Made by a program: the position numbers and the translations under genes | Part shown: positions 1 through 64,000 of the stretch, piece after piece | Numbering within the stretch: the stretch's first letter is position 1 | Layout: the number at the start of each line of letters is the position of its first letter | Notes under the pieces: generated by a model | Seen by the model: only the letters and a program-made list of their open reading frames with translations | Databases searched by the model: none | What the model was told of the DNA's origin: nothing | DNA from: Sphyrna mokarran | Lineage: Eukaryota | Reading direction: 5' to 3' | NCBI GenBank assembly: GCA_024679065.1 | Contig: JAGIQG010000019.1 | Location: 16,492,001-16,556,000, forward strand | DNA: 64,000 bases

Positions 1-405
1 CTGAAAACAAAACAAGTGGATGTGTTTCATCATGTAAATAGGCAGGGCTTAAACATGCTGGTAAAGTCTGGCTGCACTGAGATCAGAGTGACATGTTTAA
101 AGGATGTCCTAATCAGAGGAGAAAGTAACCTCCCCGTCTTCTTTATCTAGGTCTCCACTTCCTCTTCACCCTCCCATTCCTCTACCACAAACAGTGACAA
201 CATTCCTTCCCAGTATCATCATATTGGACCACAATCTTCAGAAAGAATCATCCACCCAAGTGGCTGCCACTGTCGTCCACAGCTCTCACACATTCCCCTC
301 CCTCACCCCCACCACCACAAATAAATGAATCCCACCCATATCTTCCATAAGGCTCTTACTAAGATCCAGCATTGTTCTTAGTTTGTCATGGTTTGGCTTT
401 GGCAT

Positions 406-2223
406 TCAAAGAATATCAAAGAACAAAACAGCACGGGAAACAGGCCCTTCGGCCCAATGAGCACGCGCCGCCACCCCGATGTTTCCATCCCTACCCGCGA
501 TCCCTGTCCATGTTTATAGATCAGTGGATTTAAAACCAAATTTGAGACAATTTAGGGAGAATTTGTTTTGCCAATTAGCCTAAGAGCACATCTTTGGGAT
601 GTGGGAGGAAACCGGAGCACCCGGAGAAAACCCACGCAAGCACGGGGAGAATGCGCAAACTCCCACAGACACAGGCCCAAATCCATGTATCTGCACAGCA
701 CAGCGATAGTCACTGAGCTGTCGTGTTGCCCATCAGAAGGTCCAGGTCAAGCGTACACTAACGACGTGAAGCACTAGGATACTCTCGAAAAAGATCCAAG
801 AGCAGTCCTCTCACGACCCATCGCGTGTATGCCCCTCGTTAGACAACAAGGTGGACCAAAGCATCTGTAGGATAAAAACAAGTACATCAATATCATCATC
901 TATTTACACACTTCCCAGGGACTCCCAAGGCTCATGATCCCTATTTTAAATCAATTTTCTATACCCCTCCATTCCCATTCTGTTCATGTGCCCATCTAAG
1001 TATTTCTTAAATAACTCCAGAGTACCTGCCTCCACCACTTTACTTGGCAGCGCATTCCATACCCCCACCACCCTCTGTGTGAAAAACTCCCTCTAGCATC
1101 CAAATTATACCTTACCCCCCTCACCCTAAGCCCGTGACCCCTCGTGCTATTTGAGTCCATCCTAGGAAAAAGCTTAACCCTGTTTACTCTATCAATCCCC
1201 TTCAAAATCTTGTACACCTCCATCAGATCTCCTCCAAGTCTACGTCTTTCTAAGGAAAACAGTCCCAATTTGCCTAATCTCTCCTCATAACTCAGACCTT
1301 CCATACCAGGCAGCATCCTGATAAACCTCCTCTGCACTCTCTCCAGAGTCTCCACGTCCTTCCGGGTAGTAAGGCGACCAGAACTGGACGCAGTATTCCA
1401 AATGAGGTCTAACCAATGTTTTATACAACTGCAACATTAAATGCCAGCTCTTGTACTCTATACCCCTTCCTATAAAGGTTAACATACTATATGCTTTCTT
1501 CACAACCTTCTCCACTTGCTCTGCCACCTTCAGAGACTTGTTCACCTGCACCCCCAGGTCCCTCTGCGTTTCTATACTCTTAATAGGTCTACCCTTTATC
1601 ATATACCTCCCCCTACATTCTTTCTCCTGAAATGCATCACCTCACATTTATCAGGATTGAATTCCGTCTGCCATCTGTCTGCCCAAGCTACCAGCCTATC
1701 TATGTCCTGCTGCATCGCCTGACAATGCTCCTCACTATCCGCAAGTCCAGCCATCTTTGTATCGTCTGCAAACTTGTTGATCACTCCACTTACTCCCTCT
1801 TCCAAGTCATTTATATATATTACAAATAGAAGAGGTCCCAGTACCAAGCCCTGCGGCACACCACTAGTGACCGACCTCCAGCTAGAGAAACACCCTTCCA
1901 CTATTACTCTCTGTCTCCTATTACCAAGCCAGTTACTTATCCATCTAGCTACCTGTCCTTGTATCCCATTTGCCTTGACCTTCTTGACTAACCTCCCATG
2001 AGGGACTTTGTCAAACGCCTTACTAAAATCCAAATAGACAACATCAATGGCTCGCCCTTCGTCCACCGATTTCGTCACCTCCTCAAAACATTCTACCAGA
2101 TTTGTAAGGCACGACCTCCCCTTAACAAATCCATGCTGCGTATCCCTAATCAGATCGCAATGCTCTAAGTGCCTATACATCCTATCTCTAAGAATCCCCT
2201 CCAACAGCTTCCCTACCACTGAC
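406..2223 (-). mobile_element. 5'-truncated CR1 LINE (RT C-terminal part, frameshifted) with a long 3' region containing a V-SINE core and a CR1-type tail
   Basis: ORFs 1599..2228, 1285..1602 and 996..1355 carry YLDFSKAFDKVPH, GVPQG, FADD and RPHLEYCVQFW. GGCAT direct repeats at 401-405 and 2224-2228. Other repeat units show the empty site. Confidence 0.93.
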
Positions 2224-2473
2224 GGCATGATGCCAATCTGGCAGTACTAACCTGTGCCAGGTCCACATCTAAGTGAATCTGTTGTAAACGTCATCGAGAT
2301 TTGAAATTATGGTGAGGGGTTAATCCATGATGGGGTGGGAGAAGTCAATGGTATGAAAATATATTCAAATGTATTGAACTGATGGGGATGAACATGATTA
2401 CATCAGCGCGGGATGGTGAAAATCAGAAATCATGATCGGTAATCTGGTTGTAAATAATTTCTCTCCTCTTCAG

Positions 2474-2536
2474 AACAAACAACTTCAACAACAGTGCCAA
2501 CCAGCACATCTCAATCTACTGTCAGTTCAACAACTG
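2474..2536 (+). CDS. Mucin PTS micro-exon A1 (63 nt)
   Basis: ttcag|AACAAACA...ACAACTG|gtgagt; phase 1-1; EQTTSTTVPTSTSQSTVSSTT. Confidence 0.85.
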
Positions 2537-5500
2537 GTGAGTGACGTTTTCTATCAATGAGTATGGAAGATTAATTCCCTATTTCAGTACTTTCAATTAT
2601 AAAGTCAATGACATTCCATTTCAAGATTGTTCTTCTAATAGTTTTTTAAATAATGTATTGTAAATTTGTCCCTAATTTTTTTTTTTGTGTACGTTTGGCA
2701 CCAAACGTTGTCGTCTTTTGAAACTTCGTAAATGGTTTTCAGGAAATTGATCCAAATCTGAGACTTTGAACATCTTTAATATTTTTCAGAGTTAACAACC
2801 ACAACAGTGTCACCAACTACAACTGGCTCAACCACTGGCTCCACAACTGGTGAGTGAGTTTTCTTTCATTATACATTACAAGTTAAATACAAGCGGTTTC
2901 ATTACATTGTCAGTTCCTTGTCTGTGAAAGTCTGTTGCCTTTCTCTTTCAGTGTATTCTTCCATTCTAGCCAGAGGGCAGTGTTTATTGGCATCAATGTT
3001 GACCAAAGTTTTTGGTTTCATTTCAAAAGCCAGCAGAAAGCACAATCTTGATTCAATAAGTCACCCTGAAATCAACCTCTCCTCTCTTAGAAAGGAACTT
3101 CTACTGGTGACTAGATGTTTAACTAAATTAAACAAAACATTAAAGCACTTGGCACCAGTGTATTCAATTAAGGGGATATTCATTATTGAATATTGATTTG
3201 TAGAACTTGACGCATGGGAAACTTCTAGAGATCAGCATGCAGATAATTATTTATTGAATAACAGTGTAATCACTATTTTGTGCAGGGTATCACTGTGTTC
3301 TAGCCTGAATCCCCTTTTAAGCTTTCAATGTATTCTATTTGTCAATACAGTTTGAGACAATAAAGGGACACTAGAATCAGTGTTCCAAATTCAGTCTTTG
3401 ATACTCTTCCGATGGAGAGCTTGTCAGCGGCTACATGGAATACACAATGTATAAAATGACTTGCTAATATCCAATTGGGCCCCTGTAGGAAAAGGCTTTA
3501 ATCTTTTCTGCACATTCTCTCATGTGTATTCCCTGCTGCCTCATGTTCTAACTCTTTCAATACTGTCCTAGTTCAAATTGTGTGAACTAATTGTGAAAGT
3601 CTTTGTTTCCCTTCAGAAACATCAACTACATCAACAGAGACAACTAGCACAGCGACTACTGCCCTTTCCATACCTGGTAAGTTTTTTTTCCATTTTGTGG
3701 AATAATTAAAGCTAAGCACACAAAAAAAAAAATGTCCTGGACAGCGAAAATCCCTCTGTCAGCTTTGCTTGGTTCTTCGTATTCTCACACTAGAAAATAG
3801 GATTATAGAATTGTAGAATCTCTGCAGTGCAGTCAGAGTCCAGTTGGGCCTGCGCCAACAATAATACCACCCTATTGCCATAACCCCACTTATTTACTCT
3901 GCTAGTCCCTCTGACACTTATGCCTGAATTTTACCATCACACCTGCCCAAATCTTATAACATTGTGCCCGAGGCCAACAAGAATGCACTTCTGCAAACTT
4001 TCCCTGCCTGATTATTGGGACGGGCATGCCATTAAAACTTTGGCATTAGAATCTAGTTAGCTTGGCCAATCCATCTAATCTGCATGTCTTTGGACTGTGA
4101 AAGGAAACCAGAGTACCACGGAAACGTAAGCAGGTGTCGGGAGAACGTACAGACTCTGCACAGAAAAGTAACCCAAGGCTGGAATTGAACCTGGGTCCCT
4201 GGCACTGAGGTAGCACTGGTAACCAGATCTTAGTGTGCTTCTAAGAAAGGAAAGCACTGGAATGATGTCTGTCTTGGACGAGATGATCTGTCAGAACTTC
4301 TGCGCACACACTGGTGAAATGACAGTCGTTGCTGTGTTTTTTCAGTGATGAATTGTGTTCCCTCTTTAGGGTGCTGATTAACGTGTTCATGCTTGAAACA
4401 AAATCTAATCTGTCAGCACCAAGGTCAATATGTGCAGTGGCACCATGCTGCTGGCCTCCCAATCACTTGTCCCTCAGAATATACAACCTATAAAATAACA
4501 TGCTATAATACCAATTGGACATCTTTGGGAAAAGCTTTAATCTTTTCTGCACACTCCCTCTCACAACTGGTCAGTGCTGGTTTATAGCTGAAAATACTGA
4601 GTTTGGGAAAATAATCTTTAGTTCATTAAAAGAAAACTTCATTCACCTGTTGTGGTACTGATAGTAGAGACACATACAGTGGTGACCTTGAGGATAGCTA
4701 CCCACTTGATACCCAATCGATGCTGACGCAAAGGGCCAAGTGGCCTCCTTCTGTACTGGACCATTTCTCTAAATATGTAAGGATAACATGTCACTTGAAG
4801 GGAAACAAACACACTCTATATTGTGGCAGCAATTTGATTGGGGATCTGGGATTGGGGAAGATTTTTGAAACCTGTAGTGAAAGATATTAATTTGTGAAAT
4901 CATTGAAATTTCTATTGAACCTGTCTCAGTTCTGTTCCAATTCAAAATACTGTGTGATGGTTGTAAATAATTTCTCTCCTCTTTAGGAGAAACAATTTCA
5001 ACAACAGTGCCCACCACCACATCAGAGTCTACAACTGGTACCACAACTGGTGAGTGAAGTTTTCTATGAATGAATGTGAAAAATATTTTCCCAGGTTCAG
5101 TATTTTCCGTTAGCATCTGAATTACTTCTATTTAAACATCATTTCTGAATGATGCACTATTATTTTGCCCTTAATTACATTCTTTGATTTTACTTGGCAA
5201 AAGCCATTCTGTCTTGTATGAGATTGCAAAATATTTTTTAGGAATTTGGTCACAATTTTGTGACTTTGAACATCTTTAATTTTTTTCAGAGTTGACAAGT
5301 ACAGCAGTGTCACCAACAACTGGCTCAACCACTGGCTCCACAACTGGTGAGTGATTCCTCTTTCATTGTACATTGCAAGGATTTAGATACAAGCAGTTTT
5401 ATTACGTCGTCAGTTCCTTGTCTGAAAGCCTGTTGCCTTTCTCTCCTGGTGTATTCTTCCATTCCCGCCAGAGGGGCAGTGTTTATTGGCATCAGTATTT

Positions 5501-8500
5501 CTTTTTGATTTATTCCAAAAGCCAGCTGAGAGCACACACTTGATTGAAATAAATCTTAAAATCTGCCTCTCCTGTCCCAGCGTACAGTACATTATAAAGA
5601 GATAACTAGATTGTAAAACTAAATCAAAGATAACATGAAACCACTCAGCAACAGTGTATTCGGTTCAGGCGATGTTCGTCTTTGAATATTGAGCTGTGCA
5701 TCTTGATAAATGGGAAACTTCTCAAGATCGAGATCGAAATAGTTTACTGAATAACAGAGTAATCACTATTTTGTGCAGGGTATCATTGTGTTTGAGTCTG
5801 AATCCCTTTAAAGCTTTCAATATACTCTATCTATCAGTACGGTTTGAGACCATAAAGGGACACTGGAATCAGTGTTCCCAATTCAATCTTTCACAGTGAT
5901 AATCTTCTGATGAAGAGCATGTCAGGGTTCAGATGGAATACACTGTATATAAAATGAGATGCTAATATCCAATTGGGGCCCCTGTAAACAAAAAAATCTT
6001 TTTTGTTCATTTTCTCACGTCTTCTGTGCTGCCTCACCTTCTAACTCTTTCAATTCTATCCTGATTCACATTGTGTGAATTGATTGTGAAAGTTTGTTTT
6101 CCTCCAGAAACAACAACAACTGCATCAACAGAGACAACCAGCACAGCCACATCTACTGCCAGTTCCACATCTGGTAAGTGTTATCTTCTTTAATGAATGC
6201 TATTTCATCTTAAAACCCTGGTAGTGAAAACTCCTCTGTCAGCTTTACTGCGTTCCTCACATTCTCGCGTCACAAGATGGTGGGATCAGATCTACCTCCA
6301 GAGCCTTGTGTTTGGAATCCAGTTTGATCTTGTAGTGTCCTTCTGAGGAAGAAAAGCATTGTATTGATGTCTTGGCTACTGGATTAAATATTCCAGCTGG
6401 ATCTTGTGTCCACATGCCAGTAAAATAAAAGTTCTTACTGTGTTATTTCAAAGATGAGTTAAGATTTCCCTTTAAGATTCTGATCCATCTCTGCCCAAAT
6501 GGATTGATACTATACCCATTTCGAACATGACTGCACAACAATAATTCCCTGGTTGTCAAGCCTTTTGATTGTATCAGGCAGCAGATGAATTGAACATGTT
6601 TAATATTTGCAAACTCTCATTTAAATTATGGAATTTGCTGTAAGTTGGTCAATTCCCTCAAAACTTTCCATTCCAGTTGGATATATTGTTGTTTTTTTTT
6701 TTTGACCGTTTTTGCTTGTTCTTCTGTAGAATCAACAACCACAGGGACAAGCAGCACAACTGAGATGACTGCCAGCTCCACAACTGGTGAGGGATTCCTT
6801 CTTTCAATAAACATTTGGCAACTCTAACACAATTTTTTTATCCCTATTTCAGTATTTCCCCGCCCATGAAACATATTATTTCTTCCTGCTTGACACAAGA
6901 CTGTTTTTGATTGTGATTATTATCTTTCAGGAAGGACAACTGCAACAGTCTCACCAACTACAACTGGCTCGACTGGTAGCTCCACAACTGGTGAGTGCTG
7001 GTTTCTTCAGTGTATAATAGACACAAATGTTATTATTCACTCATCTCATTGACAGTAAATAACTATTTGTTTATGCTTCCAGCTCAAGGAAACAGGCTTT
7101 TGCATTATCTATTGAAAAATTCTTGTTTCGATTCGTTTAAAATTTAACAATAACTTCTATTGAGCAGATTTCATCAGCTTTATTCTTCATAAAAGGAGAA
7201 ATTCTGAAATTTCAGGCAGCAAGTCAGAGCATGCTAGACATCACCATGAATTATAACTTATGCGCTAGTGATGAGCTTCAGTGAATTCCAGTTCTAATCT
7301 GGATAATCAGGAATTATCTCCCAAAGCATCAGCACATATTGAGCTGTTGAATAACTGAGAGTAAGAGCTTAGTTGTCACATCCATAGTTCAATGTGTGCC
7401 ATTGTTGAATGAAGGATAATGTTGTGTTCTGACCTAAAGTTCCATTAGAAGCTCCATATTTATGAGTATTGTAAGAGTCAAAATTATCTTGGATGTGATT
7501 GTGCTCATTAGGGGCGATTTTACCAGGATTTGGCAAAGTGTCAGGATGTGAGAGTTGATCAGTTTTGCCTCCAGATCTCATGTCTGTGAAAACAAAACAA
7601 GTGGACGTGTTTCATATCTTTATGTAACTAGGCAGGGCTTAAACATGTCAGTAAAGTCTGGCTGCACGGAGATCGGAGTGACATGTTTAAAGCATGTCCT
7701 AGTCAGACCAGAAAGTAACCTCTCTGTCTTCTTTATCCAGGTCTCTGCCTCCTCTTCACGCCCCATTCCTCAACAACAAACACTGACAGCATTCCTTCCC
7801 AGAATCCAAGCTAGCACCCGTCCTCAAACTGCAATCAGAACCCACCCTTCCCACAAACTGGCAATGCTGGCACCTCCTCTCTTTGCTCCCAAACATCACC
7901 AGTATTGGACCACAATCCTCAGAGAGAATCATCCACCCAAATGGCTACCACTGTCATCCACAGCGCTCTCACATTCCGCTCCCTCAACCCCACCACCACA
8001 AATAAATAAATCCCACCCATATCTCCCATAAGGCTCTTACTAAGATCCAGCATTGGCACTGCCATGGTTGGGCATTGGCATGATGCCAATCTGGCAGTAC
8101 TAACCTGTGCCAGGTTCACATCTAGGTGAACCTGTTGTAAACGTCATTGAGATTTGAAACTATGGTTAGAGGTTAATCCATGATGGGGTGGGAGAATTCA
8201 ATGGTATGAAAATAAATTCAAATGTATTGAACTGAGGTTCACGCTCATGATGGGAGTGAACATGATTACATCAGCGCGGGATGGCGGAAATCAGAAATCA
8301 TGATCTGTGTTCTGGTTGTAAATAATTTCTCTCCTCTTCAGAACAAACAACTTCAACAACAGTGCCAACCAGCACATCTCAATCTACCGTCAGTTCAACA
8401 ACTGGTGAGTGAAGTTTTCTATCAATGAACATGGAAGATTATTTCCCTATTTCAGTACTTTCAATTATAAAGTCAGTGGCATTCCATTTCAAGATGGTTC

Positions 8501-11500
8501 TTCTAATAGTTTTTTAAATAATGTATTGTAAATTTGTCCCTAATTTTTTTTGTGTTGATTTGGCACAAAACATTGTCGTCTTTTGAAACTTCATAAATAG
8601 TTTTCAGGAAAGTGATCCAAATTCTGTGACTTTGAACATCTTAAATATTTTTCAGAGTTAACAACCACAACAGTGCCACCAACTACAACTGGATCAACCA
8701 CTGGCTCCACAACTGGTGAGTGAGTTTTCTTTCATTATACATTACAAGCACTTAAATACATGCGTTTCATTACATTGTCAGTTCCTTGTCTGTGAAAGTC
8801 TGTTGCCTTTCTCTTTCAGTGTATTCTTCCATTCTAGCCAGAGGGCAGTGTTTATTGGCATCAATGTTGACCAAAGTTTTTGGTTTCATTTCAAAAGCCA
8901 GCAGAAAGCACAATCTTGATTCAATAAGTCACCCTGAAATCAACCTCTCCTCTCTTAGAACGTAACTTCTACTGGTGACTAGATGTTTAACTAAATTAAA
9001 CAAAACATTAAAGCACTTGGCACCAGTGTATTCAATTAAGGGGATATTCATTATTGAATATTGATTTGTAGAACCTAACGCATGGGAAACTTCTGGAGAT
9101 CAGCATGCAGATCATTATTTATTGAATAACAGTGTAATCACTATTTTGTGCAGGGTATCACTGTGTTCTAGCCTGAATCCCCTTTTAAGCTTTCAATGTA
9201 TTCTATTTGTCAATACAGTTTGAGACAATAAAGGGACACTAGAATCAGTGTTCCAAATTCAGTCTTTGATACTCTTCCGATGGAGAGCTTGTCAGTGGTT
9301 ACATGGAAACACAATGTATAAAATAACTTGCTAATATTGAATTGGGCCCTTGTAGGAAAAGGATTTAATCTTTTCTGCTCATTCCCTCATGTATTCCCTG
9401 CTGCCTCATGTTCTAACTCTTTCAATACTGTCCTAGTTCAAATCGTGTGAACTAATTGTGAAAGTCTTTGTTTCCCTTCAGAAACATCAACTACATCAAC
9501 AGAGACAACTAGCACAGTGACTACTGCCCTTTCTATACCTGGTAAGTTTTTTCCATTTTGTGGAATAATTAAAGCTAAGCATGCAAAAAAAAAATGTCCT
9601 GGACAGCGAAAACCCCTCTGTCAGCTTTGCTTGGTTCTTCGTATTCTCACACTAGAAAATAGGATTATAGAATTGTAGAATCTCTGCAGTGCAGTCAGAG
9701 TCCAGTTGGGCCTGCGCCAACAATAATACCACCCTACTGCCATAACCCCACTTATTTACTCTGCTAGTCCCTCTGACACTTATGCCTGAATTTTACCATC
9801 ACACCTGCCCAAATCTTATAACATTGTGCCCGAGGCCAACAAGAATGCACTTCTGCAAACTTTCCCTGCCTGATTATTGGGACGGGCATGCCATTAAAAC
9901 TTTGGCATTAGAATCTAGTTAGCTTGGCCAATCCATCTAATCTGCATGTCTTTGGACTGTGAAAGGAAACCAGAGTACCAAGGAAACGTAAGCAGGTGTC
10001 CGGAGAAGTACAGACTCTGCACAGAAAAGTGACCCAAGGCTGGAATTGAACCTGGGTCCCTGGCACTGAGGTAGCACTGGTAACCAGATCTTACAGTGTG
10101 CATCTAAGAAAGGAAAGCACTGGAATGATGTCTGTCTTGGATGAGATGATCTGTCGGGAACGTCTGCGCACACACTGGTGAAATGACAGTTGTTGCTGTG
10201 TTTTTTCAGTTATGAATTGTGTTCTCTCTTTAGGGTGCTGATTAATGTGTTCATGCTTGAAACAAAATCTAATCTGTCAGCACCAAGGTTAATATGTGCA
10301 GTGGCACCATGCTGCTGGCCTCCCAATCACTTGTCCCTCAGAATATACAACCTATAAAATAACATGCTATAATACCAATTGGGCATCTTTGGGAAAGGCT
10401 TTAATCTTTTCTACACACTCCCTCTCACAACTGGTCAGTGCTGGTTTATAGCTGAAAATACTGAGTTTGGGAAAATAATCTTTAGTTCATTAAAAGAAAA
10501 CTTCATTCACCTGTTGTGGTACTGATAGTAGAGACACATGCAGTGGTGACCTTGAGGATAGCTACCCACTTGATACCCAATCGATGCTGACGCAAAGGGC
10601 CAAGAGGCCTCCTTCTGTACTGGACCATTTCTCTAAATATGTAAGGATAACATGTCACTTGAATGGAAACAAACGCACTCTATTATGGCAGTAATTTGAT
10701 TGGGGATCTGGGATTGGGGAAGATTTTTGAAACCTGTAGTGAAAGATATTAATTTGTGAAATCATTGAAATTTCTATTGAACCTGTCTCAGTTCTGTTCC
10801 AATTCAAAATACTGTGTGATGGTTGTAAATAATTTCTCTCCTCTTCAGGAGAAACAATTTCAACAACAGTGCCCACCATCACATCAGAATCTACTGCTCA
10901 TTCCACAACTGGTGAGTGAGGTTTCCTATTAATGAATGTGAAAGATATTTTCCCAGGTTCAATATTTTCAGCTAGAATCTGAATTACTTCTATTTAAACA
11001 TCATTTCTGAATGATGCACTATTATTTTGCCCTTAATTACATTCTTTGATTTTACTTGGCAAAAGCCATTCTGTCTTGTATGAAATTGCAAAATATTTTT
11101 TTGGAATTTGGTCACAATTTTGTGACTTTGAACATCTTTAATTTTTTTTCAGAGTTGACAAGTACAGCAGTGTCACCAACAACTGGCTCAACCACTGGCT
11201 CCACAACTGGTGAGTGATTCCTCTTTCATTGTACATTGCAAGGATTTAGATACAAGCAGTTTTATTACGTCGTCAGTTCCTTGTCTGTGAAAGTCTGTTG
11301 CCTTCTCTCCTGGTGTATTCTTCCATTCCTGCCAGAGGCAGTATTTATTGGCATCAGTATTTCTTTTTGATTTATTCCAAAAGCCAGCTGAGAGCACACA
11401 CTTGATTGAAATAAATCTTAAAATCTGCCTCTCCTGTCCCAGCGTACAGTATATTATAAAGAGATAACTAGATTGTAAAACTAAATCAAAGATAACATGA

Positions 11501-14500
11501 AACCACTCAGCAACAGTGTATTCGGTTCAGGTGATGTTCGTCTTTGAATATTGAGCTGTGCATCTTGATAAATGGGAAACTTCTCAATATCGAGATCGAA
11601 ATAGTTTACTGAATAACAGAGTAATCATTATTTTGTGCAGGGTATCATTGTGTTTGAGTCTGAATCCCTTTAAAGCTTTCAATACATTCTATCTATCAGT
11701 ACGGTTTGAGACCATAAAGGGACACTGGAATCAGTGTTCCCAATTCAATCTTTCACAGTGATAATCTTCTGATGAAGAGCATGTCAGGGTTCAGATGGAA
11801 TACACTGTATATAAAATGAGATGCTAATATCCAATTGGGGCCCCTGTAAAAGAAAAAAATCTTTTTTGTTCATTTTCTCACGTCTTCTGTGCTGCCTCAC
11901 CTTCTAACTCTTTCAATTCTATCCTGATTCACATTGTGTGAATTGACTGTGAAAGTTTGTTTTCCTCCAGAAACAACAACAACTGCATCAACAGAGACAA
12001 CCAGCACAGCCACATCTACTGCCAGTTCCACATCTGGTAAGTGTTATCTTCTTTAATGAATGCTATTTCATCTTAAAGCCCTGGTAGTGAAAACTCCTCT
12101 GTCAGCTTTACTGCGTTCCTCACATTCTCGCATCACAAGATGGTGGGATCAGATCCATCTCCAGAGCCTTGTGTTTGGAATCCAGTTTGATCTTGTAGTG
12201 TCCTTCTGAGGAAGAAAAGCATTGTATTGATGTCTTGGCTACTGGATTAAATATTCCAGCTGGATCTTGTGTCCACATGCCAGTAAAATAAAAGTTCTTA
12301 CTGTGTTATTTCAAAGATGAGTTAAGATTTCCCTTTAAGATTCAGATCAATTCTGATCCATCTCTGCCCAAATGAATTAATACTATACCCATTTCGAACA
12401 TGACTGCACAACAATAGTTCCTTGGTTGTCAAGCCTTTTGATTGTATCAGGCAGCAGATGAATTGAACACATTTAATATTTGCAAACTCTCATTTAAATT
12501 ATGGAATTTGCTGTAAGTTGGTCAATTCCATCAAAACTTTCCATTCCAGTTGGATATTTTTTTTTTTGACCGTTTTGCTTGTTCTTCTGTAGAATCAACA
12601 ACCACAGGGACAAGCAGCACAACTGAGATGACTGCCAGCTCCACAACTGGTAAGGGATTCCTTCTTTCAATAAACATTTGGCAACTCTAACACAATTTTT
12701 TTTTAGTCCCTATTTCAGTATTTCCCCGCCCATGAAACACATTATTTCTTCCTGCTTGACACGAGACTGTTTTTGATTGTGATTATTATCTTTCAGAAAG
12801 GACAATTGCAACAGTATCACCAACTACAACTGGCTCGATCGGTAGCTCCACAACTGGTGAGTGCTGGTTTCTTCAGTGTATAATAGACACAAATGTTATT
12901 TTTCAGTCATCACATTGACAGTAAATAACTATTTGTTTATGCTTCCAGCTCAAGGAAACAGGCTTTTGCATTATCTATTGAAAAATTCTTGTTTCGATTT
13001 GTTTAAAATTTAACAATAACTTCTATTGAGCAGATTTCATCAGCTTTATTCTTCATAAAAGGAGAAATTCTGAAATTTCAGGCAGCAAGTCAGAGCATGC
13101 TAGACATCACCATGAATTATAACTTATGCGCTAGTGATGAGCTTCAGTGAATTCCAGTTCTAATCTGGATAATCAGGAATTATCTCCCAAAGCATCAGCA
13201 CATATTGAGCTGTTGAATAACTGAGAGTAAGAGCTTAGTTGTCACATCCATAGTTCAATGTGTGCTATTGTTGAATGAAGGATAATGTTGTGTTCTGACC
13301 TAAAGTTCCATTAGAAGCTCCATATTTATGAGTATTGTAAGAGTCAAAATTATCTTGGATGTGATTGTGCTCATTAGGGGCGATTTTACCAGGATTTGGC
13401 AAAGTGTCAGGATGTGAGAGTTGATCAGTTTTGCCTCCAGATCTCATGTCTGTGAAAACAAAACAAGTGGACGTGTTTCATATCTTTATGTAACTAGGCA
13501 GGGCTTAAACATGTCAGTAAAGTCTGGCTGCACGGAGATCGGAGTGACATGTTTAAAGCATGTCCTAGTCAGACCAGAAAGTAACCTCTCTGTCTTCTTT
13601 ATCTAGGTCTCTGCCTCCTCTTCACGCCCCATTCCTCAACAACAAACACTGACAGCATTCCTTCCCAGAATCGAAGCTAGCACCCGTCCTCAAACTGCAA
13701 TCTGAACCCACCCTTCCCACAAACTGGCAATGCTGGCACCTCCTCTCTTTGCTCCCAAACATCACCAGTATTGGACCACAATCCTCAGAGAGAATCATCC
13801 ACCCAAATGGCTACCACTGTCATCCACAGCGCTCTCACATTCCGCTCCCTCAACCCCACCACCACAAATAAATAAATCCCACCCATATCTCCCATAAGGC
13901 TCTTACTAAGATCCAGCATTGGCACTGCCATGGTTGGGCATTGGCATGATGCCAATCTGGCAGTACTAACCTGTGCCAGGTTCACATCTAGGTGAACCTG
14001 TTGTAAACGTCATTGAGATTTGAAACTATGGTTAGAGGTTAATCCATGATGGGGTGGGAGAATTCAATGGTATGAAAATATATTCAAATGTATTGAACTG
14101 AGGTTCACGCTCATGATGGGAGTGAACATGATTACATCAGCGCGGGATGGCGGAAATCAGAAATCATGATCTGTGTTCTGGTTGTAAATAATTTCTCTCC
14201 TCTTCAGAACAAACAACTTCAACAACAGTGCCAACCAGCACATCTCAATCTACCGTCAGTTCAACAACTGGTGAGTGAAGTTTTCTATCAATGAACATGG
14301 AAGATTATTTCCCTATTTCAGTACTTTCAATTATAAAGTCAGTGGCATTCCATTTCAAGATGGTTCTTCTAATAGTTTTTTAAATAATGTATTGTAAATT
14401 TGTCCCTAATTTTTTTTGTGTTGATTTGGCACAAAACATTGTCGTCTTTTGAAACTTCATAAATGGTTTTCAGGAAAGTGATCCAAATTCTGTGACTTTG

Positions 14501-17500
14501 AACATCTTGAATATTTTTCAGAGTTAACAACCACAACAGTGCCACCAACTACAACTGGATCAACCACTGGCTCCACAACTGGTGAGTGAGTTTTCTTTCA
14601 TTATACATTACAAGCACTTAAATACATGCGTTTCATTACATTGTCAGTTCCTTGTCTGTGAAAGTCTGTTGCCTTTCTCTTTCAGAGTATTCTTCCATTC
14701 TAGCCAGAGGGCAGTGTTTATTGGCATCAATGTTGACCAAAGTTTTTGGTTTCATTTCAAAAGCCAGCAGAAAGCACAATCTTGATTCAATAAGTCACCC
14801 TGAAATCAACCTCTCCTCTCTTAGAACGTAACTTCTACTGGTGACTAGATGTTTAACTAAATTAAACAAACCATTAAAGCACTTGGCACCAGTGTATTCA
14901 ATTAAGGGGATATTCATTACTGAATATTGATTTGTAGAACTTGAGACATGGGAAACTTCTAGAGATCTTAATGCAGATAATTATTTATTGAATAACAGTG
15001 TAATCACTATTTTGTGCAGAGTATTATTGTGTTGTGGCCTGAATCTTGTTTTAAGTTTTCAATGTATTCTATTTATCAACACAGTTTGAGACAATAAAGG
15101 GACACTGGAATCAGTGTTCCAAATTCAGTCTTTGATACTCTTCCGATGGAGAGCTTGTCAGTGGTTACATGGAATACACAATGTATAATATAACTTGCTA
15201 ATATTGAATTGGGCCCCTGTAGGGAAAGGATTTAATCTTTTCTGCACATTCTCTCATGTATTCCCTGCTGCCTCATGTTCTAACTCTTTCAATACTGTCC
15301 TAGTTCAAATTGTGTGAACTAATTTTGAAAGTCTTTGTTTCCCTTCAGAAACATCAACTACATCAACAGAGACAACTAGCACAGCGACTACTGCCCTTTC
15401 CATACCTGGTAAGTTTTTTCCATTTTGTGGAATAATTAAAGCTAAGCACGCAAAAAAAATAAATGTCCTGGACAGCGAAAATCCCTCTGTCAGCTTTGCT
15501 TGGTTCTTCGTATTCTCACACTAGAAAATAGGATTATAGAATTGTAGAATCTCTGCAGTGCAGTCAGAGTCCAGTTAGGCCTGCGCCAACAATAATACCA
15601 CCCTATTGCCATAACCCCACTTATTTACTCTGCTAGTCCCTCTGACACTTATGCCTGAATTTTACCATCACACCTGCCCAAATCTTGTAACATTGTGCCC
15701 AAGGCCAACAAGAATGCACTTCTGCAAACTTTCCCTGCCTGATTACTGGGACGGGCATGCCATTAAAGCTTTGGCATTAGAATCTCGTTAGCTTGGCCAA
15801 TCCATCTAATCTGCATGTCTTTGGACTGTGAAAGGAAACCAGAGTACCAAGGAAATGTAAGCAGGTGTTGGGAGAACATACAGACTCTGCACAGAAAAGT
15901 GACCCAAGGCTGGAATTGAACCTGGGTCCCTGGCACTGAGGTAGCACTGGTAACCAGATCTTACAGTGTGCTTCTAAGAAAGGAAAGCACTGGAATGATG
16001 TCCGTCTTGGACGAGATGATCTGTCAGAACGTCTGCGCACACACTAGTGAAATGACAGTTGTTGCTGTGTTTTTTCAGTGATGAATTGTGTTCTCTCTTT
16101 AGGGTGCTGATTAACGTGTTCATGCTTGAAACAAAATCTAATCTGTCAGCACCAAGGTCAATATGTGCAGTGGCACCATGCTGCTGGCCTCCCAATCACT
16201 TGTCCCTCAGAATATACAACCTATAAAATAACATGCTATAATACCAATTGGACATCTTTGGGAAAAGCTTTAATCTTTTCTGCACACTCCCTCTCTCAAC
16301 TGGTCAGTGCTGGTTTATAGCTGAAAATACTGAGTTTGGGAAAATGATCTTTAGTTCATTAAAAGAAAACTTCATTCACCTGTTGTGGTACTGATAGTAG
16401 AGACACATGCAGTGGTGACCTTGAGGATAGCTACCCACTTGATACCCAATCGATGCTGACGCAAAGGGCCAAGTGGCCTGCTTCTGTACTGGACCATTTC
16501 TCTGAATATGTAAGGATAACATGTCACTTGAAGGGAAACAAACACACTCTATATTGTGGCAGCAATTTGATTGGGGATTTGGGATTGGGGAAGAGTTTTG
16601 AAACCTGTAGTGAAAGACATTAATTTGTGAAATCATTGAAATTTCTATTGAACCTGTCTCAGTTCTGTTCCAATTCAAAATACTGTGTGATGGTTGTAAA
16701 TAATTTCTCTCCTCTTTAGGAGAAACAATTTCAACAACAGTGCCCACCACCACATCAGAGTCTACAACTGGTACCACAACTGGTGAGTGAAGTTTTCTAT
16801 GAATGAATGTGAAAGATATATTCCCAGGTTCAGTATTTTCCGTTAGCATCTGAATTACTTCTATTTAAACATCATTTCTGAATGATGCACTATTATTTTG
16901 CCCTTAATTACATTCTTTGATTTTACTTGGCAAAAGCCATTCTGTCTTGTATGAGATTGCAAAATATTTTTTAGGAATTTGGTCACAATTTTGTGACTTT
17001 GAACATCTTTAATTTTTTTCAGAGTTGACAAGTACAGCAGTGTCACCAACAACTGGCTCAACCACTGGCTCCACAACTGGTGAGTGATTCCTCTTTCATT
17101 GTACATTGCAAGGATTTAGATACAAGCAGTTTTATTACGTCGTCAGTTCCTTGTCTGTGAAAGTCTGTTGCCTTCTCTCCTGGTGTATTCTTCCATTCCC
17201 GCCAGAGGCAGTGTTTATTGGCATCAGTATTTCTTTTTGATTTATTCCAAAAGCCAGCTGAGAGCACACACTTGATTGAAATAAATCTTAAAATCTGCCT
17301 CTCCTGTCCCAGCGTACAGTATATTATAAAGAGATAACTAGATTGTAAAACTAAATCAAAGATAACATGAAACCACTCAGCAACAGTGTATTTGGTTCAG
17401 GCGATGTTCGTCTTTGAATATTGAGCTGTGCATCTTGATAAATGGGAAACTTCTCAAGATCGAGATCGAAATAGTTTACTGAATAACAGAGTAATCACTA

Positions 17501-20500
17501 TTTTGTGCAGGGTATCATTGTGTTTGAGTCTGAATCCCTTTAAAGCTTTCAATATACTCTATCTATCAGTACGGTTTGAGACCATAAAGGGACACTGGAA
17601 TCAGTGTTCCCAATTCAATCTTTCACAGTGATAATCTTCTGATGAAGAGCATGTCAGGGTTCAGATGGAATACACCGTATATAAAATGAGATGCTAATAT
17701 CCAATTGGGGCCCCTGTAAAAAAAAAGAAAAATATTTTTTGCTCATTTTCTCATGTCTTCTGTGCTGCCTCACCTTCTAACTCTTTCAATTCTATCCTGA
17801 TTCACATTGTGAGAGTTGACTGTGAAAGTTTGTTTTCCTCCAGAAACAACAACAACTGCATCAACAGAGACAACCAGCACAGCCACATCTACTGCCAGTT
17901 CCACATCTGGTAAGTGTTATCTTCTTTAATGAATGCTATTTCATCTTAAAGCCCTGGTAGTGAAAACTCCTCTGTCAGCTTTACTGCGTTCCTCACATTC
18001 TCGCATCACAAGATGGTGGGATCAGATCCATCTCCAGAGCCTTGTGTTTGGAATCCAGTTTGATCTTGTAGTGTCCTTCTGAGGAAGAAAAGCATTGTAT
18101 TGATGTCTTGGCTACTGGATTAAATATTCCAGCTGGATCTTGTGTCCACATGCCAGTAAAATAAAAGTTCTTACTGTGTTATTTCAAAGATGAGTTAAGA
18201 TTTCCCTTTAAGATTCTGATCAATTCTGATCCATCTCTGCCCAAATGAATTAATACTATACCCATTTCGAACATGACTGCACAACAATAATTCCCTGGTT
18301 GTCAAGCCTTTTGATCTTATCAGGCAGCAGATGAATTGAACACATTTAATATTTGCAAACTCTCATTTAAATTATGGAATTTGCTGTAAGTTGCTCAATT
18401 CCATCAAAACTTTCCATTCCAGTTGGATATATATTTTTTTGATCGTTTTGCTTGTTCTTCTGTACAATCAACAACCACAGGGACAAGCAGCACAACTGAG
18501 ATGACTGCCAGTTCCTCAACTGGTGAGGGATTCCTTCTTTCAATAAACATTTGGCAACTCTAACACAATTTTTTTTTTTAATCCCTATCTCAGTATTTCC
18601 CCGCCCATGAAACACATTATTTCTTACTGCTTGACACGAGACTGTTTTTGATTGTGATTATTATCTTTCAGAAAGGACAATTGCAACAGTATCACCAACT
18701 ACAACTGGCTCGATCGGTAGCTCCACAACTGGTGAGTGCTGGTTTCTTCAGTGTATAATAGACACAAATGTTATTTTTCAGTCATCACATTGATAGTAAA
18801 TAACTATTCGTTTATGCTTCCAGCTCAAGGAAATAGGCTTTTGCATTATCTATTGAAAAATTCTTGTTTTGATTAGTTTAAAATTTAACAATAACTTCTA
18901 TTGAGCAGATTTCATCAGCTTTATTCTTCATAAAAGGAGAAATTCTGAAATTTCAGGCAGCAAGTCAGAGCATGCTAGACATCACCATGAATTATAACTT
19001 ATGCGCTAGTGATGAGCTTCAGTGAATTCCAGTTCTAATCTGGATAATCAGGAATTATCTCCCAAAGCATCAGCACATATTGAGCTGTTGAATAACTGAG
19101 AGTAAGAGCTTAGTTGTCACATCCATAGTTCAATGTGTGCCATTGTTGAATGAAGGATAATATTGTGTTCTGACCTAAAGTTCCATTAGAAGCTCCATAT
19201 TTATGAGTATTGTAAGAGTCAAAATTATCTTGGATGTGATTGTGCTCATTAGGGGCGATTTTACCAGGATTTGGCAAAGTGTCAGGATGTGAGAGTTGAT
19301 CAGTTTTGCCTCCAGATCTCATGTCTGTGAAAACAAAACAAGTGGATGTGTTTCATATCTTTATGTAACTAGGCAGGGCTTAAACATGTCAGTAAAGTCT
19401 GGCTGCACGGAGATCGGAGTGACATGTTTAAAGCATGTCCTAGTCAGACCAGAAAGTAACCTCTCTGTCTTCTTTATCTAGGTCTCTGCCTCCTCTTCAC
19501 GCCCCATTCCTCAACAACAAACACTGACAGCATTCCTTCCCAGAATCGAAGCTAGCACCCGTCCTCAAACTGCAATCAGAACCCACCCTTCCCACAAACT
19601 GGCAATGCTGGCACCTCCTCTCTTTGCTCCCAAACATCACCAGTATTGGACCACAATCCTCAGAGAGAATCATCCACCCAAATGGCTACCACTGTCATCC
19701 ACAGCTCTCACACATTCCGCTCCCTCAACCCCACCACCACAAATAAATAAATCCCACCCATATCTCCCATAAGGCTCTTACTAAGATCCAGCATTGGCAC
19801 TGCCATGGTTGGGCATTGGCATGATGCCAATCTGGCAGTACTAACCTGTGCCAGGTTCACATCTAGGTGAACCTGTTGTAAACGTCATTGAGATTTGAAA
19901 CTATGGTTAGAGGTTAATCCATGATGGGGTGGGAGAATTCAATGGTATGAAAATATATTCAAATGTATTGAACTGAGGTTCACGCTCATGATGGGAGTGA
20001 ACATGATTACATCAGCGCGGGATGGCGGAAATCAGAAATCATGATCTGTGTTCTGGTTGTAAATAATTTCTCTCCTCTTCAGAACAAACAACTTCAACAA
20101 CAGTGCCAACCAGCACATCTCAATCTACCGTCAGTTCAACAACTGGTGAGTGAAGTTTTCTATCAATGAACATGGAAGATTATTTCCCTATTTCAGTACT
20201 TTCAATTATAAAGTCAGTGGCATTCCATTTCAAGATGGTTCTTCTAATAGTTTTTTAAATAATGTATTGTAAATTTGTCCCTAATTTTTTTTGTGTTGAT
20301 TTGGCACAAAACATTGTCGTCTTTTGAAACTTCATAAATGGTTTTCAGGAAAGTGATCCAAATTCTGTGACTTTGAACATCTTAAATATTTTTCAGAGTT
20401 AACAACCACAACAGTGCCACCAACTACAACTGGATCAACCACTGGCTCCACAACTGGTGAGTGAGTTTTCTTTCATTATACATTACAAGCACTTAAATAC

Positions 20501-23500
20501 ATGCGTTTCATTACATTGTCAGTTCCTTGTCTGTGAAAGTCTGTTGCCTTTCTCTTTCAGAGTATTCTTCCATTCTAGCCAGAGGGCAGTGTTTATTGGC
20601 ATCAATGTTGACCAAAGTTTTTGGTTTCATTTCAAAAGCCAGCAGAAAGCACAATCTTGATTCAATAAGTCACCCTGAAATCAACCTCTCCTCTCTTAGA
20701 ACGTAACTTCTACTGGTGACTAGATGTTTAACTAAATTAAACAAACCATTAAAGCACTTGGCACCAGTGTATTCAATTAAGGGGATATTCATTACTGAAT
20801 ATTGATTTGTAGAACTTGAGACATGGGAAACTTCTAGAGATCTTAATGCAGATAATTATTTATTGAATAACAGTGTAATCACTATTTTGTGCAGAGTATT
20901 ATTGTGTTGTGGCCTGAATCTTGTTTTAAGTTTTCAATGTATTCTATTTATCAACACAGTTTGAGACAATAAAGGGACACTGGAATCAGTGTTCCAAATT
21001 CAGTCTTTGATACTCTTCCGATGGAGAGCTTGTCAGTGGTTACATGGAATACACAATGTATAATATAACTTGCTAATATTGAATTGGGCCCCTGTAGGGA
21101 AAGGATTTAATCTTTTCTGCTCATTCTCTCATGTATTCCCTGCTGCCTCATGTTCTAACTCTTTCAATACTGTCCTAGTTCAAATTGTGTGAACTAATTG
21201 TGAAAGTCTTTGTTTCCCTTCAGAAACATCAACTACATCAACAGAGACAACTAGCACAGCCACTTCTACTGCCCTTTCCACACCTGGTAAGTTTTTTTTT
21301 TCCATTTTGTGGAATAATTAAAGCTAAGCACGCAAAAAAAAAAAATGTCCTGGACAGCGAAAACCCCTCTGTCAGCTTTGCTTGGTTCTTCGTATTCTCA
21401 CACTAGAAAATAGGATTATAGAATTGTAGAATCTCTGCAGTGCAGTAGGAGGCCAGTTAGGCCTGCGCCAACAATAATACCACCCTATTGCCATAACCCC
21501 ACTTATTTACTCTGCTAGTCCCTCTGACACTTATGCCTGAATTTTACCATCACACCTGCCCAAATCTTGTAACATTGTGCCCAAGGCCAACAAGAATGCA
21601 CTTCTGCAAACTTTCCCTGCCTGATTATTGGGACGGGCATGCCATTAAAGCTTTGGCATTAGAATCTCGTTAGCTTGGCCAATCCATCTAATCTGCATGT
21701 CTTTGGACTGTGAAAGGAAACCAGAGTACCAAGGAAATGTAAGCAGGTGTTGGGAGAACATACAGACTCTTCACAGAAAAGTGACCCAAGGCTGGAATTG
21801 AACCTGGGTCCCTGGCACTGAGGTAGCACTGGTAACTAGCTCTTAGTGTCCTTCTAAGAAAGGAAAGCACTGGAATGATGTCTGTCTTGGATGAGATGAT
21901 CTGTCGGGAACGTCTGCGCACACACTGGTGAAATGACAGTTGTTGCTGTGTTTTTTCAGTGATGAATTGTGTTCCCTCTTTAGGGTGCTGATTAATGTGT
22001 TCATGCTTGAAACAAAATCTAATCTGTCAGCACCAAGGTCATTACATGCAGTGGCATTACGCTGCTGGCCTCCCAATCACTTGTCCCTCCGAATATACAA
22101 CCTATAAAATAACATGCTATAATATCCAATTGGGCATCTTTGGGAAAGGCTTTAATCTTTTCTGCACACTCCCTCTCAGTGTTGGTTTATAGCTGAAAAT
22201 ACTGAGTTTGGGAAAATAATCTTTAGTTCATTAAAAGAAAACTTCATTCACCTGTTGTGGTACTGATAGTAGAGACACATGCAGTGGTGACCTTGAGGAT
22301 AGCTACCCACTTGATACCTAATCAATGCTGACGCAAAGGGCCAAGTGGCCTCCTTCTGTACTGGACTATTTCTTTGAATATGTAAGGATAACATGTCACT
22401 TGAATGGAAACAAACACACTCTATATTGTGGCAGTAATTTGATTGGGGAAGAGTTTTGAAACCTGTAGTGAAAGACATTAATTTGTGAAATCATTGAAAT
22501 TTCTATTGAACCTGTCTCAGTTCTGTTCCAATTCAAAATTCTGTGTGATGGTTGTAAATAATTTCTCTCCTCTTCAGGAGAAACAATTTCAACAACGGTG
22601 CCCACCACATCAGAGTCTACAACTGGTGAGTGAAGTTTTCTATTAATGAATGTGAAAAATATTTTCCCAGGTTCAGTATTTTCCGTTAGCATCTGAATTA
22701 CTTCTATTTAAACATCATTTCTGAATGATGCACTATTATTTTGCCCTTAATTACATTCTTTGATTTTACTTGGCAAAAGCCATTCTGTCTTGTATGAAAT
22801 TGCAAAATGTTTTTTTAGGAATTTGGTCACAATTCTGTGGCTTTGTGATTTTGAGCATCTTTAATATTTTTCAGAGTTGACAAGTACAACAGTGTCACCA
22901 ACAACAACTGGCTCAATAACTAGTGAGTGATTTCTCTTTCATTATACATTGCAAGGATTTAGACACAAGCAGTTTTATTACATCGTCAGTTCCTTGTCTG
23001 AAATTTTGTTGCCTTCTCTCCTGGTGTATTCTTCCATTCCCGTCAGAGGGCAGTGTTTATTGGCATCAGTATTTCTTTTTGATTTATTCGAAAAGACAGC
23101 TGAGAGCACACACTTGATTGAAATAAATCTTAAAACCTGCCTCTCCTGTCTCAGCGTACAGAACATTATAAAGAGATAATTAGATTGTAAAACTAAATCG
23201 AAGATAACATGAAACCACTCGGCAACAGTGTATTCATTTCAGGTGATGTTCATCTTTGAATGTTGAGCTGTACATCTTGATAAATGGGAAACTTCTCGAG
23301 ATCAAAATGCAGGTAGTAGTTTATTGAATAACACAGTAATCACTATTCTGTGCAGGGTATCATTGTGTTCGAGTCTGAATCTCCTTTAAAGTTTTCAATA
23401 TATTTTATCTGTCAGTACAGTTTGAGACCATAAAGGAAGACTGGAATCAGTGTACCCAATTCAATCTTTCATTGTGATACTCTTCTGTTGGAGAGCTTAT

Positions 23501-26500
23501 CAGGGTTCAGATGTAATACACAATGTATAAAATGAGATGCTAAAATCCAATTGGAGCCCCTGTTTTAAAAAAAAAAGCTTTAATCTTTTTTGCTCTTTCT
23601 CTCTCATGTATTCCGTGCTGCCTCACCTTCTAACTCTTTCAATACTATCCTGATTCAAATTGTGAGAGTTGACTGTGAAAGTTTGTTTTCCTCCAGAAAC
23701 AACAACAACTGCATCAACAGAGACAACCAGCACAGCCACTTCTACTGCCAGTTCCACACCGGGTAAGAGTTGTCTTCTTTAAGGAAAGTAAGAATGCTAT
23801 TTCATCTTAAAGCCCTGGTAGTGAAAACTCTTCTGTTATCTTTACTGCGTTCCTCACATTCTCGCATCACAAGATGATGGGATCAGATCTACCTCCAGAG
23901 CCTTCTGTTTGGGATCCAGTTTGATCTTGTAGTGTCCTTCTGAGGAAGGAAAGCATTGTATTGATCTCTTGGCTACTGGATTAGATATTACAGCAGGATC
24001 TTGTGTGCACACGCCAGTAAAATAAAAGTTCTTACTGTGTTATTTCAAAGATGAGTTAAGATTCTGATCAATTCTGATCCATCTCTGCCCAAATGGATTG
24101 ATACTATACCCATTTTGAACATGACTGCACAACAATAGTTCCTTGGTTGTCGAGCCTTTTGATCGTATCAGGCAGTAGATGAATTGAACACATTTAATAT
24201 TTGCAAACTCTCATTTAAATTATGGATTTTGCTGTAAGTTGGTCAATTCCATCAAAACTTTCCATTCCAGTTGGATATATTATTTTCTTGACCGTTTTGC
24301 TTGTTCATCTGTAGAATCAACAACAACAACAGGAACAAGGACCATAACTGAGATGACTGCCAGTTCCACAGCTGGTGAGGGATTCCTTCTTTCAATAAAC
24401 ATTTAGCAACTCTAACACAATTTTTTTTATCCCCATTTCAGTATTTCCCCGCCCATGAAGCATATTATTTCTTCCTGCTTGATGCGAGACTGTTTTTGAT
24501 TGTGATTATTATCTTTCAGAAAGGACAATTGCAACAGTGTCACCAACTACAACTGGCTCGATCGGTAGCTCCACAACTGGTGAGTGCTGGTTTCTTCAGT
24601 GTATAATAGACACAAATGTTATTTTTCAGTCATCACATTGATAGTAAATAACTATTCGTTTATGCTTCCAGCTCAAGGAAACAGGCTTTTGCATTATCTA
24701 TTGAAAAATTCTTGTTTTGATTCGTTTAAAATTTAACAATAACTTCTATTGAGCAGATTTCATCAGCTTTTATTCTTCATAAAAGGAGAAATTCTGAAAT
24801 TTCAGGCAGCAAGTCAGAGCATGCTAGACATCACCATGAATTATAACTTATGCGCTAGTGATGAGCTTCAGTGAATTCCAGTTCTAATCTGGATAATCAG
24901 GAATTATCTCCCAAAGCATCAGCACATATTGAGCTGTTGAATAACTGAGAGTAAGAGCTTAGTTGTCACATCCATATTTCAATGTGTGCCATTGTTGAAT
25001 GAAGGATAATATTGTGTTCTGACCTAAAGTTCCATTAGAAGCTCCATGTTTATGAGTATTTTAAGAGTCAAAATTATCTTGTCTCATGTCTCTGAAAACA
25101 AAACAAGTGGACGTGTTTCATATCTTTATGTAAACAAGCAGGGCTTAAACATGCCGGTAAATTCTGGCTGCATTGAAATAGGAGTGACGTGTTTAAAGGA
25201 CGTGTCCTAATCAGAGGAGAAAGTAACCTCCCCGTCTTCTTTATCTAGGTCTCCGCTTCCTCTTCACCCTCCGATTCCTCTACCATAAATAGTGACAGCA
25301 TTCCTTCCCAGGATCCGAGCTAGCACCCCTCCTCCAAACTGCAATCAGAATCCAATCTTCCATCCAACTGGGAATTTGGCACCCTCCTTTCTTTGTTTGC
25401 TGCCGAACATCACCAGTATCGGACCACCATTCTCAGAAAGAACCATCCACCCAAACTGCTACCACTGTCATCCACAGCTCTCATACGTTCCTCTCGCTCA
25501 CCCCCACTACCATAAATAAATGAATCCCACCCATATCTTCCATAAGGCTTTTACTAAGATCCAGCTTTGGCACTGCCATGGTTTGGCATGGGCATGATGC
25601 CAATCTGGCAGTACTAACCTGTGCCAGGTTCACATCTTGGTGAACCTGTTGTAAACATCATCGAGATTTGAAATTATGGTGAGGGGTTAATCCATGATGG
25701 GGTGGGAGAATTCAATGGTATGAAAGTATATTGAACTGAGGTTCACGCCCATGATGGGGGTGAACATGAATACATCATCAGCGTGGGATGGTGAAAATCA
25801 GAAATCATGATCTGTGTTTTGGTTGTAAATAATTTCTCTCCTGTTCAGAACAAACAACTTCAACAACAGTGCCAACCAGCACATCTGAGTCTACTGCCCG
25901 TTCCACCACTGGTGAGTGAAGTTTTCTATCAATGAATATGGAGAATTATTTCAGTACTTTCAATTATAAAGTTAATGACATTCCATTTCAAGATTGTTCT
26001 TCTAATAGCTTTTTAAATAATGCATTGTAAATTTATCCCTTTTTTTGTGTGTGTTGATTTGGCACAAAACATTGTCGTCTTTTGAAAATTCATAAATAGC
26101 TTTCAGGAAATTGATCCAAATTCTGTGACTTTGAACATCTTTAATATTTTTCAGAGTTAACAACCACAACAGTGCCACCAACTACAACAATTGGCTCAAC
26201 CACTGGCTCCACAACTGGTGAGTGCTAGTTTCTTCAGTGTAAAATAGCAAGGCATCAGACACAAGTGTTATTTTTCATATCCAGTTTATTGACAGTGACA
26301 GTCCATTCCTTTACACTTCTAGTAACTTAACCTCTGTCCTCAAGCAGGAAAAGACTATTTGATTAGCTATTTCGGAAATCTGGTTTTGATTTATTTAAAT
26401 TATAATGGTAAAACTTCCTTTAATACTGACCATTGAGGTCAGACACTTTGGCTGGGATTCTCTCAGAAAAAAATCTGGTCCAACATATGGAAAAGCTGGA

Positions 26501-29500
26501 AAAATGTCCGCCGTTTTTTTAGGCAAACTTACCAGAGCGAATGCTCAACGCTCTGAACGCTGCCAAGTGACTCAGTGTGATTCTCCCTAGAAAATAGGGG
26601 GCAGGGCCGATTCCCACCTGAGAGGCCAACAGCATAGTGCTGAGTGGGCTTCTGTGCATATATCATTCTATCAGTGTGGAGATTGGCACATGTGCAGAGG
26701 CTCTCCCCACCCACCTATTGCTGACCTCCCGATCGTTGGCCTACCGACCCCCTATAATTCTACAAAACTGTGAATCTGTAGTGGAAAGCTTGCCATTCGT
26801 GTAGAAGGAAAAGCCTTTTATATTGTGGAGAATTCACCAGCTGGAAATCGGTGAAAGAATTTTCAAACTTGTAGTGAGTTTTAATTTAATGCACTTTTAA
26901 TTTGTGTAATAATTAATATTTCTTTTGAAACTGCCACAACACTATTCCAATTCAAAATTCTGTGCTGTGATTGTAAGTAAATTCTCTCCTCTTCAGAAAA
27001 AACAACTTCAACAACAGTGCCCACCACCACATCTCTGTCTACCGCCAGTTCCACAATTGGTGAGTCAAGTTTTCTATCGATGAACATTTTCCTTCCTTCA
27101 TTCAGTATTTTTAGCTATAAACTCAATTACTTCCTCCTTCAATATCTTTCTCTTTTTCGTTTTTGACTAATGTATAATCATTTTATCTCAATGCAAGTAG
27201 ATTGTCATCTTGTGAAAGTCTATTTAAACACATTTAGGAATTACATTGGAGAACTGTAATTTTGAATATTATTAATTGTTTTCAGAGGTAACAACTACAA
27301 CAGTGCCACCAATTACAACTGGCTCCACTAGTGGTACCACAACTAGTAAGTGATGGTTTTTTCATTATATAATGACAAGGTGTTACAGGTGAAAGAGGTA
27401 AACTTATATAATGCAGGATCCTCTCTGAATGGTCACTTCTTGTAACAGTTTTCAAACCCTTTCGAGAACTCTTTGAATTTGTCTTTTAGTTTGTGATTCT
27501 GTTGGAACTGTCTCAATATGATCCTGATCACAATTATTCTGTATTATTTTGATTGTCTTCAGAAGAAACAACAGTGACATCTAGGCTGACTACTGCTAGT
27601 TCTACAACTGGTGAGTGAGGTCATCTATTCATGAACATGAAACATTCTCCGAACTGTTTCAATTCTTTCTCTGCTTCAACCCAATTACTCCTTGTTTGAG
27701 CACTTTGGCCTTTGTATTGTTTGAGTGATGCACTATTGTTTGACTGATGTATTGTAAATTTGCACTTATTAGCATATACTTACCCAGCACAAGTCACATC
27801 ATCATACAGTGAAATTACATAATTATGAATTGTCAGAATGTTTGATTTTTGAATATCTTCACTGTTTTCCAGAAGAAACAACAACAGTTTCACTAACAAC
27901 AACAACAACTGGCTCAACCATTGGCACCACAACTGGTGAGTAATGTCTTTTTCTCATTCTACACTAGGAACAACTTTAAAATAAGGCACTCTTTTCAACT
28001 TCAGCTCCCTCTCAATAGAAGCTTATCACTCCATTTTGTTCATGCCTGATCCATTCCTTCTGAAAGAGGTAATGTAAAACTACACTCGATGAGGGCGATT
28101 CTCCCATCCCGCAAGTGTTTTTGAAGCAGGGGGATGGGAGAATCGTGTGATGGCCATTTTGCAGGGTTCGCGCATGAGTTCCCGATGCATGCACGTCTCC
28201 TGAACCAGAGAGTGGTTGCAGTCGATACCGCACTAGAAACCGGTGGGAAGAGAGGTAAGTGATTTTAATCTGTTTTAAATGTCATTATTGGGCCCAGCAC
28301 AGAACTTGCCAGATCTGACAGCATCTCCCACCTTGCCAGGAGTATTTCACCCCAGAGGGGGTTAGAGTATCTCCCTATGTGTGGAACTGTCTGGAGATCC
28401 TGCTGGAGTGAAGGGGGCAATTACACCCCCCCCCACCCCACGCATGGGGGAGTTCAGAGGGCAGGGAGTGGTGCTCCCTGTTCAGGAGCATCCTGGCAGT
28501 GCCAGCCTATGCCCTAACACTGCCCAAGAGGCAAAGTGTCCATGCCAAGGGGGACACCAGACATTGAGCAGTGCCAAGGGAGCAAAGTTTTAGGGGGTGG
28601 TTGGTGGGGGTCCCATTGCCACTGTGCATGGGGATTGGTCTGGGCAGGAGGGAGGCCAGTGATTGGAGTGAGCTGGGGAGGGTCTGCCCCCTCCTGTTGT
28701 GGGGAGGGGGGAGGGGAGGTGTCTTCTGCAGTGGGGGAGAATCGCCACTGCTGTATTGGGGTGGGCTGGACATCGGGGCGCTCCTGGACGTGGGTGGGGA
28801 TGGTTGGAGCTCGCCCAGGAATTGTCATGGGGGCTGCGATTGGCCATGAGAAGGCGCTGGAAAGGCAGCAGTGTGAGGGTCTCGGGCTGGCCAGCAATTG
28901 AGCTGGTCAGCAATGGGAAGACTGTCTGATCGGAGCCACTGCGCATACGCAGAGTTCTAGAACAGTCAAACACGGGCGCAAATAGGCCCTATCCCTCCCT
29001 GGGTTGTTAACGATATTCACGATTGGGATCTCTGTGTTGCACAGAGTGCAGAGATTCGAGTCTGAAGCTGCACTGAATAAACAGTTGTGATCTAGACTAG
29101 CTTTTCTGCCAATTCAGCACTTGCGCTTGCTCCCCCGTATTTCATCGTCATTTTTGCTGAACTGGTGTAGTTTCCACTTATGTTGATACACCGCAAGAAC
29201 AGCAAAGGAATTGTGTTGGTTACCTTGTTAATCTTGTACTATAACAATGATTCTACACCTGGTGTCAAGATTTACTGTGTGCTCTGTATAACACGAGAAA
29301 TATGGGCACAGGTTTTGCCGTGCAGTTCATGGCAATCACTTGAAATGTACACATCCGCCCATGCCATTTTCAATACAAACGTCCATGTTACCCTTGCGCA
29401 TTCCCTTACTGCTCTCTCGTCCCTCTCTTTGAGTGCTCTGACTGGTCGCTGCAGCATGGTTGGCAGAATGCTGCTGAGATTCAGTGGAAGAGTTGGTCTT

Positions 29501-32500
29501 GAAAGACTAGTGCAGGAAGGTTCATCATGTACATCAATAATATGGGCTGAGTATCTGACAGGCTATGGAGGGAGCACCACGTGGCAAAGGTGGATGAATC
29601 CTATCATTCCGAGAAAGAGTAGCAGGCTCATACACAAGGATGACTGTCAGTAATTTGGAGTGTTGTCTCAGCAATCCTACTAATTGACCCGACCATAGTT
29701 TTCTGCACTGCTGAGAGAACACGGAAGCCCCTTTTATACTCTGATATTTGCAGCCATGGTGTCTGGCATCTCAGTGCTCTAGAATGAATGCAGGTTTTTT
29801 GACAGGCCTGCTGGTGCACCGAGCATTGCACTGTGAACAGCCTCCGCCTCCTTCTGCAAGTCACCCCATCAAAATCCTCAACCGTGTCCTCTGCTGAACT
29901 TGGAGGTGGGCAACTGCACTCCCTTTGTCCCCTGTCCTGACTTCAGGCCACTCTGACTCAGCGTCTCACCAATTGCAGATGCTGCCTCTAAGCTTCCTTC
30001 TAAACTGTATGTACTGCCAGTATCTGAGCAGGTGGCTGTGTATATGAGAGTGAGTGCTGATGCTGCTTCTTCCTTTTCTGGTCCCGCCACTATCGATGGG
30101 GTTTCTAGTAGCGTCAAGAGAGAAGCAACAGACATGGGATGGAGATGTTCATGACTCTTGTCTCTAGATGTTTGTTTTGAGTTAAAAGCAGGAAAGTTGA
30201 ATTTTTAGCTACAGGTGTCTTTTTTTTTGTACTCTCTCTTAGTCTCTGCTGATCTGTACTTATTTATTGATGTCTGCATTACACTCTTGTTATTAGGATC
30301 AAAATTTGTGTGCACCAAAGTATGCCAAAAGGCTGCACTTATTTGGATTCCCACTTTCCCAAATCATAAAACCATAAGGCCATATGATATAGGAGAAGAA
30401 TTAGGCCATTAAGCCCATCAAATCTGCTCCAATCATTCAATCATGGCTGATAAATTTCTCAACCCATTCTTCTGCTTTTTCCTCGTAAACTTTTATTTCC
30501 TTGCCTATCAAGAACCTATCTATCTCTGTCTTAAATGCACTAACTGACTTGGCCTCCACAGCCTTCTGTGACAATGAATTCTACAGATTCATCATTCCCT
30601 GGCTGAAAAAAATTCCTCATCTCCATTCTAAAGGGTAGTCCTTTTATTCTGAGACTACACCCTTCCCCACATCAGCTTTATCCAGGTCTTGCAGTATTCT
30701 CCAGGTTTCAATGAGATTTACCTCTCCCCACCCCCAATCCTTCTAAATTTCATCGAGTACAGGCTTAGAATCCTCAAAGGTTCCTCACACATAAAGCCTT
30801 TCATTCCTGGATCATTCTCATGAACCTTCTCTGGACCCTCTCCAAGGCCAGGTACAGAGGCCCAAAATTAAATTGTGTCCAATCAAAACCTTACTCTTAA
30901 TAGCATTTTTCTTGTATCAGTAAAGAGAATATATATATACGCATTTAAGTTTCAAAGGAGAGCTGCAGCCAAGATGTTATAATTTCTTATTTTCTGATCA
31001 CATCTATGGCTCATAAAATGAGCCTCAGGACAATACTGATCATTAAATTTCACAAATGTAGTGTTAAACTACTGATAGGAGATATGCTCCAAAATTATTT
31101 GAATTTTTAAATATAATTGTCATTTCATAACTTTGCAGATGAAACAAAATGAATCAAAATGAGCTTTTGAAAACATCACAGAATTATTTTTATTTTGTAT
31201 GAAGATAATTGTTATGTTTTCCTTTTATTTTGCAGCTATTCCTTGCAATGGTATCTGGTCAGGCTGGATTAATAATCACACTCCATCCCTTCCAACTGAC
31301 ACTACAGACTATGAACCACTGGATCCAGTTCGTAACTATGTGTGTAAGTCTGCCACAGACCAGATTACTAATGTCCATTGCGAAGCAGTCAGGTTCCCTG
31401 GATATCCATTCAATCATACTGGAGACAGTGTGACATGTGACATGCAGAAGGGATTGGTATGCCACCAGCCAGCTCCTGATGCCTTTATCTGTATGGACTA
31501 CAGGATTAGAGTTTGCTGTCAGCCAAGCAAAAGCACAACCCCTCCAATCTCAACTACAACTGTTTCCACAACTACCACACCCGAAGAATGTTTCTGTGAT
31601 TCAAACCCATCACGGAAGGTAATCAAATTCCATCTAATTTCTGACATGTAATGTAACACTTGAGAACAACTATGTTTAAAATAAGTGGACTGCTTTCTTT
31701 TACACAGCATGTTTGGTGCTGCACATTCCACATCTTCTCTATCCATTGTCACAGCTTGTTCACACCCTCAGTGACCTATCTAACCTGCAACTGAGGCTTT
31801 CCCATCCATCATTAACAAAATTATTCATTTCAGCACGGTAGCACAGTGATTAGCACTACTGCTTTATCACAGCTTCAGGGATCTGGGTTTGATTCCTGGC
31901 TCAGGTCACTGTCTGTGTGAAATTTGCATATTCTCCCCCTGCGTGGGTTTCCTCTGGGTGCTCTGGTTTCCTTCCACAGTTCAAAGATATGCGGGTTAGG
32001 TTGATTGGCTGTGCTAAAATTGCCCCTTAGTGTCCTGAGATGCGTAGGTTAGAGGGATTATGGGTAAATGTGTAGGGATATGGAGGTAGGGCCTGAATGG
32101 GATTGTGGTCAGTGCAGACTCAGGGGGCCAAAGGGCCTCTTGCTGCACTACAGGGTTCTATGATTCTATTCTCACCTGAAATGCCTTTGATTCAACTCTT
32201 GGTTATCGAAACTCTCATCCAGGCTCTAGGCTTGACTCTTTCAATACTATCCTGAATGGTCTCTGATCATCCACCTTTTATAAATCTGAGCTCAAGAGAT
32301 ATATACCCCCTGAGACTTGCTCACCAAACATCCCTGTGATTGAGGACCCTATGTTGGCTCTTGCTTCACCAATGCCTCAATGATACATTTTTCACCTTCA
32401 TATTCAAATTCCCTCCTGATAAATCACTTCCCATCACCACCTCCAGCTCTGCAACAATTTGCAATCTTCTCATTTCCCCAACTCTTGTCTGTGACATAAC

Positions 32501-35500
32501 CACAATCCCTTCATCCCATCTTCACCTGCCTGGATCCCAGCTGGGACTCCCCAAAGCAAAACTAAGTGTGAAAATGGGAGTTTTTCCTGTCCATTCTTTG
32601 GGCATGTGTACCAGAATAGATCTCTGGCATTGCAAGCATTGCACATTGCCTAAGAGTGACCTCCTCTGATAAATAGGGAGGTGGAGTCTATTCCTGCCCG
32701 AGACACTGGCAGCATAATGCTGAGTGGGTTATTGCGTGTGTGCCGGTATGTCAGTGCAGAGATAGGTGCGTGCACGAGGGACCCCTCCATTGTCAGCTTC
32801 CCGCTAATCCTCAAGGAATCTTGCACTAGATCATTGTCCTGGCCTGCACCCCCTGATCACTGGCTTTCCATACTGCGCACCCCTCCTCCCCTCAACTGCC
32901 TCATCCCTGGCCTTCTAGACCACCCCTCCCAATACCTGATCCCTGGCCTTCCAGGCTTCCACCCCCAAACCCCCAATCCCTAAGTTTACAGACCCCCCTT
33001 GCCCTGGCCAACCTGATCTCCCACCTCACCATGGCCAGCCCCAAATGCCTCATCCCTTCCTCCCCCACCAATCCCAATTGCAGAGTGGCAGCAAGTTTCC
33101 TCCCCTCTACCCCTCCCCAACAACTGATTGGTGGACAGTGCCAGTTTGCTCCTTGGGCAATGTCAGCTTGGCATCCTGGCACTGCCTAAAGGGCACCCTC
33201 ACTTGCTTCTGATCTCATATAGGGAGGGGAGGCCTTAATAGGCTTTGTTTCCATTAATGGGGTTCAGGATACCTGTTCCCTGTTAATGAGGAACAGTTGC
33301 AAACCCCACTAGGAAGAACTACTCTCAAGAGTGGGGGGAGGGAGGTGGGGGAGACATTGGCGGGCCTGAGGACTATCATCCCATGTCTGCCAATCATATG
33401 GAAATTTCTATGATCTGAAGATTGTGCTGAAAAAAAGCACTTGACAGACTTGTAACTGCCATTATGTTAGTTACGAACTTCACTAAAGGCCCCATGTTCT
33501 GAAATCATGACCATGTCTCCTCAATCTCCTTGATAAGAGCCTCACTAAAGCTTACATCTTCAACAAAACTAATATTAATCCCTCCTGATATCATTGTCAA
33601 CTTTTGCTCAATGGCGTTTCTCTTGTGCAGCATCTTGAGGGTCATTTTTCTCGACCAAAGGTACTTCAAATGTGCATGTTGTGAGTAGTGCAGTTGCTGT
33701 ATTGTGGAAGCAATGCCACTTGAATGCTTACTCCCTCCGCAAGCAAAAATATAGCCCAATCCATCATGCAAACCAGCCTCCCATCCACTTATTCTATCTA
33801 CACTTCCTCCTGCCTTGGCAAAGCAATCACCATAATTAAGGATCCCACGCAATCTGGACATTCTCTCTTCCACCTTCTCCCTTCCAGAAAAAGATACAAA
33901 AGTCCGAGGTCACGTACCAACCAATTTTGGTATGTGACCTCATTTTTCTGTACACCCTAGCTATGATTATAACACTACATTCTGCATTTTCTCATTTACT
34001 TATCCATGAACAGTATGCTTTGTCTATAAGAAACAATACTTTTCACTATATATTAGTACATGTGATAATAATAAATCAAATCAAATCACAATCATCTCTT
34101 AAACTCACTCAAAGCTACACAGATAGGAGATCCTGGCTTTTGGCCCTAAAACTGCCTACCTCCTAATGTTTGAATCTTCCATCTTGCTTCTCTGCAACTT
34201 TGTTGTCACCCCCTATTGATAGTGAATAGGCCTATCAAATTAGGAAACATTGATACTTGTGCTTCCTGTGTATCTCATTGAACTGACGAAGGTCCTTGTT
34301 TGATTTATGTGTTCCACTTCACCATGGCATGTTCGATAAAACCCAAGTACTAATATAGCGATCACAATAGTTGTTTTCCAAGATTCACTTCATAATGTGT
34401 GGCACAAAGGAATCATAGAAACCTAATTAATGTGATGCCAAGGCTTCTTTGAATTGTTGTGTTTAAACACTCGGATAGGAATTGTTTCTCTTTTCTCACA
34501 ATAACGTGAAAATGACAACTGGACAATTCAGCTAATTGGAATGCTTGCTAATATATTCATTTGTTTGCTACTCTTTCCTAGTGCAACGAAACATGGCGAG
34601 AAGGCTGTACAACCTTTACTTGTGTTATAAAGCAAACATATAAAATTACAAATGTCGCCTGTGAAAAACCTGTAAAACCTATATGTTACAGTGGGTCACT
34701 GCCCGTCAGTATTACAACAGAAGATGGTTGCTGTTCAACATGGGACTGTAACTGTAGGTACCTTTCATTCCAATAAGAAAGATATTTGCATCAGTTGTGA
34801 TTTTTTTTTTTTGTCTGCAACTAAATTGAAATTTCTTTTTAATTTTAGGTGAATGTCAACTATGGGGAAATGATCATTACCGTACCTTTGATGGGCTGTC
34901 CTATAATTTCCATGACAATTGCACATATGCACTTGTGCAAGAAATAGTGCCAAGATACAATTTTTCTGTGATACTTGACAATTATCATTGTGTTCCACAA
35001 ATACACAATTATTGCCCCAAAAAGTTAATTATTAACTACAATGGAAACGTTATCTGTTTTACAACTGGGAGAACACCCATAGTAAGTATTGATGTGTCTT
35101 CAGACATTCAGAGTAGCGTTAAATGGTTATTAATCAGTATCAAGATTTTGATTTTGTTCAATTATTATTTCACTAAACAAAGTTTGATGTTTGTAAAGCT
35201 AACCCAGTCAGTTCTGAGAATTGTGTTCATAGTTCTCATCGATTGCCCAGGTGAAGTTGATAAAAGATTCATCCCCATGGTAGCTTTAAGGCTGCCAGCT
35301 GAATTTTTGAGCCCACATATGCCATCTGTGGGAATGACGACTTGTGCCCAAAGTTCAGAGAATATGATTCTTGCCAGAGAGTTTCTAAGTTCAGATCTTG
35401 CTGCTGCTGCCACCACCAACCCCTGCCCTCCCCAGCGGAATAGAATGAAACACACTGTGGGACCTCAAAAAACCCATTTTAATACATTAGCATGCCATTA

Positions 35501-38500
35501 GCAATGATCATCTACGGAACTTCACCCCCTGCCTCTGCCCTATCAGTTCCACCAGATATTCAACGGGATGTGAACCTGGCACCATGTCCATGCCAACCTG
35601 CTAATAGTTGTTGATGAAGGTGGGGTGGTGTCTATGATCAAGGGGTGGAGGCAGGGGGAAATCCCTCTGAGACTTCCATGGAGGGCTGAGTGTGTGGAGG
35701 CAGTGATTTACTCAGGTCCTGATCAGAGTCCCTGATTGCTGTGCATCCAGGTTTTGCCCGTTTGAGGCCCCACCTCCCTGTATGATGGTTTGAAACATGT
35801 TGCCCCCCCCTTTTTTTTTGGCAAGTGCAGTAGAATCTTGCCAGAAATACCACTCTGTCATTTTTTGTTTTGATAAGATTTCACCCGGTGTCTTGGTGGG
35901 CTGAACTCTAAGTGGATTTGGATCCATAGCTCAAAGGTGTACGATGGGGACATCACTGAGATGCCCTCTTCGTATCAGACGGAATTTTTAATGGAATCCC
36001 TGGTCTGATTCAGTGGCGTGATCTTTCTGGATTGTGATGAATATATGTGTGCATAAAGTTAACTCTGTGCTGCATCCATCCATTGCTTTTTGCCTGCATG
36101 CGTAATTACCAACACTGAAAGCCACAAGTAAATAGATTACAATACTGACAACCCTTACATCACATTTTTAAACATCTGTGCTACAGATTACTCTAGTTTT
36201 ACTATTCATTATCTCTTCTATTTTAACTCAAATTAGAAATATGGAAAAGGCTAAATTGGATAACCTCCCCCCCCCCCCAAAAAAAAAACAGGCATGGGAA
36301 TTGCAATGCATAATTAACCTGACCTCTTTACAGTGTTTGAATTTTAAGCCATCATTTATCAGCTGCTGGTGAGCTGCTAGTATCAGTAAGGAGCTCAAAA
36401 TGATAACTGCCTAACATTTCTTAAAGCTGGCCTACTCCTCTTGAAGAGGCATTGCATTGTTGTCACATCAGGTGCAGGTTTCAGTGTTCTCATTGAATCA
36501 CAGATGTCTTTTATGTTGCTCCACGTTGGAGTTCATGTAGGAGAATTCTTCCCTGAACATCCTAATGTCCAGCTTTTATTTTAAACACCTTCCAAGCATT
36601 CAAGTTTATTGAGACAAACAAGGACAGTAATTCAACAATTTCTTTAGCACTTCTAGTATCAACTCAAACATAAAAACTTGCAACTCTTTATTGAATGTTA
36701 ATTCTTAACTGCATATTAACTTTAGCTGAATATCAACTTTATTTACTGAAAATAGATACTGCTGACTTTAGGCAAACCATTGGCAAAGAAATATCCTTGA
36801 TGTATCCTTGATCCTTCTTCTCTGAAGCATCCTTCAGGCTACAGATCCTTTCGTGATGGTTGGTCTCTGAGTTTTGACAATTCTCCACTTGCTTCTGGAA
36901 GACTCTCTGTCATCCAGCCAATGAATTGATTGGAAACTCCAATGGGCCATCAAACATATCAAGAATAGTGACACTGGTCATTCCAGACCCATAATATTTA
37001 AGGCCCTTAAGTGCATTTTGTTTACATTCCAGTGCCTAGGTAAGGAACATTGTGTCCAAACAATGTAAAGAATTCTTTCCTACCAAGGACAAACTGTTAA
37101 GTCTAACACCTTGTGTCCTCCAGGTTCCAGGTCACATGAAATCTTAGCATAGTGAAAAAATAACTTTCACCAAAAATCAGATTTGCTTGATTGAAGATAT
37201 TTCGGCATATTAAAAACCTGCAGATCATCAGCCATAATCCTAAGTTGGATGTAGTCTCTCGCTGAAAGTCCTTCTCCTCTTCCTTCTCCTTCCTCTTCTA
37301 ATAGTTTGTCCTATTCTATACTACCTCTGCCTCTGGTCATTTCTCATTCATGACCAACAAGGTGCATGGATTCGGCAGGTCATGCGAGGGCTGCTCTTGG
37401 ATGTTGCTTCAGGAGTGGCCTAGTGCTTCACGTCGTTAGTGTATGCTTAAACGGGACCATCTGATGGGCAACATGACAGCTCAGAGACTATCGCTGTTGC
37501 TGTGCAAACACATGGATTTGGGCCTGTGTCTGCGGGAGTTTGCACATTCTCCCCGTGGTTGCGTGGGTTTTCTCCGGGTGCTCCGGTTTCCTCCCACATC
37601 CCAAAAATGTGCTCTTAGGCTGATTGGGTAACAAATTGTCCCTATATGGGAATTTTCCACAATAGGCATAGCCTAAAGTCATGGATATGTCATTAAGACT
37701 TTAGGACGGCGGTGCGGGCTCGTTGGGCCGAAGGGCCTGTTTCCTGTGCTGTGTTGCTCTTTATTCTTTGTTCTTGTTCTTTGAGCTAATCCAAGGGCAA
37801 ATCAGCTCTGGGCCAGTTTGTGCAGAAGTCTAAAGTCAGCAAAAAAAAACCTTTCAGACTTGCCATGCTGTTCATCTGGCAGTAAGGATACTCTAATAGC
37901 AAACAATAAAAGAACTTCACAGAGTTAAATCAAACTAAATGTTTCATAAAGAAACTTCATTACGCCACCACTTGGGCCACATCCTGGGCTACAAATGCGA
38001 CCCACAATCCCATTTGTTCTCTATTTGTACCCAGTCAGCTGACCACCACATCATTTTGCTATTGGTTACATTATAACTCACACCACACCAGGTAAACTGT
38101 TGCAAGTCAAAGCAAGTATGAAAGGCCAATACTTTGAGTTAAAGCAGCCTGCAAGAATAGCCTATAGAAATCAACCAAAAGTACACTTTAAGTAATTGGT
38201 GATTCTTTAACATTGTGCTGCTGTGAGGGATCCAAGGATGTTTGTCCCACCATTTGACTTTACAGTCAGATGTACGAGGCTAAGAAAGGTATTGACTGGA
38301 GTGTCCAAATAGTACTGTTGGCATCAAATTAACATTACACACAGATTGAAGTCACAAATGTCCTGCTGTGCATGCATCTCATGGATGTTAGCTGTGGTGT
38401 CTGGTGCAATTTTTGGTAAAAGTATACGCATATACATTCAACACAGTTTCGGTGCCCTAACAGCAACCATAGCACCAAAACACTAGGCAATAGAGTCCAA

Positions 38501-41500
38501 TTACAGAGGAAAAACTCTTTTTCATGCAGAGTTAGGTGGGCACCTGGAAGTTGAGGCTAAAATGTTCAATTCAATTAAAAGCTGCGTCTGACGTGTTCCC
38601 CCTTGCAAGACTATGGACCAGGTGCTGGAAGGTGGAATGAGAATAGGCAGATGACTATTCTCTTCCCTTTGTTGGCTAAAACAGACATGATGGGCTGAAT
38701 GGCTTCTTTTTGCATTGTAGCTTTTTTATGATTTCCTAATTTCTGCAAAAGGCTTAATCACTGGTCCACATGATCTGATTGTTATTATCACTGTAAAATG
38801 ATTTGGGAATAAACTTCTCACAAATGGAGTTGTCAAACGATTTTTCATTTTCTCCTATAGGTAACTGTCAATGAAGTGGCAGTGGAATTTCTATATTATG
38901 CAAAAGGAATTAACATTACCAAAACTAATAACAGAGTATCCATTTTCATCCCTGACATTCGAACTACCATCACTAGTCACCAAAGAAATTTCAGGATTCA
39001 AGTGCCAGAACAGTACTTCTTGGATAACACCCAAGGACAGTGTGGTATGAGATATTATCATAATATAAGCTGTAACAGCATCAACAACATTCTCTAATGT
39101 GCTGTTAAATTAGGAAAACATTCCAATTGCTTCACTGGACCATTATAAAACAAAATATGACACCAAGCCACATTAAGAGTGGCAAAGTGGTTAGCACAGC
39201 TATCTCTCAGTGCCAGGGACGCGGGATTGATTCCCAGCTTGAGTCATTGTTTATGTGAAGTTTGCACATCCTCCTCATACGTGCATTGTCCCTTAGTATC
39301 AGGGGGACTAGCTATGGTAAATGTATGGGGATAGGACCTGAATGGGATTGTGGTCGGTGTAGACTCGATGGGCCAAATGACCATCTCCTTTCTGTGGGAT
39401 TCTATGGTTCTAAGAATTAGATCAAATGACCAAAACACAGTCAAAGAAGAGGTTCTACAAAAAATATCTGAAAGGAGAACAGTGAGATTGTGATGGGTTG
39501 AGGTAAATGGAGGAATTCCAGAACAACCAAAGACAAGGTCTGCAGTGGCTCAGTGGTTAAAACAGGAGACACTCAATAGATCAGATTTAGATGCACTCAA
39601 GTATTTCAGAGGGTTCTAGGGCAGGGGGAGATAACAGAGAGGGAGATCTAAAGATATTTTACAACAACAAGGAGAATTTGGAAGTCAGGGTGTTGCTGTA
39701 AGTCACCAAGCATAGGGATGACAGGTGAACAGGATTTAGTGTAGTAATGACAATGGCACCAGAAAGTTGGACCACCTCAGGTCTATGGAGGATAGAAGGT
39801 AGGATTCCAGCCAAGACTGTGTTGGAAAATCATGGTTGGTTTTGTCCAGCAGCGCAAGTATACTGGATACATATTTGTTAACCTCTATGGATCACAGATT
39901 GACGTCTGAAAATTTTTGTCTAATGTTAATGACCAATGGAAATTGATAAACTTGTGATTTTAATGCTTTATAATCACTTGTTAGTTTCTAGCGCTTTTTC
40001 TTCTGAAACTTCTCCCTCCTATCATTGAAGTAAGCACCCATCTTAAATTTCTCATTTGAGTTTGGCCTTTAAGGCCTTTGTAAAAGTCAGTTTTGGTTTA
40101 AAAAACATGAACTCTGCGCCAATCGCGGAACGGGTTCTGCTCACTGACAAACTGTTTCCATCTTGCAGGTACGTGTACTAGAAATAAAAATGATGACTGT
40201 GTAAGGAGGAATGGACGCATGGAGTCTCCTGACTGTTGTCACAAAACTGCACTTGACTGGAAGATTGATGACCCCAAAAAACCATATTGTCAAGCAGTCC
40301 CTACAAACGTACCTTGTGATGTATCACCTACCCCCCCACCATGTGAATATGAGAAAACAATGTGCGATGTCATATCAGGGAAGTATGTACTGTTTTCTGT
40401 CATTTCTTTAAAATAGATAACAAAATCCATCCAGTTCTTCATTTCAAATAATTAAATATATATATATATATCAAAGCCAATAAGTGTTTTTTGCAGCCCC
40501 GTGGAGATGGGCAGAAAATTGTGTAAAATACTGGCAGATTTCACCAGGAAGGGAGCCTGATCAATTTGTCCATCAGCAGGAACCACTGCTTTATAACAAC
40601 CTGCTGATCGGAAAGCAGGCAGCCAATTGAATAATTAACTGACCGATTTATCTGCTACTTCGCAAATCTGCTGACATTTTACTGGCTTTGGGACAAGAGA
40701 CCACTTCTTGTAGTAACATTGGAGGCAAAGCCAGGTGCTTCCAACTGTTGTCACAAAGCTGCATTTGACAAGAAGTTTGATCCTAGTGAATCATATTGTC
40801 AAGCGGCCTATAAATGTACCTTGTGAGGTAGCTTCTATCATTCCACCATGTGAATTTGGAATTCCAGGAAGAAAGGGTACCTCCAATATGGCCACTCCAT
40901 GACCCATGGTAGATCCCCTGACTGCAATGGTCAACATCTCAGCTGTGCTGATTCTAATCAAGGTGTGCCTCCCCTAACCCATACACAGGACAATAAATAA
41001 AAAAATTACTTTGCTTTCAAAGGTACCCCATGATCTAGGCATCCTCTGCTTCTTCCTACAGCTTCAGCAGCGTCCATCTTTATTAGAGACAAGGCTGAAG
41101 TTACCAGCTGTTTAACTAGGTGACAGGCTGCGGCCTCAATTTTGCAGCTATCAACAGGCCACTATTGGTAATATGCTGCCTAGGCTTTTAGTGCCCACTT
41201 GCACAAGATCTGGTCCTGTGTTTGAAACATACAAGCAGCAGGAGGCTATTCAGCTCTTCAAGTCTGCTCCACCATTCATTATGATCATGGCTGATCATCC
41301 AACTATCAGCCTCTGATGGTATTAGCGTGACTCAGTTTTTTTCCCCATAACTTTAGATCCCATTCATTCCAAGTGCTATATCCAGCCACCTCTTGAATAA
41401 GTTCAATGTTTTGGCATCAACTATTTCCTGTAGTAATGAATTCCACAGGTTCACCATCCTTGGGTGAAGAAATGTCTGCTCACCTCTGACCTAAATGGTC

Positions 41501-44500
41501 TATCATGTAACCTCATACTGTGACCCCTGGTTCTCGATACACCCACCATCAGGAATATCCTCTTTCAGCTCTTCGAGCCTGCTTTGCCATTCATTTTGAC
41601 CTTGGCTGATCATCAAATTCTATATCCTGATCCCGCCTTCTCCCCATATCCCTTGATCAATTTAACCCCAAGGGCTAGAATTAATTTCTTTTTGAAAGGA
41701 CACAACATTTTGGTCTCAACTACTTGCTGTGGTAGTGAATTCCACACATTCACCACTCTCTGAATGAAGAAATTTCTTCTCATCTCAGTCGTAAAAGATT
41801 TATTCTTATCTTCAAACTATGACCCCTGGTTCTGGACTCTGCCATCGTTGGGAAAATTCTTTCTGGTCCCCTTTGGGAGATAAAGGTTTTGAAAAAATTC
41901 CAAACATGACTTATTTTCAAATTTTAGATTGTATAGCATGTATTTTCTAATTTGGTCTATCCCATGAAAAATTGCAATAGAATTCCATTATGCTGGATTC
42001 TCCATGCATTAACTATAGCTAATCCACCAAACCTACAGGTCTTTGGACACTAAGGGGCAATTTAGCATGGCTAGTGCACTTAACCTGCACGTCCTTGGAG
42101 TATGATAGGAAACAAGAGCACCTGGAGGAAACTCTCACAGACATGGGGCGAGTGTGCAAACTCCACACAGACAATGCCAAACTCCAGAATCAAACCAGAT
42201 GTTGAGAGGCAACAGCGCTAACTACTATGCCACCCATTATAGTCTAATTTATGCTAAAATAACGTAGTTAGGAATTTTATACTCCGGCATCTCACAAGAC
42301 AGATGATGGCTTAGTGAATTTATCGTGAGATTATTAATTCAGAAACTCGGCTAATGTTCTCAGGACCTGGGTTCAAATATAGCCACAGCAACCAGTGGAA
42401 TTTGAATTCAATAAAAAATATCTGGAATTAAGAACCTACTGATGACCGTGGAACCATTGCTAATTGGCAGAAAAACCCACCTGGTGCACTAATGTTCTTT
42501 AATAGAACATAGAACATTACAGCACAGAACAGGCCCTTCGGCCTTTGATGTTGCGCCGACCAATATAAAAAGCAATGCCCCTCCAAACTAAACCATTCCC
42601 TTCTCTTCCATATACTTATCACTAACCTCTTAAACGCCACCAAACTTGGAGCATCTACAACTGCTGCAGGCAGGGCATTCCACTCCCGAATCACCCTTTG
42701 GGTAAAGAACCTACCTCTGATATCCGTCCTATAACTATCACCTCTTAATTTAAAGCTGTGTCCCCTCGTGCTAGCTTTCTCCATCCTAGGAAAAAGGCTA
42801 TCACTGTCCACCCTATCTAAACCTCTAATCATCTTATATGTTTCGATTAGGTCCCCTCTTAGCCGCCTCCTTTCTAACGAAAACAACCTCAAATCCCTCA
42901 GCCTCTCTTCATAAGACCTGCCCTCCATACCAGGCAACATCCTGGTAAACCTCCTCTGTACCCTCTCCAATGCCTCCACATCTTTCTTATAATGTGGGGA
43001 CCAGAACTGCACACAATACTCCAAGTGCGGCCGCACTAGAGTTTTGTACAGTTGCAACATGACGTTGCGGCTCCGAAATTCAATCCCCCTACCAATAAAA
43101 GCTAAGACTCCATATGCCTTCTTAACAACCTTATCGACTTGACTGCCTACTTTCAGGGATCTATGCACAAATACACCAAGATCCCTCTGTTCATCAACAC
43201 TATTAAGAATCCTACCATTAGCCCTATACTCTACACATTTATTATTCCTGCCAAAGTGCATTACCTCACACTTTTCCACATTAAACTCCATTTGCCACCT
43301 CTCGGCCCAGCTCTGCAACTTGTCCAAGTCTCTCTGCAAACTATAACACCCCTCTTCACTATCTACCACTCCTCCGACTTTGGTGTCATCCGCAAATTTA
43401 CTAATCCATCCTTCAATACCCTCATCCAGATCATTTATAAAAATTACAAACAGCAGGGGCCCCAAAACAGACCCCTGAGGTACACCACTTGTCACCGAAC
43501 TCCACGATGAATATCTCCCATCAACCACCACCCTCTGTCTTCTATCTGCTAGCTTTAAGGAAGAAAATCTGCTGATTAGCCTGGTCTGGCCTCCATATGA
43601 CTCCAGAGCAACAGCAATGTCATTGACTCTCAACGTCCCTCTGAATCAGGGCAACTAGGGATGGGCAATAAATGCTGGCCAGCCAGTGACATTCATATCC
43701 CACGAGTGAATAAAAAAAATTTAAGATCCTGAGGGGCATTAACAGAGTGGATGTGGAGAGGATGTTTCTTAGTGTCAAAGAATCTTGAATTAGGGAGTCA
43801 CTTTTTAAAATTAAGGGATTGCTCATTTAAGATAGATGAGGAAAAGATTTCTCTGAAGATTGTGAGTCTTTCGAATTTTGTCCTTCAAAAGACTATGGAA
43901 GCAGGGTTATTGAACATTTTTAAGGCAGAGCGAGATATTGATAAACAAAAAGGTAAAAGACAAAATTGGAGTTGAAGTTAGAATCAGATCTTATTAAATA
44001 GCAAGCAGACTTGAGGAGTCAATTGGCCAGCTCCTGCTCCTAACATGCAGGTTCATAACTTTATAGGTTGAAGTCTTTTTAAGGAGGGGAAATAATTTTG
44101 GGTTTTTATGTTCCTGGTGTTTAAATGGTTTTATGCTCTTATTCTGCAGTTCATTCGCGGTATGCCGAAACAAGCAAGAACTTAGCAAATACATCAAGGC
44201 ATGTCAGTATGATCGCTGCACAGCCAATCAGACAGAAATAGACTGTGCTAACCTAGAAGCTGCTGCCATGACATGTAGTGCAGCAGGGGCATGTGTTGAC
44301 TGGCGAGGCTCAACAAACGGATCATGCTGTGAGTTCTATAAAGCTATACGATAATCCTCAATACTTAAAGTGCAATAATTCATATATACATGTGCTTCTT
44401 CAATTCAATTGGACTTTATTGTCATTACATAATGTACAAATACAAGGAAAAGTGACCTTGCAGACTCCCAAGATACAAGAAAACAGCAAATGCAAGAGTC

Positions 44501-47500
44501 TTTATAAAATGGTGCCAATAGTCATTAAGTGTATACATGCGTACTTCATGATAACCATTGCCTGGGAATGTGTTAAAGGGTGGCGTTCAGCTGGGTAACA
44601 GCTCTGGGGAAGAAGCTGTTTCTGAACCTGGTTGCATGGGCTCAAATTCACCTTAGCACCTCCAGACGGCCTGCTGGGGGGGAGGGGAGCGGGATTGGCG
44701 GCAACGGCAAATAACCTGCGGGTGGGATCTCCAGTAATGCCGACAGATCTCCACATTTGTGATAAATGTCCTGGATAGTTAGTAGCTGGGTGCCAATGAC
44801 TACTTGCTGCAAAGCTCTCCGGTCAGAAATGGAGCAACTGCCGTACCACGCTGTAATGCAGTTTGACAAGATGCTCTCTATTGTGCACTGATAGAAATTT
44901 GAGAGAAGTTGAGGGGGGAACAGGTTAGCTTAGCTGCCTCAGGAAGTATAGGAGCTGCTGAACCACCTTCACTAGGGAGGAGTTATTGAAGAACTATGAA
45001 ATGTTCTCTGTGATGTGGACACCCAGAAATTTGAAGCTGCAGATCCTTTCCACCTCTATCCAATTGATGTAAATGGGTATATGTGTGCTGCCTTTGGACT
45101 TCCTGAATTTCAATTGCTTTTGGTATGACTTCTTGATATAGAAATGATCAGAATGGTTTCAGGAGCCCGATACTAAGTTAATCACCATTCATCCTACAGA
45201 ATTAATAACTGAATGAAAGAAAAATCACTTTAATTAGTGAAGTCAGTGCACTGACTTGCCTCTGTTGACTCATTTTTCCTTCCCAGTATGTCCCTTTTTG
45301 GACATAGTGCACCCTGATGGGATTAGAATTGACCCATACTTATGAATCAGGTCAGTCATTGTAAGACATAGCAGCAGAATTTGGCCATTCGGCCCATCAA
45401 GTCTGTTTCCTCCATTTAATCATAGCTTTGATAGCCCTTTTGTGAGAAATGTGTTACCCCAGAGGTGTAGAAGAATATCCATTGCTTGCTGCAGGTTTGA
45501 GAATTAATGAGTTCCAAATCTGGAACTTCGTGTCTTGAAACAGCAGAATCCAATCATCCTCGTATTTGTCTCATCAACCAAATTGTTTTGCTGAATAACT
45601 GTGTAACCTTCAGCTTGCTGTACATTTGTGATGATGAGGTTTGGTTTCTGAGGCTGCTGTATGTAAATGAGTGGTAGTCATTTTATACAGCTCAAGAAAC
45701 ATGGGCCAAGATTTTGAGTCTGGCGATGGAGAACTGGTGGGGAACCCCTGTCAGTTCTATGGGGAAGGCCCAAAAGAATTAAATGCCCATCAGCCATTTC
45801 CTTTGCCACTGTTTGGCCTTGCCCAAGATCAAGGATGCCAAGGATGGAAATCTCATCCACCAAGAGCTGGTAGCCAATCAGAAACCAGCAGCCAGTCATT
45901 TCCTTCAGCACCACAACGACTTGTGGCAGCTTCCGGTAATGCACCTAACAAAGAAACCCAATAGTAAGGGGAGGAGGATTAGGGGAAGTGGGGAGGTGAT
46001 CATGGGAGCGGAGAAGGACATGGGGTCAGAAGCAAGGGCAGGGGTGTGGTTTTTGGTGCCCCGTCCTCCATTTCTTGATGTCAGGTCCCTGAATCAGCAC
46101 TGAGTGCCTTTGAATGTGGGACACCCTCCAGGAGGCTGCACGGGTCAATTGACACAATTCAGTTCCACTTGTAGCGTTAGAAATTGCCAAGAGGGTATTG
46201 AGGGGGATATTGGGAGCTTTTGAATGGTGGCCTGTCAGTTGTAAACCAGCCAGCCATGCACAGATGAGCCTCAGGAGGTAACTGAGAGTCTTAGCAGGGA
46301 AAGATTTGGTGCAAGTAGTGAGCACATTGAAGTGATGATGATCTCAGCAAGACATAGGGCTTGGATTGAATGAGGTGTTGAGAATCCTGCTTTTCCAACT
46401 AAAAGGTGACATGGAGCCCAGCTGCTGCAGACAGTTAGAAACATAGAAATTAGAAGTAGGAGCAAGCCTAAAAGCCTGCTGCACCATTCATTTTGATTAT
46501 GACTGATCATCAAATTCAATATCCTGATCATTTCCCACCCACACTCCCCCTGCCCCGTCTCTTGATCCCTGTAGCCCCCAAGAGCAACATCTATTTTTTT
46601 TTTCTTGACATCAGACAACGTTTTGGCCTCAACTACTTTTTGTGGTAGTGAGTTCCACACATTCAGCACCTTCTGGGTAAAGAAATTTTTCCTCATCTTA
46701 GTTCTAAAAGTTGTCCCACTTATCCTCAAACTATGACCCCTAGTACTGGACACCCCCACTCCCGGGAACGTTCTTCCTGAATCTACCCTAACTAATCCTG
46801 TTAGAATTTTAAAAGTTTCTATGAAATAAGAACATAAGAAATAGGAGCAGGAGTAGCCCCTCAAGTCTGTTCTGCTATTCAATAAGATCATGGCTGATCT
46901 GGTAGTTCCACTTACTTGCCCGGTCCCCATAACCCTTAATTTCCTTATTGATTAAAAATCGATCTCTCTGTGACCTGAAACACATTTGATGAGGTAGCCT
47001 TTACTTAATTGGGCAAGAACTTCAAAGATTCACTATCCTTTGGGAGAAGTTGTTCCTCCTCAACCCTGTTCTAAATTGATTCCCCCTTATTTTGAGGCTA
47101 TGCCACCTAGTTCTTGTTTCCTTCGTAAGTGGAAATAACCTCGCTGCTTCTACCCTTTCTAGCCCCTTCGTTATCTTACAAGTCTCTGTAAGATCTCTCC
47201 TCAACCTTCTAAACTCCAATGAGTACAGGCCCAATCTACTCAATCTCTCCTCATAATCTAACCCCGTCATCTCTGGAATCAACCTGGTGAACCTTTTCTG
47301 TACCCTCCCCTCTTTACGGTACGTCCCCTCTCACTCTTCCAAACTCCAATGAATATAATCCTAACTGATTTAGTTTCTCCTCGTATTGCCCTGTTAATTG
47401 GCAGATTGGCCATTAATGAGTTGAGGTGGGACTCCAGCCCCTCCTATCAAAGCAATGAAATGAAGCAAAGAATATAGTGGCATTCCTCCCACCTTAGCAT

Positions 47501-50500
47501 GCTACTGGAACTGCTTTGAGATGAAAAGGCATGGAGAATCAGTGTTTTAGGTTGCTTTTTTTTTGCTTTTCTTAGCTTTAACACAGGGGAAAATTGATCC
47601 CAATCAATATGTCCTGTAAATTATGCATGATTATTTACAGTAAAATTGTGAAAGAAATTAGAAGGGAGTTAATAGATAATGTAAATATCCTCACTTCTAG
47701 GAAATTTTAAATAAAGTCCTGCAGAAGAGATCTATAGCTCAAGTGAAATAGCATTAGGTGCTAGAAAAAGGTGGTCAATATATAGTTAGAAAAAAGCAGT
47801 TCTTTTCATCAAAAATGCTTAAAGTTTACTTATAAGTCACAAGTAGGCTTACATTAACGCTGCACTGAAGTTACTGTGAAATTCCCCTTGTTGCCACAGT
47901 CTGCCGTTTGTTTGGGTCGATGTATGTCTTTCAAACCGTGGAAGGGAACTGGAGCGCCTTGGGAAAACCCACATAGACAAGGGGGGAATGTCCACACAGA
48001 TAATGACCCAAGCCCTTGGCTCTGCAAAGCAGAAGTGCTAATCACTGTGTTACCATGCTGCTTTTATTTCTTTTTTTAGTATCCGATACTGATCGAAAAA
48101 GGTATGCACAACTTTAAACACAAAATGTTCCAATTGGGGACGGGTGTAGGCTCAGCATACGATCATTTTATTGCATTAAATGATATTATCCAACCATCCT
48201 GACTCTTCCTGAAGATCATAATAAAGTCAATTTTTAGTAAGAACCTAATTTTTAATTTTATTTTAATTTTAGCCTTAAACTGTGCAGAAGGTTTTGTCTA
48301 TAGAGCCTGTTCCAGATACAATCACAATTATTGTAAGGATGGGTAAGTATTTGCAATATATTGAGAATTATCTCCTTTTCATAGCAGCTGTCTATATCTT
48401 GAAGAAAAAGTAAATGGCTAAGTGCTTTTTTAAAAAAATTATTAGTATTTCCTTCAGTACTGTAGTATTTGAATAATTATGATCATTATTTTCAGTGTGA
48501 TGAAAGCTGGGGAGAGATTTGTAGAGCGAACAGAAGGCTGTTTTTGCCCATCTGGAATGATGCTATCTGAAAACGGGACCCATTGTGTTCCTTCGTGTGC
48601 CAGTGAGTTGCTATGTTTGTATGAAAATATACAATAATTTGTAAAACATTAATAAATATTTTGTACCACTGACAAAAAGGACATTCAGTTAATGATGTGG
48701 AATCTTTTTATTCTTTATAGGATGCAAAGACTCTTCAGGGATTATAAGAAAAGTGAGTGTTCTCATCTTTATTGTTTTTCTGGAAAGTATAGAAATCAGT
48801 AAAATTATCTCCTGTGATCACTGTCCTGTGTCTGAGTTGAATTTCCCTGAGCGTTCTCAAGATGCTTGCGATTCATTCAATAGCAATTTATTTAATTATT
48901 TTCCCTGGATATTACCATTCTGCTCATTAGGGTATGGATCAGAAACCCCAAGAGATAATCATTAAATTAGACTGGACCCCGACTATTTGGTATTTTTGGC
49001 ATTAATGTGAGGATATGGTGTTTCACTCGAGATGTGATTCTATTGACACACTAGGAAGCCATTGAAGGAAATCATAACATTCCAACTTTTCTGCTATCTC
49101 TGGTTATCTTGAGAGACACTGTGTACTGCATGACTTAGCTACTTATTGCTATAACTAGATGAACCACTGGGAAGCAGCTCCTAGCTTTGTCTTGTTATTA
49201 ATTTTATATCACTATTTCTATCCTCCCTTTTATAGGAAGGAGAAAGTTGGTCTCATCCCAATGTTACATGTGTCTACTACAAATGTAGCAACGGTAATAT
49301 TATAGAGAAACAAATCTCGTGTTCAATTCATCAAGACTGTGATGAGGTTTGTATAAGCCTATATTTGATGTTTCTTATTCTTACATGCATGACTCACTGA
49401 TCATAGATATTTTGCTTAGAAGAGCAGTAATATTGAAGTAATCCTAAATTAATAGAAAAATGTTCTATTGATCACAAAGCGAGTGTTTAATATTTGCTCT
49501 TATTCATCTGAATAACCAGGCTTTTAATTCAGCTAATATAGGTGCTTCATTTTGCTGTTTGTGTTTACATAAAATAAGATTTACCAATCTCAAGGCAGTG
49601 ATTTCACGAGTTTGGATCCATCCACAATACCAAATTCTCTCATTTCGGCACACACTGGAATTGAAGTAACTTAATCTCTCAGTTTCTAAGATGAGAAACT
49701 CTGTTTTCGTAGTTAATTCCTAGAACAGGTCAGTGGTCTGTAACCAGGAATGCCATAATTTGAGGGATGCCATTCTACATCGAGCGTGGCTGAGCAGGAA
49801 TCCCTCCTGCTCTTACAATCAGTCATCAGCGTACTGGAAGGATTTGCAGGTTGATGCATTCAACCTGTTTGGTGCTATGGACCACACCTTCCTTGACCAT
49901 TGAGTCCTAGGGTGGGATTCAATACCAGAGCTTCTGGCTCAGATGCAGGGATTACCCATTGTGCAAGAATGTTGGAAGTAAAGCTATTGTTCGGATTGAA
50001 TAGTAAGATCTATATCTGAATGCACCATATTTGACCTGGGAAAGTCCTGTCCTAAGTCCAGCTGATCCTGAATGATTGATGGTCTGCTCGATCTGCCAAT
50101 TATTGAGATTCATGTAAATTGACTTCAGTCCTCTCGACTCTGGCCACATACCTTCACAATATCAAACTAAACCAAATGTTCCACATATGATTACCAATGT
50201 AATCATAGTGATTACCAAGACATCACTGTGGTAATCTCTGATTCTGAAATTAATAGAAATTTTTAAAAAAGTTTATTTATTAGTCACAAGTAGGCTTACA
50301 TTCACACTGCAATGAAGTTACTGTGAAAATCTTCTAGTCGCCACACTGAGGAGAATTTCAGGTGGCCAATTCATCTGCACATCTTTTGGACTGTTGGGAG
50401 GAAACTGGAGCACAGGGAGAATATGCAAACTCCATATGGACAGTAACACAAGCCAAGAATCAAACTCTGATCCCTGGCACTGAGGCAGCATCACTAACCA

Positions 50501-53500
50501 TGGTGCCACCATGCCACAATGGAATTGGAAAGATATTTCCACAGCCCTTATACTGAATAGGGTCTCTTTACTGCTGATACTAGTACAAATAGCTTTATGC
50601 AAAATTTACCAATAATGCATATTGGAATTCATTGATCATATAATATTCAATAAGCTGTGCTAAAGACATAACATTGAAATTAAATTCTATACTGTAATCA
50701 GAATGTTTTGTTGAAGACCAAGAATGACAGATTGGGCGATCTTACCAAAAAATTCTAACTGCTGAACGAGCATAAAAACGATATTTTGGCGAGCTTTAAG
50801 ACATGCTATTATGCCACTTAGAGTCAAAGTGAGACTCTCGCCACTAGAGGGAGTAGACAGAAGCTATTCTTGCCAGAAAGAGGATGCCATTGCACATGCA
50901 CCAATCTGTGTGTTCTGTGCAAGTGCACACAGAACACTGAAGGTCTGTCACTCCTCCCATCTCCAGGCATGAACCAGGTTTTTCTCCTCTTACCCCCATA
51001 GTGTTTACAGCATAGAAATGGGTCACTTGACAAGTCAGCATTTACCCTCCGCACAGGCAAACAGTTCTAATCACAGTTACCCAATGTTTTCCCACTTCCC
51101 TTGCATATCCTCTTGCTCATTAATGTGCTTGAAACAAAGATTCCTGCATTTAAATTAAAGGCAGATATTTTTGGGGAAATGATTGTTTTGGTGGTGGGTT
51201 GGAAAAGTGTAACCAGAATTTATTTACAATCGTTCTCTGCAAAATTTATCAATGTCATTTATAATGATAACTATTTAAATTTTATATGACAATTCAATAT
51301 TTTGTGCATTTAGTCTGACAGAATTTGGGATGAAAATCACTGCTGCTATTTCTGCCGAGTACCATGTAAGTCCCGCATTTTTTAATGAACCATTATCATT
51401 TAAAAGGTATATTCTGCCCTTAACAGTTTTTGTGGCTTCAGCATCTTTATATGAATACTCAAACTTAGAAAACTGACTAAAATAATGTTTTTTACTGAGG
51501 TCATGTAGGATATTTTAAAACTACATGTCCCCCATCCTTCTACATGAAGCTCTATTGAAGTACATCATGGCACTTGAGAGTGAACACCCAATTCTTAAAT
51601 TCAGGTGCAACCTGTAACTCTCCTGCCCATTGATGTGGCAGATGAGGAAGCCACAGTGAAGCAATATGCTCTGGCACATTCTAGCACCTGATTACCAAAG
51701 CAGTGGAGAAGCACAAAAATATTTTGGCAATGAAATGTAACTAAACAAGCATTTTCACCTCCTGGTGTTTCATTTGCCAAGCTCTTGTACAGCAGACCTG
51801 CATTTGATTTGCTTTGTATGTCAAAATGTGTGACAATAATAATCAACTGTTTCAAGGTTTTCTTTAAAGGAAGAAAATTTGTTGCCTCCCTACATCCATT
51901 TAATTCATCAGTTATTCATAATGCATCACAAAATTATTTTAAACATATTTTGATTCTTCTGAACTTCTGCAGTAGGTGGATGCAAGGTGAAAAGTAAACA
52001 GCTTGAGATCAACAAGACTGATTGTTTAGCGAGCGTTCAGGTGAATTACTGTGAAGGAAGTTGCAACTCATTTTCGATGTAAGTAATATTGCTTAATATA
52101 TTTGATGTGTTTTAAACACAGCAGTTAATCAAACAAAAAGGCAAAAAACAAACTTGAACCGTGCAGCAGGTCAATAAGGGTGGACAGTGATAGCCTTTTT
52201 CCTAGGATGGAAAAAGCTAGCACGAGGGGATACAGCTTTAAATTAAGGGGTGATAGTTATAGGACGGATATCAGAGGTAGGTTCTTTACCCAAAGGGTGG
52301 TTCGGGAGTGGAATGCCCTGCCTGCAGCAGTTGTAGATGCGCCAAGTTTGGTGGCGTTTAAGAGGTTAGTTGATAAGTATATGGAAGAGAAGGGAATGGT
52401 TTAGTTTGGAGGGGCATTGCTTTTTATATTGGTCGGCGTAACATTGAAGGCTGAAGGGCCTGTTCTGTGCTGTAATGTTCTATGTTCTACAGTGAGTGAT
52501 GTTTTTACACATAGCCTGTTAATAGAAATGAAAAGTTGGGAGAGAATAAAACAGATGAATCCAAAGGATTGAATGACTGCTGGATAATGTTACACATTAT
52601 CTCAGTCAGTGATGGAAGGAAGCAGGTCTTTAATTCTTGTAATATGTTTGGTTTCTGAGTCATTCTGAAACACTCTTGTTCATTCATGTTTCACACACCT
52701 CATTTTACTATTTGATTGAATTACTTTTACACACTTGTTTTTCCATCTTCACCAAATTCCTATTAGCCTGATATATAAAAGAACATTTCATGTCTCTGTG
52801 AACTGCCACACATTAATCCAAGTTAAAATGTGTCATCATTGAGCCTATGTATGCCATTGGTCTAAAGGATGAAATTTACTATGCAAAATCAAAGTGAATG
52901 TATGATGTAACTTGAGACAGGATTTTATAGCCTTGCACAAGCGAGACCAGAAACAGACATTTCTGTTGTCACTTCTCACCTACTCCAATTCTGTGGCTGG
53001 CAAGGCAGTAGAATTCTGACGACAAAATAGAATCCCTCTGCAGGAAGAAGCTATTCAGCCCATTGAGCCTGCACCAACAACAATCCCACCCCTATCCCTG
53101 TTATGCCATGCATTTACTCCGCTAATCTCCTGACACTAAGGAGCAATTTAGCTTGGCCAATCTACCTATCATGCACATCTTTAGATTATGAGGGGAAACT
53201 GGACCATCCAGAAGAAACCCATGCAGCCATGGAGTGAATGTGCCAACTCCACATAGACAGTATAATTAAACCTGGTCCCTGGTGCTGAGAGATAGCAATG
53301 CTAACCACTGCCACCTACTGCTGGATTCCTCTCTCCTAACATTGGGAATTTCCTTCCTTTTATCCCTGGTTTTCCATGAGAACAGAGCTCATGACTAAGT
53401 TGTGAGGGAGCTGGACCTAGGAAAATGGAGGGATGGGAATTGCCTCTGAAGACAGCTGCAGACAGCCTACTAAAGGCTTTTTTGGGAGTTTGAGTTGAGT

Positions 53501-53901
53501 GTTGTCATCCACTGATAGTGTAGACAGCCATATATCAAACTTGTATATCTATAAGCTCAAATTTACATTGTTTGAGATCTTATTTCTTTCTTTTAGAGAA
53601 TTGTTGTGTAACATTTAAATATATTGATATTTCTGATGTGTTTCACAATTGATATCACAGAGCTAACTTATATTCAAATAGCCATTTTATTTAAATATTA
53701 ACTTGACTGAATTCTTCCACTGTCATCTGATTACTTTTCAGATTTAATTCCACTTTAAATGGCATGCAACACCATTGTGAATGCTGCGTGGAACATGAAA
53801 TAGAAAGAAAAGTTGCAAACCTGGTATGCAAGAATGGAACAACTCAATCGTACTCCTATATTTCTGCGAAGTCCTGCACGTGTAAAAGCTGTAATAATTA
53901 A
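2474..53901 (+). CDS. Gel-forming mucin (MUC2/MUC5-family-like), 3' part. About 51 coding exons in the window: PTS micro-exons, then CysD-VWD-C8-TIL-VWC-CTCK. The 5' end lies upstream of the window.
   Basis: GT-AG exons chain in frame (one micro-exon has an AC acceptor). 38 Thr/Ser micro-exons give ~760 aa. 13 Cys-rich exons total 2003 nt, plus 1 nt carried over = 667 aa + TAA. Domain order is that of secreted polymeric mucins. Orthology cannot be resolved by eye. Confidence 0.92.
2790..2849 (+). CDS. Mucin PTS micro-exon B1 (60 nt)
   Basis: tttcag|...|gtgagt; ELTTTTVSPTTTGSTTGSTT. Confidence 0.85.
3617..3676 (+). CDS. Mucin PTS micro-exon C1 (60 nt)
   Basis: cttcag|...|gtaagt; ETSTTSTETTSTATTALSIP. 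Confidence 0.85.
3805..4225 (-). mobile_element. HE1-like V-SINE with a nested ~125-bp MITE (3921-4045, TTA target duplication); present in all 4 units
   Basis: tRNA-like head (reverse complement contains GGTTCAATTCC), V-domain and CR1-type tail; insert tgcctgaatttt...aaaactttggca flanked by TTA. Confidence 0.7.
4987..5049 (+). CDS. Mucin PTS micro-exon D1 (63 nt)
   Basis: ctttag|GAG (NAGNAG)...|gtgagt; GETISTTVPTTTSESTTGTTT. Confidence 0.85.
5290..5346 (+). CDS. Mucin PTS micro-exon E1 (57 nt)
   Basis: tttcag|...|gtgagt; ELTSTAVSPTTGSTTGSTT. Confidence 0.85.
6108..6173 (+). CDS. Mucin PTS micro-exon F1 (66 nt)
   Basis: ctccag|...|gtaagt; ETTTTASTETTSTATSTASSTS. Confidence 0.85.
6730..6786 (+). 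CDS. Mucin PTS micro-exon G1 (57 nt)
   Basis: ctgtag|...|gtgagg; ESTTTGTSSTTEMTASSTT. Confidence 0.82.
6931..6990 (+). CDS. Mucin PTS micro-exon H1 (60 nt)
   Basis: tttcag|...|gtgagt; GRTTATVSPTTTGSTGSSTT. Confidence 0.85.
8342..8404 (+). CDS. Mucin PTS micro-exon A2
   Basis: Copy of A1; AG/GT intact; 63 nt. Confidence 0.85.
8656..8715 (+). CDS. Mucin PTS micro-exon B2
   Basis: 60 nt; ELTTTTVPPTTTGSTTGSTT. Confidence 0.85.
9482..9541 (+). CDS. Mucin PTS micro-exon C2
   Basis: 60 nt; ETSTTSTETTSTVTTALSIP. Confidence 0.85.
10849..10911 (+). CDS. Mucin PTS micro-exon D2
   Basis: 63 nt; GETISTTVPTITSESTAHSTT. Confidence 0.85.
11153..11209 (+). CDS. Mucin PTS micro-exon E2
   Basis: 57 nt; copy of E1. 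Confidence 0.85.
11971..12036 (+). CDS. Mucin PTS micro-exon F2
   Basis: 66 nt; copy of F1. Confidence 0.85.
12593..12649 (+). CDS. Mucin PTS micro-exon G2
   Basis: 57 nt; donor gtaagg. Confidence 0.82.
12797..12856 (+). CDS. Mucin PTS micro-exon H2
   Basis: 60 nt; ERTIATVSPTTTGSIGSSTT. Confidence 0.85.
14208..14270 (+). CDS. Mucin PTS micro-exon A3
   Basis: 63 nt; AG/GT intact. Confidence 0.85.
14522..14581 (+). CDS. Mucin PTS micro-exon B3
   Basis: 60 nt; AG/GT intact. Confidence 0.85.
15349..15408 (+). CDS. Mucin PTS micro-exon C3
   Basis: 60 nt; AG/GT intact. Confidence 0.85.
16720..16782 (+). CDS. Mucin PTS micro-exon D3
   Basis: 63 nt; same sequence as D1. Confidence 0.85.
17023..17079 (+). 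CDS. Mucin PTS micro-exon E3
   Basis: 57 nt; AG/GT intact. Confidence 0.85.
17844..17909 (+). CDS. Mucin PTS micro-exon F3
   Basis: 66 nt; AG/GT intact. Confidence 0.85.
18466..18522 (+). other. PTS micro-exon G3 with mutated acceptor (AG to AC); skipped, or shortened to 18481-18522 via a cryptic CAG
   Basis: cttctgtac|AATCAAC here versus ctgtag|AATCAAC in G1, G2 and G4; in-frame CAG at 18478-18480. Confidence 0.75.
18672..18731 (+). CDS. Mucin PTS micro-exon H3
   Basis: 60 nt; AG/GT intact. Confidence 0.85.
20083..20145 (+). CDS. Mucin PTS micro-exon A4
   Basis: 63 nt; AG/GT intact. Confidence 0.85.
20397..20456 (+). CDS. Mucin PTS micro-exon B4
   Basis: 60 nt; AG/GT intact. Confidence 0.85.
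21224..21286 (+). CDS. Mucin PTS micro-exon C4
   Basis: 63 nt (+1 codon); ETSTTSTETTSTATSTALSTP. Confidence 0.85.
22578..22625 (+). CDS. Mucin PTS micro-exon D4
   Basis: 48 nt (in-frame shortened); GETISTTVPTTSESTT. Confidence 0.82.
22875..22922 (+). CDS. Mucin PTS micro-exon E4
   Basis: 48 nt; ELTSTTVSPTTTGSIT; donor A|gtgagt. Confidence 0.8.
23697..23762 (+). CDS. Mucin PTS micro-exon F4
   Basis: 66 nt; donor G|gtaaga. Confidence 0.85.
24315..24374 (+). CDS. Mucin PTS micro-exon G4
   Basis: 60 nt; ESTTTTGTRTITEMTASSTA. Confidence 0.82.
24520..24579 (+). CDS. Mucin PTS micro-exon H4
   Basis: 60 nt; AG/GT intact. Confidence 0.85.
25849..25911 (+). CDS. Mucin PTS micro-exon A5
   Basis: 63 nt; EQTTSTTVPTSTSESTARSTT. 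Confidence 0.85.
26155..26217 (+). CDS. Mucin PTS micro-exon B5
   Basis: 63 nt; ELTTTTVPPTTTIGSTTGSTT. Confidence 0.85.
26997..27059 (+). CDS. Mucin PTS micro-exon (diverged A/D type)
   Basis: 63 nt; EKTTSTTVPTTTSLSTASSTI. Confidence 0.85.
27286..27345 (+). CDS. Mucin PTS micro-exon (diverged B/E type)
   Basis: 60 nt; EVTTTTVPPITTGSTSGTTT; donor gtaagt. Confidence 0.85.
27563..27610 (+). CDS. Mucin PTS micro-exon (diverged)
   Basis: 48 nt; (K/E)ETTVTSRLTTASSTT; cag/aag NAGNAG acceptor. Confidence 0.8.
27873..27935 (+). CDS. Mucin PTS micro-exon (last of the array)
   Basis: 63 nt; EETTTVSLTTTTTGSTIGTTT. Confidence 0.82.
28091..29135. mobile_element. GC-rich non-autonomous DNA transposon (Harbinger-like MITE)
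   Basis: Begins with a GGGCGATTCTCC terminus like other MITEs in the window; G-rich interior; right end poorly defined. Confidence 0.5.
29300..30140 (-). mobile_element. Probable decayed transposon coding fragment (possibly a Harbinger accessory ORF)
   Basis: Broken minus-strand ORFs (29878..30135, 29272..29457) with no splice link to the mucin; family assignment from recall only. Confidence 0.25.
30363..30850 (-). mobile_element. CR1 LINE 3' fragment, degraded
   Basis: cataag-type tail, ggccatt..gcccatc, and an RT-end motif (tctctggaccctctccaa). Confidence 0.75.
31236..31618 (+). CDS. Mucin exon: CysD (WxxW) domain plus short PTS
   Basis: tttgcag|...AAG|gtaatc; AIPCNGIWSGWINNHTP...DYE...VTCDMQKGLVC...CMDYRIRVCC; phase 1-0; inside ORF 31199..31651. 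Confidence 0.93.
31831..32170 (+). mobile_element. HE1-like V-SINE, near full length
   Basis: gcacggtagcacagtgattagcact (A box), ggtttgattcc (B box), V-domain tgcgtgggtttcctctgggtgctctggtttcc, tail ttctatgattctatt. Confidence 0.88.
33745..34088 (+). mobile_element. Rex1/Babar-like LINE 3' end
   Basis: IAQSIMQTSLPS...IIKDPT...HSLFHLLPS peptide; aataaatcaaatcaaatca tail; paralogous to 56540-56980. Confidence 0.7.
34582..34753 (+). CDS. Mucin exon: Cys-rich segment preceding VWD
   Basis: CNETWREGCTTFTC...CEKPVKPIC...DGCCSTWDCN; phase 0-1. Confidence 0.92.
34849..35081 (+). CDS. Mucin exon: VWD N-terminal half
   Basis: [33 protein letters not shown]...; TFDG and NCTY VWD motifs; phase 1-0. Confidence 0.95.
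37356..37783 (+). mobile_element. V-SINE-core element related to 406-840 (no normal tRNA head)
   Basis: Shares ctgctcttggat...tagtgcttcacgtcgttagtgta, the V-domain and the gggccgaagggcctgtttc tail. Confidence 0.8.
38861..39044 (+). CDS. Mucin exon: VWD C-terminal half
   Basis: VTVNEV...FRIQVPEQYFLDNTQGQCG; phase 0-1. Confidence 0.94.
39177..39412 (+). mobile_element. Internally deleted HE1-like V-SINE inside an L2-like remnant
   Basis: agtggttagcac head; gactcgatgggccaaatg...ttctatggttcta tail. Confidence 0.65.
40169..40382 (+). CDS. Mucin exon: end of VWD and linker to C8
   Basis: GTCTRNKNDDCVRRNG...CCHKTALDWKIDDPKKPYC...MCDVISG; phase 1-2. Confidence 0.93.
40744..40857 (+). pseudogene. 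Decayed partial duplicate of the preceding exon (source ~40232-40350)
   Basis: actgttgtcacaaagctgcatttgac...catattgtcaagc...gtaccttgtgaggta...ccaccatgtgaat aligns to the exon sequence with indels; no splice sites seen. Confidence 0.85.
41222..41870 (-). mobile_element. Two adjacent CR1 3' fragments
   Basis: Repeated tail motif gaattccacag/cattcacc..tgggtgaagaaat; tgacccctggttct. Confidence 0.7.
42010..42235 (-). mobile_element. V-SINE remnant
   Basis: gacactaaggggcaatttagcatgg...gagcacctggaggaaac...tgcaaactccacacagac. Confidence 0.75.
42305..43720 (+). mobile_element. SacSINE1/DeuSINE-like element split by a CR1 insertion
   Basis: gggttcaaat B box; gaatttgaattcaataaa; aaaacccacctggtgcactaatg|ctttaaggaagaaaatctgc; gggcaactagggatgggcaataaatgc tail; related copy at 61105-61535. 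Confidence 0.7.
42503..43552 (-). mobile_element. Young 5'-truncated CR1 LINE
   Basis: ORF 42428..43633 carries GVPQGSVLGP, FADDTK and RPHLEYC; (tgttcta)n tail; CTTTAA target duplication at 42497-42502 and 43553-43558. Confidence 0.95.
43722..44050 (+). mobile_element. CR1 3' fragment, degraded
   Basis: KILRGINRVDVERMFL-like translation followed by a 3' tail. Confidence 0.65.
44150..44328 (+). CDS. Mucin exon: C8 domain
   Basis: NSFAVCR...YIKACQYDRC...DCANLEAAAMTCSAAGACVDWRGSTNGSC; phase 2-1. Confidence 0.95.
44400..45105 (-). mobile_element. Rex1/Babar-like LINE fragment
   Basis: ORF 44648..44869 CITAWYGSCSISDRRALQ; FKFLGVHI motif on the minus strand near 45010-45040. Confidence 0.7.
46436..47390 (-). 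mobile_element. Nested CR1 3' fragments
   Basis: ORFs 46271..46930 and 47022..47282 (YEERLSRLGLYSLEFRRLR); two tails (agaaacatagaaa, aagaacataagaa). Confidence 0.85.
47822..48060 (-). mobile_element. V-SINE variant with an L2-type tail
   Basis: agtcacaagtaggcttacatt..cactg..gaagttactgtgaaa tail, shared with 50272-50515 and 62845-63110. Confidence 0.7.
48273..48342 (+). CDS. Mucin exon: TIL domain part 1
   Basis: SLNCAEGFVYRACSRYNHNYCKDG; phase 1-2. Confidence 0.92.
48496..48602 (+). CDS. Mucin exon: TIL domain part 2
   Basis: VMKAGERFVERTEGCFCPSGMMLSENGTHCVPSCA; phase 2-1. Confidence 0.94.
48721..48752 (+). CDS. Mucin micro-exon: start of VWC-like module
   Basis: tttatag|...|gtgagt; RCKDSSGIIRK; 32 nt, phase 1-0. 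Confidence 0.88.
49236..49346 (+). CDS. Mucin exon: VWC-like module
   Basis: EGESWSHPNVTCVYYKCSNG...SCSIHQDCDE; phase 0-0. Confidence 0.9.
50272..50515 (-). mobile_element. V-SINE variant with an L2-type tail
   Basis: Same tail plus V-domain and tRNA-like head. Confidence 0.72.
51314..51365 (+). CDS. Mucin exon: end of VWC-like module
   Basis: SDRIWDENHCCYFCRVP (CCxxC motif); phase 0-1. Confidence 0.88.
51973..52078 (+). CDS. Mucin exon: C-terminal cystine knot part 1
   Basis: LGGCKVKSKQLEINKTDCLASVQVNYCEGSCNSFS (CxGxC); NAGNAG acceptor cagtag; phase 1-2. Confidence 0.93.
52177..52489 (+). mobile_element. Short CR1 3' end, near-identical to 42503-42812
   Basis: ORF 52180..52404 DSDSLFPRMEKASTRG...; same 3'UTR and tgttctatgttcta tail. 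Confidence 0.92.
53025..53320 (-). mobile_element. HE1-like V-SINE
   Basis: Tail atagaatccct..., V-domain, head gctaaccactg. Confidence 0.75.
53742..53901 (+). CDS. Mucin last coding exon: cystine knot part 2 and stop
   Basis: IFNSTLNGMQHHCECCVEHE...LVCKNG...SCTCKSCNN*; 11 Cys in the knot overall; TAA at 53899-53901. Confidence 0.95.
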
Positions 53902-53951
53902 AAAGTGTTGCATTCAGAACTAGTCAACTGAAATTGCTTGAAATTAAATAT

Positions 53952-54006
53952 AAGAAATAACTTGAAGTTGAGCTGAATTGAAATTCTCAACTTCAAGCTA
54001 TTTCTT
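53952..54006 (+). other. 3'UTR inverted repeat: 21-bp stem, 13-nt loop
   Basis: aagaaataacttgaagttgag / ctcaacttcaagctatttctt; 20 of 21 Watson-Crick pairs. Confidence 0.85.
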
Positions 54007-54143
54007 TTTCTTTACAGTGTCTATTTGATTTGCTTTTATTTGGTGGTAATAAGTTTCGATACACCATTTACCCATAACTACTCTGATAGTATGTCTTCTG
54101 TGTCTTGCAATTTTTTCACCTTTTAATGCATGGGGAAATAATT

Positions 54144-54149
54144 AATAAA
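54144..54149 (+). terminator. Polyadenylation signal AATAAA of the mucin gene
   Basis: Canonical AATAAA ~240 nt after the stop, with T/GT-rich sequence downstream. Confidence 0.7.
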
Positions 54150-55929
54150 GCATTTTTTGAATGAATGAATCTATAACTTGTATTTGTAATATTTTTCCTA
54201 ATGTTCTGAATTCATATGTACATGAAAGAAATAGGTCATTTGTGTACAATTTCCACACCCACTCTGAGCTCCCAACTATTTTGCCAGTCCTGTTGCTTAT
54301 TGTGATTTGTGCTGCTTTATTTTTAGAAAATCTGAAGTAAAAGTTACAGCCTTTTGACCCAGGCCTCCATTCTGGAATCTTCCCATCCAATAGTGATAGT
54401 AACACATACTAAATATTTCAACTCCCCTGGTACATTTCCTCTCATCTTGTATTAGCTGCAATTTTCTTTGATTCCCTGTGCTTCCAATCACAGTCCTCTG
54501 GTGGCATAGATTTTACAGCCTTTCCTGCTGCAGTATTGGGGCAGGTGAGACTCACAGAACAGAAATCTCTGTTGGTCTTGGGAAAAATTTTACAATCTCC
54601 CCCCAATGAGCTTGTAAAATCTAGCCCATAGTTACCAGGTGACCAAGGTAAGGAAATAAATATTCCAAGATGCACAAAATTTCGGAAACAAAGACAGAAT
54701 GGGGGGGAAAAAGGAGGGTTAGCTTGGATAGTAAAGGATGATATAATAACAGTATGGAGAAAGGATTGTGGCTCAGAAGATACTAGATACAGTAAAGGCA
54801 ATGAACCACGAGAATACCTCTGCTGTGACATTAAAGATTTGTGCTTCATAACTAGCTGCACCTCTTGTCAAGCTGTTTCAGTACAGCCACAATCTACCTT
54901 TGCCTTTTACACTACTGGTGTCTATCTGGCAAGATGGAAAGTGTATGTTGCATCCACAAAAAGCAAGACAAATACAATTTGGATATTTATCACACCATCA
55001 CTCTACTCTTAATCATCAGCAATATGATGTCACTTACAGTGCTATGAAAAATAAACCAATTATTAATCATTTTGGGTTATGCTAATGGTCAATTGCTTTA
55101 GGTGTTGCCTAAGAGTGAGTGTGACTGCCCAATTTTCCAGTCTATCTATATTCTGCTGTATTAAGGACAGAGAAATAGTAGATGGAATTTAATCCAGGTA
55201 AATGCGAAGTGATGCATTTTGCTAGAACTAGTGAGCTATACAATAAATGGCAGAAAAATCAGGACACATAGGACTTTGGTGTGCAGGTCCACTCACTTCA
55301 ACATTCCCACTGATGTACAGTGACAGCAGTTTGTACTATCTGCAAGAGGCACTGCAACAACTCACCCAAGGCTCCTTCAAACCCTGTGATCTCTACCCTC
55401 TAGAAGAACAGGGCAACAGATGCAAGGAAACACCACCACCTGCAAAATTTCCTCCAAATCACTCAGCATCCTAACTTGGAACTCATCACTATTCCTGCAT
55501 TCTCATTGGGTTGGCTCTCTCCCATCAGCACAATCGATGTACCTACATTATGGGAACAGCAGTGGTTCGAGAAGGTGGACCTCAGCTACCTTCTCAAAGA
55601 CAATCAGTGAAGGGGAATATATATAATCGTCTAGCCAATACGCTCACATCCTATAAAAGAATAGAAATGAGGTCAACTTTAAGGCCACACTCTCCATCAG
55701 TGCAAATGGCATTGATAATTCAGCAAGTTTCCTAGTTCTGGTCTTACCAATTGGAGGGGTGTGAAACACACCGTGGCATCCCAGGAAGTTCATTTGAATA
55801 TGTTAACATGTCATTAGCAAGCACTCTCTCTGGATATTGACAGTGTACTGATTCTCAGCTGGTGCCAGCATGACTACGCAGGTGCCTTTTAAAACAGTAC
55901 TACAGGAAGCTGGTGCCTTCCCCTCTGGA

Positions 55930-56535
55930 GGTGAGCATTCAAACAGCCAGCACGATCTATGGTGTGCACTGCCAATGCAAACTGAAGGAATCAGTTTCTC
56001 ATCTTCCAAGAAGGCACTGGCAGCCTTCCAGTCTCAACATTGTTCAGATGATTTCTTCTACCCCACCTCAATCTATTTGTTTTCATTCTATTTTTTTTAG
56101 CTGTTCTCTACTTTTTATTTCCTTTATTGTTTTTCTTCCCCTCCATTTTATCCTTCTTTCCTTACCTTTGCTTCCCCTTTTTCTCCATTTTATCTCTCTC
56201 CCACCCACCTCCCTCTCTCCCCACATCTTCATCTGTCGCAGCTTACCTTCTGATTTTAGATTCTCTGCTGTGCGGCCATTCACATCCTTTATTCCCTCTA
56301 TGGACTGCCATTAGTAGTCTTTCCCCATGGTTTCTGTGGCTATAATTCATCTTTCATTCCCTCACCCTGCAGTATAAATATCTCCCACTTTCCTATGCCT
56401 TTGAGCTTTGACAAAAAGTTTCCAGGTCCAGATGACATCAGCTCTTTTCTCTCCTTGCAGATGCTGTGGACCTGCTGAGATTTTCTACTATTTTCTCTTT
56501 TGGTTTCAGATTCCAGTGTCTGCAGTAATTTGATT
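55930..56535 (+). mobile_element. Penelope-like element terminal region (probable)
   Basis: Pyrimidine-rich tract, cagtataaata, then cagatgctg..gacctgctgag..ttttc...tttcagattccag..tctgcagta, recalled as typical of elasmobranch Penelope ends. Confidence 0.5.
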
Positions 56536-56539
56536 TCAT

Positions 56540-56980
56540 TGGCATGGCTCCTGCTCTGCCCAAGACTGCAAGAAACTACAAAAAGTTGGGAACATAGCCC
56601 AATCCATCATGCAAACTAGCCTCCCATCCATTGATTCTGCCTACACTTCCCGCTGCCTTGGCAAAGTAGTCAGCATAATCAAGGACCCCATGCATTCAGA
56701 GTATACCTCTCTTCCACCTTTTTCCATCGGGGAAAAGATACAAAAGGCTGAGGTCACGTACCAACTAACTCAAAAGTTTCTTCCTTGCTGCCAGACTTCT
56801 GAATGGGTGTACCTTGCTGTAAATTGATCTTTCTCTCACCCTAGCTATATCTGTAACACTACATTCTGCACTCTTATTTCCTCCTCTATGAATGGTATAC
56901 TTTGTCAGTATAGCACACAAGAAACAACACTTTTCATTTTATACTAATACATGTGACAATAATAAATCAGATCAAATCAA
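56540..56980 (+). mobile_element. Rex1/Babar-like LINE 3' end
   Basis: ORF 56609..56827; aataaatcagatcaaatcaaa tail; paralog of 33745-34088. Confidence 0.72.
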
Positions 56981-57929
56981 ATAGTTGAAATGGGAGATTT
57001 GAAGGTAAAAATAGGAAAGGGGAAACATATGAATGCTATGGAAAATTTGACTTCGATGAACAAAATGAGAGAGGAGAAAAATTGATGGATCAGCTCAGCG
57101 CTTGTTGTGATGACATGCGTTTGGCATTGTGGGAAAGAATGCCTTAAGTGATATTGTCCCAAAGAAAACAATACAGAAACACAATGGATTATATTTTGAT
57201 GCAGATACATGACAGCAGATTGTGGATTTGGACATCAGCTTGAACGGACCAAGATTCAAGGCATGTGTTGGAGACACACACGCAAAGAGAAACTCGCTCC
57301 AATTATAGGTAGGCTGTTTATTTAAGAACGCCAATATATCGCAACAAATCTTACAATGGAACATGGTTTCAAGCAGAGATGCAAAATAATTTGACAAAGG
57401 TTCTCATTTGGCATAAAACTGCATTGGATGAAGTGTAGCCAAAAACTAAGACTGGCAGGAAGCTCTGAATCAAAGCCAAGCATCTGACAGTGATAGAAAA
57501 GAACCTGATGGCAAAAGAGAGTGGATTACAAGATCTCTGTACAGAAGAGAAAAATACTCAGACATGAAACTAAATGAAATGAACTCAGCTGAAAAAAAAG
57601 ACAGCAACAGCAGACAATACAAGTGATAGTTAGTCCAAAGAAATATACACAGTTGTCAGAGTTCTGACAATAAGGGGGGCAGGTGGGAATATCATCCAAG
57701 AGATTGATCAGATAAAAAGAATGGTGACAGCAATCCTACACCCAGTTCTATGGTTCAGGTACAGATGCAGCGTGTAACTAAGGAGGGGATGGAACCAGAA
57801 GTGCTGACTCATAAAACTGTAAATGTAGGTCAGTGGCTGAAGAATGGCAGAGTGGCTTAGATGATTTACCTGCTGAAACTCTGAAGACTAGAAGAGTCAC
57901 AACAGTCAAAGATATGAAATAAATCATTA

Positions 57930-58215
57930 GTGGCATAGTGGCATATTGGTTAGCACTGCTGCCTCACAGCGCCAGGCACCCAGGCTCGCTTTCTGGCTTG
58001 GGTCACTGTCTGTGTGGAGTTTGCATGTTCTCCCTGTATCTAAGTGAATTTTCTCTGGATGCTCCGGTTTCCACGCAGTCCAAAGATGTGTGGGTTAGGT
58101 GAATTGGCCATGCTAAGTTACCCTTTAGTGTCAAAGGGGACTATTTAGGATAAATTCATGGGGTTATGGGGATAGGACCTGGGTAGAGTTTATGATTGGT
58201 GCAGACTCAGTGGGA
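57930..58215 (+). mobile_element. HE1-like V-SINE
   Basis: ggttagcactgctgcctcacagcgccagg...gggtcactgtctgtgtggagtttgcatgttctccc. Confidence 0.82.
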
Positions 58216-58514
58216 CAATTGCACTGTTGCAGTGGAATAGGGGCAGATAATTGGGTAATTTCAGAGCCTCATGCTGTTACTGAAGGTGTACAATAGCCAA
58301 AACCGCTCAAAACATCAAACAATTAGTCTGACGAGCCAAGCTTCAAAAGTGCTTCCAGAAATTATAAGACAAAGACGTTAAGTTCAGATCGGAAATGTGT
58401 GAGGAACATTTCAATTTCACTGCAGGCATGAGGATACCAAACAACACATCATGATTGAGAAGTACGTCGAAAAGTAAAATGACAAGGATTGCTGGCTACT
58501 CTTTGCAAGTCTTT

Positions 58515-60116
58515 GGGCCCAATTTTACTATTTTTATTCTAAGTGCCGATTCCAGGTGTAGTACAGGTCCGATTTAGAAATCTGTTTTCAAGCACCCCCA
58601 TACGCTCCCAGCCAACTCTAGTCTGATTTGCGCTGTGGGTGGGACTTATTGCTACCAGAAGGTCTGAACTGCACACGCACAGTTAGAAAAAAATTGGAAA
58701 AAAACGAGCCAGTATCAGATCGCTCCCAAGCCACAGAAAGCGGAGAAAGCAGCCCAGCGAAAAGCGAGAGCGAGGGCGGGGTGGGGTGCTGGGAGGAAGG
58801 TGGATAAGAGGTGTCTCAGGGGGATGGACCGATGGATCTCAAAGGAGAGGGGCAGAGGGATCTGCTGCCAATCATTGGTGGGGGGTGGGGGGGTGTGGTG
58901 TGGGGCAGGGCTGACGATCGGTCTGGGTCGTGTGAGGGTGGAGGATGGATAAGAGGGGGTGGTGATGTATGTAGGTAATGTGGGTGGTGGGTAAGGGGGA
59001 GACACATGCATCACTGCCTCCCTTATTCCCCCCCCCCCCCCAGCCGATCGCCACTCCTGCCCCTCTTTCCCCCTCCCATGGATGGCCTTGCAGAGTGGCA
59101 GCAGATCCCGTCCCTTCCCCCACCCCCGCAAGAGATCCAATTGACGCCCTCCCCCTCCCCCCATGAAGACAACAATCTGGCCTCACTCCCCCCTCCACAA
59201 CAACGAACTTGCTTCACTCTCCTCCCCAAGAATGGTATGTCCTTACACTCCTTCCCCTTCAGAAGAACATCTGACCCTCCTCCTTCCCCCCCCCCCCCCC
59301 ACCCCACCACCAGACAACGATCAGCCCTCCCACCCCCAGAAATTATCTGACCTCACTCCCTTCCTCCCCCGCCACCACCAGACAAAGATCAGCCCTCCCC
59401 CCCAGAGATATATCTGACCTGCCTTCTCAACCAGACAACGATCTGACCTGACTCCTCTCCTTCCCCTTCCAACCAGAGAATAATCTGACCAGCCTCCATC
59501 CCCAACCCCAATACTGATCTGAGTCAGAGAAACACTGAACACACTCTTCAGAGGCTGGAGCATCTGACTCAGACTTTTATTCAGCAGGTCCCTAAGAGCG
59601 CAGTTCCAGATTGGTAAATGTGGTGGTAAAGGGGGAAATGTTGATAGAGTTCGGTGGGCAGTTCATTAATTCAATTTAAATGCATGCAAATTCCATTCGT
59701 GGCTCTGGATAAAGTGGGGATCAGTGCAGACTTGGATGCAGATCACGATAAAGACCTTACACCCAACTTTACCACGATTTCGCACCCGAAAACGACAGCT
59801 CAGTGACTATCGCTGTGCTGTGCAGATACATGGATTTGGGCCTGTGTCTATGGGAGTTTGCGCATTCTCCCCATGCTTACGTGGGTTTTCTCTGGGCGCT
59901 CCGGTTTCCTCCCACATCCCAAAGATGTGCTCTTAGGCTAAGTGGCAAAACAAATTCTCCCTAAATTGCCTCAAATTTGGTTTTTAATCCATAGATCTAT
60001 AAACATGGACAGGGATCGTGGGTAGAAGTGGGAACATCGGGATGGCGGCGTGGGCTCGTTGGGCCAAAGGGCCTGTTTCCCGTGCTGTTTTGTTCTTTGT
60101 TCATAAAATCAGGCCC
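58515..60116. mobile_element. Harbinger-like non-autonomous DNA transposon with a V-SINE-core element (59791-60102) inserted at its right end
   Basis: Termini gggcccaattttac ... ataaaatcaggccc (imperfect TIRs); 3-bp TTT duplication at 58512-58514 and 60117-60119. Confidence 0.65.
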
Positions 60117-61104
60117 TTTGAGTCAACCATGCAGAGCAATAGAGAACCCTAGGTGGGTTTGGAGTAATGCATCACCTGAGTTCTCTCAAGCAGAGGCTTT
60201 ACTAACTGGCTAAAGGTGTGGTGTGTGAACGTAGAGTTAAAACAGAGGCATTCTGTTTTGGCAAAAGAGTCAGACAAGGATGCCAGCTTTCACAACTACT
60301 GTTCGTGCCAGGTACATCCCGGGCTGATAAATGCTTTCCCACCAACCATAATTGAGTCCACTGTCAAATAAACAAACTACTAATCCCTTAGTTAAGCCTT
60401 CTGATTGCACAGAGGTTTGAAATACGCCTTTAAACTCGCCCATTAAGCAAATATGCCAAATAATTTCACAGAAAAGAGCTTCTTACATCCTTCTTCCTTA
60501 CCTTTGCCTCACATGTCTGATCAGGATGTCTTTCATTTGACTTTCATTCTGCACCAAAACCCCTAACATCTGGATATTGTTTCTTAAATATTTCTTTCAC
60601 CTGTGTAACTGAAGTGCTGACACAGTGCCAGAAAATTTCTAAATATTTGGCTACATGTTATGCACAGTACACAAGCAAGGAAATTATGCTGAATTATTAA
60701 ATGTTAGGTTTTTTTTTAGAACATACTCCTCCATCGTTAGAATGTTTAAGCAATAAACTATTTCTCTTCTGCATTGAAAAAAATGTGGAAAACAATCTCA
60801 AGTCTATTTTTTTCCTGTTGACTCTCTGAAGTTTTAAGTTTGTTAAATTTGTGGTGAAAGCAAATCCTTTTGTAATTGTTGAATGTCTATATAATGCATT
60901 CAAATTACAAAAAAGGTTTTCCAATGCTATAAACTTTGCCTCTTGACCATATCTTCACATGTTCACTCATCCAATTGAGTCATGGAAAATAAGTTCAAGA
61001 AACATCCAACACGAAACTTCCTATTGACAAGTTAATGTGAATACTATGTAATCAATAGGAATATTAATGATTGCATAAAATAATTAGTTAAGTGCACTAA
61101 AAAG

Positions 61105-61535
61105 GGGCAGTGGCATAGTGGTATTGTCACTGGACTCGTAATCCAAAGACTTAAGGTAATGCTTTGGGGGCCTGGGTTCAAATCCCTCCATGGCAGATGA
61201 TGAAATTTGATTTCAATACGAAAACCAGAATTAAGAGTATAGTGATGACTATGAAATTGATTTTTATGCTGATTTTAATTAAATGAGTTTTTATGACAAC
61301 GTACTCATTCCAATTACAGGTTCTAGAAGGAATCCTGTATTGTTATTGTTATTTTTGACCACCCATCCTTTAGGGAAGAAAATTTGCCATCTTTACTTGG
61401 TCTGCCTACATGCAGTGGACTCTTAAATGACTTGCTCAGCCAATTCACAGAGCATTCAGTTCAAAAGCAATTGGGTACAGGGAAAAAACGTTAGCCCAGT
61501 TGGTGCTGCCCATGTCCTGTGAATGAATTTTAAAA
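61105..61535 (+). mobile_element. SacSINE1/DeuSINE-like element, degraded
   Basis: gtggcatagtggtattgtcactggact, gggttcaaatccc, cctttagggaagaaaatttgcc, and tail. Confidence 0.7.
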
Positions 61536-62844
61536 CATACACTAAGGTATTCCAATTATTGAAGTCCATCACAACAACGACAAGTTCCATTAATATAGAT
61601 TGAAATTCTCCAGCCATTCATGCCAGCCACCACTGCCAGTGAGAATGGAGAATTGGATGCTCAGCCAAATCTCCATCTACAAAAGCGGGACTGGAGAATC
61701 TGGCCCATAGTGTTTTTATTTAAAACACACTACATCAGAACAAAAATGATATATTGCTATAAAAGGAGACATTTTCAGGTGGCAAGTAGGAAGGCGGGAT
61801 GATGACCAGAATCTTGGTCAAAGAAATACAGACACAAATCTACCATCCCGCCTATCATGGGAATCGGAGTAAGTGAGGGGCAGACAACAGGAAGGTCTAC
61901 TGACACCTCGGACGGGATTTTATGGTCTCAGGAGCGAGACTGTAAAATGCCGCCCACAGTATAAGGGTTTAAGGAGAGCGTTAAAGGAGGACAAGAGAGG
62001 TTTTGGAAAGCAGTTCTAGAACTTGGGGTTCTGATGTCTGCAACTATGACAGGCAGTAATCGAGTGAAGCAAATGGGATTGGAGAAAAGAGAGTGGGAGG
62101 AACATAGAATTCTCGAAGGTAATTCTGTAAGGTAGCAAGAGTTGGAGAAGGATGAAGCCATGAAGGGATCTGATCACAAGGTTCAGAATTTTAAAATCAA
62201 AGTGTTTGAAGACCAGGATGAATATTCGTCAGTGAGCAGAGAAGACATGGGTAAATGGATCTTGATGCGAGTTAGGCTATCAGCAGCAGAGCTTTGTATG
62301 AGCTTAGACTTCTGGCAATTGGAAGATGGGAGACTGAACAGGAAAGGATTGAAAGAGATTAGTCAGCATGTAATGAAGACAATGATTAGGTGAAGGAAAG
62401 GTTTTCTCATTGAATTTCTGCTTCAAATGCAGTCGATAAAAACAATCATTGAACTATGTCGATTTTAAGACAAAATATTTAAATGGTGTAATACAAACAT
62501 TCTTAAATAAGAATATCTTTAATATAAAAAGCAAAAAAGATAATTTCATTGATATTATTTTCATAAATTTGTCTTTCAAAATGTCTATGGTCCTTTTCTA
62601 TTTAAGATGTGATTACATCAGAAAACGAATGGACATGATTAAATGATCCATCAAGTTGCCCTGCCAGATATGATACAGTTTAGACTAAACTCATCCAAAT
62701 TCTCTCCCCACACATCTACACAATGTCCTGGCTGGAGAAGAACAAAATTCCAAAGTAAGAGCTCAATAAATGTAATCATGGTAACATATTGAAAGAAGTG
62801 ATCTTAATCTTGACTAAACTTCACTAAATTATAATTATTAAGAA

Positions 62845-63110
62845 TGGCAATGATAACACAGTGGTTAGCACTGGTAGGGACCTAAGTTTGATTCCTGGCT
62901 TGGGTCATTGTCTGTGGAGTCTGCATGTCCTCCTTGTGTCTATATGGGTTTCCTCTGGGTGCTCCATAGACTGAAAGATGTGCTGGTTAGGTGCACTGGC
63001 CATGTTAAAATCTCCCTCAGTTTACCCAAACAAGCGCCACAGTGTTTTCACAGTGACTTCATTGCAGTGTTAACGTAAGCCTACTTGTGACACTAATAAA
63101 TTAACTTTAA
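62845..63110 (+). mobile_element. V-SINE variant with an L2-type tail
   Basis: cacagtggttagcact head; tail ttttcacagtgacttcattgcagtgttaacgtaagcctacttgtgacactaataaa. Confidence 0.78.
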
Positions 63111-63324
63111 TCCTATTTGGTCTTGGAGTGATGGTCTACAGGGGTCCCTATGAGGACTGTTGGTTAGAGCACTTAGTACATGGAGTGATCTTCTGGCCAC
63201 AATCTGTCCGTGAGCAATATATTTTCAGGGCTCTATCGTGTTAAAATGAGGGCACTGTGGGAGTGCACAAGGAAGTTAGAAGGAAAATCCAATAAAATGT
63301 AGGAAATTTGGATTGGCGGGTACA

Positions 63325-64000
63325 GAGGAGCAGTGTCAGGCAATACAACAGGACATAGATAGGTTGGTAGACTGGGCAGATAGATGGCAAATGGAATTTA
63401 ATCCGGATAAATGCGAGGTGATGCATTTTGGCCGGAAAAGTGTAGAAGAGAGTTATAGGATAAAAGGTAAAACTATACGGAGCATAGAGACGCAGAGAGA
63501 CTTGGGGGTGCAGGTTCACAAGTCTCTGAAGGTGTCCTCACAGGTGGAGAAGGTGATAAAGAAGGCGTATAGTATGTTAGCTTTCATAGAAAAGGGTATA
63601 GAATACAAGAGTAGGAGTTTGATGTTGCAGTTGTATAGAACGTTGGTTAGGCCTCACTTGGAATACTGCGTCCAGTTCTGGTCGCTGTACTATCGGAAGG
63701 ATGTGGAGTCCTTGGAGAGAGTGCAGAGGAGGTTTACCAGGATGCTGCCTGGTATGGAAGGACTGTCTTATGAGGAACGATTAAATAGACTGGGGTTGTT
63801 TTCCCTTGAAAGACGTCGGCTTAGAGGGGATCTCATAGAGGTGTATAAGATTATAAGGGGTATAGATAGAGTAAACGGAGGTAAACTTTTTCCACCTTCA
63901 GAAATGGATAGGACGAGGGGTCATGGCCTTAGGGTGAGGGGGGCTATGTATAAGACGAATATTAGAGGGCAGTTTTTCACACAAAGGGTAGTGGGGGTGT
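63325..64000 (+). mobile_element. 5'-truncated CR1 LINE running off the window end; same subfamily as 406-2223
   Basis: Apparently open frame EEQCQAIQQDIDRLVDWADRWQMEFNPDKCEVMHFG...ETQRDLGVQV...RPHLEYCVQFW...TRGHGLRVRG. Confidence 0.93.

Follow-up and report, generated by a model that had tools for sequence, protein, structure and literature searches.

A tandem array of short Thr/Ser-coding exons in a probable gel-forming mucin gene of the shark Sphyrna mokarran

Does the long series of Thr/Ser-coding segments in this part of the Sphyrna mokarran genome form the stalk of a genuine mucin, and if it does, is the length of that stalk set by the choice of exons during splicing or by the number of their genomic copies? 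In the window, that is, the whole 64,000-nt stretch analysed, 38 Thr/Ser-coding exon slots of 48, 57, 60, 63 or 66 nt, all of phase 1-1, were found in 2474–27935 (Table 1). The first-pass annotation was thus right about at least 38 such exons with lengths divisible by three in this span, and also about the coding share of a unit (486 of ~5870 nt), which proved to be 486 nt per 5866–5875 nt in units 1–3, while it is 468/5766 nt in unit 4. The slots carry 26 distinct exon sequences and the introns of the array span 144–1351 nt. None of the 38 contains a stop in the coding frame, while the remaining two frames are interrupted in 17 and 15 of them. The longest stop-free frame through 2474–27935 is 159 aa, which excludes a PTS region encoded in one large exon, as in the human MUC2/MUC5 genes; with one ~20-aa PTS repeat per exon, the layout is of the one-exon-per-repeat Muc13 type. 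The array is composed of 46% Thr, 20% Ser and 5% Pro: over its 742 aa Thr+Ser reach 66.5%, above the 40% required of a PTS region, while Pro (4.6%) lies just below the usual 5%. The size limit of microexons is 27 nt, or 51 nt in a loose sense. Since none of the 38 exons is ≤27 nt and three are ≤51 nt, the term "micro-exons" applied to them earlier is loose, and we call them short exons.

A scan based on splice signals only (exon size 42–69 nt, with neither T/S nor frame filter) gave 45 matches in 2224–28000, and all 37 of those with a multiple-of-3 length were array exons; the same type of scan found one match on the minus strand, and 2–19 matches of any length in 30 Markov controls. The profile search of the plus strand returned 49 matches, 38 of which were the array exons (≥42 bits) while the other 11 scored ≤19 bits, and no decayed exon copies were seen among these 49. 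Weak profile matches on the minus strand near 4640, 10504, 16373 and 22245 were dismissed as chance. Tandem Repeats Finder missed the array, the period of which exceeds 500, and returned six short rows only. Positions 1–405 match the intron tail of another unit, thus the array extends 5′ beyond the window. In slot 23 (18466–18522, plus strand) the acceptor is AC in place of AG, therefore canonical AG/GT sites are present in 37 of the 38 slots. An in-frame cryptic AG lies 15 nt inside this exon and would give a 42-nt exon (18481–18522), thus slot 23 is either skipped or shortened in frame, or else a single-base assembly error at the acceptor is possible.

Table 1. Features of the Thr/Ser exon array and of the downstream part of the gene (T/S, Thr/Ser; X, Y, Z and W, module types)
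Feature	Position	Strand	Remarks
Rest of array and N-terminal exons	5′ of window		
Intron remnant of further upstream repeat unit	1..405	+	83–89% identity to the intron after each unit's 8th exon
Unit 1, eight T/S exons	2474..6990	+	2474-2536 (X), 2790-2849 (Y), 3617-3676 (Z), 4987-5049 (X), 5290-5346 (Y), 6108-6173 (Z), 6730-6786 (W), 6931-6990 (Y)
Unit 2	8342..12856	+	8342-8404, 8656-8715, 9482-9541, 10849-10911, 11153-11209, 11971-12036, 12593-12649, 12797-12856
Unit 3	14208..18731	+	14208-14270, 14522-14581, 15349-15408, 16720-16782, 17023-17079, 17844-17909, 18466-18522 (dead acceptor), 18672-18731
Unit 4	20083..24579	+	20083-20145, 20397-20456, 21224-21286, 22578-22625, 22875-22922, 23697-23762, 24315-24374, 24520-24579
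Six older terminal T/S exons	25849..27935	+	25849-25911, 26155-26217, 26997-27059, 27286-27345, 27563-27610, 27873-27935
CysD exon with short T/S tail	31236..31618	+	Phase 1-0; Pfam Mucin2_WxxW E=3e-15; 92% identity to orthologue
Cys-rich exon preceding VWD4	34582..34753	+	Phase 0-1
VWD4 first exon	34849..35081	+	Pfam VWD E=2e-16
VWD4 second exon	38861..39044	+	184 nt, size reported for chicken MUC2 exon 49
VWD4 end and linker	40169..40382	+	
C8 exon	44150..44328	+	Pfam C8 E=7e-10; 179 nt, size reported for chicken MUC2 exon 51
TIL-region exons	48273..48752	+	48273-48342 (70 nt), 48496-48602, 48721-48752 (32 nt); Pfam TIL E=0.001, below cut-off; 70 and 32 nt, sizes reported for chicken MUC2 exons 53 and 55
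Cys-rich exons	49236..51365	+	49236-49346 (no Pfam match), 51314-51365; VWC-like by position
Cystine-knot exons	51976..53901	+	51976-52078, 53742-53901; Pfam Cys_knot E=0.004 and 1e-4, below cut-off; stop 53899-53901
Likely polyadenylation signal	54144..54149	+	

Comparison of the units revealed selection on the splice signals. At the AG/GT positions of 36 of the 38 exons one substitution was found against 15.2 expected from the tree lengths of the flanking introns (P=4e-6), and the comparison of exonic and intronic indel lengths, suggested by the first-pass annotation, showed that all five exonic indels between units were in frame versus 7/46 intronic ones (p=3.4e-4), although triplet slippage rather than selection may account for a part of the former. 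Selection on splice dinucleotides and on in-frame indels implies that the exons are used. Against this counts that the exons are no more conserved than the introns among the recent units (31/462 vs 358/5010 variable columns). The dN/dS values of 0.52 and 0.68 are based on few changes in non-independent pairs and were not taken as strong protein-level constraint.

The 37 array exons and 13 downstream exons join into a single open frame of 1408 aa, ending in a cystine knot as expected of gel-forming mucins. The Pfam Cys_knot scores of the single exons remain below the cut-off because the domain is split across two exons. The original assignment to an elasmobranch gel-forming mucin is borne out by this intact VWD-C8-TIL-CK tail behind the Thr/Ser-rich stalk; the fourth VWD-C8-TIL unit and a CysD within the PTS region, both of MUC2/MUC5 type, are also present. 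Established mucin biology would predict O-glycosylation of the stalk and polymerisation of the protein via its VWD and CK domains. No neighbouring gene was recognised in 53900–64000, the window yielded no additional paralogue, with 12 mucin/otogelin queries matching nothing beyond the exons already known and a single intronic remnant, and the number of Rfam matches was zero. When the CysD exon served as homology query, one of 180 candidates matched, which was uninformative.

The orthologue was identified in Mustelus asterias (LOC144507913, isoform X11; P0172, a RefSeq model), with 86% identity over 665 aa. It has matches to four VWD, four C8 and three TIL domains, one CysD, and about 58 modules of the same types (59 segments in the parse), which follow a different higher-order pattern of five to seven modules, although its closing six modules are the same and run colinear with the six terminal T/S exons of the window. 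Glu opens 56 of the 59 Mustelus segments in a parse seeded on five residue types, which fits the phase-1 junction. With the C-terminal 785 aa of the orthologue as query, neither a closer relative nor a second isoform cluster was seen among the best 120 of 375 matches. The 8-exon block of the first reading was confirmed and is recently duplicated: the ~5.87-kb units are near-identical, their introns diverging by 2.3–5.9% (94–98% identity). The site partitions among units are in conflict (46/16/9) and the private changes are concentrated at the outer edges.

MUC2 and MUC5, used earlier for comparison, turned out to belong to the wrong lineage. With the Mustelus orthologue as proxy (LG+G4, 30 rows), the N-terminal tree placed the gene as sister to seven teleost proteins that bear the name mucin-19(-like) (100/100 support), and AU tests on the N-terminal VWD region rejected a clade with MUC2 (p=1.3e-5), MUC5 (p=1.5e-5) or both (p=1.2e-36). 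The C-terminal tree likewise showed 100/100 grouping with five teleost mucin-19(-like) proteins. These groupings suggest that the gene belongs with the teleost mucin-19-like proteins, outside MUC2 and MUC5, in a tree set drawn without mammalian MUC19, spiggin, MUC6 and true shark MUC2/MUC5, where the teleost branch is long (0.84) and database names are unreliable. The majority of the proteins from sharks and rays that were retrieved under the names "mucin-2-like" or "mucin-5AC-like" make up a separate clade next to the teleost proteins and combine CysD with VWD4. The gene differs from mammalian Muc19, described without VWD4, and its CysD is a domain described as typical of MUC2/MUC5. A PTS region together with a fourth VWD occurs in some spiggins, as in the shark gene; in the same reports the elephant shark has three Muc19 paralogues, and spiggins show tandem duplication and splice variants (PMC4948705, PMC2180178, PMC4989455). 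CysD was present in none of the four teleost mucin-19-like proteins checked.

The principle was rightly said not to be new. The closest precedent in the sources consulted is chicken Muc13 (PMC1552070, 2006), where each 20-aa PTS repeat (at least 12, with EST support) has its own exon as in the shark gene, zebrafish Muc13 is also multi-exonic, and the authors proposed splicing control of length. However, chicken Muc13 is described as a transmembrane SEA mucin with near-identical repeats, whereas the shark mucin would be of the secreted VWD/CK kind, its stalk exons number at least 38 and fall into four module types, and eight exons at a time form a higher-order block. The skin mucin Otogl/MucXS of Xenopus tropicalis is similarly gel-forming with a multi-exonic central domain, but its 34 PTS repeats are interleaved with 39 Cys-rich ones, and neither a typical CysD nor a fourth VWD belongs to its description there (PMC5789918). 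Chicken MUC2 stands as a precedent for a multi-exon PTS region with CysD, and it shares four C-terminal exon sizes (184, 179, 70 and 32 nt) with the shark gene, but its repeat is 69 aa, its PTS exons are mostly 178–869 nt, one splice variant is characterised in that account (PMC3549977), and the AU test places it in another lineage. For MUC19, named earlier as another multi-exon case, a 2026 preprint gives the central exon of the human gene as uninterrupted in the longest isoform, and the splicing of repeat exons credited earlier to Xenopus FIM-B.1 is described for FIM-C.1. Titin PEVK also has many short repeated exons, growing and shrinking by duplication in a length-setting region, but isoform-level tuning is reported as demonstrated for titin (10.1101/411959), while in the shark gene it would be hypothetical. 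No description of such an array in sharks was found in the literature, as had been supposed, and on present evidence the locus is a clean, large and unusually extensive example of an already known design.

Genome assemblies are known to go wrong at large, nearly identical tandem units. The array could accordingly be a misassembly, or a non-coding repeat merely resembling exons, and the dead acceptor of slot 23 may be a base error. This reading is highly improbable and largely refuted by the 117–296 intronic differences per unit pair, by selection on splice sites and frame, by the recurrence of these modules in a species assembled independently, and by the profile search, where 38 of the 49 matches are exons and none is a decayed plus-strand copy. 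If the exons are real, tissues could pick subsets of modules and so set mucin length and glycan load by regulated combinatorial splicing. Every subset of exons splices in frame onto the CysD exon, as had been claimed, and none of the 741 forward junctions creates a stop; however, phase symmetry is uninformative on cassette use, because it is a precondition for the survival of any tandem exon duplication. Arrays of cassette exons are typically marked by symmetric, frame-preserving exons, by splice sites that are weak and by conservation of the flanking intron sequence. Of these hallmarks the array shows only the symmetric, frame-preserving exons: its donors match the consensus at 7.4 of 9 positions on average versus 6.3 in the C-terminal exons of the same gene (the copies being non-independent), the pyrimidine tracts are ordinary (0.75 vs 0.74), and the flanks (21–60 nt upstream, 7–60 nt downstream) differ by 28% compared with 29–31% in the distant intron. 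With 26 distinct sequences among 38 exons and near-identical introns, there would be little to address single exons.

RefSeq annotations point the other way, as the Mustelus orthologue, labelled isoform X11, stands for a cluster of 49 member sequences, Scyliorhinus paralogues run up to X39, and where isoforms of a paralogue were compared in pairs, they were set apart by entire blocks of modules in frame, as skipping would produce. However, the breakpoints fall between near-identical repeats, which suggests false skips from short-read mapping. Although splicing control was raised for chicken Muc13 (PMC1552070) and is reported as established for titin (10.1101/411959), chicken MUC2 is described without massive splicing change upon infection (PMC3549977). 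Thus, the proposal that alternatively used cassettes tune the length gained no supporting evidence here, and regulated splicing appears quite unlikely. Unregulated, stochastic skipping, by which one allele would yield a length-polydisperse mucin beside genomic copy-number change, is somewhat less doubtful. The exons are short, with introns of 144–1351 nt, frame and junctions tolerate any skip, slot 23 lost its acceptor but kept its frame, the annotations are isoform-rich, and Xenopus FIM-C.1 is described as splicing-polymorphic; on the other hand, the donors are near consensus and the splice sites are strongly kept by selection. Two other multi-exon mucins, Xenopus Otogl (PMC5789918) and chicken MUC2 (PMC3549977), are reported to give a dominant product in long-range RT-PCR or northern blots.

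We consider it probable that the stalk is an exon-level tandem array, the length of which changes chiefly through unequal crossing-over, while exon skipping may also occur. The locus would represent the 3′ portion of an intact gene for a shark gel-forming mucin, belonging to an elasmobranch clade with affinity to the teleost mucin-19/spiggin-like proteins, and each ~60-nt stalk exon represents one Thr/Ser module. The module types X, Y, Z and W were probably copied along with their introns, pairs and triplets first, the multiplication of the 5.87-kb eight-exon block being the most recent step, and exon inclusion would be mostly constitutive. It is a bolder and rather unlikely idea that sharks and rays expanded a Muc19-lineage family, mislabelled mucin-2/5AC-like, that keeps CysD and VWD4 and has dozens of splice-selectable stalk modules giving tissue- or condition-specific lengths per allele; if true, splicing would act as a dial on mucus properties, as in titin. 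The question whether splicing sets mucin length within an individual goes back to the chicken Muc13 paper of 2006 (PMC1552070), and a locus whose modules number at least 38, all frame-neutral and with 26 different sequences among them, is relevant to it. The shark and ray clade with CysD and VWD4 matters for how vertebrate gel-forming mucins were originally laid out and for the naming of shark mucus proteomics hits, a side result perhaps weightier for specialists.

Self-comparison of the window revealed a block of approximately 5.87 kb repeated four times in tandem (units 1–4) with 93–96% identity, which contains older repeats of about 75% identity. Scanning both strands of the window for Thr/Ser-rich frames bounded by AG and GT yielded 45 candidate rows, all of them plus-strand. 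These rows resolved to 38 exon positions (slots) of 48, 57, 60, 63 or 66 nt, all in phase 1-1, thus the number, span, lengths and phase reported in the first-pass annotation were right. Splice sites were canonical in 37 of the 38 slots. A second scan over 2224–28000, using splice signals without Thr/Ser or frame filter, gave 45 matches, the in-frame ones being 37, each a slot exon; the minus strand gave one match and 30 Markov controls 2–19. Of the 49 matches of the profile search, 38 were the slots, each scoring at least 42 bits; since the other 11 were weak, at most 19 bits, no decayed exon copies had been overlooked. The resemblance of the left edge of the window to the unit-ending intron means that the array extends further upstream. 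The designation "micro-exons" was loose, as the size threshold of microexons is 27 nt, or loosely 51 nt, and 0 and 3 of the 38 exons, respectively, lie within these limits.

Positions of the features in the window
Feature	Position	Strand	Remark
Segment like the unit-ending intron	1–405
Tandem units 1–4	2224–25081
Slots 1–38	2474–27935	+
Slot 23	18466–18522	+	AC replaces AG
Exons with an extra consensus-like donor 4 nt downstream	ending at 2849, 8715, 10911, 14581, 20456, 27610	+	would shift the frame if used
Downstream exons (13)	31236–53901
Start of VWD4	34851–34880	+	GNDH
Downstream exon with a decayed copy	40169–40382
Decayed partial copy	40737–40860	+	frameshifted, inside the following intron
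Dispersed repeats	407–2223, 37378–37770, 42669–43545, 59789–60102, 63280–64000		recurring in the window (self-comparison)
Open frame of 240 aa	63280–63999		presumably resembles the end of a LINE reverse-transcriptase ORF; no Pfam match

The short-exon architecture is real and under selection. One substitution was found at the AG/GT positions of 36 of the 38 exons, against approximately 15.2 expected under neutrality (P = 4e-6), an expectation derived from the tree lengths of the flanking introns that alignment error may inflate. The comparison of indel lengths, proposed earlier as a check, gave a contrast between units: 5/5 indels were in frame in exons versus 7/46 in introns (p = 3.4e-4), and triplet slippage can contribute to the former. 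Ten older, partly overlapping paralogue pairs differed by 16.5% in exons and 28–31% in introns, with no change at 40 AG/GT positions. Nevertheless, the recent units are as variable in their exons as in their introns (31 of 462 versus 358 of 5,010 columns), and dN/dS is 0.5–0.7, which counts against strong protein-level constraint.

Alignment of exons with their flanks distinguished four module families (X, Y, Z, W), arranged in each unit as X-Y-Z-X-Y-Z-W-Y. Three conflicting ways of pairing the four units were each backed by informative sites (46, 16 and 9, respectively), and private changes were concentrated at the outer edges, 28 in the first 500 columns of unit 1 and 61 in the last bin of unit 4, a pattern that would be expected of unequal crossing-over and conversion. 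The intron before slot 1 is interrupted by one dispersed-repeat insertion.

One possible role of the array is that of a splicing dial, by which module inclusion would tune the length of the stalk, the Thr/Ser-rich (PTS) domain encoded by these exons. As the last base of the exons is G in 36 and A in 2 slots, none of the 741 possible forward junctions creates a stop, and the earlier claim that any subset splices in frame holds. However, phase symmetry is probably needed for the persistence of any duplicated coding exon, so it is no proof of skipping. The cluster of the orthologue, Mustelus asterias LOC144507913 isoform X11 (P0172), has 49 members, paralogue isoform labels reach X39, and three shark isoform pairs differ by in-frame blocks of 20–540 aa, but RefSeq isoform breakpoints lie between near-identical repeats, where short reads are likely to mis-map. 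Bird MUC2 models (P0186/P0187, P0327/P0341) carry labels up to X50 and differ pairwise by in-frame PTS blocks, thus inflated isoform numbers for split PTS regions are not confined to sharks. The splice signals also argue against the dial: donors are near consensus (mean 7.4 of 9 versus 6.3 for the 12 C-terminal donors, the copies not being independent), the pyrimidine tracts show nothing unusual, and conservation does not reach beyond roughly 20 nt from the exon. In the accessible text of the reports, chicken MUC2 has one characterised variant and showed no large change on infection, and Xenopus Otogl has a dominant long product; both speak against the dial.

According to the portions of the sources at hand, each 20-aa repeat of chicken Muc13 has an exon of its own, the authors proposing length control by splicing, and zebrafish Muc13 is likewise split (PMC1552070); the mucin domain of Xenopus Otogl is multi-exonic (PMC5789918). 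Human MUC2, 5AC, 5B and 6 use one exon in the available part of PMC9712336. The accessible portions of the literature searched gave no confirmation of MUC19 and FIM-B.1, named as precedents in the first-pass annotation. PMC4200417, PMC11765562 and PMC3056801 had, in the parts available, no bearing on exon layout. No description of a short-exon mucin layout in sharks was found among the papers listed from the full-text literature, which excludes most subscription journals, and the word "exon" is absent from a shark skin proteomics paper. The array follows a published design on a large scale, and for its lineage no description of this design was found.

The 13 downstream exons have consistent phases and encode 665 aa with a single terminal stop; joined to the 37 canonical modules they give an open frame of 1408 aa. 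Thr accounts for 46% of the stalk, Ser for 20% and Pro for 5%. Exon-by-exon Pfam scanning detected CysD, VWD and C8 above and TIL and cystine knot below the cut-off. Four exon sizes (184, 179, 70 and 32 nt) equal those of chicken MUC2. The decayed exon copy, with 50–56% aa identity to the orthologue, represents an unsuccessful duplication of an exon that is not symmetric in phase.

P0172, reached by a VWD-exon search, local comparison and then a named search, is 86% identical across the 665-aa tail, the next best relatives reaching 37–53%; the window thus probably comes from a shark closely related to M. asterias but distinct from it. Parsing the P0172 stalk gave 59 segments, arranged in a pattern of five to seven modules; 58 were clear members of families X, Y, Z and W, and the final six modules were colinear with slots 33–38. 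Thus module types are conserved, while copy number and higher-order arrangement change from one species to another. The start of VWD4 reads GNDH instead of GDPH, the cleavage motif of MUC2-type mucins; this change is common to Mustelus, the batoid orthologues likewise lack GDPH, and several paralogues retain it.

In the N-terminal trees (55-row FastTree and 30-row IQ-TREE), where the orthologue stood in for the window gene, all elasmobranch sequences formed one clade, sister to teleost "mucin-19(-like)" (100/100) and separate from MUC2 and MUC5. AU tests rejected grouping with MUC2 (p = 1.3e-5), MUC5 (1.5e-5) or both (1.2e-36). The 29-row C-terminal tree, including the window protein, agreed (100/100), with one outgroup dropped for short alignment and the other carrying a long-branch warning. 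The tree sets, built under LG+G4 and with unreliable database names, lack mammalian MUC19, spiggin, MUC6 and true shark MUC2/MUC5. As far as the accessible text of Lang et al. (2016) reports, elephant shark has three Muc19 paralogues and some spiggins a fourth VWD; the available part of a 2026 study describes muc19, paralogue unspecified, as a skin mucosal cell marker in dogfish. Hypanus, Hemitrygon and Leucoraja sequences, joined to window and Mustelus at 100/99 in the C-terminal tree, are probable batoid orthologues. The shark and ray mucins among the matches listed, variously named mucin-2-, -5AC- or -6-like, fall into at least four paralogous groups that together make up a single clade, with 0 to 15 CysD domains across elasmobranch relatives; the data suggest that paralogues of one species form a gene cluster. 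The stingray orthologues P0020 and P0268 carry a Ser/Gly/Lys/Glu-rich repeat of about 120–160 aa inserted inside the last C8 region.
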